A stretch of 64,000 nt of DNA from Planctomycetota bacterium (GTDB taxonomy: Bacteria; Planctomycetota; UBA1135; UBA2386): the NCBI GenBank assembly GCA_965228735.1, contig OZ245838.1:6848001-6912000 (forward strand), read 5' to 3'. Below are positions 1 to 64,000 of the stretch, piece by piece (position 1 is the stretch's first letter; every line of letters begins with the position of its first letter). The notes under the pieces are model-generated. The model was not told the DNA's origin and made no database searches. It saw only the letters and a list, made by a program, of their open reading frames with translations. Both the position numbers and the translations under genes were made by a program.

Positions 1-177
1 CAGGAGGGCGCCCTTGAGCACGAATCGTTCGGCGTGCTGCGTTTGGCAGAGGCGATACAGCAGTCGCTCGGCGCCGTAGCGCAGCAGGGTGAGCTGGAAG
101 TCCTCACCGCGGTCGCGAGCACCGTTGAGCAGGCGGCGATGGATGGATGCCGCCAGGTCCTTGGGCTCGCCGTTCAT
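1..177 (-). CDS. abiEii: AbiEii/AbiGii-family nucleotidyltransferase toxin, N-terminal part (runs off window)
   Basis: Manual translation from ATG at 177 (ATGA overlap with abiEi stop): MNGEPKDLAASIHRRLLNGARDRGEDFQLTLLRYGAERLLYRLCQTQHAERFVLKGALL. 'ERLLYRL...FVLKG' is the typical AbiEii N-terminus. Not in the ORF track. Confidence 0.85.
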   Translation of the reverse strand, partial: MNGEPKDLAASIHRRLLNGARDRGEDFQLTLLRYGAERLLYRLCQTQHAERFVLKGALL

Positions 178-788
178 GCGATGAGGACCTCCAGATCCTG
201 GCGAACGCGCTCGGGAGCTCCGCACTCCCGCGCCATGCGCAGCAGGCCGCTGGCGGAGACCTTCCGGCCACGCAGGCCTTCTCGGGCTGCTTCCAGCGCA
301 GTCTCCCGATCGATCAGTCTGGTCAGGCGGAAGCAGTCGATGATGGTCCGGGCAGGGTTCGTGATCTTGGTCGGCACTCCGTCGATCCGTGTCGGCTCGA
401 CGCCCGCGGTCAGTAGCACGCCGGAGAACCGGACGACCCGGACCTTGGTAGGCACGGAACGTGGGGCTCGCTGGCCGTAGGGGATCCCGATCCAGACCTC
501 CGGCGAGAGCCGGGTGCCGATGCCGTGGATCTGCAGCGCCGTCAGCAGACAGACGATGCCGCGCGGGACACGCGCGCAGGCCGCAGCGACGGAGTAGAGG
601 CCTGACGTGTCGGCTGCCACGAGTCGGTAGAGGCCGCGGGCGACCCGCTCCACCTCACCGCGGCGGACCAGGTTTCGTAGCATGGCTTCCGTGATGCCCA
701 GGGGCCTCAGGTCGCATGGCCGGAAGAAGGCGCCGAGCCCCGCCCTGCGAAGGGAGGTCGGGGTCAGTTTCGAGGCGGGGGCGGGCAT
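174..788 (-). CDS. abiEi: Type IV toxin-antitoxin AbiEi-family antitoxin/transcriptional regulator
   Basis: wHTH-like 'LRNLVRRGEVERVARGLYRL', 'VCLLTALQIHG' and 'TNPARTIIDCFR' motifs; coupled to the AbiEii-like ORF. Confidence 0.88.
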   Translation of the reverse strand: MPAPASKLTPTSLRRAGLGAFFRPCDLRPLGITEAMLRNLVRRGEVERVARGLYRLVAADTSGLYSVAAACARVPRGIVCLLTALQIHGIGTRLSPEVWIGIPYGQRAPRSVPTKVRVVRFSGVLLTAGVEPTRIDGVPTKITNPARTIIDCFRLTRLIDRETALEAAREGLRGRKVSASGLLRMARECGAPERVRQDLEVLIA

Positions 789-835
789 GGTGGAATATGT
801 CTACATGGTTGGGCTTCATGTGTGCAGTTTCCACC
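789..835. promoter_or_regulatory. Imperfect inverted repeat directly upstream of abiEi (putative autorepression operator)
   Basis: GGTGGAAtatgtctACATG-9 nt-CATGTgtgcagtTTCCACC; AT-richer than surroundings. Confidence 0.5.
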
Positions 836-875
836 CTCTCAGGAGGCCGAATCGATGTTCCGATTACGCGAAGTT

Positions 876-953
876 CGAGGAGCGTCACGACTGCTCCCCC
901 GATCCGGACTGGCTTCGTCACGTACTCCATGACGAAGAGCGTCCCGACTGCTC
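876..953. repeat. Two-copy 21-bp direct repeat with 36-nt spacer
   Basis: CGAGGAGCGTCACGACTGCTC (876-896) vs CGAAGAGCGTCCCGACTGCTC (933-953), 2 mismatches. Confidence 0.65.
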
Positions 954-1172
954 TACCATTTGACTAAGCCCGGGGTAGAGACTGACACAAACGGTCTCTA
1001 CCTCGGGCTTTGTCTTTATCTGGTCGACGTAGCACCCGACCAGGCTGCGGCGCTCCTCCAGGGTTCCTGAGGCCAGCACGGACTCCAGCCGGTCGAACTC
1101 GGCCGCGATCCGCTTCCGGAGTTTGGCACGGGTGGGGGATCCGCGGGTTTCGGTCCGAGCGTCGCGAGTCTG
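918..1172 (-). pseudogene. C-terminal remnant resembling a large serine recombinase
   Basis: Open frame between stops, with no start codon at its 5' end: ...RAKLRKRIAAEFDRLESVLASGTLEERRSLVGCYVDQIKTKPEVETVCVSLYPGLSQMVEQSGRSSSWST*. Coiled-coil end followed by 'T.EERR.L...V..I', typical of LSR C-termini. Confidence 0.45.
962..1017 (+). terminator. Strong stem-loop, intrinsic-terminator-like
   Basis: AAGCCCGGGGTAGAGAC (966-982) pairs with GTCTCTACCTCGGGCTT (994-1010) with one G-U; followed by TGTCTTT. Confidence 0.6.
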
Positions 1173-1321
1173 TCATGACCGGTCCGAGTCCGGCGTCTGT
1201 TCGGGCAGGCGCTGACCCTGGAGGCGGTCGGGTCGGGCACCCTCGTGGTCGATTGCAGCCAGTCCGTTCATGCGGGCGTCGGCGTCGCGCAGCAGGATGG
1301 TCCGAAACCAAGGAACTCCTC

Positions 1322-1795
1322 ATGGCTCCCCTGATCACTCTGCTCGTCACCTTCGCTGTTGCCCGCACCTGGACCGGACTCCGGGGGCACCGAGATTCCG
1401 GCCTGCGCGCCGCGCGCGCCGCATTGGCGGCGATGCTCGTCCTCACGGGCGTCGCGCACTTCGTCTCGACCGAGGCGATGGTGCAGATGGTGCCGCCGTT
1501 CTTGCCGGGCGCCGCGACGTTCGTCTACGCGACGGGTGTGCTCGAGCTCGGCGTCGCTGCGCTGCTGCTGTGGCGCTTCGCTCGGCCTACGCCGCGGCTC
1601 GGCTGGGCCCTCGCTGCGTTCTTCTTGGCGCTGCTTCCCGCGAACGTCTACTCGGCGGTCGCGGAGGTCGGGCTGGGCGGCCATGGCCCCGCATACCTGT
1701 GGTTCCGCATCCCGCTCCAGCTGCTCTTCATCGGCTGGGCGCTCGTGGCCACCGGCGCGGTGCAGCGCGGACGCGCGGTTGTCGCCGCGGCTTGA
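1322..1795 (+). CDS. DoxX-like membrane protein
   Basis: ATG at 1322 after AAGGA; 'GVAHF..MVQMVPPFLP', 'TGVLELG', 'LLPANVY', 'LWFRIPLQLLFIGWA'. Confidence 0.8.
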   Translation: MAPLITLLVTFAVARTWTGLRGHRDSGLRAARAALAAMLVLTGVAHFVSTEAMVQMVPPFLPGAATFVYATGVLELGVAALLLWRFARPTPRLGWALAAFFLALLPANVYSAVAEVGLGGHGPAYLWFRIPLQLLFIGWALVATGAVQRGRAVVAAA

Positions 1796-1824
1796 CGAGC
1801 TCGCCCTATGCGCGCTCGGAGCTC

Positions 1825-1951
1825 GCATGCGGTCTGAGAACGTCGTCGGAAAGCCGTGTGCGGGAAATCCGCACGCACGGTTTGAACGGGGGTCTCAGGT
1901 GGTGCAGGGCTCGCTTGCTTGTGTTTCCTTCATCACCTGAGATCTACCTAT
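1825..1951 (+). mobile_element. Group II intron 3' remnant (domains V and VI), no RT ORF
   Basis: DV: AAGCCGTGTGCGG-GAAA-TCCGC-AC-GCACGGTTT (1851-1883) with AGC triad and AC bulge. DVI stem GGGGGTCTCAGGTGGTG...CATCACCTGAGATCT-A-CC with bulged A, ending ...CTACCTAT. Confidence 0.85.
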
Positions 1952-2699
1952 GCACCTCCCCGACGCGGCGCCGTTCACGATCTGGCCCTCACGCCTCGCG
2001 GCGCAGGCGCCAGGGGACGCGAGCGCGCCGCATGCACACCACGCGATGCACCTCCTGCTCGCTAGGAGCGGAGACCTGCGGGTTCGCGAAGGGGGCGAAG
2101 TGCACTGCGCGCCCGGGGTGGTCACTGCTGCGGACGTCGAGCATGCGGTAGAGGCAGCCGGACGGGAAGTGGTGCTCGCATTCTGGGATCCCGAGTCGGA
2201 CGACGGCGCGAGCTTGCGCGCCACGTTCGAGGGCGGCGTGCGGCTGATCTCGGAGGCCGAACGACGCGCGTTGCTCGTCGACCTCCCCGAGGCCCCGGGG
2301 CGTGACGACCTCGACGCGTTCATGGCGCGCGCACGGGACACCCTCGCCGGGCCGACGTCGCGACCGCGCATGCACCCCGACGTGCGCGTGTTGCTGGAGT
2401 CACTGCGTGACGGCGCGGAGATCGACACCTCGCTCGAAGCGCTCGCCGCGCGCGTGAGCCTCTCGCCCTCGCGCCTGATGCACGTCTTCACCGAGTCGGT
2501 TGGCATCCCGCTGCGGCCCTATCTCCTGTGGCTGAAGCTGCAGCGCGCCGCGACGTCGATCGTGAACGGGGTGGGGCTCACGCAGGCGGCGATGGGGGCG
2601 GACTTCGCGGATGCGGCCCACATGAGCCGAACGTTCAAACGCATGTTCGGGATGACGCCCTCCGCGCTCCAACGGCGGAGCCGCCGCGCGTCGAGCTGA
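1950..2699 (+). CDS. AraC family transcriptional regulator
   Basis: Cupin-like 'HAHHAMHL'; C-terminal 'LAARVSLSPSRLMHVF..SVG' and 'FADAAHMSRTFKRMFGMTPS'. Confidence 0.9.
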   Translation: MHLPDAAPFTIWPSRLAAQAPGDASAPHAHHAMHLLLARSGDLRVREGGEVHCAPGVVTAADVEHAVEAAGREVVLAFWDPESDDGASLRATFEGGVRLISEAERRALLVDLPEAPGRDDLDAFMARARDTLAGPTSRPRMHPDVRVLLESLRDGAEIDTSLEALAARVSLSPSRLMHVFTESVGIPLRPYLLWLKLQRAATSIVNGVGLTQAAMGADFADAAHMSRTFKRMFGMTPSALQRRSRRASS

Positions 2700-2724
2700 A
2701 GCAACTCGCGAACCGGTCGCTGTC

Positions 2725-4875
2725 CTACTGCCGCTCCAGATCGACGATGACTTCGGTCGTTTCACCCTCGCGCACTTCGATGCGGCGCGGTGGGATCGGG
2801 CGGAACCGGCCCTTGCCGATGCCCTCGAAACTGATCTCGTACAGCCCTGGCGCGTCTGCTTCGAGCATCCAGTAGTTCAGGTAGCCGACGTTGCCTTCGT
2901 GTCCGATCGGGCGGACGGTCTTGGCGATTCCGTTGTAGATGCCTTCGTCGCGCGGAAGCGTGGCGCCGTCGACGCGGAAGTCGAACTTGATGGTGTAGCC
3001 CGGTCCGAGTTCGTAGCGGACGTGCTGGAGACCTCGGACGAGGTCGAGTTCCTGCTGGCGATGAGCCAGGCCCAGATCGTCCGGAAGCCGGTAGGTGCGC
3101 AGCAGCACCGGGCCGGGGGCGGCCCAGATGCGGAAGTGACCGGGTGAGCCATCGTATCGGGTGGCCTGGCGTTGGCTGCTGTGGTCGTGATGGATGCGGT
3201 CCGTCAGCTCCTCGCGGCTGGAGAACCGGATGATCTCGAGCGGGATCCGCTCACCCGTCTGGGCGTGTACGGTTTCGACTACCAGCTCGGCGAGCTCGGG
3301 AACCACGAACTCCAGGTCGTCGCGACCGCCCGTCGGAAGCTCGATCATCCAGTTCTTCTCGAACGGCATGAGCCGGACCTGGTAGCGGCCGACCGGCAGG
3401 CCTTCCAGACGGAACGCCCACGTCGGGAGCGCGCCCACCGCGGGCTCCATGTCGGCTAGCGTGATCTCGTAGTCGGGTTCGCCGTACTTGTAGTCCGACT
3501 TGTAGAGCCACAAGCGAACGTCTTTCTCGCCGCCGAACGTGGGAAACGAGAGCCTGCCGGCGAGGTTCGTCAGCTCCGGGGGCGCGGGTGAGTCGTCCAG
3601 CACCAGCATCACCTCGTGCTGCCTGCCGGCGACCAGCGTGATCTTCTCGCGCGCGAGCACGTGCCGCTTCCGCCATGAGAAGTCGTGGCCCAGCTCCACC
3701 GAGACGCTGTGCTCGCCCGGACTCAGATTCTCGATCCGGATCCCTTCGGCCGCGAGCGTCTCGTCGAGCTCTTGGCAGAACACACCATCCACATTCCCGT
3801 CCGGTCGGAGGCTCCCGACGCAGATCGTCGCCGGCTTGTCGAGCTTCGCGTACTCCCCGAGCTGCACGTTCGCGAACCGAACGTTCATCGTCGTGGCCGG
3901 TCCCAACAGCAGCTCGCGTTCGCTGCCCTTGCTGACGTCGATCACTATGCGGCCCCAGGCGTAGCCGGGGGCGCGCGCGTAGACCATCACTCCGCGCTCG
4001 TTCTCTTCGGGCTGCACGAGGTCGGTGGGCTCCGGTGCCTCGCCCGCCGTGGCCGGCCGCAGCGCGATGCCCGCGACGTGATCGTCGCGCTCCTTCGCCT
4101 TGCGCCCGCCGAGCAGCGCGATGGGGGAGCTCAGGCCGTCACCGAGCTTTGTGAAGATGTCGTCCGATCCAGGTTGCTGGTGCAAGCCCATGAACGCCGT
4201 CGGCACGCAGCGGAGCTCGACGTCTTCGAGGTGCTCCTTCGTGAACGCGTCCCGCACCGAGAGCGCGAACTCCGGCCAGAAGACGACCTCTGCGAACTGA
4301 ACGCGAGCTTCGTAGATGGTCTGGCCGTTGCTGGATTCGATGCCGGCGGTCGCCGGCACGCGGATCGTCTCGCGCAGGTACAGCGGATGTTCCACTGCGA
4401 CCTTCAGCTCGTCGAAACTCTGTTCCGGATACTGCGCCGCCACGGCCGCGAGGTACGAGTCGAGGCCGAACTCGCTCGTCGTACCCTGGCTCTGCCACGA
4501 CTCGCGGATGCGCGCGGTTCTCTGCTTGCCCTCGTCGTAGGTTCGGACCGTGATCCTTGCCTCGGCGGCGCTCTCGTCCGGCATCCCCTCGAGGATCACA
4601 CGCAGAACGTTCGTTCCGGCGGCCGCAGAGCCGGTCGACACCTCGGCGACCAGGATTCGCTCCGCGTCGTCCGCGGGGTTCCGCTGCGAGGCGTCGGTGG
4701 CCCGCTCGGCGGCCGCCGTTACACCGGTCTCCAGGGGCGCGATGGACGGCGATGTCGCCGGTGCGTCGCCGGGTAGCGGGCCAGCCGGAATGGCGTCGGT
4801 CCGTGTGAGCCACCAGCAGCCGGCGGCACCGACTGCGATCACGACGGCGACCGCGATGAGATGAGAGCGTTGCAT
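2725..4875 (-). CDS. Membrane-anchored/secreted protein with Ig-like (carboxypeptidase-regulatory-like) beta-sandwich repeats
   Basis: N-terminal hydrophobic helix (MQRSHLIAVAVVIAVGAAGCWW); 'ARAPGYA', 'LSPGEH', 'LPVGRYQV' motifs. Confidence 0.6.
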   Translation of the reverse strand: MQRSHLIAVAVVIAVGAAGCWWLTRTDAIPAGPLPGDAPATSPSIAPLETGVTAAAERATDASQRNPADDAERILVAEVSTGSAAAGTNVLRVILEGMPDESAAEARITVRTYDEGKQRTARIRESWQSQGTTSEFGLDSYLAAVAAQYPEQSFDELKVAVEHPLYLRETIRVPATAGIESSNGQTIYEARVQFAEVVFWPEFALSVRDAFTKEHLEDVELRCVPTAFMGLHQQPGSDDIFTKLGDGLSSPIALLGGRKAKERDDHVAGIALRPATAGEAPEPTDLVQPEENERGVMVYARAPGYAWGRIVIDVSKGSERELLLGPATTMNVRFANVQLGEYAKLDKPATICVGSLRPDGNVDGVFCQELDETLAAEGIRIENLSPGEHSVSVELGHDFSWRKRHVLAREKITLVAGRQHEVMLVLDDSPAPPELTNLAGRLSFPTFGGEKDVRLWLYKSDYKYGEPDYEITLADMEPAVGALPTWAFRLEGLPVGRYQVRLMPFEKNWMIELPTGGRDDLEFVVPELAELVVETVHAQTGERIPLEIIRFSSREELTDRIHHDHSSQRQATRYDGSPGHFRIWAAPGPVLLRTYRLPDDLGLAHRQQELDLVRGLQHVRYELGPGYTIKFDFRVDGATLPRDEGIYNGIAKTVRPIGHEGNVGYLNYWMLEADAPGLYEISFEGIGKGRFRPIPPRRIEVREGETTEVIVDLERQ

Positions 4876-5000
4876 GGCGAAACGGGCGCTGGCGAGGCTC
4901 TGGCAATGATGCCGGACGACGGCTTCGACGGGGCAGAACTCCCGCAAGCCGGCCGAGGTCGAGTCGTGGCAGCGCCCCGTTCGGTTCGATGTCTCGCAGC

Positions 5001-5028
5001 TGAACCGCCCCGGCGTTCCCGGAGGCTC
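5001..5028 (+). mobile_element. Solo IS3-family (IS6110/IS51-group-like) terminal inverted repeat
   Basis: TGAACCGCCCCGGCGTTCCCGGAGGCTC resembles the IS6110 end as I recall it (TGAACCGCCCCGGCATGTCCGGAGACTC); no transposase follows. Confidence 0.65.
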
Positions 5029-5150
5029 CTCCGTAGCTTGCGACGAGCCGCGCGCGGCGCGTTCGCGGCCCGCTCCCTGACACCAACGCCACGGACGAAC
5101 GCCAAGATCGCACTCAGCGGGCGGCGACGTCCGCTAAAATAGCGGCTTCG

Positions 5151-8100
5151 ATGACCAGTCGAGGTCGAACGTCCGCGGGTTGCACGCCAGTCGTCACGGT
5201 GCTGGTCGCACTGTTCGCCGGGCCGGCCAGCGCGCAGTCGCGCGACTTCCCGGTCTATCGCGCGCCGCTGCAGGCGTTCGAGCCGGGCGAGGGGCTCGCC
5301 GGCCTCGCGCAGACGTCCGACGGCTTCCTGTGGACGGCGACGAGGCGCGCGCTGCTGCGTTTCGACGGCGTCGAGACGCGCCGCTTCACGCCTGCAGGCG
5401 AGCAGCTGGCGGGCATCACGTTCCTGCCGCGCTGGCTGGCCAGGAGCCGCGACGACCGCCTCTGGCTGCCGTCCGCCGCCGGCCTCGTCGCCTTCGACCC
5501 CGTGCGCGAGACGTTCACGCGGTACCGGCCGAAGGCCGCCGCGCCGTCGCGCGAACAGCTCCGCGTCGGCGCCGTCGTCGAGGACGCGCACGGCGGCATC
5601 TGGGCGTGCACGGGCGCCGGCATCGCGCGCGTGGATCCGACGACGCGCACGTTCGAGGTCCGCCACGTCCTCGACCGGGGTTCGCTGGGCCAGCTCGCAC
5701 CCGCCGCCGAGCCGCGGCCCCCACGCTACGACTACGCGCAACGGGCCGTGCGCGGTCCCGGCGGGCAGCTCTGGATCGGCACGCACTACGGCGTATGCCG
5801 CTTCGATCCCGACAGCGGCCGCTCGCGGCGGTTGTTCCTGCAGGAGCCGGGGCAGCCGTGCGCCGTCGGTGGGATTGCGTTCGCGCGCAGCGGTCTGTTG
5901 TGGGTCGGCACGGCCGCAGGGCTGTACTGCGTCGACCCGCGCGCCTTCACGGCGCAGCGCGTCGAGTCGACCCGCCACCTGCACGTCACCGATCTCGGCG
6001 TCGATGCCGCAGATCGGGTCTGGGTCTCGACCGTCCAGCGTTCGCTGCAGGTGCGGGACAGCGAGGGGCGGCTGCTGAGCCGCCTGCGCCTGGACGGGGT
6101 TCCGGTCTCGACCGCGCTGCCGCGCGCGCGCGCCACGCGATTCCGCCCGACGGACGCGCGGATCGCGATCCGCAGCCCGGCCGTGCGCAACGTGCTCCAC
6201 GATCGCGCCGGGCGCGTGTGGGCGGTGAACCCGGCCGGGCTGTGGAGCGGGGACATCGCCACCGGGTTCGAGACCTATCGCGTCCCCGGGATCGCCGACG
6301 AGGTCGCGAGCCACGGACTGTCCGCATGGTCGGACTCCGACGGCACCATGTGGTTCGGCTGCAACCAGACCGGCCTGCACCGGATCGCGGCGGACGGGCT
6401 CTCGGTCGAGCAGGTGTTCGTCGACGCGCACTCCCGGCGCGGCAACGTCTGGGCATGCCGGCGCGACGCGCGCGGCGACCTGTGGTTCTCGGACTCGGCC
6501 AAGCTGCTGCGCATGCGCGAGCCCGCGACGTTCGAGACCGCGACGTTCGCGCCGCGGCCGTCGTTGGTCTCGGGCCTGCACGAAGACGCCAGCGGCAAAC
6601 TGCTCGCCGTCGCCCGGATCGACGGCGAGGACTGCATCTGCGTGTACGGCCTCGATGCGTTGCGCTGGGCGCCGGTCGAACACCTGGCGTGGGACGCCGC
6701 CACCGCGCCGACCGCCGGCGAGTGGTTCTGCGGCACGTCGGCGATGCTGCTCTGGGATGCGGGCGCGCGACGGGCGCACCGGTTGCCGCTCGCCGCGCTC
6801 CCGCCGGACTGCCGCGTGCGCGAGCCCAGTTGCTGCGGCGACGGCGCGGGCGGCTTCTGGCTGCTGGGGCACCGCGATTTGCACCACTTCGAGGCGAGCA
6901 CCGGTCGGCCCCGTTCGGTGCCGTCCCTGCAGCGTCTCCTGGCGCAGGGCGGACGTCCGACGTCCATCACCCGCGGACCGAACGGCACACTGTGGCTGTT
7001 CACGGCGCGGTCGGCGTTCGCGTTCGACCCGCTGGACGAGGCGTGGCGCTCGTTCGGGGGCGCGCACGGGCTGCCGGACACCGAGATCCATGCGAGCCGA
7101 CGGACCCCGTCGGGCCATATCGTGCTCGCGACCGACGAAGGCGTCGTGCGCTTCGACCCCGAGGAGGTGCTGCGGTCAGCGCCAGCTCCCGACCCGATGC
7201 TGCTCGAGACGCGCGTCGCGGGCGAGCCCGTCCAACGGGGCCCGCTCGAGCTCGGCTACCGCCAGGACCTGGTCTCGTTCCGGTTCGCCGCCGTTCTCGA
7301 ACGCGAGCCGCGTTGGCTCGAGTACTCGTTCCGGCTCGACGGGATCGACGCCGACTGGCGATCGAACGGCAGCCACCGCGAGCTCACGTTCGCCAACCTC
7401 CCGGCGGGTCGCTACCGGCTGATCGCGCGCGCGCGGCGGACCGGCGAGGCGTGGTCGGCCGAACGCGGCCTGGCGGAGCTCGTCATCCACCCGCCGTGGT
7501 GGGGGAACGGCTGGTTTCGCGCGGCCATTGTGATCGCCGCGGCGCTCACGCTGCTCGGCTTCTACCGGCTGCGCACGCGTGCGATGCGCGAGCGCGCCGC
7601 GGCGCTGCAGCTGAAGAACGAGCTGCAGTCGCAGCTCGCGGAGTCGCGCCGGCTCGAGTCGCTCGGACGGCTGGCCGGCGGCGTGTCGCACGACTTCAAC
7701 AACATCATGACGGCGCTGCTCGGACATTCGGAGCTGCTCGAGCTCGCGGTCGAAGGGGCGCCCGCGGCGGCGATGGCGGAGGTCCAGGAGATCCGCCGTT
7801 CGTGCGACCGCGCGACGGAGCTGACCCGACAGCTGCTCGCGTTCAGCCGCCGTCAGGTCCAGGTGCCGAGCGTGTTCGATCCGGGGCCCGTGCTGCGGCA
7901 GCTGGTGCCGATGGTCCGGCGGCTGATCCCGTCCGGCATCGAGCTCACGATCGACGTTCCCGAAGGGCTCGGCCGGATCCGGGCCGATCGCGGCCAGCTC
8001 GAGCAGGTCGTCGTCAACCTCGTCACCAACGCGCGCGACGCGCTGCCGAACGGCGGACGGATCGCGATCCAGCTGACGACGCGCGACCTCGACCGGGCCC

Positions 8101-8783
8101 ACGTCGCGCAGCATCCGGACGCGCGCGAAGGGCCGCACCTGGTCGTCTCTGTCACCGACAACGGCCAGGGCATTCCCTCCGAGCTGCTGCCGCACGTGTT
8201 CGAGCCGTTCTTCACGACCAAGCCGTTGGACCGCGGCACCGGGCTCGGCCTGGCGTCGGCCTTCGGCATCGTGCACCAGTCCGGCGGCCACATCACGGTC
8301 ACCAGCCGCGTTGGCGAAGGCACCGAGTTCGGCGTGCACTTCCCGATGTGCGCGGCGCCGGCGAGCCCGATGCCCGAGCGCGCGGCGACGCCCGTGCCCG
8401 ACGTCGCGTCGGCCGAGCGGACGGTGCTGCTCTGCGACGACGACCCGGCGATCGTCGAGATGGCGACGCGCGCGCTCACCCGCCACGGCTACCGGGTCGT
8501 TTCCGCCAGTTCGCCACGGATCGCGCTCGAACTGGTTCGCGAGCAGGGCGTCGAAGTCGACCTGCTGGTCACCGACCTCGTGATGCCCGGCATGCGCGGC
8601 GGCGATCTCGCGCGCGCGATCCGCGAACACCACCCGGAGCTGCCCGTGCTGTTCATCTCGGGCTACAGCGAAGAGGACCTGCCGGAGCTCGACGACGACC
8701 TCGCGACCGACTTCCTGGCGAAGCCGTTCTCGGGCAGCCAGATCGCCGAGCGCCTCGTCGGGTTGATGGCCGCGGCCGAGTAG
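5151..8783 (+). CDS. Hybrid sensor histidine kinase: periplasmic beta-propeller + Y_Y_Y + TM + HisKA/HATPase + receiver
   Basis: Signal peptide; repeated 'D..G.LW.GT..G'; 'YSFRLDG.D..W...NLPAGRY'; 'PPWW'; 'LAGGVSHDFNN'; 'FEPFFTTK..GTGLGL'; REC 'DLLVTDLVMPGM...KPF'. Confidence 0.92.
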   Translation: MTSRGRTSAGCTPVVTVLVALFAGPASAQSRDFPVYRAPLQAFEPGEGLAGLAQTSDGFLWTATRRALLRFDGVETRRFTPAGEQLAGITFLPRWLARSRDDRLWLPSAAGLVAFDPVRETFTRYRPKAAAPSREQLRVGAVVEDAHGGIWACTGAGIARVDPTTRTFEVRHVLDRGSLGQLAPAAEPRPPRYDYAQRAVRGPGGQLWIGTHYGVCRFDPDSGRSRRLFLQEPGQPCAVGGIAFARSGLLWVGTAAGLYCVDPRAFTAQRVESTRHLHVTDLGVDAADRVWVSTVQRSLQVRDSEGRLLSRLRLDGVPVSTALPRARATRFRPTDARIAIRSPAVRNVLHDRAGRVWAVNPAGLWSGDIATGFETYRVPGIADEVASHGLSAWSDSDGTMWFGCNQTGLHRIAADGLSVEQVFVDAHSRRGNVWACRRDARGDLWFSDSAKLLRMREPATFETATFAPRPSLVSGLHEDASGKLLAVARIDGEDCICVYGLDALRWAPVEHLAWDAATAPTAGEWFCGTSAMLLWDAGARRAHRLPLAALPPDCRVREPSCCGDGAGGFWLLGHRDLHHFEASTGRPRSVPSLQRLLAQGGRPTSITRGPNGTLWLFTARSAFAFDPLDEAWRSFGGAHGLPDTEIHASRRTPSGHIVLATDEGVVRFDPEEVLRSAPAPDPMLLETRVAGEPVQRGPLELGYRQDLVSFRFAAVLEREPRWLEYSFRLDGIDADWRSNGSHRELTFANLPAGRYRLIARARRTGEAWSAERGLAELVIHPPWWGNGWFRAAIVIAAALTLLGFYRLRTRAMRERAAALQLKNELQSQLAESRRLESLGRLAGGVSHDFNNIMTALLGHSELLELAVEGAPAAAMAEVQEIRRSCDRATELTRQLLAFSRRQVQVPSVFDPGPVLRQLVPMVRRLIPSGIELTIDVPEGLGRIRADRGQLEQVVVNLVTNARDALPNGGRIAIQLTTRDLDRAHVAQHPDAREGPHLVVSVTDNGQGIPSELLPHVFEPFFTTKPLDRGTGLGLASAFGIVHQSGGHITVTSRVGEGTEFGVHFPMCAAPASPMPERAATPVPDVASAERTVLLCDDDPAIVEMATRALTRHGYRVVSASSPRIALELVREQGVEVDLLVTDLVMPGMRGGDLARAIREHHPELPVLFISGYSEEDLPELDDDLATDFLAKPFSGSQIAERLVGLMAAAE

Positions 8784-8848
8784 CGGAGGCGCGCGCGCAA
8801 TCGAGGCCAGAGACGAGGAGGCGCGCAAGAGCAGCGTCTGCCGCCGCG

Positions 8849-9463
8849 CTATTGGCTCGCCCGGAGACTCTCCGGGCCGTAGCCGTCGACGAACCGCCCC
8901 GTGCCGCGGTACTTGCCCCAGAACGGGCCCCAGCCCCAGCCCCGATAGTACGGGTCGTGATCGAGCGGGTTGCGGGGTGCCCGGAAGCGCTCGAACTCGG
9001 TATCCTGGGTGGCGACGTCGATCCCGCCCGCGACGATGGAGTGGCGAATGGCGAAGTCCGGAACGTCGAGGGCGCTCGTGGCGTTGCGCGCTGCGAACCA
9101 CATGTCGACGCGCCTGGTCTCGCCTGGCGGCACGACCGTCGAGCCCTCGCTCCGCGCGAGCTCGAGCGCGTCGGACGTCGAACGAACGTCGCCGAGCTCG
9201 ACCGCGGTCGCGCCGGTGTTCTGCAACTCGAAGCCGACGTGTACCTCGACCCGGTAGTCCTCGGAGCCGCCCACCGTACGTTCGCCGTTGGCGCCGTCCG
9301 ACCAGACCCAGACCCTGCCCGCGACGTCGCTCGCACCGAACGGATACACCGACGCGGGCACACCGCCCGGCCCGGTGGCGTTCCTCGGCTCGCTCGGCAC
9401 GAAGTAGCGGACATCCACGCAACCGTTGAGTGACAGCAGGAGCGCCAGTGCCAGGATTCGCAT
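8849..9463 (-). CDS. Hypothetical lipoprotein
   Basis: MRILALALLLSLNG-C lipobox; G/W/Y-rich tail. Confidence 0.65.
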   Translation of the reverse strand: MRILALALLLSLNGCVDVRYFVPSEPRNATGPGGVPASVYPFGASDVAGRVWVWSDGANGERTVGGSEDYRVEVHVGFELQNTGATAVELGDVRSTSDALELARSEGSTVVPPGETRRVDMWFAARNATSALDVPDFAIRHSIVAGGIDVATQDTEFERFRAPRNPLDHDPYYRGWGWGPFWGKYRGTGRFVDGYGPESLRASQ

Positions 9464-9656
9464 GCCCCATGATTGGTGCACGATTACGCGCCAGGCAAGC
9501 CCCCCGGCCCCGGAACCGCGCGCCGGCCGACCGGCACGTGCCTTCGGCAGCCGGAGTTACGGACCACGACCGGCGTCGCGCTGTCGGCGGTTCGGCACGC
9601 CAGCAGCATCCGGCGCGATGCTGGTGGCCGCGCTCTGGTCTAGTGTTACCCCAGAC

Positions 9657-10808
9657 ATGCTCAACGGATTCCGTGCACCCACAGCGACCTCGATCTCGGC
9701 GGGATGTTCACTGCAGGCGGCCGACGTTCTGCTCGCGCACGGGATCAAGCGCGTTCTCGTCGTCACGGACCAAGGGGTGCGCGCGACCGGTGCCTTCGCC
9801 GGCTTCGCCAAAGGCCTCGGTTCGAGCTCGCTCGAGGTCGTGATCGACGATGGTGTCGAGAGCAATCCGCGCATCGCAACGGCGCAGCGGTTGGGCGAAC
9901 GCGCCCGCGAAGGCGGATTCGAGGGCATCGTCGGGATCGGTGGTGGCAGTGTGCTGGACGCAGCGAAGGCCGGCGCGATGCTCGCGACGAACCCTGGGCC
10001 CGCCGCAGCGTTCGTCGGCAAGAACCTCTTCACCAAACCTCCTCTGCCTTTCATCGCTCTCCCGACAACCTGCGGCACCGGCAGTGAGGTCACCTGGGTC
10101 AGCGTCCTCAGCGACCCTGATCGCGAAGTCAAGGTCAGCATCAAGGGCGACGGCATGTTCCCGAACGCCGCCCTCGTCGACCCCGACCTGCTGGCCGAGC
10201 TCCCGGCGCACTTGATCGCGACCACCGGCCTCGACGCCCTGACCCACGCGATCGAGGCCGTCACGGTGTCTTGTCGCAACCCCGTTTCCGATGCGCTCGG
10301 TACGGCCGCAATCGGCCTGCTCCTCGACTGGCTGCCCCGCGCTGTTCAAGAGCGCGAGGCGAGCGCCCTCTTCCAGGTGGCGCGCGCCTCGACCCTTGCC
10401 GGCATGGCGTTCGGCAACTCGGACGTCGGAGCCGTGCACTGCCTCTCCGAGAGCATCGGCGGACTGCACGACCTGCCGCACGGCCTCCTCAACGCGGCGC
10501 TCCTGATCCCGGTCTTCGAGGCCCATGGCGAAGCCGTCGTCGAGCCTCTGGCCGCGGTCCAGCGCGTGCTCGAGCCAGGCAACGAGGCAGCGCCACATGA
10601 GCTTGCCGCCCGGTTGCTGGGCACGATCCGCGACCTGGCTCGGACCATCGGCATCCCGCGATTCTCGCAACTCGCGGTGCCCCGGGCCGACTACGACCGA
10701 CTCGCCGAGCTCGCCGTGCAGAACGGGTCGAACGACTCCAACCCGCGCCCGATGCGCGCCGCGGAGTACCGCCGGATCCTGGATCGTGCGGGCGCGGCCC
10801 CTGCTTGA
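9657..10808 (+). CDS. Iron-containing alcohol dehydrogenase
   Basis: 'GGGSVLDAAKA', 'PTTCGTGSEVT', 'DALTHAIEA', 'HCLSE...HG' Fe-ADH motifs. Confidence 0.92.
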   Translation: MLNGFRAPTATSISAGCSLQAADVLLAHGIKRVLVVTDQGVRATGAFAGFAKGLGSSSLEVVIDDGVESNPRIATAQRLGERAREGGFEGIVGIGGGSVLDAAKAGAMLATNPGPAAAFVGKNLFTKPPLPFIALPTTCGTGSEVTWVSVLSDPDREVKVSIKGDGMFPNAALVDPDLLAELPAHLIATTGLDALTHAIEAVTVSCRNPVSDALGTAAIGLLLDWLPRAVQEREASALFQVARASTLAGMAFGNSDVGAVHCLSESIGGLHDLPHGLLNAALLIPVFEAHGEAVVEPLAAVQRVLEPGNEAAPHELAARLLGTIRDLARTIGIPRFSQLAVPRADYDRLAELAVQNGSNDSNPRPMRAAEYRRILDRAGAAPA

Positions 10809-10811
10809 TGC

Positions 10812-10857
10812 GGTCGGCGAGCACGGCACGTTCGCCTGCTGCGGTTCGTCGCCGACC
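10812..10857. terminator. Hairpin between convergent genes
   Basis: GGTCGGCGA ... TCGCCGACC 9-bp arms; no U-tract. Confidence 0.3.
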
Positions 10858-10872
10858 CTCGATCGGATCTCC

Positions 10873-11634
10873 TCAGTCGGGTTCGTCGTCCCCGGACTCC
10901 CGCCGCTTTGCGAAGAACTCCTCGAACGACATCCCGGGTTTCGGCTTCTGCGCGCGCAGCGCCCGCAACGCCGCCGGGCCGCCCGCCGATTCTGCGCCCG
11001 AACCCGCCCCGGCTTTCGCGGCCGGCCACTCGTGCCAGCCGGCGAATCGCTGCGGCGAACGCCCGCCGGTCTTGACCTGATGCAGTTCGAGCGCCCCGTC
11101 GACGAGCAGCACCACTTCTCGCGTGCTGCCGCGACACACCAGGATCTCGTCGTAGAGCATCGAGCCCAGATCGGCGCGGATCCGGTCGCGCACCTCGGGG
11201 TCGGGCAGGTCGAAGTCGTCGAGATCAGGACAGGCGCCCTGCGCCCGGGCCCACGTGAGCCAAGGCGCCGTGTCGTAGAGCCCGAACGCGACCTCCGGCA
11301 TGCGAAATCGCGGCGGTACCCCGCCGCACGCAACCGCGTGGTCGGTGAACGTTGCCGGCAGCTGCACGTCGTGGCACTCGACGTAGTGCGGCAGCCCCTC
11401 GGGCCAGACCCAGCGACCGTCGGTGTAGTCGCCGGCACCAGTGTGCACGATCCCGCAGTCGAAACGACAGAACGACGGCTCCGGAAACCGTGTCAGTTCC
11501 CGTCCCGCGCGCAGGTACTCGAGCACCGCGCTGCGCGGTTCCTGATCCCAGACGCCCACCAGCGCCTGCGGCCGCGGGAGCGTCTTCGGCGCGTGCGGGT
11601 TGAACCAGTGGCCGAGCACCTCGAGTCGCTGCAT
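10873..11634 (-). CDS. Hypothetical protein with Cys/His motif
   Basis: 'YLRAG...SFCRFDCG...TDGRWVWPEGLPHYVECHDV.LP..F', a recurrent uncharacterised domain; start at 11634 chosen. Confidence 0.65.
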   Translation of the reverse strand: MQRLEVLGHWFNPHAPKTLPRPQALVGVWDQEPRSAVLEYLRAGRELTRFPEPSFCRFDCGIVHTGAGDYTDGRWVWPEGLPHYVECHDVQLPATFTDHAVACGGVPPRFRMPEVAFGLYDTAPWLTWARAQGACPDLDDFDLPDPEVRDRIRADLGSMLYDEILVCRGSTREVVLLVDGALELHQVKTGGRSPQRFAGWHEWPAAKAGAGSGAESAGGPAALRALRAQKPKPGMSFEEFFAKRRESGDDEPD

Positions 11635-11708
11635 GAACGCGTCACCGTAGCGGATGCGGGGCCCGGCGCGTTCTACGACCAACGTGATTCGGCCACGAGC
11701 TGTGACCC

Positions 11709-11852
11709 ATGACGAAGGGCGTCCGGACCGCGGTCGCGGCCTTGCAGGTCGCGGCGCGCGACGGCATCGACGGGCCGGTCGTCACGATCGGATGCGACAG
11801 TTGGGATCGCTACCGCGGGCAACCGTGGCTCGCGGGGTTGCCCGCCGAGTGA
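11709..11852 (+). pseudogene. C-terminal fragment of a cysteine-synthase-family PLP enzyme
   Basis: MTKGVRTAVAALQVAARDGIDGPVVTIGCDSWDRYRGQPWLAGLPAE*; 'AAL..A......VVTI.CDS..RY' matches the CysK/CysM C-terminus. Confidence 0.45.
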
Positions 11853-11930
11853 GACCCGGCGTGATGCAGGAGTCGAGCATGACCAGGCCAGTAGGATGCG
11901 CCTGCGCGCGGCTTGCGGCATGATGCGCCG

Positions 11931-13394
11931 ATGCGCTGCCTCGCCGTCATCGTTGCCGCCATCGTCACCGCTCTTGTCACCGCAGGCCCGATCGCCGCGC
12001 AGGAGCTGACGGACAAGCAGCTCCGCGGGCTCGAGAGGCTCGGCGAGCGTTGGGACGATGGCGACTCACCCGGGTTCTCGGTAGCGATCGCGCGCGGCGG
12101 CAAGCAGATCTACGCCGCCGGCCATGGCCGGGCGCATCTCGAGTTCGATGGGAAGATCGCGCCAGACACGATTTTCCACGTCGCTTCGGTCAGCAAGCAG
12201 TTCACCGCGTTCGCGCTCGTGCTGCTCGAGCAGGACGGGGAGCTGTCGCTCGACGACGACGTGCGGAAGCACGTGCCGTGGCTGCACGACTTCGGTGCGA
12301 CGATCACGATTCGCCACCTGCTCAACCACACGAGCGGCCTGCGCGACCAGTGGGAGCTGCTCGCGATCAGTGGCTACCGCCTCGACGACGTCCTGACCAG
12401 GGACCACATCCTGGCGATCCTGCGCGCGCAGCGCGAGCTGAACTTCGCGCCGGGATCGGAGTACATGTACTCCAACATGGGCTACACGCTCGCCGCGTAC
12501 GTCGTCGAAACGGTCGCGAAGAAGCCGTTCCACGCGTTCTGCAAGGAGCGCATCTTCGAGCCGCTCGGCATGACGCGAACGCACTTCCACCACGACCACC
12601 GGCAGGTCGTTCCGGGGCGCGCCTACAGCTACGCGCTGACGCGTGGCCGCTGGCACAAGGGTGTGTTGAGCTACGCGAACTGCGGCGCCACGAGCCTGTT
12701 CACGACGGCGACTGATCTGACGCGATGGCTGCACAATCTGGGCGCGGGTGAAGTGGGCGGCAAGGACGCGGTGATGGCGATGCGCACCCGCGGCCGGCTC
12801 ACGAGCGGTCGGGAGATCCGCTACGCGCTCGGCTTGCAGGTCGGGGAGAGCCGCGGTCACACCATGCTGCAACATGGCGGCGCCGATGCCGGTTTTCGAT
12901 CCCACGTCATCTACCTGCCGGACGTCGACCTCGGCGTCGCGGTGCTTTCGAACGCGGCGAATGGCAACCCGAGCCTGATCGCGAACGGGATCGTTCAGCT
13001 GCTCGTCAAACGGCGGAGGGTGGCCAAGAAGCCGGAGCAGCCGGAACGGTCCGCGCCGGGGGCCAACGCGGACGGGCCCGACACGGACGAGGCCGACGCG
13101 GAAGGGCCCGGCGCGGCGCCCGAGGTCGAGCCGATCCCGCTGGCAGAGATGGCCGGGCGCTACTTCTGTCCCGAGCTCGAGGTGTTCTACGAAATCGTCG
13201 TCGACGGCGACGACGTCAAAGCGGTGCACCGCCGGCACGGCGACTTCGATCTGCAGCGCCGTGGGCCCGACACGCTGACGGGGCGCCCGTTCTTCTTCCG
13301 GAAGGCTTCGTTCGCCCGCGAAGACGGCCGGGTCACGGGCTTTTCGTTGACCGGCAGTCGCGTGCGCAACCTGCGCTTCGTGCGCGTCGAGTGA
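11931..13394 (+). CDS. Serine hydrolase, beta-lactamase class C / AmpC-like family
   Basis: Signal peptide; SVSK (SxxK), 'LLNHTSG', YSN, HGG. Confidence 0.9.
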   Translation: MRCLAVIVAAIVTALVTAGPIAAQELTDKQLRGLERLGERWDDGDSPGFSVAIARGGKQIYAAGHGRAHLEFDGKIAPDTIFHVASVSKQFTAFALVLLEQDGELSLDDDVRKHVPWLHDFGATITIRHLLNHTSGLRDQWELLAISGYRLDDVLTRDHILAILRAQRELNFAPGSEYMYSNMGYTLAAYVVETVAKKPFHAFCKERIFEPLGMTRTHFHHDHRQVVPGRAYSYALTRGRWHKGVLSYANCGATSLFTTATDLTRWLHNLGAGEVGGKDAVMAMRTRGRLTSGREIRYALGLQVGESRGHTMLQHGGADAGFRSHVIYLPDVDLGVAVLSNAANGNPSLIANGIVQLLVKRRRVAKKPEQPERSAPGANADGPDTDEADAEGPGAAPEVEPIPLAEMAGRYFCPELEVFYEIVVDGDDVKAVHRRHGDFDLQRRGPDTLTGRPFFFRKASFAREDGRVTGFSLTGSRVRNLRFVRVE

Positions 13395-13464
13395 GGCCCG
13401 GGGGGCCCGCGTCGATCGTGACCCGTCACCCAGGAACCGTCTCTCGGGGGCAGGTTGAGCAGCG

Positions 13465-15165
13465 CTACTGCACCACGGTACGGATCACGTTCGTAGTGGC
13501 CAACGTCTGAGCTGCGTTGGAGGGGATGATGAACCCGAGTCCTTGGACGATGAACGTGAGTGTCGTGTTTTGCGGTATTCTCAGGGTGAGAGACGCTGTT
13601 CCGGACGCGTCGGGGATCAGGCCGGGCGACAGGGCGACGGCGTTCTGGTCGATTGCAATGAAGCCGACGGAGGGGAGGTGGCCCCACGCCTGCTGGGGAG
13701 GCACGGACAAGTGTAGGACCATGTAGCTGCTTCGGACGGTGTTGTCGTAGAACCCGACATCGAAGCCGAACGTGAGCTCGTAGTCGACAAAGCCGGAAGT
13801 CGTGTTGATCAGCCGCGGGGCGTCGATCTGGCTCAACGCATTCGGATGAAAGCGCAGCGATGATTCGGTAGGTACCGCCGTGAACAGGTCGGGGTCGCCG
13901 TCGAGGTCCACATCGGCGAGCGCTACCCCTTGGGTATTCAGCTGCAATTGCGAGTCTGACTGGATGCGGCCTGGCGCGTCCACGAACCCCGGACCAGTCA
14001 TGGGGGAGTTGTCGAACAGATAGAGCCGCGTTCCGCCGTGGGTCGATCCGAACGTCTCGTTCACCGTCACGACATCGAGGTCGCCGTCACCGTCGACGTC
14101 GCCCACGGCAAGGTCGTTCGAGGCATCGCCCGAGGAAGGCAGCGGTTGGGGCGCGGCGAAGACCCCGGTCCCGTCGTTGAGGAACAGTTGTTCGGAGCCG
14201 TTGATCCAGAAGCCGGCAACGAGCTCCGGTTTGTTCGCCGTGATCAGATCGAGGTCGCCGTCGTTGTCGACGTCGGCGAGCTCGGCGCCGCTGCTTCGCC
14301 TCGACGGCAAGCCGCTCAGGCCCGCGGTGGCGGTGCTGTCGGTGAAGGCGCCGGAGCCGTTGCCGGTGATCAGAACATGCGTGCCCGCGCCACCAGTGGC
14401 CGAGCGCAGGCCTGCGAACAGATCAGGATCACCGTCGCCGTCGATATCGCCGGTTGCCAGCGCTTCGATATGGATGTTGCCCGTCACGGCGGGAATGCCC
14501 GTCGCGACCTCCGTGAAGGTCGGCGGCATCGTGCCGCTGTTTTCGAGGTAGAACAGGCCGGAGGTAAAGCCTGGCCTCGGTGCCGCGCCGGCGAAAATGT
14601 CCAGGTGTCCGTCGCCATTCCAGTCGACCAAAGCGACGCATCGGACGTTTGCGAAGTTGGGCACTTCCAGCAGGGCCAACTGGCTGCGGTCGTCGAAGGT
14701 CGACGTCGACGACAGAGCGTTCTCGAAGTAGAGCACCGCGCCGGGGCCGGAGCCCTGGGTGACCGCGAGCACGATGTCGAGTTGCCCGTCGCCGTTCATG
14801 TCGCCGACGGCTCCGTCCGTGGCGCCATTGGCAGGCCGTGTAACGAAGCTCGTCCGGTCGAAGAACTCGCCCTGCGGGTCAGCGAATCCGGTCGATTGAC
14901 CGCCGTTCTCGTAGTACGAGTCCTGGCCCGAGCTCACGACGTACGCGTCGACATCGCCATCGCCGTCGAAGTCGGCCAGCAGCACGTCCTGGGCCGCCAG
15001 AGTAGGCGAGTTGGGGAGCTTCGCGTTGAACCCCAACACCGGCGGCGCCGTGCCCGTCTCGGCAGCGTGCAACGTGAATTGTGTTGTGAATGACTGCGCA
15101 AGTGCGGGGGACGCGAGTGCGAGGGCGACTGCCACAGTCAACGTGCGATGAGTCGATGCGTTCAT
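13465..15165 (-). CDS. Secreted FG-GAP/VCBS repeat beta-propeller protein with conserved C-terminal domain
   Basis: Signal peptide ALA|Q; about 7 'D.DGDGD.D' repeats. Confidence 0.88.
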   Translation of the reverse strand: MNASTHRTLTVAVALALASPALAQSFTTQFTLHAAETGTAPPVLGFNAKLPNSPTLAAQDVLLADFDGDGDVDAYVVSSGQDSYYENGGQSTGFADPQGEFFDRTSFVTRPANGATDGAVGDMNGDGQLDIVLAVTQGSGPGAVLYFENALSSTSTFDDRSQLALLEVPNFANVRCVALVDWNGDGHLDIFAGAAPRPGFTSGLFYLENSGTMPPTFTEVATGIPAVTGNIHIEALATGDIDGDGDPDLFAGLRSATGGAGTHVLITGNGSGAFTDSTATAGLSGLPSRRSSGAELADVDNDGDLDLITANKPELVAGFWINGSEQLFLNDGTGVFAAPQPLPSSGDASNDLAVGDVDGDGDLDVVTVNETFGSTHGGTRLYLFDNSPMTGPGFVDAPGRIQSDSQLQLNTQGVALADVDLDGDPDLFTAVPTESSLRFHPNALSQIDAPRLINTTSGFVDYELTFGFDVGFYDNTVRSSYMVLHLSVPPQQAWGHLPSVGFIAIDQNAVALSPGLIPDASGTASLTLRIPQNTTLTFIVQGLGFIIPSNAAQTLATTNVIRTVVQ

Positions 15166-15273
15166 CCGTCAGTCTCTTGGTTGTGAACTTCGGTGGTCTG
15201 GAGCAGCCTCTGTTGAGCGGCGCGCGTTGCGTGTTGCGCTGATTCTGCAGAAACTGAGTCACCCTCGACCGGG

Positions 15274-15303
15274 TTGACACTCGCGTGCTCGGGGCACTAG
15301 CGT
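15274..15303 (+). promoter_or_regulatory. Putative sigma70-type promoter for the ECF-kinase operon
   Basis: TTGACA (15274-15279), 18-nt spacer, TAGCGT (15298-15303); 10 nt upstream of the ATG. Confidence 0.35.
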
Positions 15304-15313
15304 TGAGAAGCGA

Positions 15314-15913
15314 ATGGGTGGTCAACGCGGCGAGCGCCACACCGCCGATATCCTGCGGCGGGCGCAAGGCGGCAACCCCGACGCCTGGGCCGAGTTGGTT
15401 CGGCGTTGCGAGAATCGGTTGCGCGTTCTGGTGAGCTTCCGATTACGGGCGGCCGGTCCGGCCAATGCGGACGACGTGCTACAAGACACCTGGTCCGTCG
15501 CGCTGCAGAGGTTCTCGGCGTTCGAGTATCGCGGCGAAGGCTCGTTCTTGCGGTGGATGTCGGGAATCCTGCGCATGAAGATCCTGGAGGCGGCGCGGAC
15601 CACGCACCATTTGCGAGGAGGCGTCGACCTGGGCGCGGTTGCCGTGGGGGCCAATCCGCCGGGGTTGCTGCGCGCGCTGATCGAGTCGCAGACGCCCTCG
15701 CGCGAAGCCTCGTGCAACGAGCAGGTTGCGCGGGTCCGGCAGGTATTGGCCGCGCTGCCGGAGCCCGATCGAGAGGTCCTTCTGATGCGTCACTATGAGG
15801 GGCTGACGCTCCGCGAGGTCGGCGCTCAACTCGGTGTTGACGCTTCTACCGTACTACTGCGCGAGCGACGGGCGATCGACCGCTGCGCCCGGGAGTTGAG
15901 GGAGACCCAGTGA
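15314..15913 (+). CDS. ECF RNA polymerase sigma factor
   Basis: 'ADDVLQDTW...FEYRGEGSFLRWM' region 2; 'LAALPEPDREVLLMRHYEGLT' region 4. Confidence 0.9.
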   Translation: MGGQRGERHTADILRRAQGGNPDAWAELVRRCENRLRVLVSFRLRAAGPANADDVLQDTWSVALQRFSAFEYRGEGSFLRWMSGILRMKILEAARTTHHLRGGVDLGAVAVGANPPGLLRALIESQTPSREASCNEQVARVRQVLAALPEPDREVLLMRHYEGLTLREVGAQLGVDASTVLLRERRAIDRCARELRETQ

Positions 15914-18714
15914 GGAGGCCCGTGAGAGACGCGGTGGACGGGAGCGACTCGAGCCACCCGAGTGATCACGACCGTGTGCTCGCGTTCCTGACCTTCCGTG
16001 AGGATGCGGAGTCGGATGATCGATCCGTACCACGGTCGGGCGATCGGGTCGCCGGCTACACGCTCGGTGCGGAGATCGGGCGAGGCGGTGTTGGTGTCGT
16101 GTTCCGCGCCCGTGACGAAGCGCTTGGCCGCGACGTCGCGCTCAAGTTGATACCAGCGGCCCTCTCTGATGTCGGTCGCCAGCGCGCCGAGTCGGAAGGG
16201 CGCCTGCTCGCCGCAGTCCGTCATGATTCCATCGTGCCGGTGTACGCGACGGGTTTCGTGCGGGGGTTCTATTGGGTGGCGATGGAGTTGGTCGATGGCG
16301 AGTCGCTGATGCGTTGTCTCGCCGGCGAGCCGGCCCGCGGATTGCGCCCGGGCGAGCCCGATTGGCTCGGGTGGTTGTTGCCGTACCTTCGACAGATCGC
16401 CGCCGCACTCGGAAGTTGCCACGCCCGCGGCATCCTGCATCGAGACATCAAACCGAGCAACGTCCTCATTGGGTCGAACGGCCAGGCCTATCTCGTCGAC
16501 TTCGGGCTCGCGCGGGTACTCGATGTCAACGCGACGGCCACCGTGGGATTCGTTGGCACGCCCTGCTACGCATCGCCCGAGCAAGTCCGCGGCGAGCCAC
16601 TCACTGCGGCCAGCGACGTCTTCTCGTTCGGTGCGATGATGTTCGAAGCGATCACTGGCGTGCTCGCATTCTCGCAGCACGACCGCGGAGCACTGGACGA
16701 TTCCATTCGGTTCGACGACCCGGTCTGGCCGCGGCGCGTTCGAGCCTCTGCGGAGCTTCGAGCGATCGTCGAGAGATGCCTCGAGAAGGACCCTGGGGAC
16801 CGTTACCCATCGGGCAGCGAACTCGCTGCAGACTTGGCGCGGTTCTTGCACTTCGAGCCCGTTCGAGCGATCAAGAGAGGCCGGCTGAGTCGCTTCTGGC
16901 AGAGGGTGCGGCGGCGGCCAGGGCCCTTCGCCGTGCGGGCCGGCGGCGTCTTGCTGGGCTCGGCGGTCGTCGCGCTGTGGTTTCACAACGCGACACAGGC
17001 ATCGTCGCTGCAGCGCGTCGGGGCCGAGGCGCAGTTCGCGCGCGCGGTCGAGGCCTACGAGATCGGCGATCTGGACGCTGCCGGCCGGATGTTCGCGAAT
17101 CTCGCCGGGTCTGACTACCGGGCTGCAGAGGCGATCGACTATCGCGGCGAGTTGGCTCTCCGGCGGGGCGAACTTGGCGAAGCGCGCCGAATGTACCGAG
17201 CGTCAACTGTCGATGACCGGCAGCTGACGACCCGTGTCGGCCGGCTGTTGTCGGCTGTGGTCCCAACGGATTCGGCGTTGCAAGGCGGGGCGACTACACC
17301 TCGAGAGCACGCGATGCTCGGCCGGTATCGGTTCGAACGCCGCGACTTCGCTGCGGCCAAGGTTCACCTGGACCTGGCTCTCGCCAAACGCAACGTATGG
17401 CCGTGGCTCGTAGATCGCGCTCGGTGTCATTTGGCGCTGTATGAGTTGCGCGCTGGCGGTCGTGATGCCCTCGCTGCCTGCTCGTTGTGGCCTGATAGTC
17501 TCCGTGATGCCACGTTGTTGGAGACACTGTGTTTTTGCTTGCGCAACACGGGCAAGGCGGCCGAGGCTGTTCGAGTAATCCGGGAAGGGCGCGTGCGAGG
17601 CATCGACTCGGATGTTCATCGCGCGCACCTTGCTCTGTGCCTGCTGGCCGTGGATAGGCGCTCGGTAGAGGCGAGAGAAGAGATCGCGAAGGCGTGTTCG
17701 GCATCGAGCCTCAGCGAGTGCGCAGACCTCGTCGCCTTCGCCGTCGCGATGTGTTACGGGGCCGAGCCCGGAGCACCGCAACTCGCGTTCATCGATCGGG
17801 TGCTGGCTGAGCGCCCAGAATCCCCGGGGGCCTGGGCCGCCAAGACACTCGCGGCTTCGCGCCGATCGGATTGGTCCGCTGCTGTGGATGCCGCCCAGAA
17901 GGGACTGGGTCATGCAATGGTCGGCTCATGGGCACTTTCCTTGCGCCGGCATCTTGCGATTGCGTGGTTCGAGCAGCAGCGCTTTGCGGAGGCCGCGGTG
18001 GAGCTGGAAGCCATCGAAGAACTCGTTCCCGGAGACGCGGCGATCTCTAGTTTGCTTGGCCGGGCTCTTCTGCAGTTGGGACGACTCGAGGCCGCGTTCG
18101 CTGCAAGCGAGCGGGCGATGAACGCCGACCAAACGTCGTACGAAGCGCTCGTACTGCGTGGCCAGTTACATGCGCACCGGGGTGAGTTCGAGTCGTCCAT
18201 TCCCTATTTCATGCGTGCGTGTGGCGTGCGGCCAGATCGAGCGGACGCGTGGTACAAGCTGGCGAACGCGCAGGTTGATCTAGGCCAGAACGGCGCCGCG
18301 TGGCTCAGCGCCCGCGAGGCGACCCGCCTGAGCCCGGTGTGGGGTTGGGCCTGGGTCACGCGCGCTCTCGTAGAATCGCGGCTCGGCAAGTCGTCGGACT
18401 CGGTTGATAGCTACCGGCGCGCGGTGGCCATCGTCAAGGAGCCTCGCGTTCGGCTTGATCTCGCAGAGGAGCTCCGAAAGCTCGGGCGTATGACGGAGGC
18501 ACTGATTGAGGTCGAGAACGCCCTCCGTCTCGCTCCCGAATCGCCGTACGTCCTCGCAAGTCTCGGTGAACTTCTCTCGACTGCGGATGATTCGTCGGGC
18601 CGTGATCTCGAGCGTGCGGAGCGAGTGTTGCGCCACGCCTGTCGGTTGGCCGATGTCGAGTTCCGCCCGACGTGCGAGCGACTGCTGCGAGCCGCGATCA
18701 CGGCTCGGCGGTAG
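15910..18714 (+). CDS. Ser/Thr protein kinase with TM segment and TPR repeats
   Basis: GRGGVG, VALK, HRDIKPSN, DFGLA, YASPEQ; TM then TPRs; GTGA overlap with ECF stop. Confidence 0.92.
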   Translation: MRRPVRDAVDGSDSSHPSDHDRVLAFLTFREDAESDDRSVPRSGDRVAGYTLGAEIGRGGVGVVFRARDEALGRDVALKLIPAALSDVGRQRAESEGRLLAAVRHDSIVPVYATGFVRGFYWVAMELVDGESLMRCLAGEPARGLRPGEPDWLGWLLPYLRQIAAALGSCHARGILHRDIKPSNVLIGSNGQAYLVDFGLARVLDVNATATVGFVGTPCYASPEQVRGEPLTAASDVFSFGAMMFEAITGVLAFSQHDRGALDDSIRFDDPVWPRRVRASAELRAIVERCLEKDPGDRYPSGSELAADLARFLHFEPVRAIKRGRLSRFWQRVRRRPGPFAVRAGGVLLGSAVVALWFHNATQASSLQRVGAEAQFARAVEAYEIGDLDAAGRMFANLAGSDYRAAEAIDYRGELALRRGELGEARRMYRASTVDDRQLTTRVGRLLSAVVPTDSALQGGATTPREHAMLGRYRFERRDFAAAKVHLDLALAKRNVWPWLVDRARCHLALYELRAGGRDALAACSLWPDSLRDATLLETLCFCLRNTGKAAEAVRVIREGRVRGIDSDVHRAHLALCLLAVDRRSVEAREEIAKACSASSLSECADLVAFAVAMCYGAEPGAPQLAFIDRVLAERPESPGAWAAKTLAASRRSDWSAAVDAAQKGLGHAMVGSWALSLRRHLAIAWFEQQRFAEAAVELEAIEELVPGDAAISSLLGRALLQLGRLEAAFAASERAMNADQTSYEALVLRGQLHAHRGEFESSIPYFMRACGVRPDRADAWYKLANAQVDLGQNGAAWLSAREATRLSPVWGWAWVTRALVESRLGKSSDSVDSYRRAVAIVKEPRVRLDLAEELRKLGRMTEALIEVENALRLAPESPYVLASLGELLSTADDSSGRDLERAERVLRHACRLADVEFRPTCERLLRAAITARR

Positions 18715-18898
18715 CGCGCTGACCTCAACGCCGCCTCGAAGCCTCTCGGTGGACCCGCTGAGCAGACTGACCGAGCCCGCTTCGCGGGCGGCCGCCGCAA
18801 CTGCTCAACCGCAACGGCACCCGGTCAGAACGCGCCCTCGTCTTGGTGCGGTGGCGCGCGCCAGACCTGCGGCCGCTAGGCTGTTGGTGGAACTCGCC

Positions 18899-21800
18899 AT
18901 GTCCAAACCACAGTCCCTTCTCCGGTTCCTGACGGCCGTCTCGTTCACGGCCATCGCGTCACCCGTTCTTCCTCTCCTACACGCGCAGGGCGAACCGGCG
19001 GCCGCCGGTCGGCCGCCAGCGGAGAAGGCCGCGGAGAACGCCGCGGACACGACTACTGAGGACGCCACGCCGAAGGTCCTGACCGTCGCCGACTACGGCT
19101 CGTGGAACCGAATTGGCGACGTCACGTTGTCACCGAACGGCCAGCACATCACCTACAGCTACCGGCCGAACGACGGCGACACCCGCTTCTTCATCGCCGA
19201 GGCGGCGAGCGGGCGCGTCGTTCACGAGGTGATGAACGGTGGGTCCGTCCGGTTCTCGGACGACGGCAGGTGGATCGGCTACCTCGTCCGGCCGCAGGAA
19301 GCCGAAGCGAAGAAGCTGGCGAAGCAGAAGAAGCCCGTGCGCTCGGCGCTCGAACTGGTCGAGCTGCCGCCGCTCGGCGACGCGGATGCCGCGATCGAGC
19401 CGCGACGCTTCGAGAGCGTGCGGTCGTTCCGGTTCGCGGACGAGGGCGTGCCGTTCGTCGCCGTTCACAAGCACGGGGCCGAGAAGGCCGAGCACGACGG
19501 CAGCGACCTCGTGTTGCTCGATCTGCGCCGGGGCCAGGTCCAGAACATCGGCAACGTGTCCGCGTTCGCGTTCTCGGAGACCGGTTCGTTCCTCGCCTAC
19601 ACGATCGATGCGGCCGATGACGCCGGCAACGGTGTCTACCTGCTGAGGTTGCGCGGCGACGACGGCGCCGCGGCGGGGACCCCCGTGGCGTCCGTTCTCG
19701 ATTCCGGCACCGACTCGACGTACCGCGGTCTGGTCTGGCAGCGCAATGATCGAACCACCGACGCCGACTTGCTTGCTGTCCTGCGGGGGCGAGTCGTCGA
19801 GTCGGACGTCGCGGAGAGCGCCGAGCCAGACGCGAAGACCGGCTCCGATCCGAAGACGAACGGCGAGCCCGAGAAGAAGGAGTTCGAGGCCGAAGAGAAC
19901 GAGCTGCTCGTCTTCGACCCGGCGGCGGGCTGGTCGGAGGTCTTCGACCCGAAGAAGGCCCCGCGGTTCCCCGACGGCCACGTGCTCTCCGAGTACCGTG
20001 CTCCGTCCTGGTCCGACGACGGCAATCGCGTGTTCGTCGGCGTGCGCGCCCAGGCCGAGAAGATCGCGAAGAAGTCCGACGACGATCAGGCCAACGTCGA
20101 GGTGTGGCACTGGCAGGACGAACGCGTGCAGTCCGTCCAGAAGGTTCGCGCGTCCCGGGACCGGCGCCGCACCGACCTCGCGGTCGTGCACCTCGCGGAT
20201 CGCGCGGGCCAGCGGCTGGACCAGCCGCGGTTCGTCGCGCTGACCGACGACCGGGTGCGGAGTGTCACGACGACCGATCATGCCGACTTGTTCGTCGGGC
20301 GGGACGACTCGCGCTACCGCGGGGACATGTCGATCGACGGCGGTCTCGCGGACTACGTCACGGTCGACCTGTGGACCGGCGAGCGCCGTCCGATCGTGCA
20401 GCGCGTGCGTCGGTCGATGGGGGCCTCCCCCGACGGCCGCTTCTTCGTCTGGTCGGTCGACGGTGCGATCAGCGCTTACGACCTCGAGCGCCGGCGGCGC
20501 ATCCCGCTCTCCGGCTTGATCGATGTCGACTTCACCAACCGGCAAGCCGACCGCACGAGTGAGAGTTCGACCTACGGCATTGCAGGGTGGGCGGCGGACG
20601 GTCGCACCGTGATCCTCAATCACCGCTACGATCTGTGGGCCGTCCCGCTCGTCGCGGACGAAGCGGAGGACGGCGAGCTCGAGCGCCCGACCGACCTGAC
20701 CGGTGGCGTGGGGCGTGAGCGCGCGATCCGGTTCCGGCTCGTGGACCTGGAGCCGGACGTCGACACGTTCGACCTCACGAAGCCGTTCCTGCTGTCGGCG
20801 TACGGGGATCGGACCAAGGAGTCGGGGTACTTCTGGGGCTTGCCCGGCGGTGCGCCGAAGCCGTTGCGCTACGTCGATGCGATGGTCTCTGGCCTGCGCA
20901 AGGCGGCGGACTCAAGCCGCGTCGTCTGGACCCGCCAGACGGCGGTCGAGTTCCCCGACCTGTGGACCGCGACGCTGCCCGCTGCCGGCCAGCCGATGTC
21001 GGCTCCTCAGAAGCTCACCGACGCCAACCCGCAGCAGTCGGAGTACGCGTGGACCCCGGGCCGGATCCTGTTCGACTACACGGACGCGCGCGGCAACGAG
21101 CTCCAGGGCACGCTGACCCTGCCTGCCGGTTACGAGAAGGGCCGCCGGTATCCGGCGCTCGTCTACTTCTACGAGAAGATGTCACAGCGGCATCACCAGT
21201 ACTCGATGCCGGCCTACGACGATCGGCCGCACATGTCGACGTACGCGAGCGACGGCTACGTCGTCATTCAACCGGACATCGTCTACGAGCCGGGCAAGCC
21301 GGGCTCTTCGGCCGTGGACGACGTGACGGCGGCGGTGCACGCGGCGATCGAGCTGGGGATGGTCGATCCCGACCGAATCGGCCTGCAGGGCCACTCGTGG
21401 GGCGGCTACCAGTCGAGCTTCATCGTGACGCAGACCGACCTCTTCGCCTGCGTCGTGACGGGTGCGCCGTTGACCAACCTCGTCAGCATGCACAACGTGC
21501 TCTACAAGCGCAGCGGCTCGCCCAACGCGGGCCTGATCCAGTGGGGGCAGGGCCGCATGGGAACGAGCCCGTGGGACGACTGGCAGGGCTACCTCGACGA
21601 GTCGCCGGTGTATCACGCGCGTTCGATCACGACGCCGTTCATGATCCTGCACGGCACGGCCGACGGCGCGGTGGACTGGAACCAGGGGCTCGAGTTCTAC
21701 ATCGCGGCGAAGCGGCTCGGGAAGCAGGTGATCCTGCTGAGCTATCCCGACGAGCCGCACCACCTGCGGAACAAGGCCAACCAGATCGACTTCCAGATCC

Positions 21801-21919
21801 GCATGAAGCAATACTTCGATCACTACCTCAAGGGCGCGGATGCGCCCGCGTGGCTCGAAGGCGGCGTGGACTACATCGAGCGCGACCGCGAGGTGCTGAG
21901 CGAGCAAGTGGGACGGTGA
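18899..21919 (+). CDS. S9 family (prolyl oligopeptidase/DPP-like) peptidase
   Basis: Signal peptide; propeller; GHSWGG, HGTADGAV, EPHH catalytic triad motifs. Confidence 0.9.
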   Translation: MSKPQSLLRFLTAVSFTAIASPVLPLLHAQGEPAAAGRPPAEKAAENAADTTTEDATPKVLTVADYGSWNRIGDVTLSPNGQHITYSYRPNDGDTRFFIAEAASGRVVHEVMNGGSVRFSDDGRWIGYLVRPQEAEAKKLAKQKKPVRSALELVELPPLGDADAAIEPRRFESVRSFRFADEGVPFVAVHKHGAEKAEHDGSDLVLLDLRRGQVQNIGNVSAFAFSETGSFLAYTIDAADDAGNGVYLLRLRGDDGAAAGTPVASVLDSGTDSTYRGLVWQRNDRTTDADLLAVLRGRVVESDVAESAEPDAKTGSDPKTNGEPEKKEFEAEENELLVFDPAAGWSEVFDPKKAPRFPDGHVLSEYRAPSWSDDGNRVFVGVRAQAEKIAKKSDDDQANVEVWHWQDERVQSVQKVRASRDRRRTDLAVVHLADRAGQRLDQPRFVALTDDRVRSVTTTDHADLFVGRDDSRYRGDMSIDGGLADYVTVDLWTGERRPIVQRVRRSMGASPDGRFFVWSVDGAISAYDLERRRRIPLSGLIDVDFTNRQADRTSESSTYGIAGWAADGRTVILNHRYDLWAVPLVADEAEDGELERPTDLTGGVGRERAIRFRLVDLEPDVDTFDLTKPFLLSAYGDRTKESGYFWGLPGGAPKPLRYVDAMVSGLRKAADSSRVVWTRQTAVEFPDLWTATLPAAGQPMSAPQKLTDANPQQSEYAWTPGRILFDYTDARGNELQGTLTLPAGYEKGRRYPALVYFYEKMSQRHHQYSMPAYDDRPHMSTYASDGYVVIQPDIVYEPGKPGSSAVDDVTAAVHAAIELGMVDPDRIGLQGHSWGGYQSSFIVTQTDLFACVVTGAPLTNLVSMHNVLYKRSGSPNAGLIQWGQGRMGTSPWDDWQGYLDESPVYHARSITTPFMILHGTADGAVDWNQGLEFYIAAKRLGKQVILLSYPDEPHHLRNKANQIDFQIRMKQYFDHYLKGADAPAWLEGGVDYIERDREVLSEQVGR

Positions 21920-22072
21920 TCGTGGGGTGCTCACGACCGTGTTGAGGGTGCCGGTTCCTGGCACGAGCCGGGTTCGGCGCCCACCCGGTGCGCAACGGGC
22001 CGTGTCGTGGCGGGACGACTGCCGCAGGCCATCCAGGGCGCGGACTTCTTGTCCGAACGTTCGACGCAAGGC

Positions 22073-23188
22073 CTATCGAATCACCGGAAGCGGGCGCCGC
22101 GGCCGGGCCACGCCTTCGAGCCCGTAGCCGGGCCGCCGCGACAGCAGCACGACCTCGCCGTCGAAACCGGCCGCGACGAGCTCGTCGGTCGAGTTGCGGC
22201 CGTCGAGTTCACCGGTCGTCAACCAGTGGCCCTTCTGCGCGCCGGTCCAGATGTCGGTGACCTGCCACGAGCCGTCGGGCCCGCGTGACACCAGCTGCAC
22301 GATGCCGTTGTAGCCGTAGACCGCGACGGCCTCGCGATCGTCGGCGAAGAAGCGACCTGCCGCGACGCCGCGCAGCCCCTGGTCCGTCACGAGAATCGGT
22401 TCGCGCGCGACATCGCCGGGTGCGTCGAACATGACGCGCAGCAGCACGCCGTCGTCGCGGGTCACGTAGAACGTGCCGCGCTTGCGGCCGCGCGCGATTC
22501 GCCCGAGTCCCTGGCTCTCGTGCAACACCACGCGCGAGGTCAATCCCTGCCTGTCGAGCTGCATCGCGAGCAGGTGCCCGGCCCGGCTCACGCCGAGCAC
22601 GGTTGCCCGCTCGGACCCCGGTAGTTCAGCGACGAGCGCGTCCCGCACCCGGCCGCCGACGTGCCCGACGCGTTCGACCCGGAACGCTCCGGCTGCGCCG
22701 CTCGGCGATGCGCGGTAGACCGCACCCGAGATCCCGAACGCGAGCAGCTCGGCGCCGGCACCCTCGGCGAGTTCAGCGGTGAGCACGGTGTGGAACTCCT
22801 CGGCTGCGACGTGGCCGATCTCACGACTCTCGAGCGTGAATCGCGCGAACGGCTGCGGCCGCAGCGTGACCTGGTGGATCGAGCCGGCCTGGCCCGCGGC
22901 GTAGAGCTCCCGTCCGGGCAGGCGCGGATCGATATCGGCCGGCCGTGAGGGCGCGAGCCACTGCCGGTCGGGGGTGACCTGGTGCGGCGTCCATTTGCCG
23001 CTGTAGACCGACAGCACGAACAGGCGGCCGGCGTCGTCGGTGGCGATCACCTCGGGCGGGGCGTGGGCCTCGACGACCTGGTCGACGTGCGCGTACCAGA
23101 CGCCGTCGTCGCCGGAGTGGATCGTCTGTGCCGCCCAATGTTCGGGCCCCTGCGGCAACAGCGATATCGCGAGGGCGAGCGCGATCAT
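22073..23188 (-). CDS. Secreted hypothetical protein, FG-GAP-like propeller
   Basis: Start MIALALAISLLPQ overlaps the upstream stop (ATGA); 'ADIDPRLPGRELY', 'GELDGRNSTDELV' blades. Confidence 0.65.
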   Translation of the reverse strand: MIALALAISLLPQGPEHWAAQTIHSGDDGVWYAHVDQVVEAHAPPEVIATDDAGRLFVLSVYSGKWTPHQVTPDRQWLAPSRPADIDPRLPGRELYAAGQAGSIHQVTLRPQPFARFTLESREIGHVAAEEFHTVLTAELAEGAGAELLAFGISGAVYRASPSGAAGAFRVERVGHVGGRVRDALVAELPGSERATVLGVSRAGHLLAMQLDRQGLTSRVVLHESQGLGRIARGRKRGTFYVTRDDGVLLRVMFDAPGDVAREPILVTDQGLRGVAAGRFFADDREAVAVYGYNGIVQLVSRGPDGSWQVTDIWTGAQKGHWLTTGELDGRNSTDELVAAGFDGEVVLLSRRPGYGLEGVARPRRPLPVIR

Positions 23189-24579
23189 AGGATCGTGAAG
23201 CTGGCGCCGCGCGAAGCCGCGAGCAGGCCCGAGGCCTGCTCGTAGACGAAGCCCTGGGTGTAGACCGCGATGCCTGTCAACGCCGGTCCCGGCGGCAACG
23301 GGAAGTCCACCCTGCCGGTGCCGTTGCTCAGCGTCGAGAAGACCGGATACGTCACGCCCAGATCGACGAGCACCGACATTCCGAACATCGTCGTCGGCAC
23401 CGTGCGCGCCAGGCTCATCACGAACAGCACCGGATCGCTGCTCGTCAGGCTCGCCTCGAGCGTCAACGAGAACTGGAAGTTGCCGGGCTCGGGCAGCCCG
23501 CCGGGATTCGGCGTGAGCTGCCAGTCGTAGGTCGCGGCGCCGGGCGTCCCGGCGCCGAACGCTTCGGGGTTGGGATTGACGTCGAGCGCCGAGATCGTCG
23601 CGCGATCGGGTGTGATGAGCAGCGACTCGGGCGTACCCGGCTCGGCCCAGAACACGGAGCGAGCGGGGTTGCCCGCGTTCGCGGTCGCGAGGATGTGGTT
23701 GCCGGTTGCGCGCTCGACCGCGATCGCGTTGAGGGGGCCGATCGTCGTCACCACCGCCGATGTGGTCTGGGTCACCGGGTCGTAGCGGAACAGGTTCGGC
23801 GGTCCATTGAGGCACGCGACGAGGACGGTGCCGTCGAGGTCGACGGCCAGGTTCGACCCCGGCGCTGGCAGCGAAGCGACCTGCGTCGCGATGCCGCCGG
23901 CGATCGGCACCTCCCACAGGTCGCCGGCCATCGTCGAGATCCAGTTGGTGACGTAGATCGACTGGCCGTCTGGCGTCACCGCGAGGCCGTTCATCACACC
24001 CGGAAACTGGCTGAGGTTCGTGATGGGGATCGGGGTGAGCGCGCCGGTCTGCGTATCGAGGATGCCGATGCCTTGCCAATGAAAGCTCGCGGTCAGGGCC
24101 TGTGCCAGCGGGCTGTTGGCGGTGAGGTCCGTCGCGGCGACGACGACACGGCCGTCGGGCAACAACCCCATTTGCGGGGACTCGGCCTCGACGACGCTCG
24201 TGCCGATGCTGAATGCCTGGCTCGAGACGACCGCGGCGGCGTTGAGGTGCAGCACGTGCACGTCCACACTGGTGCCGGCGGGAGCGCGCTCGGCGGCGAT
24301 GATCGCCTCGTCGCTCGGGCGACGCAGCAGCGCAGCAACGCCACGGTTGGTCTGCAGTGGATCGTAGGACAGAGCTGCCGGCAGGCCGGTGACCTCGATC
24401 GCCGGCGCGGCCGTGTCGCGCGGGTGCACGAAGAAGATGCCGTTCTGGCCGGTGGCGCCCTGGAACGAGCCGAACATCACGTAGCCGTCGGGCACCTGTG
24501 CGGTCGCCGTGGCCGCGGTGAGCAGCAGTTCGGTGGTGAGGGTGGCGAGGAAGGAGAGGGAAGTGAGGGTGGTCTGCAT
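23185..24579 (-). CDS. Secreted beta-propeller protein with conserved C-terminal domain
   Basis: Signal peptide ATA|Q; 'GLAVTPDG', 'LAVDLDG', 'IAVERATG' blades. Confidence 0.75.
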   Translation of the reverse strand: MQTTLTSLSFLATLTTELLLTAATATAQVPDGYVMFGSFQGATGQNGIFFVHPRDTAAPAIEVTGLPAALSYDPLQTNRGVAALLRRPSDEAIIAAERAPAGTSVDVHVLHLNAAAVVSSQAFSIGTSVVEAESPQMGLLPDGRVVVAATDLTANSPLAQALTASFHWQGIGILDTQTGALTPIPITNLSQFPGVMNGLAVTPDGQSIYVTNWISTMAGDLWEVPIAGGIATQVASLPAPGSNLAVDLDGTVLVACLNGPPNLFRYDPVTQTTSAVVTTIGPLNAIAVERATGNHILATANAGNPARSVFWAEPGTPESLLITPDRATISALDVNPNPEAFGAGTPGAATYDWQLTPNPGGLPEPGNFQFSLTLEASLTSSDPVLFVMSLARTVPTTMFGMSVLVDLGVTYPVFSTLSNGTGRVDFPLPPGPALTGIAVYTQGFVYEQASGLLAASRGASFTIL

Positions 24580-24813
24580 GATTTGCCTCCGATCGGAACC
24601 AGGTGCCGGGATGAGCAACGGCCATGCCACCACGCGCGTAGTCCGCTCGATTCCCGTTGCGGTTACGAGGCCGTGCCGGCGGCGACGCAGGTGTCGCGGT
24701 GATGTGACGCCATCGCGCCTCGCTGACCGAAGCGCGCGCCGTTCGTCGTCACGCCGCCACTACGTCGTGTGCCACATACGCGACGCGGTGGGCCGAGGCC
24801 GTGGCGGGCTCCC

Positions 24814-24993
24814 TCAGCGGCCGATCGAGACCCTCAGCCCGTCGCTGCCGACGACGGTGAGCGAACCAGCGAACAGCGCGAACCACTGGGTCGTGAACGT
24901 CTCGCCCGCGAGCGCGATCTGGTTGGGGATGGCGACGCCGAACGACGTTGCGCCGGCAGCGCGCCGCAGGGTGCTCAGCAGCAGGGGAGCAGG
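24814..24993 (-). pseudogene. Orphan fragment of the shared C-terminal domain
   Basis: PAPLLLSTLRRAAGATSFGVAIPNQIALAGETFTTQWFALFAGSLTVVGSDGLRVSIGR*; resembles the C-termini of the CDSs at 23185 and 48250; no start codon. Confidence 0.6.
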
Positions 24994-25074
24994 AAGCGCA
25001 CGCCATGATGATTGCGATTGCGCACCATGCGGTCGCCGACCTGCGAGCGGTGTCGGCGTCCGCAGGTCGACGCG

Positions 25075-26256
25075 CTACCACATCAGCAACGCGGTCTCGC
25101 CGTGCGATGCCGCCCAGTAGAGTCGCACGCGAAGGACGTAGCGCCGGTTCGCGATGAACTTGTAGTCCAGCGTGGCGTTGAGCGCGGTGCCGCTGTCGTC
25201 GTCGCCATCGCGATACCGGAGTTCATTGCCGTCCTCCTCGAACAGCACGATCACCGTGTCGGAGTCGCCGAACGTGCGGATCGTGCGCCAGCCGGTCGTG
25301 GTCGGAACGATCGAGAAGTTCGCCTGCTCGCCTGGCCCGAGCTCGAGTCGCTCGAGTTCGAACGCCCGGAGCTCGGGGTGGGTGTTCTGGATCGGCGGGT
25401 AGAACAGTTGGACCTGGTCGATGTCCTTGCTCGACAGGCCCGCCGCGGGAATCAGGTCGTTGTTCTGGAACTCCGAGGGGTGCTCGATCAGCCCCGCCTC
25501 GAAGTGGTAGTGCATGATCGAGTCCCTGTCCCAATTGGTGCCGGACACGTCGTCGGCCGGGAGCTTGTTCAGGATGTTGTGCCGGATCTGACTCTCGGTC
25601 CAGTTGTTCGGCGGGCCGGAGAACGAATCGAGCACGGCGGCCTCGTCCCAGACGATGCCGCTGAGCGGGTTCTGGTGTTCGTGCGGAAAGCCGAGTGCGT
25701 GGCCGATCTCGTGCAGTGCCGTGTCACGGCCGTACTGGGTCGTCAGATCCCAGCCGAAGTTCATCGTCCAATCGGTTGGCGAGCCGCCGTAGTCGATCGC
25801 GTCGCGCCCGACGTACGAGGCCGAGCCTCCCGGTCGGAAACTGATCTTGATCTCGGCGTCCGACGGGTCGTTCACCTCTTCGAATTCCAGGCCGATGCCG
25901 AGGTCCCTCCACTCCTGGAACGCGTCGCGAACCGCCTGCTTCTGGTTCGCGGCGCCGACCCAGTTGTCGGGCAGCCAGGCGCCGGCGGTGGCCTTCTCGA
26001 AGAAGTAGTAGTGCAGGGTCGTGCCGTTCACCCACTTCTTCGACGTGCGTCGAATCAGCTCGAGGCGACGCGGCGAAACGTCGCCGTCGACCGGCCGTTC
26101 CGGCACGTCGACGAGTTTGCAGAACGCCGGCTTGCCTGCGGTCTTCCGTCCTGTGCTCGACGAGCCCTTGCCGTCGTCGTGGACGATGTTGTCTTCGATG
26201 CGGTCGAGGCGGCGCTCGATCTTGGTGAGGCGCGAAGCCAGTTTCTTTTCGGACAT
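25075..26256 (-). CDS. M12A/astacin-like metzincin metallopeptidase with C-terminal PPC-like domain
   Basis: HEIGHALGFPHEH zinc motif; SIMHY Met-turn. Confidence 0.88.
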   Translation of the reverse strand: MSEKKLASRLTKIERRLDRIEDNIVHDDGKGSSSTGRKTAGKPAFCKLVDVPERPVDGDVSPRRLELIRRTSKKWVNGTTLHYYFFEKATAGAWLPDNWVGAANQKQAVRDAFQEWRDLGIGLEFEEVNDPSDAEIKISFRPGGSASYVGRDAIDYGGSPTDWTMNFGWDLTTQYGRDTALHEIGHALGFPHEHQNPLSGIVWDEAAVLDSFSGPPNNWTESQIRHNILNKLPADDVSGTNWDRDSIMHYHFEAGLIEHPSEFQNNDLIPAAGLSSKDIDQVQLFYPPIQNTHPELRAFELERLELGPGEQANFSIVPTTTGWRTIRTFGDSDTVIVLFEEDGNELRYRDGDDDSGTALNATLDYKFIANRRYVLRVRLYWAASHGETALLMW

Positions 26257-26543
26257 GGATCTCTCCTTCTTTCCTTCCCGTTCCCTTCCCTGCCGTCCCG
26301 TCGGATCGCCCTTCGGATCCGGTCTGCGTTGCTATTGTCTCGTTTCCCTCGGTCGGCGTCGAGCCCCGCGGCCGCCTTTCTGGCGATCTCGACGACCGGC
26401 GGCCCGGGCCGAACCGCGTCCCCTCGGAACGGCAATCCGCGCGGCGAGGGTCGGTCGCGCCGCGCGACTCACCAGCAGCACGAGCAACCCGACCGTCATC
26501 GATCAGGTGCCGGCGCGAGGCGCCTGGCCGATCACCGTTACGC

Positions 26544-27260
26544 TCAGTCTCCGAGCGGCCGATGCTGGTTGACGAAGAGGCTGACCTCCGCACCAGCGCA
26601 GCGCTCATGCAGTCGTTGTTGCAGGTTCGCGAGGCTCCGAGCCGTGCCGCGGAACACCGAGAATGTCAGGGTCGTCTGGTCGGCGACGTCGCTCATGCCG
26701 TCGAGCGCGGCCGGCTGCCCCTGTTCACGGCTGCTCTCGAGCACCGCCTCGAGGGTTGCGTTGGTCTGCTCCTTGGGCACGGTGACAACGAGCGACGCGA
26801 CGGCGCTGCGGCTGCGCGCGAAGCGCGGCACGACGCGCAGGATCACGAGCAGCAGGAACGTGAGCGTGAGCAGCAGTGCGAGCATCACGAAGTTGAGCGT
26901 CGCGGAGCAGATCGACGTCGCGATCAGCGCCATGAGGAAGCCGATCTCCTCCGGTTCTTTGAGCGGCATCCGGAAACGCACGATCGACAGCGCGCCCAGG
27001 AGGCCGAGCGACATCGGCAGCGAGTACTGCAGGCACACGAAGATCGCCGTGATCGAGATCCCCAGCACGGGAAACGCGCGGTGGACGTCCGACCCCGTCG
27101 CGCGCCGTTCGAAGAACACCGCGTAGAGGAAGAACAGGGTCATCGACGACGCAACGCTGAGGAGCAGGATGACGAGTAGCGGCAGCCAGTCGGTCACCGC
27201 GACGTCCTGCAGGCGCAACTCGCCGAGCCGGCGGAAGATCGACTGGAGCCACTCGAGCAT
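26544..27260 (-). CDS. DUF4956-like (MgtC-related) membrane protein
   Basis: 'SLGLLGALSIVRFRMPLKEPEE' signature; adjacent to VTC gene. Confidence 0.8.
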   Translation of the reverse strand: MLEWLQSIFRRLGELRLQDVAVTDWLPLLVILLLSVASSMTLFFLYAVFFERRATGSDVHRAFPVLGISITAIFVCLQYSLPMSLGLLGALSIVRFRMPLKEPEEIGFLMALIATSICSATLNFVMLALLLTLTFLLLVILRVVPRFARSRSAVASLVVTVPKEQTNATLEAVLESSREQGQPAALDGMSDVADQTTLTFSVFRGTARSLANLQQRLHERCAGAEVSLFVNQHRPLGD

Positions 27261-27265
27261 GGGTG

Positions 27266-27916
27266 TCAATCGGCCTCGGCGAGGAGGCCATACTTGGAGA
27301 ACGACGAGCGGCGAGCGCCCATCTCGCGCAGGAACGTGAGCGCGCGCGGGAGGTGGCGGGTGTCGCCCTTCGCCTCGACGACGACCCACGGGAGTGGGTG
27401 GTGGGCGCGTTGCGCCGTACGCGCGAGCAGCGGATGCACTTGCACGGCCCGGATCTCGGTGTCGAGTGCGACGCGCAAGGCACTCGTTCGCTCGACGAAG
27501 CGGTGGCGCCGGTAGACGACGTGCAGCGTCGGCTGCAGGTTGCCGAGCGGAACCTCGACTCCCGCCGCCCGCAGCATGCTCGGGACGCCACGCCACGCCG
27601 CGCTGTGCAGTGGAGCCTCGACGTCGACGTCGTCGAGCTGCACCCGGAGCTTCTGCCGTTGCGCGCCGGCCTTGCGCTTGCACTCGGCGAACGCGGCCTG
27701 TCGCCCGCTCGAGCCGTACCAGCGCACGCGGATCTTGGCCTTGAGCCGGTCCCCGTTGCGCACCTCGGCCACCGAGTCGAGTGTCGGCGTGTCGAAGTAG
27801 ACGCTGTGCACGACGTCGTCCGCGAACTCCCCATCCGGCGGCAGCACCGCTCGCAGCCGCGCGAGCAGACGCGGGGCGACGCTCGCGTGCGCAACGTATT
27901 TGCGTTCGTAGGACAT
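27266..27916 (-). CDS. VTC / polyphosphate polymerase domain (CYTH-like) protein
   Basis: 'YERKY', 'SVYFDT', 'KIRVRWY', 'ECK.K', 'RVALD', 'EAK', 'FSKY'. Confidence 0.85.
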   Translation of the reverse strand: MSYERKYVAHASVAPRLLARLRAVLPPDGEFADDVVHSVYFDTPTLDSVAEVRNGDRLKAKIRVRWYGSSGRQAAFAECKRKAGAQRQKLRVQLDDVDVEAPLHSAAWRGVPSMLRAAGVEVPLGNLQPTLHVVYRRHRFVERTSALRVALDTEIRAVQVHPLLARTAQRAHHPLPWVVVEAKGDTRHLPRALTFLREMGARRSSFSKYGLLAEAD

Positions 27917-28129
27917 GGGCCGGAACGAGGCTGCAAGTCTACCCGCGGTCGGTGCCGAGTTCTGGAGCGGAAGGACGGGTCAGGGCGGCATCTCCCGGGC
28001 CAACGCGCCTTCTGGAACGGGAAGTCGTCGACGTCAGTCCAGATCAGTGGACCCGTCCGCTCGATGTCCGCTTTCGGTCTCTTGCGATTGTGGGCGGACC
28101 GTGTCCTGACCGTCGGGTCGCAGCCTTGT

Positions 28130-28753
28130 CTAGCGCGCTTCGGCCGCATCCATGCTGCGGTCGTGCAACCGGCTGAGGAGCAACTGCGCGAGTATCGCGC
28201 CCGACACCGCCATCGTCATGTCCCACTGCGCGTCCCAGGGATCGCCCTGGTGGCCGAGCCATTCGGGCCCCGCGTCGGGGTAGAACAGCAGCACGCACCA
28301 CATCTCCAGCAGCTCGTAGGCGGCGCTGAAGCCGAGACAGCAGCCGGTCACCAGCCAGAATACCGTGCCACCTCGCGCCATTCCGCGCCGTCGAATCAGC
28401 CACTCTCGAAGGAGGATCGCCGGTACGAAGCCCTGGAAGAAGTGCCCGATGCGATCCACAGGGTTGCGCTCGAGGCCGAACCAGTGGAGCACGTCCTCCG
28501 GGATCGGTACGCCGGCGAACGTCCAGCGGCCGCCGATGCATTGAATCAAGAAGAACGCCGTGAGCAGGCCGTAGCTCAGGGTGCTGAACCGGAAGTAGCT
28601 GCGCCGGATCGCGAACACGATCAACACCGCCGCGAGCGGCAGCACCTCGAAGCCCCACGTTGCCGGGTCGGACGTTCCGAGCGCCGACCAGATCGCGCCG
28701 ATCGTGCAAGTCGCCATCAGCAGTGCGAAGACCCAGTTGTCGCGGGCGGCCAT
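28130..28753 (-). CDS. DUF2238 (YjdF-like) membrane protein
   Basis: 'RNPVDRIGHF.QG', 'YELLE', 'LG.QGDPWDAQWDM'. Confidence 0.85.
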   Translation of the reverse strand: MAARDNWVFALLMATCTIGAIWSALGTSDPATWGFEVLPLAAVLIVFAIRRSYFRFSTLSYGLLTAFFLIQCIGGRWTFAGVPIPEDVLHWFGLERNPVDRIGHFFQGFVPAILLREWLIRRRGMARGGTVFWLVTGCCLGFSAAYELLEMWCVLLFYPDAGPEWLGHQGDPWDAQWDMTMAVSGAILAQLLLSRLHDRSMDAAEAR

Positions 28754-28846
28754 GTCGACACTGTACCGATGCGTGCGACGAGATGACGATCGGGAGTCAT
28801 CGTCGCTGGCAGGTGAAGGCGGGGCGTGCCCCGCGCGTCGACCTCG

Positions 28847-29602
28847 CTAGCCGCTGGCGGTGCGGAACACGACGACCCGACCGCCGCTCGCCACGGCGGG
28901 CAAGCCGCGCCGCGGTAACGACATCACGCGAGGTGCCGACCTGCCGTCCGATGCCTTGGATCCTCGCTTCTGCTTCGAACCCGGCGGGGGGCCGGTTCGC
29001 CCGTTCGACTCGTTCTTCTTCGCGTCCGCGGGTTTGCGATACGGATTCTCGCCGTCCCTCAGCTCCAGCGGAATCGTCAGCACGTGGGTGCCGAACGCGA
29101 ACCGGAAGCGTGCCTTGTCGGCTTCGCCGACGGGATCGATCGCGAGGTGCAACCGCTTGTGGAGCTCCGCGGTCGATTTCGCATGCATGTGCCAGTCGAT
29201 CGGGATCGGCCCTTCCCCGCCCTGCTTGCGCAGGTTGAGTTCCCAGCACTGATCGCGGTCGATCGTGAAGTAGAGGTCGTAACGGCCCGGCGGGATCAGG
29301 TTGCCGCACGCGACGACGTGGTTGGTCGTGGCGAACGTGCCGATCGGTTTGCTCGCTGCGATCCGGTTGAACTCGGCGTGTCGGCTCTTCTGTCCCGGCA
29401 GCATCCGCCACATCCCCTTGCCGTAGGCGATCGCGGTGTAGTGCAACTCGACCATCGAGTCGCCGGGGAAGTCGATCCGGGTCGACAGGCGCGGCGCATT
29501 CTCGTTGATCGAGCCCGTGACCTGGGCCGCGGTGACTGCGGAGAACGCGGCCGCGGCGAGGCCCGCGGTCAGGACACAACGGCAACACGACGCCACGTTC
29601 AT
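28847..29602 (-). CDS. Secreted DUF2911-like protein
   Basis: Signal peptide TAA|Q; 'GNLIPPGRYDLYFT...W' pattern. Confidence 0.55.
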   Translation of the reverse strand: MNVASCCRCVLTAGLAAAAFSAVTAAQVTGSINENAPRLSTRIDFPGDSMVELHYTAIAYGKGMWRMLPGQKSRHAEFNRIAASKPIGTFATTNHVVACGNLIPPGRYDLYFTIDRDQCWELNLRKQGGEGPIPIDWHMHAKSTAELHKRLHLAIDPVGEADKARFRFAFGTHVLTIPLELRDGENPYRKPADAKKNESNGRTGPPPGSKQKRGSKASDGRSAPRVMSLPRRGLPAVASGGRVVVFRTASG

Positions 29603-29678
29603 CACCGTCGAGTCTAGCACACGGTGGTGCCGGCGATGGTGGGTGGGAGCTCCCGATGCTGCGGTTGTTTCGACTGCG

Positions 29679-30887
29679 CTAGATCGGCAGCCGTTCGAGC
29701 TCGAGGGTGACCGTCCGTTGATTCTCACCGCGCCGCAGCAGCAACGTGTGCTTCGCGGTCACGCCCTCGCGCAGCCCGTTCCACAGGCCCTCGATCCCGA
29801 TCTGCAGGGCCGAGCGGCCGTCGACCTCGAGCAACACGTCATCGCGTCGGATCCCGGCGCGATCGGCAGGCGAGCCCTCGTAGACGTGAAACACGCGGAT
29901 CTCGGTCGGGACGGCACCGTCCGCGGCGAACTCGAGGCCGGTCAGACTCTCGCGCAGCGGCGCGGTGATCGCTGCGTTGGGTTCGAGGAACATGCGCGTC
30001 CGGCGGTAGTCGAACGTGACGGTGAAGCGGCGCAGCAGTTCGCCGCCGATGATGCCGGCGTAGAAGCGCCGACCCGACGTGCCGTCGCTCACGACGGCGT
30101 GCGCGACGACATCAGTGAACGTGTGCCGGCCGAGCACCACCTTGTCGATGCGGACGAGCTTGCCCGTCGCCTGCGTGCCGCCGAAGCCCCAGCCGCGCGC
30201 GGCGACGCTGGGCTGATCCGCAGCGATGACCTCGTCGTAGAAGTGCGGCGACAGGCTGATCGTCTGCGCGCTCCCCGCGTCGACGAGGAACTTGCCCGTC
30301 ACCTCTTCGCCGTCACGTCGCGTCAGGCGCAGCTTCACGAGCGGCTTGGTGCGACGGATCTCGAGGTCGAGGGCTTCGCCCCGGCCCGAGTAACGAAAGC
30401 CCTCTGGCTCGTAGAGCCGCATGCGGCCGGCGCCATAGTCGAGTTCGACGACCTTCGCCTGCGGCAGGTCGTAGCCCATGATGCCCCACAGCGGCCGGCC
30501 GACCGCGCCCGTGAGCTGGCCCATCGGCACGGCGCCAACCGTTCGGTTAGGCCAGGTGAACGCGCCGAGCTGCAGCGTGACGCCCGACGTCTTGCCGAAG
30601 CGTACAGTGCCACCCGGTTGTGTCGACGTGCCGAGGTCCTGCACGGCGAAGCCGAGTCCCTCGACGAACGTGCGGTCGAGGAAAGTCTGCGTCGCGCCCG
30701 TGTCGAAGCACAGCCAGCGCGGTTCGCCACCTCCGACGGTCGCCCAGACGAACGGCAGGCCGAGCGGGGTCGTCATCGGCAGCGTCGCGATCGGGGTCGA
30801 TGGCGCGGGGTCGGCCTCGGGCCCCTGGGCGAGCACCAGCGCGGCGCAGGCCAACGCCGGGGCGATTCGGAAGAACGTGCGCGGCAT
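29679..30887 (-). CDS. Secreted retropepsin-like aspartyl protease (two domains) with PDZ domain
   Basis: FDTGA and VDAGS motifs, GIMG/GIIG, C-terminal 'GSPADRAGIRRDD.LLEVDG'. Confidence 0.85.
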   Translation of the reverse strand: MPRTFFRIAPALACAALVLAQGPEADPAPSTPIATLPMTTPLGLPFVWATVGGGEPRWLCFDTGATQTFLDRTFVEGLGFAVQDLGTSTQPGGTVRFGKTSGVTLQLGAFTWPNRTVGAVPMGQLTGAVGRPLWGIMGYDLPQAKVVELDYGAGRMRLYEPEGFRYSGRGEALDLEIRRTKPLVKLRLTRRDGEEVTGKFLVDAGSAQTISLSPHFYDEVIAADQPSVAARGWGFGGTQATGKLVRIDKVVLGRHTFTDVVAHAVVSDGTSGRRFYAGIIGGELLRRFTVTFDYRRTRMFLEPNAAITAPLRESLTGLEFAADGAVPTEIRVFHVYEGSPADRAGIRRDDVLLEVDGRSALQIGIEGLWNGLREGVTAKHTLLLRRGENQRTVTLELERLPI

Positions 30888-30967
30888 GGTGTGCATTGCT
30901 GCACAGTCGCCGGGCCCGTCGCCTGGGACTCAGCAGATCCGGAAATGTGCCCGCGATCCGGGAAGCG

Positions 30968-32980
30968 CTATCGATTCCGTGGCGAAGTCTGCAGTGCGCT
31001 CCGCACGGCCTCGACGATGGTGCTTCTCGTAGCCGGCTTCTGCAGGACCGCTGCCAAGCCGGAGTCCCGGTAGCGATCGAGCAGGTCGGTTTCCGCGTAG
31101 CCGCTCGCCAGGATCACGGGCACCGTCTCGCAGTGTTGGCGAATGGCCACCAGGGTCTCGGCACCGTTCTTTCCAGGCATGCTGTAGTCGAGCAGGACAC
31201 AGTCGATCGCGTCATGGTGCTGGCGGAAGAGCTCGATGGCCTCCTCGCCGTCGGCAGCCGACAACACCTCGCATCCCGCGGTGCTCAGGACGCGGACCAT
31301 GACCCGGAGAACGGCGTCGTCGTCGTCGGCAACCAGCACCGTCGCGTCGAGCGATTCCGCAGGGTGCGGGGTGCCGCACGGTTCTGGCGTCGGGGCGGAA
31401 GTCGTGTGGGGGAGGAGGACCGTGAACGTCGTGCCGTGGCCGACCTGGCTCTCGACGAGGAGCCCGCCGTGGTGGCTGGTCACGATGCCGTGAACGGCAG
31501 CCAGTCCGAGTCCGCGGTTGTCGGACTTGGTCGAGAAGAAGGGATCGAACATGCGAGCCCGGTCACGCGTATCGATGCCGACGCCGGTGTCCGCCACCGT
31601 CAGGACGACGTACGAGCCCGGCGCCAGCGGCGCGCCTTCGGCCTGCCACTCGCTGAGGCCCTGGTCATCGAGGTCTCGAATCGACGTCCGGATCGTGATC
31701 TCTCCCGCCACGTCCCCGATTGCGTCCACGGCGTTGGTCAGGAGATTCATCACCAGACTGCGAATCTGTGCCGCGTCGCCGGACACCCCGCAATCACCAC
31801 GATGGAGATCGAAGTGGAGTTCGATGTTCTTGGGAATGCCCACCCGCAAGAGGCTCGCGACTTCGTTGACGATCTCGTTGCAGGCTACGGTTCGTGGCGC
31901 CGTGTTGCCTCGCCCGGTGTATGCCAGGATTTGCGCGCACAGTTCGGCTGCAGCAGTGCCGGCCTTGTGGATGTCCTCGAGTTCGGGCTGACCGCGATCG
32001 TTCGGCCGCGTCAGCAGCAGTTCCGCGTTGCCGACGATCGTCGACAGGAGGTTGTTGAAGTCGTGTGCGATGCCGCCCGCGAGCAGGCCGAGTGCTTCGA
32101 TCTTCTCCGTGCGTAGAACGCGTTGTTGCAGCAGGTCGCGTTCCACTGCGAGCCCGACCATCCTGGCGGCGATCTCGAGCCCGTCCATCTGTTGGCGCCG
32201 GGGCTCGGCCGGAACTCGGCTGTACAGTGCCATCGCGCCGAGCACCCTGCCATCCGAGTCTGCGACCGGGTGTGACCAACAAGCGGATACCCCAGCGATC
32301 GATGCGGCTGCGCGCAGCTCGGTCCACAGCGGGTCGTTCTGGATGTCCGCGACCACGACGGGCTCGTTCCAGAAGGCCGCCGTGCCGCAGGATCCGACCA
32401 TTGGGCCGATCCTCAGACCCTCGACCGCGCGATTGTACTCGGCTGGCAAGCTCGGGCCGGCGCCGACGGTGATCCGCTCGCCGGTCTCGTCGACGAGAAC
32501 GATCGAACAGAGCATCCCGGGGTTCTTGGATTCGACGATCTGCGCCATTGCAGCGAGCGTCTCGGCGATGCCCGAATTCGCCGTCTCGGCCGGGATCCGC
32601 GGACTCGGCTCCATCAAGGGGGCCGACAGGCTCGGCCTGGTCCCGAGGATCACTCCGTGGCCCTCGTGTTGGCGGATCCGCCACTGCAGGCTGACCCACG
32701 TGCCGTCGGCTGCGCGGTGACGAGCGATCGTAGGCGCTTCGTCGCGCCGCTCGATCGCGTCCTCCAGCTGCTGCCAGTCGTCGGGGTGGATCCACTCCAC
32801 GAGTGGATTCAGCGCGAGTTCGCCGTCGGAGTAACCCGTCAGCTGGGCGAACGGGCCGTTGCAACGCACGGTGCCCACTCCGTCGAGTCGGCGCAGCACC
32901 ATCGGGGCGTAGCAGCTATCCATGGCAGAGGTGAGATGAGCGAGTTCCCCAAGTGTCGAGAATGGGAGAACCGAGCGCAA
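30968..32980 (-). CDS. Cytoplasmic hybrid histidine kinase PAS-GAF-HisKA-HATPase-REC (start uncertain, alternative 32923)
   Basis: 'IHPDD' PAS; 'GSCGTAAF..EPVVVADI..DPLW' GAF; 'AGGIAHDFNN'; 'FDPFFSTK'; REC. Confidence 0.9.
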   Translation of the reverse strand: MRSVLPFSTLGELAHLTSAMDSCYAPMVLRRLDGVGTVRCNGPFAQLTGYSDGELALNPLVEWIHPDDWQQLEDAIERRDEAPTIARHRAADGTWVSLQWRIRQHEGHGVILGTRPSLSAPLMEPSPRIPAETANSGIAETLAAMAQIVESKNPGMLCSIVLVDETGERITVGAGPSLPAEYNRAVEGLRIGPMVGSCGTAAFWNEPVVVADIQNDPLWTELRAAASIAGVSACWSHPVADSDGRVLGAMALYSRVPAEPRRQQMDGLEIAARMVGLAVERDLLQQRVLRTEKIEALGLLAGGIAHDFNNLLSTIVGNAELLLTRPNDRGQPELEDIHKAGTAAAELCAQILAYTGRGNTAPRTVACNEIVNEVASLLRVGIPKNIELHFDLHRGDCGVSGDAAQIRSLVMNLLTNAVDAIGDVAGEITIRTSIRDLDDQGLSEWQAEGAPLAPGSYVVLTVADTGVGIDTRDRARMFDPFFSTKSDNRGLGLAAVHGIVTSHHGGLLVESQVGHGTTFTVLLPHTTSAPTPEPCGTPHPAESLDATVLVADDDDAVLRVMVRVLSTAGCEVLSAADGEEAIELFRQHHDAIDCVLLDYSMPGKNGAETLVAIRQHCETVPVILASGYAETDLLDRYRDSGLAAVLQKPATRSTIVEAVRSALQTSPRNR

Positions 32981-33164
32981 GCGGGTGCCCTCCGCGATGG
33001 GCCCGTGCGGGCGGCGAGCGGGGCGCAGGACGAGTCAGCGCGCAACGCAGGGACTGGGTCGCGTTCCTCGGCATCTCGGGTCGCATTGCTTGGCAGTGCA
33101 AAGCAATGGCAGCCGGATTGCCCACCAAACATGTCGTGCTACACGACTGCGCCGCTCGCGGCGG

Positions 33165-33224
33165 ACCTGCCGAGGCACCACTGCCGCGCACGTCGACCTT
33201 CACGAGCACGTAGCCGTTGGCAAG
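33165..33224 (-). pseudogene. Short fragment of a CocE/NonD (S15-like) hydrolase
   Basis: LANGYVLVKVDVRGSGASAG matches 'GY.VV..DVRG.G.S.G'; flanks look non-coding. Confidence 0.4.
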
Positions 33225-33292
33225 AACAGATCGACGCGTCGAACGTGCCCATGCTCGTGTTCGCGAGTTGGTTGAACGCGGGCGCTGACACC

Positions 33293-36200
33293 CTACTTCC
33301 CCTTCCACGCGTCGCGCAGCTTCGCCGCGGCTTCGGTTCGGCCGGCGGCTTCGTGAACCCGGATCTCCTCCCAGTTGGCGACGTGAAGCCACGCTCCGCC
33401 CTCGCGGATCTGCGCGGCAGCAGCGCGGATCTCCTCGAGGACGGCGGTCGCGGTGTCGTACTCGGTGGCGTCGATGTGGGCGTGGGCGGCCTCGACCTTG
33501 TGGACCAGTGCGAGGTTGGTGCTGCGCGACGCGGTCGACGCGGTCGGGATCTCGGTCTCGAGAACGTTGCGAGCATCGGTGAACCGGCCGAGCCGCACGT
33601 AGACCAGCGCGACGCGGATCGCGGCGGACAGTCGCCACGCTTCGCCGTGCGGCTTCGTGCGCTGTCGGATGCGCAGCGTGGCCTCGGCGTCGGGGAGGAC
33701 TCTGGCCAGGGGGTGGTGCATGGTGTCGCGCATCAAGGCCCGCATCTCGTACGCCCACGCGGCCATCGCGTGGCCGTCGGGGCGCAATCGTTCGTAGATC
33801 GCGAGCGAGTTCGTGGCGGCCTTCTCCGCGGCCTCCAGTTCGCTCAGCGCGTAGTGGGCCCAGCTCACGTGGTAGAACGCGCGCCCGATGTACTCGTGGA
33901 ACGGCTGCACCGTCTCGAGCATCTCGATCGCGGCCTTCGCCTGCTCGAGGGCGAGTTTCGGCTGTCTCTGAAAGTTGCGCAGCACCGCGAACCACAGCAG
34001 GGACGTGCCGTGTTCGAACGTGGCGGCGGGGTTCGCCTCGACGAGCTTCTGCGCCGCGAGCAGGCGTTGTTCGGCGCTGCCGGTGTTGCCGGCCTGCATC
34101 TCGAACCACGCCAGAGCCTGGAGGCGGCGCGCTTGAAAGCTCCGTTCTTTCCAGTTCTCGAGCGGTGCGTCGGTCGTGGCTTCGATGAGCAGCTCCTGTG
34201 CCGCCGCGCTGTCACCGAGTCGGCCGACGCAATCGCCGAGGTTGCCCAGGACGATGCGGGTGTACGTGTGATCCGCGGGCAGCCGCCGTCGGAAGATGCG
34301 CAGCGCTTCGCGAAAGTGCGACTCGGCCGCGCGGAGTTCGCCCGTCTGGAGCAGGGTCAACGCGAGATCGTTCGCCGTCCAGCCGACCTGCATGTGGTCG
34401 GGGCCCACGCGTTGCTTGAACGCGTCGAGCGCCAGTTCGAGTTGCTCGCGGGCGGCGTCGATCTCGCCCGCGAAGTTCAGTGTGCTCGCGTACGTGCGCC
34501 TGGCCTGCGACGTCAACGGGTGGTCCCGCGACAGCAGGCGGGTGGCCTCGTCCACGGCACTTGCCGCCATCGCGACCGCGTCATCGCGTCGATGCGCGCC
34601 GCGCAACGCCTCGGCGAGGTTCGACCGGGCGACGACGATCTTCGGGTGGCCCTCGGGGAACGACGAAGCGAGCCCTTCGAGCTGTTCGCGGAACGCGGCT
34701 TCGGCCGCGGCGCCCTCGCCCTGACTCGTCAGCGTGCTGCCGAGCGAGGCCAGGGCATTGTGCACGATCCTGACCGAGGCGGAGTCGCTGCGCGGCCTGG
34801 CGACTTCGAGTACCTGCTCGAGGATGGCGCGCGCCTCGTCGTGCCGTTCGACCGAGTTCAGCGCGTTGGCGCGTTCGAGCTGGCAGTTGAGGATCACGGT
34901 GTGGTCCGGCGGAAACCGTCGACGCGCGCGTTCGAGCGCGTCGTCGGCGGCGGCGATCGCCTCGCCGTAGCGGGTCTGCGCGAGCAGAGCACCGGAGTAG
35001 CTGCCGCGGATCGTGATCGATCGCGCATCGTCGGGCAGCGAGTCGAGGATCCCGACCGCCTCGGTCAAGAGCGCGACCGCATCCTCGTACTCGCCGAGCC
35101 AGAAGTGGACCCGGCCGAGCCGGCCGAGCATGCGCGCGCGGATCTCGGGCTGCTCGGTCAGCTCGGTGCGAATCAGCTCCCTGGCCTGCTCCAGGACGAG
35201 CGCGACCGACGCGTCCTTGTCGAGCGTCGTCTCGGGGCTCGCGTACTGCACGAGCCGCTCGAGAACCTCCGAGACCCGCAACGTGTCCTTCGCGTTGCGC
35301 TCGGCCTGGTCGCGCGCGTCGTTCGCCTCGAGCAGGAGAACGAGCGACGTCGCGCCGCCCACGATGATGGTCAACAGGATCGCGGCCGCTGCCATGACCT
35401 GGAGGCGGTAGCGGCGCACGAACTTCCGCATGCGATAGGTCGCACTCGGGGGGCTCGCCGTGACGGCTTCATCATCGAGGAATCGTTGCAGGTCGCGTGA
35501 CAGCTCGGCGGCCGATTCGTAGCGCTCATCGGGATCCTTCGCGAGCGCGCGTAGAACGATCCAGTCGAGGTCGCCGCGCAGCGCCCGCGCCAGCGGCTCG
35601 TCGCAGCGACTGCTCGGTCGCGGTGGTTCGTCCTCACGAATGATGCGCTGGATCTCCGTGAGCGACAGCTGGCGCAGTTCTTTGCTGTCGAACGGCAGCG
35701 TGCCGCTGAGCAGTTCGTAGAGCACGACGCCGAGCGAGTAGACGTCGGTGCGAGTATCGATCGCGTCGCGTCGCCCCGCGGCCTGCTCGGGTGACATGTA
35801 CTCGGGCGTGCCGACGAGCACGCCTTGCTCGGTGTAGATCGAATGGTCGACGAGCTCCTGTTCGGTGGCGCGCGCGAGGCCGAAGTCGATGATCTTGACA
35901 CGGTCGCGCGTGCCGTCGCGACTGCCGAGCAGGTTCGCCGGCTTGAGGTCGCGGTGCAGCACGCCCTTCTGATGCGCGTGCTGCACGCCGTCGCAGACCT
36001 GCTGGAAGAGTCGGATCCGTTCTTCGATCGACAGCTCGTGGGCCTCGCAGAACCGCACGAGCGGCTGCCCCGACACCAGCTCCATGGCGAAGTACGACTG
36101 CCCGGTCTCGGCGACGCCGGCGTCGAACACCCTGGCGATCGCCGGGTGGTCCATCATCGCCAGCGTCTGGCGTTCCAACGCGAAGCGCGCGAGGATCGTA

Positions 36201-36559
36201 TCGCTGTCCATGCCGCGCTTGATGAGCTTGAGCGCGACCTCGCGACGCACCGGCGTCTGCTGTTCGGCGCGGTAGACGATGCCCATACCGCCAGCGCCGA
36301 GCGTCTCGAGAATGCGGTACGGCCCGATCGTCTCCGGAGCGGGTGTCGAAGTAGCGGCGCCCAGTTCGAGCGATACCGACAGTTCGTAGGCCTTGCGCAG
36401 CTGGGTGGCGTGCTCGGGGTGCTTCGCGCATGCTGCCGCCAGAGCGTTCGGTTGCGCTTTGGCCGGCAGGTCGAGCAGGCCGTCGAGGATGTCGGCGAGC
36501 ATCTCCTCGACCGGATCCGAAGGTTCGGACGGCGCAGGCGAGTCGGACTCGGAGGCCAT
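33293..36559 (-). CDS. Ser/Thr protein kinase with TM segment and TPR repeats
   Basis: GAGGMG, VALK, HRDLKPAN, DFGLA, GTPEYMSPEQ, 'LRGDLDWIV'; TPRs. Confidence 0.93.
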   Translation of the reverse strand: MASESDSPAPSEPSDPVEEMLADILDGLLDLPAKAQPNALAAACAKHPEHATQLRKAYELSVSLELGAATSTPAPETIGPYRILETLGAGGMGIVYRAEQQTPVRREVALKLIKRGMDSDTILARFALERQTLAMMDHPAIARVFDAGVAETGQSYFAMELVSGQPLVRFCEAHELSIEERIRLFQQVCDGVQHAHQKGVLHRDLKPANLLGSRDGTRDRVKIIDFGLARATEQELVDHSIYTEQGVLVGTPEYMSPEQAAGRRDAIDTRTDVYSLGVVLYELLSGTLPFDSKELRQLSLTEIQRIIREDEPPRPSSRCDEPLARALRGDLDWIVLRALAKDPDERYESAAELSRDLQRFLDDEAVTASPPSATYRMRKFVRRYRLQVMAAAAILLTIIVGGATSLVLLLEANDARDQAERNAKDTLRVSEVLERLVQYASPETTLDKDASVALVLEQARELIRTELTEQPEIRARMLGRLGRVHFWLGEYEDAVALLTEAVGILDSLPDDARSITIRGSYSGALLAQTRYGEAIAAADDALERARRRFPPDHTVILNCQLERANALNSVERHDEARAILEQVLEVARPRSDSASVRIVHNALASLGSTLTSQGEGAAAEAAFREQLEGLASSFPEGHPKIVVARSNLAEALRGAHRRDDAVAMAASAVDEATRLLSRDHPLTSQARRTYASTLNFAGEIDAAREQLELALDAFKQRVGPDHMQVGWTANDLALTLLQTGELRAAESHFREALRIFRRRLPADHTYTRIVLGNLGDCVGRLGDSAAAQELLIEATTDAPLENWKERSFQARRLQALAWFEMQAGNTGSAEQRLLAAQKLVEANPAATFEHGTSLLWFAVLRNFQRQPKLALEQAKAAIEMLETVQPFHEYIGRAFYHVSWAHYALSELEAAEKAATNSLAIYERLRPDGHAMAAWAYEMRALMRDTMHHPLARVLPDAEATLRIRQRTKPHGEAWRLSAAIRVALVYVRLGRFTDARNVLETEIPTASTASRSTNLALVHKVEAAHAHIDATEYDTATAVLEEIRAAAAQIREGGAWLHVANWEEIRVHEAAGRTEAAAKLRDAWKGK

Positions 36560-36623
36560 GGCCCCACGGTATCCGGAACGGTGCCGGCAAGCCCGACGAT
36601 CGCCGCCTGGGGCTCGACGCCCT

Positions 36624-37664
36624 TCAGCTTTGGCTCGACGCCTTGGTCGCCAGCGCGCTCCGCAATCGCTGCTGGAAACCCTGCGAGATGCCGTCTCGCT
36701 CCAGGTCGTCCTGGAATTGGGTCTGGTCCACGCCCTGCTCGGCGAGGACGACGTAGTCCGGGCGGTCGGCTGCCGATTCGTGGATGAACTGCGCCACGAT
36801 GTAGCCCTTCGACACGACGAACGCGCCGGGCATCTGGGCCGCGTCGCCGCGCAACCAGCCGATGCCGTGCCCTCGTTTCACGCCGGCGTCCCACCCGCGC
36901 TTCCAGACGGACCAGCCGAGGAGTTGCGCGGGGCTGCCGCGTCGCAGCGCGAACGCGCGATAGAGCACGCGGTCCGGGTCGCTGACCGCGGTGACGTCCT
37001 GCAAGCCATATTTGCCGAACATGACGCGGGCCTCGTTCTTCGACGACATGTGCACCAGCACGAGGCGCATGCCGGCGGCGCGCAGCCGGTCGTTGATCGC
37101 GGCCAGGTCGGAGAGCGCCTCCCGACAGAAGGTGCACCCGAAGTGCCGCAAGAAGACGACGAACTGCGGCTGGTCGCCCGAAGCCGTGAGCAGGTCGATG
37201 CCGTCCCGGTCCTCGTAAAGCGACAGGGCCATGTCGAGCGGCAGGACGGGGGGCGTCTGCTCGCTACGGTGGGCGCGGGCCGCGCCGCGCAGAATCAACC
37301 CGAACGGCACCCACCAGATCGGCCCGAGGGCGAGGACCAGCAGGCCGAACTCCCACGGGAGAAGCCCGCGAGCAGCAGCCCAGACGAACCCGCCCGTGAG
37401 GAGGATTTTCGCCACGAGGCCGACCAGCACGACTGGCCAGAGCCGCAGCGGGTGCCGCGCCGCGAACGCATACCCTAGGCCGTAAATAGCGAGGATCAAC
37501 CCCAGGCCCTGCTCGACCTCGGGGTAGCGCGGGACGTCCCGGCCGGCCCATGCGAACGGGGCCGACGGGGCGGCGGCGAGGAAGATGCCGCCGAGGACGT
37601 CGACGGCGGCCGCGAGCAGGAGCACGCGGGACATCCATTTTGGTGTGCGGCTGCCAGGCTGCAT
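36624..37664 (-). CDS. Membrane domain fused to AhpC/TSA-like (SelL-related) redox domain
   Basis: About 4 TM helices, then 'FLRHFGCTFCRE', 'SDPDR.LYRAF', 'QMPGAFVV'. Confidence 0.82.
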   Translation of the reverse strand: MQPGSRTPKWMSRVLLLAAAVDVLGGIFLAAAPSAPFAWAGRDVPRYPEVEQGLGLILAIYGLGYAFAARHPLRLWPVVLVGLVAKILLTGGFVWAAARGLLPWEFGLLVLALGPIWWVPFGLILRGAARAHRSEQTPPVLPLDMALSLYEDRDGIDLLTASGDQPQFVVFLRHFGCTFCREALSDLAAINDRLRAAGMRLVLVHMSSKNEARVMFGKYGLQDVTAVSDPDRVLYRAFALRRGSPAQLLGWSVWKRGWDAGVKRGHGIGWLRGDAAQMPGAFVVSKGYIVAQFIHESAADRPDYVVLAEQGVDQTQFQDDLERDGISQGFQQRLRSALATKASSQS

Positions 37665-37822
37665 GACCGCTTCTTTCGCCGCCGGGCGGCGCGCGGATGC
37701 GGCAGTTGCCGGGGAGGGGCAATGATGCTTGCCGGGATCATGCCGCCGCTGCCGGCGTCCGCGGCGCATCGCCCGTGGGCGGCCATTGCTCGGGCGCCGC
37801 ATCCGATTCCCGACCGCCGCGG

Positions 37823-38626
37823 TCAGCCCGCGATCCGGCGCAAGAACCGATCCATCGAGGCGTCCACGGCCGCGCGACCACCGCCGAGGATATCGCGACC
37901 CCAGGTGTAGCCGAACACGTCGTCGAACTCGATGTCGGCCAGGCGTTCGCGGATCGCGACGACGTCGCTCGTGAGCATCGGCACGAGGTTCGGGTAGCTG
38001 TACATGAACGACACGTGCCGGCGGTCGAGGCCGACCTGCAGAGCGTCGCCGGAGAAGAGAGCACCGCCCGGGCGCGGGCCGTCGCGCCAGTGCAGCACCG
38101 TGCTGCCGGGGAAGTGGCCGCCGCAGCGAATCAAGGTCACGTCCGCGAGCTCGAGCGTGTCACCGGACCAGAACTCGATCGCGGAGTGGGGGCGTTGCAC
38201 CCACTCGCGGTCCGCTTCGTGGAGCGTGATCGGCACGCCGCCGAACGCGTCGCTCCACTCTCCCATTGCGGAGTAGAAATGCGGATGGGAGATCGCAATG
38301 CGCTCGATCCCGCCACGCGCCCGGATGGCCTCGACCGCCTCGTCGGTGACGGCGCTCAGGCATTCCCAGAGGATGTTTCCGGTCGCAGTCGGGATCAGGA
38401 ACGCGCGCTGATCGATGGCGAACGACGGCGTCAGCCCGAGGGCCAGGATGCCGTGGTGGTCCTCGAGCCGCGCGCTGTGCTGCTCCAGCAGGGCGGCATG
38501 CGTGGTCCAACGTTGGCCGTTCCAGCCGACGTACTGGCGATCGTCCTCACAGATGGGGCAATGCGTCGGAGGCCGATCGGAGTCGGCGAACTGGGTGCCG
38601 CAGGTCTCGCACAGAAAGCGTGTCAT
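37823..38626 (-). CDS. MBL-fold metallo-hydrolase with N-terminal Zn ribbon
   Basis: CETC/CPIC; 'ISHPHFY', 'GGHFPG', 'LFSGD'. Confidence 0.88.
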   Translation of the reverse strand: MTRFLCETCGTQFADSDRPPTHCPICEDDRQYVGWNGQRWTTHAALLEQHSARLEDHHGILALGLTPSFAIDQRAFLIPTATGNILWECLSAVTDEAVEAIRARGGIERIAISHPHFYSAMGEWSDAFGGVPITLHEADREWVQRPHSAIEFWSGDTLELADVTLIRCGGHFPGSTVLHWRDGPRPGGALFSGDALQVGLDRRHVSFMYSYPNLVPMLTSDVVAIRERLADIEFDDVFGYTWGRDILGGGRAAVDASMDRFLRRIAG

Positions 38627-38685
38627 GGTATTGGTCTCCAAGTCGTCGTGGTTGATTGGTCGGTGGGTGGCTGTCGATGGCGGTG

Positions 38686-39183
38686 TCAGTTCGGATCGGG
38701 GTTCTCGAGAGTCGCGAGGAAGCGTTCGAGCAGCTTGTTCAGCCGGCGGAACTCGCTCTCGTCGAGGCCCGCGGTGAGCTTCGACTGCGTCGCGACGTGG
38801 TCCGTGACGGCGGTCTCGATCAGGTCGAATCCCGCGTTGGTCAGAGCGATCAGGAAACTGCGGCCGTCCCCTTCATTGGCGATGCGTTCGACGAGGCCGG
38901 CCTTGGCCAACTGGTCGATCCGGTTGGTCATGGTCCCGGACGTGACCATGGTGCTGGCCATCAGCGCGCCGGGCGTCATCTCGTACGGCTCGCCCGAGCG
39001 TCGCAGCGTCGCCAGGACGTCGAAGCTCGCGAGGTTGAGGCCGTGGGTGGCGAACGTCCGGTTCATCTCCTGCTGGAGGAGGTGGTGGATGCGTTTGACG
39101 CGACCGATCAGCCCCATCGGGGCGACGTCGAGGTCGGGTCGTTCGCGGTTCCATTGCTCCAGAATCCGGGCCACGTGATCCAT
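38686..39183 (-). CDS. MarR regulator, PecS/UrtR-like subfamily
   Basis: 'MDHVARILEQWNRERPDLD', 'FDVLATLRRSG.PY', 'SGTMTNRIDQL', 'DGRS'. Confidence 0.88.
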   Translation of the reverse strand: MDHVARILEQWNRERPDLDVAPMGLIGRVKRIHHLLQQEMNRTFATHGLNLASFDVLATLRRSGEPYEMTPGALMASTMVTSGTMTNRIDQLAKAGLVERIANEGDGRSFLIALTNAGFDLIETAVTDHVATQSKLTAGLDESEFRRLNKLLERFLATLENPDPN

Positions 39184-39204
39184 GCCTGAAGGGTGGAGCA
39201 CAGG

Positions 39205-39242
39205 TCTCTTGAAGTCAAGATAAGTATCTCGAAATCAAGAAA
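39205..39242. promoter_or_regulatory. Tandem palindromic MarR/PecS-type operators
   Basis: tcTCTTGAagTCAAGAta (39205-39222) and taTCTCGAaaTCAAGAaa (39225-39242) just upstream of marR. Confidence 0.7.
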
Positions 39243-39297
39243 TGTCGTGCTGCGCTGCGGTGCTGTGCGGCAGTCGGCCGGCGAACGGGCGGGCCAG

Positions 39298-39645
39298 TCA
39301 GTCTTCCACCGCAGACCGCAAGCGCGCGATGGCCTGGTCCCACTGCGACGACACCCGATCGAGGTAGTCGCGCGCGTCGACGATGGCCCTGGGCCGCATG
39401 GCGAAGCGGCTCTCGCGCCCGACGCGCTCGTTGTCCACGAGGCCGGCTTCGTTCAGCACCCGCAGGTGTTTCGTCACCGCCTGGCGCGTCAGGGCGAGAC
39501 CGTCGGTCAGCTCGGTGATCGAGTGCGGCTCGCCGTCGCTCAGGCGAGAGACCAGTTCGAGTCGCGTGACGTCCCCCAGGGCCGCGAAGACCGGGGCGGC
39601 CCTGGCCGGTGCGGTGCCGCGGCGTCGTGCCCTAGCTCGCGACAT
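39298..39645 (-). CDS. ArsR/SmtB family regulator
   Basis: 'VFAALGD.TRL', 'TRQAVTKHLRVL..AGLV...GRE'. Confidence 0.9.
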   Translation of the reverse strand: MSRARARRRGTAPARAAPVFAALGDVTRLELVSRLSDGEPHSITELTDGLALTRQAVTKHLRVLNEAGLVDNERVGRESRFAMRPRAIVDARDYLDRVSSQWDQAIARLRSAVED

Positions 39646-40087
39646 GGGCCGCCACGTTCTCGGCCTGGATGTCCCAGCCCTGTCGGTTCGAACGCAGCAC
39701 CTCGAGCCGCTTCGACTCGGGGAACTGCAGGAAGCCGGACTCGGTGATCGTCAGGCGGGTGCCGGTCGTCGTCGGCTGCAGGCGGAACTCCACGACGACC
39801 TTCGCGTCGGCGTCGTACTCGGTATCCGGGTCGATCGCGCTCGGTGGCCACGAGAAGACGAACAGGTGCTCGTGCTCCATCCGCTCCGTGACCGACTCCC
39901 ACTGCATGTCTTCGTGGCCCGGGTAGGTGATCCTGCCGGTCGTCGTCTTGCCGACCTCGAACGGGCCGTCGAGCCGGACACGGAACCATTTCCCGAACTC
40001 CTCGTGGTCGGTCAGGGCGCGCCAGACCCGCGAGATGGGGGCTGCGAGGTCGACGGTCTTCTGAATGCGGTCCTGGTCGTTCGTCAT
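39632..40087 (-). CDS. SRPBCC/Aha1-like domain protein
   Basis: 'APISRVWRALTD.EEF..WF', 'GTRLTITESGF', 'GW'. Confidence 0.88.
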   Translation of the reverse strand: MTNDQDRIQKTVDLAAPISRVWRALTDHEEFGKWFRVRLDGPFEVGKTTTGRITYPGHEDMQWESVTERMEHEHLFVFSWPPSAIDPDTEYDADAKVVVEFRLQPTTTGTRLTITESGFLQFPESKRLEVLRSNRQGWDIQAENVAAHVAS

Positions 40088-40090
40088 AGG

Positions 40091-40153
40091 GCAACCTTTT
40101 GGTTGCATGGCAGGGTATCGAGCGTTGTCCGAACATGCAACCCAGGGGTTGCA
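40091..40153. promoter_or_regulatory. Two GCAACC-N4-GGTTGC palindromes (putative ArsR operators)
   Basis: GCAACCttttGGTTGC (40091-40106) and TGCAACCcaggGGTTGCA (40136-40153). Confidence 0.7.
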
Positions 40154-40272
40154 AGATGCATGTGCGGACCCGTGAGGTGCGGCGCGTGCGAATTGGTCGT
40201 GCCGAGGACCGCGGGTGATGGCGGGGTCGGTCGGGTTCGCCCGGTGGCGGGAATTCTCGCAATATCCAAAAA

Positions 40273-40287
40273 CCGAATCGGATTCGG
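40273..40287. promoter_or_regulatory. Palindrome upstream of tetR (putative operator)
   Basis: CCGAATC-G-GATTCGG, perfect 7-bp arms. Confidence 0.55.
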
Positions 40288-40293
40288 ATTATC

Positions 40294-41028
40294 GTGACCG
40301 CGATGGACGACACCACGGCATGGCTGCATGCCCCGAAGCAGGACCGCAGCCAGCAGACGACCGAGCGCATTCGCGCCGTGGCGCTGGCGGCGTTCGCGGA
40401 AGAACGGTTCGACACCGTGTCCGTCAGTGAGCTGGCCGAGCGGGCCGGGGTCTCGGTGGGGGGCTTCTATGCCCGCTTCAAGAACAAGGCGGCCCTGCTG
40501 CACGCGCTCGACGACTACGTGCTCGACGAGATGCTGCGCAGCGTTCGCCGGGTCATGGCCGCTGACCGGCTCGCGGGCGCGAGCCTCGCCGACGTGGTGG
40601 CGGCCTACGTGCGGATGATGGTCGGGTTCTTCGCCCGGCACCGGGGCGTGTCGCGGCAGATCGTGATCCGCGCGCGCACGAGCGACGACCCCGGGTTCCT
40701 CGAACGGATGCGGGCGTTCAACGCCGAGGCCCACGGTCTATTGGCTGCGCGACTGCGGGAGCGCAGCCGGGAGATCCGTTGTGACGACCCGGAGGCAGCG
40801 ATCCCGTTCGCGATCATGACGGTCTCCGCGACGGCCCGCGAAGCGGTTCTGTTCGGGGATCGGAAGATGAACCTCACGACGACGCGCGGGCGCGCCCTCG
40901 TCGAGTCCCTCGTCCGCGTGTTCCTGGCCTACCTCGGCGTCCGCGACGCGCTGCGTTGGACCGCGTCCGGCGCGGCGCGGCCCGCCGGCCGCAAGCCACG
41001 CTCGACGCGCCGATCCGGCCGCCGGTGA
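40294..41028 (+). CDS. TetR/AcrR family regulator (start 40294 or 40303)
   Basis: 'PKQDRS..T', 'SVSELAERAGVSVGGFYARFKNK'. Confidence 0.9.
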   Translation: MTAMDDTTAWLHAPKQDRSQQTTERIRAVALAAFAEERFDTVSVSELAERAGVSVGGFYARFKNKAALLHALDDYVLDEMLRSVRRVMAADRLAGASLADVVAAYVRMMVGFFARHRGVSRQIVIRARTSDDPGFLERMRAFNAEAHGLLAARLRERSREIRCDDPEAAIPFAIMTVSATAREAVLFGDRKMNLTTTRGRALVESLVRVFLAYLGVRDALRWTASGAARPAGRKPRSTRRSGRR

Positions 41029-41049
41029 CGCGGCGCTCAGAGAACTCCC

Positions 41050-42732
41050 ATGAGTCGATACCCGATCCGTTCCAGGTTCCGCAGCGCCGTGATCGGCGCG
41101 CTCTCTGCCGTACCACTGCTGGTTGCCCCACTCCTCGTGGGGCCCGCACTCGCCGCGCAGGACCCGGGCATCGCCCGCTACGTCGCGGGCCGATTCGCCG
41201 AGGACGCGCCCGGTTGTGTGGTTGCCGTCGTCGAGGACGGCAAGATTCTCGCGACCCATGCGCGCGGCCTCGCCGAGGTCGGTCGCGATCGCGCGATCGA
41301 TGCGGATTCGGCGTTCTACCTCGCGTCGGTCAGCAAGCAATTCACCGCCGCGTGCGTCCATCTGCTGCACCGTCGGAACGAGCTGTCGCTCGATGACAGC
41401 GTTCGGAAGTTCGTGCCGGGGCTGCCGGGCTACGCCGACGGGATCACGGTGCGACACCTGATCCACCATCGCTCCGGCCTGCGCGACTGCTTCGAGCTGA
41501 TGGTGCTCGCGAAGATGGACGTTCACGGTGCCCATTCGCACGCCGACGTGCTGGAGCTCGTGTGCCGCCAGCAGGGGCTCAACTTCGAGCCGGGAACCGA
41601 GTTCCTCTACAGCAACACGGGCTATCTGCTGCTGGCGGAGATCGTCGAGGCCGTGAGCGGGCAGTCGCTGCGCGAGTTCGCCCACGAGAACCTGTTCGAG
41701 CCTCTCGGCATGGCGCGAACCGGCTTTCGGGATACGCCCGACCGGCGCTTCGACGGTCTCGTTGCCGGCCACGAGGTGGCCCGCGGCGAGGTGCGGTCGG
41801 TCGCAACGAAGTTCCACCTCGTCGGTTCGGGTGGCGTTGTCTCGACTGCCGGCGACCTCGCGAAGTGGGCCACCGAGTTGGATCGCGGCGAGCTGCTCGG
41901 AGAGGACTTGATCGCGACGCTGCAGGCGCCGATCGAGCTCGGCGCCGACGACGGTCGCGACCCGAAACTCGGGCACTATGCCGCCGGCATGTTGATCGGC
42001 GACTTCGGCGGCCAGCGGACGGTCTGGCATCCGGGCGGATCGCTGGGGTTCAGCACGTGTCTGCTTCGCATTCCTGAACGGCAGCTCTCGATCATCGTGC
42101 TGTGCAACTCCTCGTTCGGGCCGGCCCGGACGGTTGCGTTCGACCTCGCGGCGCTGCTTGTCGGATCACCCCGGTCAGCGGCGTCCGCGCCCGTTGCGGA
42201 AGGCCCGCGCGACGGCCGGCATGTGTTCCGCCATCCGCGGACCAACGAGATCGTCGTGTCGATCGTTCGCGGCGAACGGATCAAGCTCGCGACGGCTGCC
42301 TGGGACGTGCCGATGCGCGCGGTCGATGCGACGAGCATCGCCAGCGTGGACACTGCGCTCCCGATCGCGGCGACGTTCGTCTACCAGGACGACGGGCCGG
42401 CCGATCTGCGGTTGCAGATCGGCGCGCAGGCGCCGTTCGTGTGCCACGGATTGCAGCTCGAACGCGTCGCGCCCGAGAAGGTGGAGTCACTCGTCGGGAC
42501 GTGGCGCAGCGAAGAGGCCGGCGCGTCGCTCACCTTCGCGTCAGGTCGCGGCGGCGTGAGGATCGCGGACCAGCTGCAGCTCGACCCCGGGCCGCTCTAC
42601 GCGCTGCAACCGGACCTGTTCGTGGCCAACGACGGCAGCTTCACGCTCGAAACCGACCGCGACCCGGCGGGCGATGTCACGACGGTGTGGGTCAGCACGA
42701 AGGGGGCCCGCAGGCTGCGCTACACGCGGTAG
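41050..42732 (+). CDS. Serine hydrolase, beta-lactamase class C-like
   Basis: Signal peptide; SVSK, 'LIHHRSG', YSN, HPG. Confidence 0.9.
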   Translation: MSRYPIRSRFRSAVIGALSAVPLLVAPLLVGPALAAQDPGIARYVAGRFAEDAPGCVVAVVEDGKILATHARGLAEVGRDRAIDADSAFYLASVSKQFTAACVHLLHRRNELSLDDSVRKFVPGLPGYADGITVRHLIHHRSGLRDCFELMVLAKMDVHGAHSHADVLELVCRQQGLNFEPGTEFLYSNTGYLLLAEIVEAVSGQSLREFAHENLFEPLGMARTGFRDTPDRRFDGLVAGHEVARGEVRSVATKFHLVGSGGVVSTAGDLAKWATELDRGELLGEDLIATLQAPIELGADDGRDPKLGHYAAGMLIGDFGGQRTVWHPGGSLGFSTCLLRIPERQLSIIVLCNSSFGPARTVAFDLAALLVGSPRSAASAPVAEGPRDGRHVFRHPRTNEIVVSIVRGERIKLATAAWDVPMRAVDATSIASVDTALPIAATFVYQDDGPADLRLQIGAQAPFVCHGLQLERVAPEKVESLVGTWRSEEAGASLTFASGRGGVRIADQLQLDPGPLYALQPDLFVANDGSFTLETDRDPAGDVTTVWVSTKGARRLRYTR

Positions 42733-42999
42733 GGCGGGGCCGCACCTATCCCGATCGCCCGCGCCAGTCGAGGAAGACGATGTCGAGCCATTCGCCCCAA
42801 CCTCGTGGCGAATGGTCGATGGGCAACTCGAGGACACGAAGGTCCGCCGATCGATCGCGGAGCGCACCGGCGAGCGCGCGGCCATCCGCGACCAGCCGCA
42901 CGAGCGGCATCCAGGCCGGAGTCCGGCGCGGCATGGGATGGCGGTGCGGCAAGGTCACTGCACGGTATCGCGTCGGTCCGTCAGACCCAGGGTTCCCGC

Positions 43000-43728
43000 T
43001 CAGCGCTGCGTCCGTCCGAAACCGCGCAGTGCGCGCACTGGCCGAAACCCGGTGTCCGGATCGCCGTCGGGGCTCCTCGACCATCGGCCGTCGCTGCGGA
43101 CGAGGTCGAGGCCGTACCGCCATGACCCGCCGCGCGCGACGGCGACGTCAGGCGGCTCCGGCGCGCACCATTCCATGACGTTGCCGTGCATGTCGTACAG
43201 CCCCCAGGCATTGGGGGCGTAGGACCGGACGGGCCGCGTCCGGTTGCCGGGCTGGGGTTTTCGCGGGTCACCGGCCGCGGCGTTCGCCCTGGCGTGATCG
43301 AACTCGTCCCCGAACGAGTAGGCCGTCGTCGTTCTGGCGCGGCACGCGTGCTCCCACTCGCGCTCGGTCGGCAGGCGAAAGCCCGGGCCGAGCCACTCGA
43401 TGAACGCTCGCGCTGCCGACAGGGACACCATGTCGACGGGTTGGTCGAGGCCTCCGAAGACGCTGATGTGATGGGGATCGAACCGCAGGAAGGCCGCGTT
43501 CGTGACCTCCGTCTCGCAGAGATAGAAGGGCTCGAGTTCTTCATCTCCCGGAACCAGGACGAAGCGCAGGCCGGAACGCGGTTCCTCGAACGACGGCGGC
43601 AGACCGAGCCGCTGCGCCGTCGCGCCCGGCGTCCGCGCGTCGCGGGAGTCCGGTCGGGTCGAGCAGCTCGGGTGCGCGAGGGCGAGGAGGACGAGTGCTC
43701 CGAGAGCGGTTCCGAGTCGGCTGTCCAT
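43000..43728 (-). CDS. Formylglycine-generating-enzyme (SUMF1/EgtB/PvdO)-like domain protein
   Basis: 'TEVTN', 'RLPTEREWE.ACRA', 'PNAWGLYDMHGNV.EW', 'RGGSW', 'GFR'. Confidence 0.88.
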   Translation of the reverse strand: MDSRLGTALGALVLLALAHPSCSTRPDSRDARTPGATAQRLGLPPSFEEPRSGLRFVLVPGDEELEPFYLCETEVTNAAFLRFDPHHISVFGGLDQPVDMVSLSAARAFIEWLGPGFRLPTEREWEHACRARTTTAYSFGDEFDHARANAAAGDPRKPQPGNRTRPVRSYAPNAWGLYDMHGNVMEWCAPEPPDVAVARGGSWRYGLDLVRSDGRWSRSPDGDPDTGFRPVRALRGFGRTQR

Positions 43729-44014
43729 CGAGGGTATCGTGCGGCCGTGTGTTGCCGGTCCGGTCTGGACCAACGTCGGTCTCTTGTCGCGGGGGCGAGG
43801 GAATCGCGCAACCCGTGCTCCGTCCGCTTCTCGCGCGTGGCGGTGGCTGGCCGTCGGTGGTCAGGAATCGTCAAGACGCGTGTGACCGGGTCGTCCCCGA
43901 CCGGGGCCTACCGGGTCGGCCTGGACAGGCGCTCGAGGTCGCGGCGAAGTGCCGGAGCGAACATGAGCCGTTGCCAGGCGCTACGATGCGAGGGTCTCGT
44001 GCCCTGGCCCTGAC

Positions 44015-44845
44015 ATGCCCGATTACCGCGAACACCAACCCGCCGCGCCGCTCCGCTCGTTCGTGCGGTGCATCTGGGAGCTCGTCGCTGACCCTGCGGA
44101 AGAACCGGGTGGCGCGCTCGAGCGCGTGTTGCCGGACGGTTGCATGGAGTGGGTGTTCCATCTTGGCACGCCGTTTCGGATCGAGCGCGCGCCGGGGCGA
44201 CTCGAGCGCCAGGCGCATGCGCTGATCGGCGGCGTGACGACGCGCGCGATCCTGCTCGAGCCGAGTGCCGACGCGTGGGTGTTGGGCGTGCGGTTCGAGC
44301 CGGGGCATGCGTGGGCTGCCGCCGGGATGCCGGCGCGTGAGCTCGCCGACCGCGTCGTGGCCGCGGATCACGATCCGTGGTTCGCGGAGGTGACCGGACG
44401 GCTGCACGATGCCGCACCCGCAGAACGGGTCGGGCACCTGCAGGCCGAGTTGCTCGACCGCTTCGCGAACGGGCCCCGGCCGCGTCGCGCCGCGCGCGAT
44501 CTCGGGCTCGCGATTCGGGCGCTCGTCGACGGACGTGCGACGGTCGATCAGGTCGCGCGGTCCTGCGGGCTGAGTCCGCGGCAGCTGCAGCGGCGGTTCC
44601 TGGCCGAGGTCGGCGTCGGGCCGAAGCACCTGGCGCGCATCACCCGGTTCGCGCGGGCGGTGGAGCTCGTGTCGTGGACCGATCAGCCGCTGACCTCCGT
44701 CGCGTATGCCGAAGGCTACGCCGACCAGTCGCACTTCACGCGCGAGTTCAAACAGCTGGCCGGTCTGTCGCCGCGGCAGTATCGCGCGGAGACCCACGGC
44801 ATGGCCGAGGCCTTCGCCGGGGGCGCGACGTCGCATTCGTTCTAG
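44015..44845 (+). CDS. AraC family regulator (DUF6597-like N-terminus)
   Basis: 'ERVLPDGCME', 'GVRF.PG', 'SPRQLQRRF..EVG..PK', 'GYADQSHFTREF'. Confidence 0.9.
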   Translation: MPDYREHQPAAPLRSFVRCIWELVADPAEEPGGALERVLPDGCMEWVFHLGTPFRIERAPGRLERQAHALIGGVTTRAILLEPSADAWVLGVRFEPGHAWAAAGMPARELADRVVAADHDPWFAEVTGRLHDAAPAERVGHLQAELLDRFANGPRPRRAARDLGLAIRALVDGRATVDQVARSCGLSPRQLQRRFLAEVGVGPKHLARITRFARAVELVSWTDQPLTSVAYAEGYADQSHFTREFKQLAGLSPRQYRAETHGMAEAFAGGATSHSF

Positions 44846-44905
44846 TCGGCGGCCGCGGCCCGCGCCAAAGTGCCGGCGTTTGCACCCCTCCCCGGAGACC
44901 CTGTC

Positions 44906-45445
44906 ATGACCTCGAACCTCTCGTTCCGAACGCCGCTCGCCGCCGTCCTCCTGCTCGGTGCGCTCCTGGTCCTCACCGGCTCGATCGATCTCGCGTCGCC
45001 GGGCACCGACCCGCAGGACCCGCAGCCGGCCCCGCAGAAGAATGCGAAGAAGAAGCTGACCCTCGCCGACATCGCGTGGCTCTCGGGTCACTGGCGGTCC
45101 GAGAAGCCCGGCAGCATGAGCGAGGAGCTGTGGATGCCGGCGCGCGGCCGCATCATGCTCGGGCTCAACCGCAACGTGCGCGGCAAGGCGCACGGGCAGT
45201 TCGAGTACCTGCGCATCGTGCAGACCAAGATCGACACCTACTACTGGGCGAGTCCCGGCGGCGGCAAGCAGACGCCGTTCAAGATGACGAAGGCGACGGA
45301 GGATCACGTGGTCTTCGAGAACCCGGAGCACGACTTCCCCAAGCGCATCGAGTATCGCCGCAAGGGCGACACGTTGACGGCGCAGATCTTCGGCGACGAA
45401 CCGGGACCGTCGTGGTCGTGGAAGCGGATCGGCGACGTCAAGTAG
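44906..45445 (+). CDS. Secreted DUF6265-like protein
   Basis: 'LADIAWLSGHW', 'EELW', 'FEYLRI', 'FENPEHDFPKRIEY'. Confidence 0.75.
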   Translation: MTSNLSFRTPLAAVLLLGALLVLTGSIDLASPGTDPQDPQPAPQKNAKKKLTLADIAWLSGHWRSEKPGSMSEELWMPARGRIMLGLNRNVRGKAHGQFEYLRIVQTKIDTYYWASPGGGKQTPFKMTKATEDHVVFENPEHDFPKRIEYRRKGDTLTAQIFGDEPGPSWSWKRIGDVK

Positions 45446-45490
45446 CGCGGCGAGCCAGCCCCGCTCGGGCCGTTCTGTTACCTTGGCTTT

Positions 45491-45913
45491 GTGCAGAACG
45501 GGTCGAGCACTGAGCCCGCCGCCGCCTGGTGGACCGCTTTCGGTTGGATCGGGTCGATCTGCGCCGGGCTCACGGCCGCGGTCCTGGCCTTGCTCCTCCA
45601 GGGCTCTGTCGCCGCGCTCGAGGTCTACGTGTTCGCGTGCCTCGGGGAGAGCCTCGCGGCCGCCGCAGCGCACACGGTAGTGTTGGCCGCGATCGCGTTC
45701 GCGGGCGTGTGGGCGGCCGGCGTGACGGCGCCGGTGGGGCTCGGACTCCGGCCGGCAGTCGTGGCCTGGTGCATCGTGGTCGGCTACCTCGGGTGGGCGA
45801 TGCGGGAACCGCGGTATCTCGAGCTGCTGTTCGGCGCGGTCGCCGGGCTGGCGCTGGGGCGATCCGTGCTGCGACCGAGATCGCGAAGTGTCCGCCCCGG
45901 AACGGCGCGTTGA
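45491..45913 (+). CDS. Hypothetical multi-pass membrane protein (paralog 1)
   Basis: About 4 hydrophobic helices; homologous to the next gene. Confidence 0.6.
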   Translation: MQNGSSTEPAAAWWTAFGWIGSICAGLTAAVLALLLQGSVAALEVYVFACLGESLAAAAAHTVVLAAIAFAGVWAAGVTAPVGLGLRPAVVAWCIVVGYLGWAMREPRYLELLFGAVAGLALGRSVLRPRSRSVRPGTAR

Positions 45914-46350
45914 CCACGTCGCCCGACGGTTCTGGCGGCGGACCGACCGCCACCTGGCCGCGCGTCTTCGGGTGGATCGGCTCGACGTGCGCCGGGCTCG
46001 CGGCGGCGTGGCTCGTCTGGCGCGAGGCGTGGTTCATCACGCTCATGCTCTGGAAGTTCGGGGAGGGTGGCGTCCGCGCGTGGGTGTTCGGCATCAACAC
46101 GACCGCGGCCACGTACGCATGCGTCCTGGTTGCCGGCGTGACGGCTCCGACCTCGCGCCCGATCTGGCCGGGTGTCCTCGCCTGGGCCAACCTCGTCGGC
46201 TACCGCGCTTGGGCGACGTGGGGTGCGCCCGGGCACTCGTGGTGGTTCGAGTCGCTGCTCGGGCTGGTCGTGGGGCTGGCGTTGGCGGCATGGACCCTGC
46301 ATCCGATCTCGAAGTGGCGGGCGCAGCGGGCCGCGGCGCGCGCGAAGTAG
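45910..46350 (+). CDS. Hypothetical multi-pass membrane protein (paralog 2)
   Basis: TTG start overlapping the previous TGA; shares 'FGWIGS.CAGL.AA', 'AGVTAP', 'VGY..WA'. Confidence 0.6.
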   Translation: MTTSPDGSGGGPTATWPRVFGWIGSTCAGLAAAWLVWREAWFITLMLWKFGEGGVRAWVFGINTTAATYACVLVAGVTAPTSRPIWPGVLAWANLVGYRAWATWGAPGHSWWFESLLGLVVGLALAAWTLHPISKWRAQRAAARAK

Positions 46351-46446
46351 CCGCTGCGACGGGCAGCTCCGTGCCGCTGCATCGATGCGGGACGGCGCGT
46401 ATCGAGAGGCTCAGTTTCGGCGTTGCCCGCGGTCGAAGACTCGCCA

Positions 46447-47685
46447 ATGACCACTCTGCAGGAGTCCGTTTCGGACCGCGTTCGCGCCTGCCGTTTCCGC
46501 GCGGACGTCGCGCTGCTCGAGCGGATCACGGGCGACCAGCAGTTGCATGCCGCGATTCAGGACCCGCGCGCCCTCGAGCATCGGCGCACGGCCCGCGGGC
46601 AGCTGCTCGCCTCGGCCGTGCGGGTCGACGAACGCATCGTGCCCGGGCTCGCGCGCACGTTCGCCGAGATCGCCGAGCGCGCCGGCATCGACGTGCCGTT
46701 CGAGGCCTACGTGCACCAGGACGCAGAGATCAACGCCTACGTCGGGATGGGCGCCGGGCACCTGCTCATCTCGCTGACGAGCGGGGCGGTCGAGCTGCTC
46801 GACGAGAACGAGCTCGAGTTCGTCATCGGCCACGAGCTCGGCCACGCGCTGTTCGGGCACCTCGACTACGTGCCCGGATTCGCGCTCGAGCACGGCAACA
46901 TCCCGACGCGCGACGCGATGCTCGTGACCGCGTGGCAGCGCGCGTGTGAGATCTCCGCGGATCGCGCGGGGCTGCTGTGCTGCGGCGATCTCGACGTTGC
47001 GTCGACCGCGATCTTCAAGACGCTGTCGGGCCTGCGCACGCCGGTGCGGATCGACGCTCACACGTTCGCCGACCAATGGGAGCAGCTGCAGCAAGAACTC
47101 GTGCAGCGCGGCGATCGCGAGCACTGGAAGTTCAGTCACCCGTTCCCGCCGATGCGGCTGCAGGCGTTGATCGCGTTCGCCGGCGCGGGTGGTCTCGAGG
47201 CCCGCCCGGCCGACTGCGGCGAACGCCAGGAGGCCGACAGGACGGTGCAGAGCCTGCTGGCGTTCATGGATCCGCTCGCGCGCGAAGAAGGCGAGATCTC
47301 CGATCCCACGCTGGCCGAGTTCATGCTCTGGGGCGGCCTCTACCTGGCCATCGGCGAGGGCGCGGCGGCCGTCGAGGACCTCGCGCCCCTCGATCGGCTC
47401 GTGTCGAACGCGCGGCTCACGCAGGCGTTCGCGGCGCTGCCGAGTCGCGCGCGGTGCCTCGATGAGCTCGAGAACGCGCTCGGTTGCCGGGACCGCCGGC
47501 TGCGCAGTCTCGAGGTCTACCGCATCGTCGAGTGCTTGACGGGCACCGCGGCGCAGGGCGGCGTGCTTTCGGCAAGCGCGCGCGAATCCATGATCCACGT
47601 CGCGGGGAAGCTCGGTCTCAAAGCAGAGGCCGGCACCGCGATCATCGACCGAGTGCTGAAGGGAACGAACGGAGAAGACCAATGA
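46447..47685 (+). CDS. M48 family metallopeptidase with TerB-like C-terminus
   Basis: 'INAY', HELGH, 'EISADR', 'SHP'; C-terminal 'AAQGGVLSASARESMIHVAGKLGL'. Confidence 0.8.
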   Translation: MTTLQESVSDRVRACRFRADVALLERITGDQQLHAAIQDPRALEHRRTARGQLLASAVRVDERIVPGLARTFAEIAERAGIDVPFEAYVHQDAEINAYVGMGAGHLLISLTSGAVELLDENELEFVIGHELGHALFGHLDYVPGFALEHGNIPTRDAMLVTAWQRACEISADRAGLLCCGDLDVASTAIFKTLSGLRTPVRIDAHTFADQWEQLQQELVQRGDREHWKFSHPFPPMRLQALIAFAGAGGLEARPADCGERQEADRTVQSLLAFMDPLAREEGEISDPTLAEFMLWGGLYLAIGEGAAAVEDLAPLDRLVSNARLTQAFAALPSRARCLDELENALGCRDRRLRSLEVYRIVECLTGTAAQGGVLSASARESMIHVAGKLGLKAEAGTAIIDRVLKGTNGEDQ

Positions 47686-48134
47686 ACGACACCGCAGGCA
47701 TGAAGACCGTCCTCGAGCAGGTCGAACGCATCGCCACGATGAGTGGGCTCGTCGGCGAGCAGCGCGACGAGGATTTCGCGATGCTGTTCGACCTCGGCGA
47801 CGACCGCTCACAAGCCGTCTACGTCAAGCCCACGGGCACGTTCGAGGACAGCACGATCGTGACGTTCTTCTCGCCGGCTCACATCGTGGCGAAGGGCGGC
47901 ATGTTCAAGAAGGGTCTGAGCCGCGAAGCCGCGATCGAGCTGCTCATGGCCAACGAGAACATGATGTTCGCGCGCTTCGGGCTGTGGACCTCCGACGAGG
48001 AGGACACGATCGTCTGCAGCGTGGACGCGCTCCTGGAGTCGATGGACCCGGAGGAGTTCAGCCAGTTCGCGCACCGCGTCGCGCACGCCGCCGACGACTA
48101 CGAAGCGGCGCACGGCGGCGCGGACCAGTTCTGA
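47682..48134 (+). CDS. YbjN/T3SS-chaperone-fold-like acidic protein
   Basis: ATGA coupling; 'RSQAVYV', 'VTFFSP', 'ELLMANE...ARF', 'VAHAADDYE..HGG.DQF'. Confidence 0.65.
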   Translation: MNDTAGMKTVLEQVERIATMSGLVGEQRDEDFAMLFDLGDDRSQAVYVKPTGTFEDSTIVTFFSPAHIVAKGGMFKKGLSREAAIELLMANENMMFARFGLWTSDEEDTIVCSVDALLESMDPEEFSQFAHRVAHAADDYEAAHGGADQF

Positions 48135-48249
48135 GCCCGGTAGCTCGCGCAGCGAGCAAACGGACTCAGGACCTCGCCGCGCTCCTGCGGAGCGCCGCTT
48201 CGGTTCTGATCGATCGATCGGCCAGCCCTCGGCTCGCCGAGGAGGGTCG

Positions 48250-49686
48250 TCAGTTGCCGACCCGCAGGCCGATCGCGTTCGAGGTCAGGACTTCGTACTG
48301 GAACGGCACGACCGCGCTCGGATCCGGCACGAGGAACTGCGCGAACAGATCGACCCCGACGAACGCGGGGTTGGCCGGAATACTGACGGCGAAGCGGGCT
48401 GCGCCGTTCGTCGGGAGCACGACGACGGGAGCGTCGGCCGCGACCCGCAGCGGACATAGGCTCGCCACTCCGAACGTAGCGAGCGATGTCGGTAGGGGGA
48501 TCGGGCCCGAGAACTGGTCGGACAGTCCGAGCGCGAGCACGCCGAACGCAGCGGTGCTCGGCCAGCGGGTGGCTGCGAGTTCGAGCTGGTTGCCGAGGAT
48601 CGGGCGGTCGTCGCCGACCGTGCCGAGCTCCGGTGCCGGCGTCGTGCCGAACGGCGACCGGCAGGCCGTTCCGAGGCTCGCGGTGCGGTTGCGACCCGGT
48701 CCGGCGCCACGCACGACCCAGTTGGTCCGGTTGGTGAGCGTCCGTACGAGAACCTGACCCGTGCTCCCGTCGAACGCCGCGCCGGCGTCCGGGCCGAGGT
48801 CGAATTCGCCGGAGGCGATCGGTGCGGACCAGGTCGATGCCGCCGGGTCGAACTCGAACACGTCGTTCAGCGCGTCGATCTGCAGCACGTTCGTGCCGTT
48901 GACGTTGACCAGCGTGTTCCTCGCGCCACCTGCGAGGACGAACACGTTGCGTTGCAGGTCGAACGCGAACGCTGCGCGATAACGGTCGGTCGGTGCATTG
49001 GGCGTCGAGACCTGGCTCCAGGATCCCTGGGAGTAGAGCCACGTGTCGTTCGACTGCACGGTCGGGCCCTGCGAGCCGCCGAACAGGACCGGCGGCCCGC
49101 CCGGACCGTTCGCGAACGACGCGAAGTCGCGTGCAGCAGGCGCGGTGCCCGGGCTCTGTTGCGTCCAGTTGGTGCCGTCGAAGGTCCACGTGTCGGCGAG
49201 CAAGGTCGTGTTCGGCGCGCGCCCGCCGAACAGCACGATCGACCCCGTAGCGGATTCGAACGCCAGCGCTGTTGCGATCCTGGGCGGGGGCGACGTGCTC
49301 GTTGCGACCTGCAGCCAGCCGCTCGCGTTGAACGTCCACGTCTCGTTCGAGAAGCCGCTGGCGCCGGCGCCGCCGAAGAGCACGACCGTCTGTCGCACGA
49401 GGTCGCTCGCGAGCGCGTAGTCCTGGACGGCGGCGGGGCCGGTGTCGGGCAGGCGGAGCCATTGCCGGCCGTCGAAGCTCCACGACTCCCCGCGGCTGAA
49501 GACGAACGGTTCGAACGTCGGCGACGATGTCAGTGTGCCATGGCCAGCGAAGGCCGGGCTGCCACCGTTCGCCGAGATCACGCGGGCGATCGCGATTTCG
49601 CTCTGGGCCGTGATGACGTCGCCTGGGCCGAAGATCGAGCTGGCCGTGAGGAGCGTCAGCGAGAAGCAGTGTGGAGGAAGTCGCAT
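48250..49686 (-). CDS. Secreted Kelch-like repeat protein with conserved C-terminal domain
   Basis: Repeated 'VLFGG...(N/D)TW.F.G..W'; C-terminal domain shared with the CDSs at 13465 and 23185. Confidence 0.82.
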   Translation of the reverse strand: MRLPPHCFSLTLLTASSIFGPGDVITAQSEIAIARVISANGGSPAFAGHGTLTSSPTFEPFVFSRGESWSFDGRQWLRLPDTGPAAVQDYALASDLVRQTVVLFGGAGASGFSNETWTFNASGWLQVATSTSPPPRIATALAFESATGSIVLFGGRAPNTTLLADTWTFDGTNWTQQSPGTAPAARDFASFANGPGGPPVLFGGSQGPTVQSNDTWLYSQGSWSQVSTPNAPTDRYRAAFAFDLQRNVFVLAGGARNTLVNVNGTNVLQIDALNDVFEFDPAASTWSAPIASGEFDLGPDAGAAFDGSTGQVLVRTLTNRTNWVVRGAGPGRNRTASLGTACRSPFGTTPAPELGTVGDDRPILGNQLELAATRWPSTAAFGVLALGLSDQFSGPIPLPTSLATFGVASLCPLRVAADAPVVVLPTNGAARFAVSIPANPAFVGVDLFAQFLVPDPSAVVPFQYEVLTSNAIGLRVGN

Positions 49687-49853
49687 AGCGGCGCGCGGTC
49701 GGGGATGCCGGGGATAGCCACCGTGCGAGCGGCCGTAACCCGTGAATCGCCGGTGCTGGCCGACTTGCCGAATGGTGACATCGTGACGCCTTGACGGGAG
49801 CTGCGTAGTCCGGGAGGGTGGGGGCTCGTCGCACCCGCTGCAGAAGGAGAGTC

Positions 49854-52025
49854 ATGCGCTGTCTCGCATTCACGGTAGTTCTCGGCCTCTGTTCCCAGTC
49901 GGTCCTTTCGCAGGCGGAGCCGGCGGATGCAGCCGAAGTTGCGTTCGATGCCGGCCGCGCCGAGGTGCAGGAGCTGATGGGGAAGGCGAAGTGGGCCGAC
50001 GCCAAGTCCGCGCTGCAGAAGCTGCTCAGCGCTCACGAGAGCAAGATCTACGTGCAGGCGCAGCGGGACGCGATCGTCGCGGACTTCACCGCGTGCTGCT
50101 TCTACGCGCACGCCAGGATGCCCGAGTTGCGTGACGTGCTCGACGGCAAGGTCGCGTCGTGGTCGGAGCGAACGGGCAAGGTCAAGCTGCAGTACGACAA
50201 CCTGGCGCAGGACTGGGAAGACCAGGAGGGACTGCTCGTTCATCCCGCCGTGTTCGCGGGCAGTTACTCGATCACGTTGAAGGGCAAGTCCTATCCGCAC
50301 ATGAACGAACCCCTCCGGGTGTTCTTCGACCTCGATACGAGCGGTGGGGTCCACGTCGCTGGCTTCGGGCATGGCGAACAGGACGTCGGCAATGGCGTGC
50401 AATGGCTGCCGGCATCCGTCTGGTACTACGGCCCGGCCAAGGGGGACGAGCGGCTCCTCGGGAAGGACCGGTCGAAGGCGGAGCCGGGCGAGCGCTACAC
50501 CGCGACGGTGCGCGTCAGCGGCAACCGCGTCGATCTGCTCTACAACAAGCGGTCGATGCTGCGGGTGAAGCGCGAGGACGCCGGCGGGGGGCGGGTCGGC
50601 ATCTTCACGGCGGGCTACGACTCGGTGGAACTCGAAGGCAAGCTCGAACCTGGCTGGTTCCAGAGCTGTGTCGACGAAGAGCTCGCGAAGCAGCGCGCGG
50701 AGTTCGACAAGACGTTTCGCGCGAACGAGGAGCTGCCGAAGTGGCTGTTCGAGCAGCCGCGCATCGAGCGCACGCCGGCGCGCAGTGCGTCGTGGCTGCC
50801 GGGTGTGCGCGGTCGCATCTCGCCGGGCCTCTCGAACGTGCTCGACCTGTGGCGGGATGGCAAGCTGCCTGCTGCCCGGGAAGCACTCACCGGTCTGTCC
50901 GATAACGACGCCGAGCCCGTCACGCGTAGGTTCATCGACGCCAGCCTGCTGCTCGCGCGTGGGCGCGGCGAGGAGGCCATCGTGATCAGCGAGAAGCTCG
51001 TCGCGGAGGACCCCGAGTCGAGTCAGCTGGCCGTCCTGCACGCGGACATCCTCGACTCGCTCGGGCGCGGCGACGACGCGATCACGACGTTGCGCGCGGC
51101 GCTCGGGAGCGATCCGGGTGAGCCGCGGGTCTACGACAAGCTCTGCGTCGCGCTGATGAGCGCGGGACATGCTGACGAGGCCGCGCGACTCGTGCGTTCG
51201 GGCAAGACCCGCCACGGCCTCTGGGACGATCTCGCGCAGCTCGACACGCTGCTCGCGATGGCGGCGCGGGGTCCGGCGTTCGCGCGTCGATTCAGCTACC
51301 GGACGACGCACTACGAGGTCGTCTCCGACATCGACACGAAGGTCTGCCAGCGCGCGTGCGCGATCCTCGAGGCCAGCTACGTCAACCTCATGGCGCAGTT
51401 CTCGTGGTTGCGCAGCAAGCAGAAGCAGCCGCGCTTCCGCGTCTTCTTGTTCTCGGGCGAGGACGGCTATCAGGCGTACTGCCAGGCGATCCTCGGTTCG
51501 ACGGCGCCACACACGGCAGGGCTGTACTCGCCGGTGCTGAAGCAGCTCCTGATCTGGAACCTGCCGAAGCGCGAGGACATGGAGCGCACGATCCGGCACG
51601 AGGGCTTCCACCAGTTCCTCGATCGCCTGATGAGCAACCCGCCGACGTGGCTCAACGAGGGCACCGCGGAATACTGGGAGACCGCGGAGCGCGAGCAGGG
51701 GCGGCTGACGGGCGGCCAGGTCCGGCGAGACCACATCGCGACGCTCGTGCGCAGCCGCCGGGCACTGCCGTCACCGAAGGACTTCGTCTACGGCAACCGC
51801 GCCGACTTCTACGCCAACGCGCAGCTGCGCTACGCGCAGGCCTGGGCGACCGTGCACTTCCTCCGGGAGAGCGGTCGCAAGAACGCGGCGCTGTTCGAGA
51901 AGCTCTGGGAAGAACTGCGTTCGGCCGGCAGCACGCGGAACGCCCTCGATGCCGCGTTCGCGAAGGTCGATTGGGAGGAGTTCGAGACGGCGTTCTGGGA
52001 GCACCTCGACGCGCTGAAGAACTGA
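49854..52025 (+). CDS. Secreted TPR + DUF1570-like (HExxH gluzincin) protein
   Basis: SD AAGGAGA; TPRs; 'HEGFHQ...PTWLNEGTAEY', 'YAQAW..VHFL'. Confidence 0.8.
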   Translation: MRCLAFTVVLGLCSQSVLSQAEPADAAEVAFDAGRAEVQELMGKAKWADAKSALQKLLSAHESKIYVQAQRDAIVADFTACCFYAHARMPELRDVLDGKVASWSERTGKVKLQYDNLAQDWEDQEGLLVHPAVFAGSYSITLKGKSYPHMNEPLRVFFDLDTSGGVHVAGFGHGEQDVGNGVQWLPASVWYYGPAKGDERLLGKDRSKAEPGERYTATVRVSGNRVDLLYNKRSMLRVKREDAGGGRVGIFTAGYDSVELEGKLEPGWFQSCVDEELAKQRAEFDKTFRANEELPKWLFEQPRIERTPARSASWLPGVRGRISPGLSNVLDLWRDGKLPAAREALTGLSDNDAEPVTRRFIDASLLLARGRGEEAIVISEKLVAEDPESSQLAVLHADILDSLGRGDDAITTLRAALGSDPGEPRVYDKLCVALMSAGHADEAARLVRSGKTRHGLWDDLAQLDTLLAMAARGPAFARRFSYRTTHYEVVSDIDTKVCQRACAILEASYVNLMAQFSWLRSKQKQPRFRVFLFSGEDGYQAYCQAILGSTAPHTAGLYSPVLKQLLIWNLPKREDMERTIRHEGFHQFLDRLMSNPPTWLNEGTAEYWETAEREQGRLTGGQVRRDHIATLVRSRRALPSPKDFVYGNRADFYANAQLRYAQAWATVHFLRESGRKNAALFEKLWEELRSAGSTRNALDAAFAKVDWEEFETAFWEHLDALKN

Positions 52026-52123
52026 GGCAGCGGGTGCGCGAGGCCAACGGAGCGCGCGATCCCCTCAAGGTCTTGCCGGCCCGCTATGCTGTGACATCCC
52101 ACTGCCAATACCCCGGGATTGCC

Positions 52124-52213
52124 ATGCGCCGACGATTCGTGTTCCTGCTGCCGCTCCTGTATGCATTCCCTGCGATGGGGCAGGCGGCGACGTACACCGA
52201 AAGCCCGTTCTGA
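52124..52213 (+). pseudogene. Signal-peptide-only mini ORF (truncated secreted protein or small peptide)
   Basis: MRRRFVFLLPLLYAFPAMG|QAATYTESPF*. Confidence 0.4.
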
Positions 52214-52350
52214 TCCCGGCTGCGGCGGGCTGGCGTCGCGCCGCCGGGCGCTCGCCGAATGACCTCTCGTCCGTGGGGAACGACGTTCACGTGAACTTTC
52301 CGTGACGTCGCCGACACCAACATGTGTTCCCCCAGATCAGAGAGGCACTC

Positions 52351-55300
52351 ATGCGCTCATCCACCGTGCGGGCCGCCTGGCTCGCCGTCGTGTCCCCGTT
52401 CGCTTCCGCCCTGGCCCAGGAGGAAGTCGTCGTCTACGAGGCCGTGACGAGCAACGGGCTCGCCGTTGCGGACGTGGGCAGTCACACGCTCGTGCTGGCG
52501 TGCCGACCCGACGACAACTCGGTGTTCGTCATCGACACCGCGACCAACACCGTGCTCGAGCGCGTGCCGGTCGGGCTGACGCCGATCGCAGTGACATGGG
52601 ATCCGACGACGTCGCGCTTCTTCACCGCGAACCGCATCGGGGACTCCGTGAGCGCCGTCGAGTTGACCGAGGTCGCGGGCCAGGTGCAGAGTCGACTGAT
52701 CGCGACGAGGCAGGTCTACGACGAGCCGATGGACGTCGCGATCGGTCCGGGCGGCCGCCTGCACGTCGTGATGGGGCGCAACGCGATACTCAGTCAGCTC
52801 GATGCGACGACCCTGCAAGAGTTGAACACGTATCTCATGACCGAGCCGTTCACCGCGGTCGACATCCTCCCGACGGGCGGTCTCGACCTCGCGTTGCAAG
52901 CCGCCTCGGCGCTGCGCGCGCCGCGACGAATCGTCGTCGACGGTCAGCGTGTGCACGTGCTCGACCTCAAGGGCGACACCGGTTGGGATGTCAACAACGG
53001 TACGTTCGGCGGCTTCAAGTACGACCTCGCGACCTTCGACTGCAGCGGTGCTGCGCCGGCGAGCGGGTTCCTGACCGGCACGCTGGGTTCGACCAACGAG
53101 GCGATGGTGCTCGGCAGTGACGGCAACCTCTACGTCGTCGGCGGCATGGCGCGCAACGACGTGACGGGCAACGGCAACCTCGAGATGATGAGCAGTGGCT
53201 TCGTCGAGAGTCGACTCTACGTCCGGTCCTCGGCGCACACCGCGACCACGACGGCTGCCGAACGTGACCTCAACCTCGACGCGATCGGCGGCACGCTCGC
53301 GGCCGGCGAGTCGATCTCGCAGCCCGCGGGTGTCGCGCTCCTCGAGTCCGGCGGCAACGTGAACAAGGTGTTCGTGTCGTCGTTCGGCACCGATCGCCTG
53401 CTCGAGCTGACGGTCAACGCCGGCGCGCCGTCGACCTGGGCGAGCGCCGTCATCACCGTGCCTGCCCCGGCGCTCGCCGAGACGATGAACGGGCCGCGCG
53501 ATCTCGAGATCGTCGACACGGCCAACGGACCGCGGCTCTACGTGCTGAACGAGCTCGGCGGTTCGGTCTCGGTGTTCGATCCGACCGTCGCCGCGACGGC
53601 GTCGACGGAGCTCGCGCGGGTCGCGCTCGCGCAGGTGCTCACGGACGATCAGCAGCGCGGTCGCCGCTTTCTTTACGACGCGCGGCTGTCGGGCAACGGC
53701 AAGGTGTCGTGCGCGTCGTGTCACATCGACGGCCGCACGGACAGCTTGAGCTGGCACCTCGGCGATGCCACGAGCCCGCACGAAGCGGGCGAGACGATCC
53801 CGTACGCCGATGATCCGCTCGGTCCCAAGCCGCTGAACTGGCTCATCGACGGCGTGATCGAGCCCAACGGTGAACTCCTCGAGGACCCCAACACGACCGG
53901 CGCGTTCGCGTTTCCCAAGAACAAGGGCCGCATGGTCACGCAGTCGCTGCAGGGGCTCGTCGAGCACCCGGTCAACGACGATGCGCAGTTCATGTTCTCG
54001 ACGGGCGTGCTGCACTGGCGCGGCGATCGGATGACGCTCGACTCGTTCAACGAGGCGTTCGTCAACCTGCTCGGTGCGCCGTCGGTCATGGGCAGCCCGG
54101 CGAGCGGTCCGGATGCGAAGGGGCTGACGACGACCGAGATGGAGCTCTTTCGCCGGTACGTGTTCGACATCCGCTACGAGCCCAACGCCGATCAGCCGCG
54201 GGACCGCGTCCACTCGGGTGCGATGGACGATCTGCCGACGCTCGGCTCCGGCGGCATGCGCGGACTGCAGATGTTCTTGTCGCGGCCCAACTCGCCGTTC
54301 GGCCCCGGCGGCCAACCGTCCGCCCAGGGACTCGGCTTTGCCGGGCGCTCGTGCGTGCAGTGCCACTCGCTGCCGGGTGGGACGAACGGGCGGCTCTGCC
54401 TGCTCGGCACGATTCTGCTCGACACCGGCTTCGGCGACGACCAGGCGCAGAAGAGCGCGCAACTGCGCGGGCTGACGCATCGCGAGGGCGTCGTCGAGTT
54501 CTTGCCCGTCGAACTGCACGAGGTCGGTCCGTTGACCGGTGTGGTGCCCAACCCGCGCGGCCTGCCGCGCACCGGTGAGTCCGGCATGTCGCACGCTGGC
54601 ACGGAGATCGAGGACCTGCCGTTCAACATCAACCGCTTCGCGTCGCTGTTCTTCAACGCGTTCTACGACTTCCCCAACGACACCGAGGAACTCGCGCGGC
54701 TGACGGACCTCGTGACCTTCCTGCGCGAGCTCGACAGCGGCACGGCGCCGGTCATCGGCCTCGTCGAGACGTTCGACAACGGCGCCGGCGTGACCGCGTC
54801 CGTCGACCTCATGGAAGCGCAGGCGTTCGAGGCCAACTGCGACGTCGTCGTGCACGTCGTCGACGGCTCGCCCCCGGTGTTGCGCGGCTATTACCTCGAC
54901 GTGCTCGCGTCGAGCACGGCGCCCGTGACTCCACGTTACCGCGAGGCCACGGCGGGCGTCGGGCCGCTCGTCACGCGCGCCACGCTGCTGCAGAACGCGA
55001 CCGCGGTGTTCCAGGCCGTGCCGGTCGGCAGCGGCCGCCGCATCGCCGACCCTGCCGGCACGGGCGACTGGGCCGCGTTGACGGGGCCGGCCGCGAGCAA
55101 CGTCGTTCTCGAAGCGATGCGCCCGGCGACGCAGTGGCGTGAGGTCGCGTCGGTCTACAAGAACTGGAACCGCGGCACGGGCCCGGACGACTTCCAGTGG
55201 CTTACCGTCGCGAACCAGGGCGGCACATGGGTCAACTGGCCCAACGGCAACCCCGACCCGGCGTTCCCGCGCGCGCAGCGCCAGCTGCAGGCGGGCCTCC

Positions 55301-55764
55301 TCGACGATACCGGGACACCGCGGTTCGGCCTCACGGTCAACGCCAACGGTGAGTTCCATCACGAGCCACCGCGCCGTTTCCGCGTCAGCGGCGATGACAT
55401 CCGTCAGGGGGCCCGACTGCTGCTGCTGTTCAGCTCCGATCCCGTCCAGCCGGGCCCGAGCTCGAGCAACATCTCCTACATCGAGGCGCCGCTGTTCCCG
55501 GCCCTCGACCAGAGCACGGGCGAGCTCGTGTGGGAGACCGCGGTCGAGGCGAACGCGCTGACCACGCTGGCGCTGCTCCACGGTTCGGTCTACGTGCCGG
55601 GCGTCGAGCTCGTGACCCTCGGCGGCGTGCCAGATGGCCAGACGGCGATCGATCCCTACGCGCTCGACCCCGTGGCGCGCAACTGGTTCGCCCCGCTCGT
55701 CGTCAACGCCAACGGCGCCTGGTCGCTGCCGAGCTGGCAGCGGTTGACGATCACGGACAACTGA
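52351..55764 (+). CDS. Secreted YncE-like beta-propeller fused to di-heme cytochrome c (CCP/MauG-like) domain
   Basis: Signal peptide; 'VFVIDTATN.V..RVPVG..P' YVTN blades; CASCH and CVQCH heme motifs; 'LHWRGDR'. Confidence 0.8.
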   Translation: MRSSTVRAAWLAVVSPFASALAQEEVVVYEAVTSNGLAVADVGSHTLVLACRPDDNSVFVIDTATNTVLERVPVGLTPIAVTWDPTTSRFFTANRIGDSVSAVELTEVAGQVQSRLIATRQVYDEPMDVAIGPGGRLHVVMGRNAILSQLDATTLQELNTYLMTEPFTAVDILPTGGLDLALQAASALRAPRRIVVDGQRVHVLDLKGDTGWDVNNGTFGGFKYDLATFDCSGAAPASGFLTGTLGSTNEAMVLGSDGNLYVVGGMARNDVTGNGNLEMMSSGFVESRLYVRSSAHTATTTAAERDLNLDAIGGTLAAGESISQPAGVALLESGGNVNKVFVSSFGTDRLLELTVNAGAPSTWASAVITVPAPALAETMNGPRDLEIVDTANGPRLYVLNELGGSVSVFDPTVAATASTELARVALAQVLTDDQQRGRRFLYDARLSGNGKVSCASCHIDGRTDSLSWHLGDATSPHEAGETIPYADDPLGPKPLNWLIDGVIEPNGELLEDPNTTGAFAFPKNKGRMVTQSLQGLVEHPVNDDAQFMFSTGVLHWRGDRMTLDSFNEAFVNLLGAPSVMGSPASGPDAKGLTTTEMELFRRYVFDIRYEPNADQPRDRVHSGAMDDLPTLGSGGMRGLQMFLSRPNSPFGPGGQPSAQGLGFAGRSCVQCHSLPGGTNGRLCLLGTILLDTGFGDDQAQKSAQLRGLTHREGVVEFLPVELHEVGPLTGVVPNPRGLPRTGESGMSHAGTEIEDLPFNINRFASLFFNAFYDFPNDTEELARLTDLVTFLRELDSGTAPVIGLVETFDNGAGVTASVDLMEAQAFEANCDVVVHVVDGSPPVLRGYYLDVLASSTAPVTPRYREATAGVGPLVTRATLLQNATAVFQAVPVGSGRRIADPAGTGDWAALTGPAASNVVLEAMRPATQWREVASVYKNWNRGTGPDDFQWLTVANQGGTWVNWPNGNPDPAFPRAQRQLQAGLLDDTGTPRFGLTVNANGEFHHEPPRRFRVSGDDIRQGARLLLLFSSDPVQPGPSSSNISYIEAPLFPALDQSTGELVWETAVEANALTTLALLHGSVYVPGVELVTLGGVPDGQTAIDPYALDPVARNWFAPLVVNANGAWSLPSWQRLTITDN

Positions 55765-56109
55765 GGCCTCGAGCCGGCGAGTTCTGCGGAACGTCGGGTG
55801 GTCGACGCCCGTGCCATCGGGCCGACCGCTGGGGATCGACTCGCGGAAATGCGCCCTCGCGACCGATGTTGCCCAGTTGCGTCGGTTCGGGCGCCCGACG
55901 GAGGTCGAGATGAGCCAGACCGGGGCGCCGGTATGGCGCTACCACACCGACACCGAAATCCTCTCGGTCGACGTCTCGGTGGGCGGCTACGTGATCGGCA
56001 TGCGGCGACGCGAGCGGCGGAGCTGATTCCGCGAGGCCAACGGCGATTCGAATCCAGCAACGGGGCGAGCGTCAGCCGCGGCTAACATGCGGTGGCCTCA
56101 GGAACCGCC

Positions 56110-57342
56110 ATGAACCCTCGTCTCGCTGTCTCGTTCGCCGCCGCGGTCACCGTCGCGCTGGCCTCGTCCTCTCCGGCCGCAGCCCAGAAGCTGCAGGTCT
56201 ACATCCTCGCGGGGCAGTCCAACATGCAGGGTCACGCCAAGACCTCGACGCTGGACTACCTCGCCGACGATCCGGCGACGGCGCCGTTGCTCGAGCGGCT
56301 GCGGCCGAACGGCAAACCCGTCGTGCGTGACGACGTCTGGATCTCCTATCTCACGGGCGGTCGCGGCGGTGATGGCGTCGGCGCCGGTCCGCTCACGTTC
56401 GGCTACGGCGCGCGCAGTCAGGCGACCGAGCCCGGCGAGAAGATCGGGCCGGAGCTCGCGTTCGGCGTCACGGTCGGCGACGCGACGGACGACCCGGTGC
56501 TGCTCATCAAGACGGCGTGGGGCGGCAAATCGCTCAACACCGACTTCCGCCCGCCGTCGGCCGGACCGTACGTGTTCGACGCCGCGCAACGCGAGCGGCT
56601 CGAGGCTCAGGGCAAGTGGGAGTCGGCAGCGGCGAAGCGGCGCGCGGCGACCGGCGTCTACTATCGGAAGATGATCGAGCACGTGCGCGCCGTGCTCGCG
56701 GATCCGGGCAAGGTGTGTCCGAAATACGACCCCGAGGCCGGGTTCGAGATCGCGGGGTTCGTGTGGTTCCAGGGCTGGAACGACATGGTCGATCGCGGCA
56801 CGTATCCGAACCGCGGCAAGCCGGGCGGCTACGACGCCTACTCCGAGGTCATGGCGCACTTCATCCGCGACGTGCGCAAGGACCTCGGCGTCCCGGAGCT
56901 GCCGTTCGTGATCGGCGTGATGGGCGTCAACGGCAAGCTGAAGCCGGGGGAACGCTATACGCCCGTGCATGGCAGCTTTCGCGAGGCGATGGCCGCCCCG
57001 GCGCGGTTGCCCGAGTTCGCCGGGACCGTTGCCGCGGTGCGCACCGCGCCATTCTGGGATGCCAAGCTGCAGGAGATCGCCGAACTGCAGGGCAAGGTGC
57101 AGGGCATGAGCCGCAAGCTGAAGCGGCAAGCCAAGGACGGCCCGAACGCCGACGGCTCGATGACGCCAGCGCAGCAGAAGAAGTGGCTCGCCGACTACCG
57201 CAACGAGGTGGTCGGCGCGGAGCGCGAAGCGATCTGGCGGCGCGGCGCGTCCAACGCGGGCTACCACTACCTCGGCGCGGCCAAGACTTTGATGCAGATC
57301 GGTGAGGCGTTCGGCGAGGCCGCGCTGAAGCTGCGGAGATAG
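56110..57342 (+). CDS. Sialate O-acetylesterase / CE6-like SGNH esterase
   Basis: 'ILAGQSNMQG', 'GPELAFG', 'IKTAWGGKSL', 'WFQG', 'YHY'. Confidence 0.88.
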   Translation: MNPRLAVSFAAAVTVALASSSPAAAQKLQVYILAGQSNMQGHAKTSTLDYLADDPATAPLLERLRPNGKPVVRDDVWISYLTGGRGGDGVGAGPLTFGYGARSQATEPGEKIGPELAFGVTVGDATDDPVLLIKTAWGGKSLNTDFRPPSAGPYVFDAAQRERLEAQGKWESAAAKRRAATGVYYRKMIEHVRAVLADPGKVCPKYDPEAGFEIAGFVWFQGWNDMVDRGTYPNRGKPGGYDAYSEVMAHFIRDVRKDLGVPELPFVIGVMGVNGKLKPGERYTPVHGSFREAMAAPARLPEFAGTVAAVRTAPFWDAKLQEIAELQGKVQGMSRKLKRQAKDGPNADGSMTPAQQKKWLADYRNEVVGAEREAIWRRGASNAGYHYLGAAKTLMQIGEAFGEAALKLRR

Positions 57343-57405
57343 ACCCGGACCGTCACGATCGACGGATCCCGGGAACCCGTTGCGCGGATCGGCGTCCAGT
57401 CGGGC

Positions 57406-58365
57406 ATGGCCATGCTTCGAGTCGGGCGCGTTCTCGTCGTTATGATACCGGCTGGGCTGTCGGTCCTGCCGGCCCAGACGGGTGACGCGGCGGCGGCAGC
57501 TGCGACTGATCTGCGGAAGGCGCCGAGCCTCGACGACGAGGCGATCGGCTACGCCGGGATCAAGAGCGCCGCGTATCGCGCCTACGAACGCCTGCGGGAT
57601 GCGGCCACCGCGGCCGAGCTCATCGTGTGGGTAGGTGATGATTCGCCGATGCTGCGGTGCTACGCGTTTCGGGCGCTGGTCGAGAAGCACCCGGACGTTG
57701 CGCTCGGGCCGCTCCTGTTGCCGCAACTCGGCGACCGCAGCAAGGTCACGACGATGCGCGGCTGCATGCGCGCCGAGCGCTACGCCACCGACGTTCTGCT
57801 CGAGCTGGCCGCGCCCGTATTGCCCGTCGCCGACCAGCGCGCGCTCCACGCCCGGCTCGTCCGCGACGAAACGGCGCCCGCGCTCGATGCGCGCGGTCGG
57901 GCGCTGCGCTCCGAGAAGTTCGCGAAGGATCTCCTGCCGGTGATCGAACGGCTCGCGCGCGGCGGCGACGACGAAGCGCTCATCGCGCTGATGCGCTACG
58001 GCCGACCCGCGGACCTCGCGCTGCTGCGCGAACGTCTGCAGGCCGACCGTGGCCTGAAGGAGCTGCACTTCGTGCTGTGGGCCGCCGAGGTGCGGCCGGA
58101 CCCGGCGCTCATGCCGCTGCTCGCCGCGATCGCGCCGAAGGCGCATCGGCAGCTGCGGCGGGACACCGGGCACCGGATGCGCCAGTGGTTCGCGGCCGTC
58201 GCGGCCCAGCGCAGCGAAGCGGCGGCCGCGACCTTGCGGGCGTTCGTGCGCGACACGGACGCGTCCGAGTCACGCCAGCGCAGCATGCGCACCTGCCTGC
58301 GCAAAGTGCTCGAGAAGCACGCGGGGGTCGCGGTCTACGACGAGCTTCGCCGTTCGCTCGAGTGA
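57406..58365 (+). CDS. Secreted alpha-helical (HEAT-like) hypothetical protein
   Basis: Signal peptide; 'SPMLRCYAFRAL'; helical repeats. Confidence 0.6.
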   Translation: MAMLRVGRVLVVMIPAGLSVLPAQTGDAAAAAATDLRKAPSLDDEAIGYAGIKSAAYRAYERLRDAATAAELIVWVGDDSPMLRCYAFRALVEKHPDVALGPLLLPQLGDRSKVTTMRGCMRAERYATDVLLELAAPVLPVADQRALHARLVRDETAPALDARGRALRSEKFAKDLLPVIERLARGGDDEALIALMRYGRPADLALLRERLQADRGLKELHFVLWAAEVRPDPALMPLLAAIAPKAHRQLRRDTGHRMRQWFAAVAAQRSEAAAATLRAFVRDTDASESRQRSMRTCLRKVLEKHAGVAVYDELRRSLE

Positions 58366-58379
58366 GTCACTCGATCGCG

Positions 58380-59036
58380 TCAGTTCTTCGGGGCGGCTGG
58401 TCGCTTCGTGCCCGCGAGCGTCGTGCGGCTCAGCCACCAGTAGGCCACGAGCAGGTTCGGCACCCAGCACGACCACGACACGATGCGATAGCCGGCCTCG
58501 AACGACTGCAGGCTCATGGCGAGCGGACCGAGCTGGACGCGCAGGGTGACGGCGGCGTAGCACAGCGCGAAGCTCAGCACCATGAAGCGTCGATGGCGCG
58601 CGACGTCGCGGCGCTGGATCGCACGCACGCCGAGCGTCGTCGTCGAGAGCCACAGCACGGCGAGCACGCCGAAGCCGAGGTGAGTGGCGAGTCCGTGCAT
58701 CGAGAAGCACGCCATCGCGAGCGCCGCGAGGCCGGAGGTCGTGACGCCGAGAACGTAGATCCAGCCGAGCTTGCGATGCCATGCTCGCGCCCGGGCGAGC
58801 AGGTCGCGACGGAACCCGAACGGGCCGACCGCGAGCGCGATCCCGCCCGCGACGAAGTGCACCTCGTCGAGCCACGGCAGCCCGGGAACGGCGTTCTGCA
58901 CGTCGCGCGCGTCCTGCAGCGCGATTGCGTAGGCGCCGATCGGGATCGAGGTGATGGCGATCAGCCACCAGAGCCAGCCCGCCGAGAGCTTCTGAGGCAC
59001 GGCGGCTGCCGGGATCTCGAAGCCGTGGGCCGTCAT
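58380..59036 (-). CDS. DUF2306-like membrane protein
   Basis: 'HRKLGWIYV', 'HRRFM..SFAL..AAVTLR', 'WSCWVPNL'. Confidence 0.82.
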   Translation of the reverse strand: MTAHGFEIPAAAVPQKLSAGWLWWLIAITSIPIGAYAIALQDARDVQNAVPGLPWLDEVHFVAGGIALAVGPFGFRRDLLARARAWHRKLGWIYVLGVTTSGLAALAMACFSMHGLATHLGFGVLAVLWLSTTTLGVRAIQRRDVARHRRFMVLSFALCYAAVTLRVQLGPLAMSLQSFEAGYRIVSWSCWVPNLLVAYWWLSRTTLAGTKRPAAPKN

Positions 59037-59040
59037 GGCG

Positions 59041-60417
59041 TCACCGGCGCGATGGCAGTGTGACGCGGTTCACGATCTCGCCGTCGACCGCGTGGTGCCG
59101 GACCTCGGCGCGTTCGGCGTCGCAGTGCACCGAGAGGAAGCCGCCGCGGATGCGCAGGAAGCGCTGCCACTCGGGCTGCAGGTCCTTGCGCCAGCCGCCG
59201 GCGTGTCGATCCGAGGCGGGGCCGCACCCGAACTCCACGAGGCCGGTCACCTCGTCCACGGAGTGATACTGCCAGTGCCGGTCGCCGTTGATCACGACGA
59301 GGCCAGGGATGGTCGCGAGCAGCTCGCGCAGCTTCTGACCCTCGTGCGCGAAGCCGGAGTTGGCGTGGTTGTCGTTCTTGCCCTTGCGGTCCGGCCCGAC
59401 GACCGGCGTCGCGGACACGTAGAACTTGTGCGTCGCGTCGGACGCGCGCAGCGACTCCGCGAGCCAGTTCCACTGCTCCTGGCCGAGGATCGACTTGTCG
59501 GGCCCGTCGGGCATGCGGTTCGGCGAGCGGAACTCGCGGCCTTCCGGCAGCCAGATCTGCACGTGCCGGCCCCAACGGAACGTGCGGTAGGGCAGCTCGG
59601 ACTGCGGCACCTGCTCGCGCCAGATCTGCAGCCCCTGCGCCCACGTGAGATCGCCGTAGCGCTGGCCGGGCCAGCAGTCGTTCTTCAGCACGTCGTGATC
59701 GTCGTGCATCCAGTTCGACGGCACGCGCGCGTGGAACGTTCGCAAGAACGGCAGTGCATAGAGCCGGTTCCACTTGTAGCGCGCGGTGCGCTGGTCCTTC
59801 GCGAACGGCTTCGGCTTGTCGTAGTAGAGCGTGTCGCCGGTCTGCACGAAGAACGCGGGCTCGAGCGCGAGCATCGACCGGTAGATCCGGTGCCCGTTGG
59901 CCTTGTCGTCGCGGCGCGGGAAGTCCTGGCACGTCGAGATCACGAACGTGATCGCGGCGTCCGCGTCGCGTGCAGGCGCAGTCGTGAACGAGCCGTCGAA
60001 CACGGCGGTTGCGCTGCCGGTCGTGCGACCGAGCGCCTGGAACTCGTAGCGCGTCGCCGGCTGCAGGCGGTCGAACCGATGCTGGTGGCAGAAGTCGGTG
60101 CTCGCGTCGACCGCCGTCCACGGCGACGCGAAGCGCTGGTTCGGAGCGTCCGTTCGCCAGTAGACGAAGCGGACCTCGCCGGCGATGCCGGGCACCTGCC
60201 AGTGCGGGCGCGCCGGGTCCCACTCGTCGACGCGGTGCAGTGCGTCGGCGAACCGGGTGAGCCGGGTCCAGAGCACGGCGCTGGTCGCGGTGACCTCACC
60301 GATCTTGACGCCGTTGCCGTGAGCGGGCGGTGCGACCTCGGTCGTCGTGACCTCGGGCGGTCCGGCGCCCGGGTCCTGGGGCAGCAGCGTGAGAGCGAGG
60401 GCGAGGAGGGGCGCCAT
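59041..60417 (-). CDS. phoD: Alkaline phosphatase D family metallophosphoesterase
   Basis: 'GD..YYD', 'DDHD', 'ILG.EQ..WL', 'GDRH'. Confidence 0.85.
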   Translation of the reverse strand: MAPLLALALTLLPQDPGAGPPEVTTTEVAPPAHGNGVKIGEVTATSAVLWTRLTRFADALHRVDEWDPARPHWQVPGIAGEVRFVYWRTDAPNQRFASPWTAVDASTDFCHQHRFDRLQPATRYEFQALGRTTGSATAVFDGSFTTAPARDADAAITFVISTCQDFPRRDDKANGHRIYRSMLALEPAFFVQTGDTLYYDKPKPFAKDQRTARYKWNRLYALPFLRTFHARVPSNWMHDDHDVLKNDCWPGQRYGDLTWAQGLQIWREQVPQSELPYRTFRWGRHVQIWLPEGREFRSPNRMPDGPDKSILGQEQWNWLAESLRASDATHKFYVSATPVVGPDRKGKNDNHANSGFAHEGQKLRELLATIPGLVVINGDRHWQYHSVDEVTGLVEFGCGPASDRHAGGWRKDLQPEWQRFLRIRGGFLSVHCDAERAEVRHHAVDGEIVNRVTLPSRR

Positions 60418-60482
60418 GGCGAGGACGATACCGGATCGTCGTGGCGGAACGGCGAACCTGCTATGACCCGATGGGTCGCGTC

Positions 60483-61715
60483 ATGCTGTTCCGGTTCAGC
60501 CTCTACGGATTCCTGAAGAACCTGCGCCTGTTCGAGGCGTTCCTCGTGCTCGCGTTGCTCGATCGCGGCCTCGACTTCTTCGCGATCGGGACGCTCGTGC
60601 TCGTGCGGGAGATGACGCTGAACGTGCTCGAGGTGCCGTCGGGCGCGCTCGCCGATGCGGTGGGGCGGCGGCGCTGCATGGTCTTCAGCATGGCGGCCTA
60701 CGTCGTCGGCTACGTCGTGCTCGGCTTCTCCGAGAACTGGTGGGCGCTGGCCGGCGGGATGGTGCTCGCCGGTGCCGGTGACGCGTTTCGCACCGGCACC
60801 CACAAGGCGCTGATCTTCGCGTGGCTGCGCCAGCAGGACCGGGTCGGCGAGAAGACCGCCGTGTACGGCTACACGCGGTCGTGGTCGAAGATCGGTTCGG
60901 CGTGCTCCGCCTTGCTCGGCGGCGCGGTCGTGTTCGCGGGGTTCGGGTTCGAGACCGTGTTCTACGCGAGCGCAGTGCCGGCTGCGGTCAACCTCGTGAA
61001 CCTCGCGACCTATCCCGCGAGCCTGGATGCCGAGATCCGATCGATCGCGGGTGAACGGCCGCGGGTGTGGGGCAACCTCGTCGCGGCTCTGCGCGAGGTT
61101 CGTGAGAGCGGGCGGCTGCGCGCGCTCGTGGGGGGCAGCGCCGGCATCCAGGGCGGCTACACGGTCGCCAAGGACTACGTGCAGCCCGTGTTGTTCAGTC
61201 TCGCCGCCCTGCTGCCCGTGTTCTCCGGCGTGAGCGTCGAGCAGCGGTCGGGGCTCGTCGTCGGCGTCGTCGCGGCGGTGCTGTTCCTGCTCGCCGGCGT
61301 TGCGTCCCGCCGGGCACATCGGTTCGAGGTCCGCGCCGGCGGCGCCGATCGCGCGGTCCGTTGGCTCACGCTCGGTTTCGTGGGGGCCTACGCGGCGCTC
61401 GCCGCCCTGTTGTTCTGCGAACTCATGTGGCCCGCTGCCGCGCTCTTCGTGCTGCTCGCCGTCGGGCAGAACCTCTGGCGCCCGATCCAGGTCGCGCGCT
61501 TCGACGCGCATGCGACGGCCGCCCGCGGCAGCACGATCCTCAGCGTCGAGTCGCAGGCGAAGTCGCTCGTCGTCGCCGCGTTCGCGCCGCTCGTCGGCTG
61601 GCTCGTCGACCTCGCGACCGCGAGGACCGTTGATGGCGACGGGATCGCGCTCTGGCCCGTGCCGCTCGTCGCCGGTGGCCTCACCGTGCTGCTCGCCCGC
61701 CGCGATCTGCGCTGA
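60483..61715 (+). CDS. MFS transporter
   Basis: 'EVPSGALADAVGRR' motif A; many TM helices. Confidence 0.88.
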   Translation: MLFRFSLYGFLKNLRLFEAFLVLALLDRGLDFFAIGTLVLVREMTLNVLEVPSGALADAVGRRRCMVFSMAAYVVGYVVLGFSENWWALAGGMVLAGAGDAFRTGTHKALIFAWLRQQDRVGEKTAVYGYTRSWSKIGSACSALLGGAVVFAGFGFETVFYASAVPAAVNLVNLATYPASLDAEIRSIAGERPRVWGNLVAALREVRESGRLRALVGGSAGIQGGYTVAKDYVQPVLFSLAALLPVFSGVSVEQRSGLVVGVVAAVLFLLAGVASRRAHRFEVRAGGADRAVRWLTLGFVGAYAALAALLFCELMWPAAALFVLLAVGQNLWRPIQVARFDAHATAARGSTILSVESQAKSLVVAAFAPLVGWLVDLATARTVDGDGIALWPVPLVAGGLTVLLARRDLR

Positions 61716-61718
61716 TCG

Positions 61719-62594
61719 TCAACGCAGCAGCGGCGCGAGCGCCCGGCTGTAGGGCTCTCGAAACCGCCGCCATAGGTCCTCGTGCCGGCCGCCCGGCAGG
61801 ATGAGAGTATGCGTGTCGGGGCTGCGGCTGGCGGCGATGAGCGCGCTGGTCTCGGCCATGCGCACCTTCGGGTCGGCATCGCCGGCGACGATCAGTAGCG
61901 GCGCCCGCAGGTCGGCGAGTCGATCGACGGGCCGCAGGTCCGCGACGGGCGCGCCGAGCATCGCGGCGCCGAACCACTCCACCGGCAGCAGCGCGACATC
62001 GGGCAACGGCAGCCACGGCAGCCGGTTGTGCAGCGCGTGCCGCAGGTCGTCGTAACAACTGTCGAGCACCACGAACGCGCAGCGCTCGCCGATGTCCGGC
62101 AGCGCGTAGCCGATCGCGGCGGCGCCGAGGGAATGACCGTGCGCCCCGATCCGTTCGAAGCCGCGCGCGGTCGCCCAATCGAACCACGCGATGACGTCGA
62201 GTCGCTCGCCGTAGCCGAGCAGGATGCGGTCGCCGTCGCTCGCGCCCGTGCCGCGCAGATCGGGCATGAGCACGGCCCAGTTCCGTTCCGCGTAGTGCTC
62301 GGCGAGTGCGGTCATGGACATGCGGTTGCCGCGGATCCCGGCGAGCAACACGACGACCCGACGCGATGAGGCCTTGACGAGCCAACCGCGGACCGTGAGG
62401 CCGTCCGCGGTCGCCGCTTCGACCGACTCGACGGGGTGGCCGGCCAGCTCGGTGCGCGGCGGTATCGTTCCTGGTCGCGGCGCGGTCGCGACGGCGACCG
62501 TCAACCAGCCGAGGAAGATCCAGATCACGAACGCGAGCGTGGCCACGATTGCGCCAACGATCAGGGCGCGGCGTCGGCGGCGCGGTTTGGCCAT
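61719..62594 (-). CDS. Alpha/beta hydrolase with N-terminal anchor
   Basis: 'DLRGTGAS', GHSLG, 'GDAD', 'GGRH'. Confidence 0.88.
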   Translation of the reverse strand: MAKPRRRRRALIVGAIVATLAFVIWIFLGWLTVAVATAPRPGTIPPRTELAGHPVESVEAATADGLTVRGWLVKASSRRVVVLLAGIRGNRMSMTALAEHYAERNWAVLMPDLRGTGASDGDRILLGYGERLDVIAWFDWATARGFERIGAHGHSLGAAAIGYALPDIGERCAFVVLDSCYDDLRHALHNRLPWLPLPDVALLPVEWFGAAMLGAPVADLRPVDRLADLRAPLLIVAGDADPKVRMAETSALIAASRSPDTHTLILPGGRHEDLWRRFREPYSRALAPLLR

Positions 62595-62650
62595 GGTCGC
62601 GACCTTACCGCGAGCACCTTGTGACCGTCGCTAAAGTCGTCCGGCGACCC

Positions 62651-63280
62651 TCAGCTGCTCCAACGATGAACGAGCACGAGGGCGTCGCGGCTCGGCGCCC
62701 GGTGATGGTCGAGCAGGTCGCGCGCGATCTCGAACGGCGACCCCGTCGCCGACAGGTCGCCCGAGCACGGCCACGGCGGTGAAGCGAGGCCGGAGCTCGT
62801 GAGGATCGCGGTGTTGGCGAGGTGGCTTCGGTTCTCGACCCTGGCGCTCTGGACGCTCATGCCGTTGTCGCCTTGCAGGGTGAGCAGGGGCTGCCCGAGT
62901 TCGGTGTGGGCCGCGCACATCGCGTTGCCGACCGTGGCGAACACGCTGTGGTCGACCCCGAATCGCGCGAGCGCGACGCCGCTCGGCTTCGCGCCCGACG
63001 GGGCGACGAGTTCGGCGTCGAGCACCTGCGCGAGCAACTCGGCGGGGTCGGTGCAGACCCTCGAGTCGAGGAAGCGCAGGACCGCGTCGGTGGCGTTCGG
63101 ATCGTCGCCGGCCGTGATCACCGCCGCGACGTGGCTGTCGCGGCCGATCTCGGTGTGGGTGCAGCGATGCGGAACCGATGCGCCGGGAACGGCCGGAGCC
63201 GTCAGGCACCCGGCCTCGTAGTCCGACCCGGCGCCTGCCGCGGCGGCGGGACGTTCCGCGCTCGTTACGATCGCTGTCAT
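62651..63280 (-). CDS. Degenerate PP2C/SpoIIE (RsbX-like) fold protein
   Basis: 'GVALARF...FATVGN', 'ILTSSGL', 'IARDLL.......DALVLV' follow the RsbX layout but the DG motifs are missing. Confidence 0.45.
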   Translation of the reverse strand: MTAIVTSAERPAAAAGAGSDYEAGCLTAPAVPGASVPHRCTHTEIGRDSHVAAVITAGDDPNATDAVLRFLDSRVCTDPAELLAQVLDAELVAPSGAKPSGVALARFGVDHSVFATVGNAMCAAHTELGQPLLTLQGDNGMSVQSARVENRSHLANTAILTSSGLASPPWPCSGDLSATGSPFEIARDLLDHHRAPSRDALVLVHRWSS

Positions 63281-63394
63281 GGGGCGGCGCAGGGCCCGGT
63301 CGGGCGCCGTGCTCCTCCGGATGTCACGATCGACGTTCCGCGACGCGGCCTTGAGCCGCGATGCCAGAACCGATGGCACTGGCAGAACGGCCGG

Positions 63395-64000
63395 TCAGCG
63401 CCAGCGCACGGGCCGGGCGCGCGGCGCGAGCACCGCGCGCACGCCGAGCTGCCCTGCCGCCCCGGCACCGACGACCAGGGCCTGCACCGGGCTGTCGAGG
63501 CGCGGGTCACGTTGCGCAGATACTCGCGTGTAGGCGCCCGGCGTGTCCGACCGGGCGATCACCTGCGCCGTCGTCATCGGTCGCCCGCCGTCGAGGATGC
63601 GGCGGTAGAGCACGCGATTGCTCTCGCTCTCCTTGCTGTAGATCGCGATCGCCTGGCGACCCGGGCCCTGTGCGAGCGCGAAGTGCTCGTGGGCGATGTT
63701 GCCGGCGACGAGTTCCGGGTCCTCCGCGAGCACGCCGTTCTGCCACACCTTGCCGTCGGTCGAGTGCGCGAACATCAAGGCGCCCTTGCCGGTTCGGCCC
63801 TGCGCCGCTGCCGGATAGACGACGGTGATCGCGCCGAACGGGTCGACGAGCATCGAGCTCGCGTTCGAGACGTAACGCCCGCTCGCCGGCTTGACGCTGA
63901 CCTCGACGTGCTGCTTCTGATCGAACGTGCGGTCGGCGAGGCGGAAGCTGCGATAGCCGATCAGCGAATGACTCGGTGACGTGCGGTAGCTCGTGTGAGC
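63395..64000 (-). CDS. Hypothetical protein, C-terminal part (BNR/propeller-like)
   Basis: Frame open from 64000 to the stop at 63395; 'FAHSTDGKVW' Asp-box-like motif. Confidence 0.55.
   Translation of the reverse strand, partial: AHTSYRTSPSHSLIGYRSFRLADRTFDQKQHVEVSVKPASGRYVSNASSMLVDPFGAITVVYPAAAQGRTGKGALMFAHSTDGKVWQNGVLAEDPELVAGNIAHEHFALAQGPGRQAIAIYSKESESNRVLYRRILDGGRPMTTAQVIARSDTPGAYTRVSAQRDPRLDSPVQALVVGAGAAGQLGVRAVLAPRARPVRWR

Follow-up and report, generated by a model that had tools for sequence, protein, structure and literature searches.

Three genes within a 64,000-nucleotide stretch of a Planctomycetota genome (the window) encode predicted secreted proteins whose passenger folds differ but whose C-termini share a sequence pattern. 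The original prediction interpreted this pattern, of which an orphan copy lies nearby, as a lineage-specific export or anchoring signal, analogous to the C-terminal domain (CTD) of type IX secretion (T9SS) or to PEP-CTERM. Is the shared element real, how far does it extend, and what does it do for the proteins that carry it?

Copies of the domain in the window

All the quoted segments were found where they had been reported, on the minus strand (Table 1). The kelch, propeller and FG-GAP genes each encode an N-terminal hydrophobic stretch ending in Ala-Gln, that of the kelch protein being atypical. A profile built without the window sequences recovered the kelch (E = 7.6e-19), propeller (1e-12) and orphan (1.5e-9) copies, which on this measure are clear members of one family. 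The orphan frame spans 86 codons, has no start codon and contains only part of the domain; the gene it immediately follows encodes an M12 peptidase, to which it is unrelated. It hence reads as a remnant. Among relatives of the propeller protein, from Planctomycetota-titled or unlabelled MAGs, 15 of 17 have the C-terminal domain.

The FG-GAP copy is harder to place. The general profile built without window sequences reported no match to it, and E values were 0.053 with the first profile and 2.9e-4 with a profile from 10 other FG-GAP-borne copies. Comparison by hhalign gave a probability of 70.6% over 47 columns, and the orthologue of the FG-GAP protein in a second genome (G002) scored 9.5e-6 against the FG-GAP profile. 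These values suggest that the copy is likely a divergent, weaker member of the family. Of the four copies originally proposed, then, three are clear, one of these being a partial, start-less remnant, and the fourth is weak.

Table 1. Domain copies in the window and the genes that carry them
Feature	Position	Strand	Description
FG-GAP repeat protein	13465..15165	-	566 aa; signal peptide
FG-GAP-borne domain copy	13468..13773	-	divergent, shortened; weak scores
Propeller-like secreted protein	23185..24579	-	464 aa from ATG
Propeller-borne domain copy	23188..23562	-	complete; variant without the cysteine pair
Orphan copy	24814..24993	-	remnant lacking a start codon, likely a pseudogene fragment; covers between half and two thirds of the domain, from its C-terminal side
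Kelch-propeller protein	48250..49686	-	478 aa; signal peptide and C-terminal domain
Kelch-borne domain copy	48253..48678	-	complete, 142 aa; modelled (pLDDT 95.1)

A domain family spread across the secretome

The tail pattern is indeed shared, but its ∼45 residues are only the last third of a domain of ∼125 residues (unit ∼120–140 aa), which starts further upstream with a Gly-x-Gly-Cys arm. In the study genome (G000) the domain was found once each on 366–374 of 5,247 called genes, or about 7% of the proteins, signal peptides and gene starts having been assigned with our own heuristics. The pattern thus extends far beyond the window. Of 100,256 six-frame ORFs, a profile search returned 295 at a cut-off of E < 1e-3. 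Relaxing the cut-off to E < 1 gave 341, compared to no reversed decoys. Every carrier has a single copy (366/366), and none has two (0/366). Carriers fall into 44 BLAST families plus 118 singletons, include about 15–20 proteins made up of a signal peptide and the domain only, and cluster together on the genome (66 adjacent pairs versus 21.5 expected).

The sequence family comprises at least 33,798 clusters at 50% identity. Members matched no Pfam or NCBIfam model (0/118 and 0/31), those for CBM, Ig, T9SS sorting and dockerin domains included, arguing against an already characterised Ig or CBM module, and no PDB sequence matched the domain. A search of openly available literature yielded no description of it, and the Saltatorellota preprint (10.1101/817700) makes no mention of secretion, signal peptide or S-layer. 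Protein word-index searches gave 12 and 6 matches, titled hypothetical where named.

Genomes with multiple copies of the domain belong to one section of the Planctomycetota (32 of 151 sampled genomes). Fifteen genomes of the class, all from one family, were negative at E = 1e-12; the three that were retested all proved positive, and the other 12 calls rest on the first pass. Collectively, these data support a beta-sandwich module that is restricted to one lineage, lacks annotation and occurs on hundreds of proteins that have signal peptides but are otherwise unrelated.

Predicted fold and conserved residues

AlphaFold models of two members (pLDDT 95 and 98) predict an all-beta, Ig-like sandwich. 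Fold searches bore out this general fold; the matches were generic Ig entries (LILRB1, SiiE, the Nir2 C-terminal domain and CBM56), which have the core sandwich in common with the models. Scores lay between Z 7 and 8.6, the best being 8.6 (rmsd 2.9, 96 aligned) and 8.5 (rmsd 2.6, 92 aligned); they are at background for the Ig-like fold and indicate no specific structural relative among the matches listed. About 30–45 residues per model stayed unaligned, and neither a T9SS CTD nor a cohesin was among the fold-search matches listed. Covariation predicts a Cys6–Cys58 disulfide.

Gln98 is near-invariant (537 of 565 sequences) and Ser/Thr113 is present in 514/565, the two being also one of the top covarying pairs; position 103 is Asp or Glu in 403/565. 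Such a pair could react autocatalytically to give an ester, with either a stabilised domain or a covalent link between domain and envelope as the outcome, and ester-bond adhesin domains do appear among weak, non-significant Foldseek rows (E about 0.008, rmsd 8.8–9.5). In Cpe0147, however, ester formation depends on buried acids and on a base (10.1101/2025.03.26.645365). His, which like Glu could serve as the base, reaches at most 8% in any alignment column, and a Gln–Ser hydrogen-bond corner would explain the residue pair equally well. We consider an ester highly improbable.

Position in the protein and comparison with known sorting signals

Strict C-terminal placement, as originally anticipated, holds for most copies (339/366) but not for the other 27, which retain the conserved residues. 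Internal copies were among the observations that the original prediction named as refuting it, and to the extent of these 27 they do occur. Twelve copies are N-terminal and 10 are apparently inserted inside a host domain, with Gln98 kept in 12/12 and 10/10, respectively. The segment behind the inserted copies, apparently the host's last strands, directly adjoins the host domain in an uninserted paralogue, so that removal of the inserted copy would cut the host. A circular permutation, considered for three proteins with a 34–35 aa tail, seemed plausible on visual inspection, but its scores did not exceed those of the null.

The T9SS CTD (PF18962; RgpB CTD) resembles the domain in that it forms the end of proteins exported by Sec, hundreds of them and of similar cargo types, and is itself an Ig-like sandwich. 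Its signal is confined to the final 22 residues, and the CTD is removed by cleavage (PMC4804311). In contrast, our domain is longer, with a predicted disulfide, a large insert and an arm at the N-terminus, occurs N-terminally and internally as well, and shows no sequence match. PorV (NF033709) was not found in G000, which is 93% complete, with a positive control in Bacteroides. SprA gave no match in the genome with an equally silent positive control, and the positive control was likewise silent in the PF18962 profile search.

A T9SS-like signal that is cleaved in the course of export, with the translocon and sortase having escaped recognition, would account for the Ig-like sandwich, the prevalence of C-terminal copies, the Gln at the mature N-terminus and the types of cargo. 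It is nonetheless very unlikely, given the 27 non-terminal copies, the lack of a detectable PorV and the standalone copies, which would be left with no cargo. PEP-CTERM/exosortase and related short sorting signals (10.1101/2023.06.07.544157) are, like the domain, many-to-one tags of surface proteins with a patchy distribution across lineages. Unlike them, the domain lacks a signature peptide, a membrane helix and a basic tail (internal helix in 4/274 carriers; all-beta model). The genome's single exosortase belongs to a gene cluster of polysaccharide type, and a pattern search turned up only one PEP-CTERM-like protein. With its N-terminal and apparently inserted copies, no helix or basic tail, and no PorV found, the domain does not bear out a strict T9SS-CTD or PEP-CTERM analogy.

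Export features of the carriers

Carriers have Sec-type signal peptides, with a lipobox in only 1/274. By our heuristic, the signal ends in the Ala-Gln pattern in 275/351 carriers versus 608/3,705 other genes, so the expected co-occurrence with signal peptides is seen and the carriers do not look cytoplasmic. Among signal-bearing proteins, the domain is on 263 of 317 with low charge and 0 of 485 with high charge, and passenger Lys is 0.6% compared to 2.8%. Low charge and low Lys fit an extracellular rather than a periplasmic set of carriers. Cargo includes enzymes, propellers and a di-haem MauG-type protein, which must fold before export.

A genome with dockerins instead

One genome of the same order, G021, was found without the domain; it is a 91%-complete MAG, alone in its family, of which 400 kb of 2.9 Mb were read. 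The dockerin search gave 24 hits in G021, spread over 19 contigs. No dockerin hit was obtained in G000, and across 151 genomes of the order, 135 have none and 15 have 1–3. Dockerins are also missing from 11 of 20 domain-negative outgroup genomes. Two of six homologues of a dockerin-tagged propeller from G021 end in the Ig-like domain instead, the passenger homologies behind this swap being distant (27–31% identity over 220–250 aa). From this comparison, with one contrasting genome, the Ig-like domain and the dockerin appear interchangeable on homologous passengers.

The type I dockerin (PF00404) of Planctomycetota is, like the domain, a single, mostly terminal module on varied exported enzymes and propellers, and the two occupy the same place on homologous passengers. 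They differ in that the domain is all-beta, about 125 aa long and without a calcium-loop repeat, and there is no relation in sequence or fold. Dockerin systems pair with cohesin, whereas no cohesin was found in the domain-carrying genomes tested. We take the GC-type dockerin NF041540 to be among the closest known systems. For planctomycete dockerins, including the proposed 'planctosome', the role is itself only hypothesised (PMC6461901).

Search for a partner or a machine

The cohesin search (PF00963) covered G000, G021, G181 and G041 and found none, with the positive control detected, although a divergent or analogous partner may have escaped it. Self-BLAST revealed no scaffoldin-like protein of low charge with long internal repeats, subject to a filter that may hide divergent repeats, and gene neighbours of carriers included no strongly enriched partner family. 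Eight large Big_5-type lipoproteins were considered as a receptor. They occur in 10/23 domain-positive genomes and 0/20 outgroups (E = 1e-20), but also in G021, and therefore do not track loss of the domain.

That no protein partner was found would suit an accessory binding module, comparable to SLH or CBM domains, which, with no protein receptor, attaches to particle surfaces or to exopolysaccharide or lipopolysaccharide that the cell itself makes. The proteins consisting of a signal peptide and the domain would also suit it, as would a fold common to CBMs, although the CBM56 match (Z 7.3–7.6) is at background level. We regard this possibility as unlikely. Glycan-binding anchors usually occur in tandem, whereas tandem copies number 0/366 here, and no alignment column has an aromatic residue conserved at ≥45%.

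A stronger competitor is that the folded domain serves as a position-independent export address for a lineage-specific type II system, with passengers released or otherwise anchored. In its favour, the domain marks most of the low-charge secretome, once per protein, and the MauG-type cargo needs folding before export. A cluster with a giant, 1,735-aa GspK-like pseudopilin is, moreover, present in 17 of 18 genomes of domain-bearing lineages and, weakly, in 1 of 5 outgroups. Yet G021 keeps the pseudopilin (E = 4e-39) and several secretins without having the domain. Secretins number 4–9 per genome in all 14 tested and are therefore not discriminating. To our knowledge, no type II system marks all of its cargo with one shared domain, and on balance we consider an export address improbable, though less so than the other alternatives.

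A candidate surface-docking module

We favour, at roughly even odds (about 0.5), the reading that the domain is an uncleaved surface-docking module for exported proteins. Its role would likely be that filled by dockerins in other planctomycetes. Carriers would be exported by Sec, with presumed cleavage of a signal peptide ending in Ala-Gln (a heuristic pattern), and would fold in the periplasm with the Cys6–Cys58 disulfide predicted from covariation. The folded protein would then cross the outer membrane, most probably via one of several type II systems, as the presence of secretins suggests, and bind one-to-one to a putative envelope receptor. The contact may involve a conserved face to which three elements contribute: the arm at the N-terminus, the insert that follows strand C, and the final hairpin, which bears the Gln and Ser/Thr.

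Consistent with docking are the one copy per protein, the freedom of position with Gln98 kept, the dockerin contrast in G021 and the low charge of the carriers. Against it, the strong C-terminal bias is equally expected of an export signal, and the searches for cohesin, scaffold repeats and neighbour families found no receptor. The idea of an export or anchoring signal thus survives as a likely anchoring or addressing device, but not in the strict T9SS-CTD or PEP-CTERM sense.

More speculatively, this part of the Planctomycetota may possess its own surface-display system. Its tag would be the Ig-like domain, locked by a disulfide, independent of position and present on up to 7% of all genes; a type II machine specific to the lineage, with a giant pseudopilin at its tip, would pass the tagged proteins on to an undescribed envelope receptor, building a modular coat of enzymes and adhesins, and one lineage would have swapped the tag wholesale for dockerins. 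If true, the job of cohesin–dockerin pairs would have been solved a second time, by unrelated means. For protein display on the planctomycete envelope, the domain offers a concrete tag, a conserved face and a dockerin swap as guides to the receptor. The unmodelled family marks most predicted extracellular proteins in a widespread, mostly uncultured planctomycete group, and a profile of the domain would annotate that secretome at once.

Copies of the domain in the window and in the genome

All three genes of the original prediction, as well as its orphan segment, lie where it had placed them, on the minus strand (table). The window is part of one 7.19-Mb contig with a GC content of 69%. FG-GAP and kelch repeats are covered by Pfam, and the final 120–140 residues of the window genes have no Pfam match. 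A profile built without window sequences detected the ∼125-residue domain in the kelch protein (E = 7.6e-19), the propeller (1e-12) and the orphan (1.5e-9), and did not report the FG-GAP copy. The latter reached E = 0.053 with a 122-position profile, 2.9e-4 with a profile from 10 other FG-GAP-borne copies and 70.6% in hhalign, and its orthologue in another genome (G002) scored 9.5e-6; on these weaker tests only, we regard it as a putative member.

The orphan lacks a start codon, and none of the upstream frames yielded more of the domain. Half-domain remnants of this kind are also seen at a few other places in the genome. The peptidase gene next to the orphan may have displaced the gene from which it derives. 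Relatives of the propeller gene come from MAGs titled Planctomycetota, some with the depositor label 'Brocadiaceae' or no phylum; among 10 clusters looked up, the only one named with an organism was from Planctomycetota.

Features of the window and of its genome (G000, contig C1)
Feature	Coordinates	Strand	Remarks
Window	G000:C1:6848001-6912000
FG-GAP gene	window 13465-15165	-	carries the putative copy
ECF sigma factor	window 15314-15913	+	divergent from FG-GAP gene
371-aa signal-peptide protein	window 22073-23188	-	no Pfam match, no domain; overlaps propeller's stop codon
Propeller gene	window 23185-24579	-
Orphan	window 24814-24993	-
M12A/M10-like zinc peptidase	window 25075-26256	-	no evident signal peptide; ends ∼80 bases upstream of orphan remnant
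Kelch gene	window 48250-49686	-
Carriers (three) sharing a 34–35 aa tail after the domain	G000:C1:5780-7645, 3180940-3182820
L165	G000:C1:996106-1006018		single exosortase inside polysaccharide export-type cluster; one PEP-CTERM-like protein by pattern
L050	G000:C1:1399119-1414788		PilM-like, TPR and pseudopilin genes, no adjacent secretin; encodes 1,735-aa GspK-like protein
L047, L049, L057, L058	e.g. G000:C1:2691436-2703361		∼eight related 870–1,310 aa proteins in tandem groups; mostly lipoprotein-like, Big_5 domains, glycine-rich middles; clade-restricted among tested genomes
L065, L066	G000:C1:4455693-4457444, 4273314-4274288		small beta-barrel candidates; below-cutoff weak matches to TIGR04219

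Iterated searches started from the kelch tail and from the propeller tail each gathered ∼260–270 ORFs. Of 100,256 six-frame ORFs, the 122-position profile matched 295 at E < 1e-3 and 341 at E < 1, and reversed decoys gave no match below E = 1. Within the 5,247 genes called by our own codon model lie 334 of the 341. With an expanded profile, the union came to 374 called genes, and 366 matched at E < 0.01 on full-length proteins. Both the family and its size are real.

Sequence, fold and phylogenetic distribution

Neither 118 copies from this genome nor 31 from another family of the order matched Pfam or NCBIfam; the best match in a PDB sequence search had E = 0.4, and our literature search found no published description. 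The domain is absent from the libraries searched. The alignments from the two families match each other at 99.3% probability. AlphaFold2 models are confident (pLDDT 95.1 and 97.8) and all-beta; their core has seven strands, with an arm at the N-terminus and, after the third strand, a long insert. Foldseek returned nothing at E < 1e-3, and a wide structural search gave generic Ig-like chains only (best Z 8.6, rmsd 2.9, 96 aligned; 8.5, rmsd 2.6, 92 aligned). Among 565 pooled sequences, Cys6–Cys58 is the top covarying pair; coupling is also seen between the insert and the last hairpin, and between Gln98, present in 537, and Ser/Thr113. We predict an Ig-like fold with a Cys6–Cys58 disulfide linking arm to insert; because of this pair and the insert–hairpin coupling, arm, insert and last hairpin likely form one conserved face.

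The domain occurs in 30 of 31 relatives, most with scores to hundreds of copies. In the class, 86 of 101 genomes were positive at E = 1e-12, and all misses came from one family with a divergent form; the 3 of these 15 that were retested proved positive, one of them with at least 150 copies under a second profile. In the phylum-wide sample, 32 of 151 genomes were positive, and 20 of the negatives were again negative with the second profile. A 50%-identity library held 33,798 matching clusters (E < 1e-3). Among the Planctomycetota genomes sampled, the domain is restricted by lineage, as the original prediction of a lineage-specific signal had it.

Carriers

The 374 carriers (proteins bearing the domain) comprise 44 BLAST families and 118 singletons. 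In a Pfam survey of 79 of 127 full-length carriers fetched, passengers included propellers (kelch, Rax2/DUF5122, sortilin, LVIVD), PKD and LamG modules, hydrolases (M14, S8, C1, trypsin-like and beta-lactamase-type), a di-haem MauG-type protein and a sulfatase; many had no Pfam match. Some 15–20 genes encode a signal peptide and the domain, nothing else. Genome-wide, one ECF-like family is modestly enriched beside carriers (9/24, P ∼1e-3 uncorrected).

The expected co-occurrence with signal peptides holds: a hydrophobic stretch ending in Ala-Gln near the start, scored by regex rather than SignalP, is present in 275 of 351 carriers versus 608 of 3,705 other genes, and most carriers failing the regex have a signal peptide by eye. 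A lipobox (1/274) and internal membrane helices (4/274) are rare. Among signal-bearing proteins, the domain is found in 263 of 317 with Lys+Arg+Glu content under 11%, 22 of 107 at 11–14% and 0 of 485 above. In four of nine mixed paralogue families all carriers are less charged than all non-carriers; a fifth shows the same apart from two exceptions, and of the remaining four, two are marginal, one mixed and one opposite. We infer that the low-charge carriers are an extracellular, as against periplasmic, protein set.

Position in the protein and export machinery

The original prediction was of a C-terminal export or anchoring signal akin to the T9SS CTD or PEP-CTERM. The domain is indeed terminal in 339 of 366 proteins, but 13 copies have a 13–50 residue tail and 14 a long one (12 N-terminal, 2 internal). 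No protein among the 366 has a second copy. All 12 N-terminal copies retain Gln98 and Pro85, and a signal peptide precedes 7 by regex and 11 by eye. In ten proteins the domain appears to have been inserted into its host, since the short tail is similar to what comes directly after that host domain in a paralogue lacking the insertion (13.9 bits for one protein, by eye for two more). Given N-terminal, inserted and standalone copies, a free C-terminus is not required; the domain is free in position, and its general cleavage is unlikely. Circular permutation, suspected in the carriers with the shared 34–35 aa tail, gained no support from scoring.

No PorV was found in the genome, although the control search rang; a search for SprA gave no match either, with its control silent as well. 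Set against T9SS CTD features as outlined in PMC4804311, the domain is alike by fold class and by cargo; it fails on position (27 non-terminal copies) and PorV, and a terminal signal of that type is not borne out.

The genome has one exosortase and one PEP-CTERM-like protein; its seven secretins are spread over several clusters that resemble type II systems or type IV pili. Of 18 genomes from domain-bearing lineages, 17 have the GspK-like protein; G021, a genome of the same order, has it too, and one of 5 outgroups gave a weak match. TIGR04219 is the barrel that accompanies GlyGly-CTERM systems. No receptor for the domain was identified.

Contrast with dockerin

G021, alone in its family and 91% complete (50% GC), has no match to the domain with either profile. 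The 400 kb of its 2.9 Mb that were read contain signal-peptide proteins that end in an Ig-like unit plus a type I dockerin. Dockerin matches number 24 on 19 contigs in G021, compared to none in 135 of 151 genomes of the order and 1–3 in 15. Three of the dockerin contigs fit the bin composition (r = 0.91–0.97) and bear homologues of genes of the window's genome. For one dockerin-tagged propeller there are 6 homologues among 36 genomes: two end in the domain by profile, one by eye only, one is cut by the end of its contig and two end otherwise. However, 11 of 20 domain-negative outgroups also lack dockerin, which counts against a general swap of the two. Cohesin was found in none of four genomes (G000, G021, G181, G041); for other planctomycetes, PMC6461901 puts forward cohesin–dockerin complexes of peptidases as a hypothesis.

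Carriers would be located at the surface, exported and docked there, with a domain that may work like a dockerin yet is different from it in identity.
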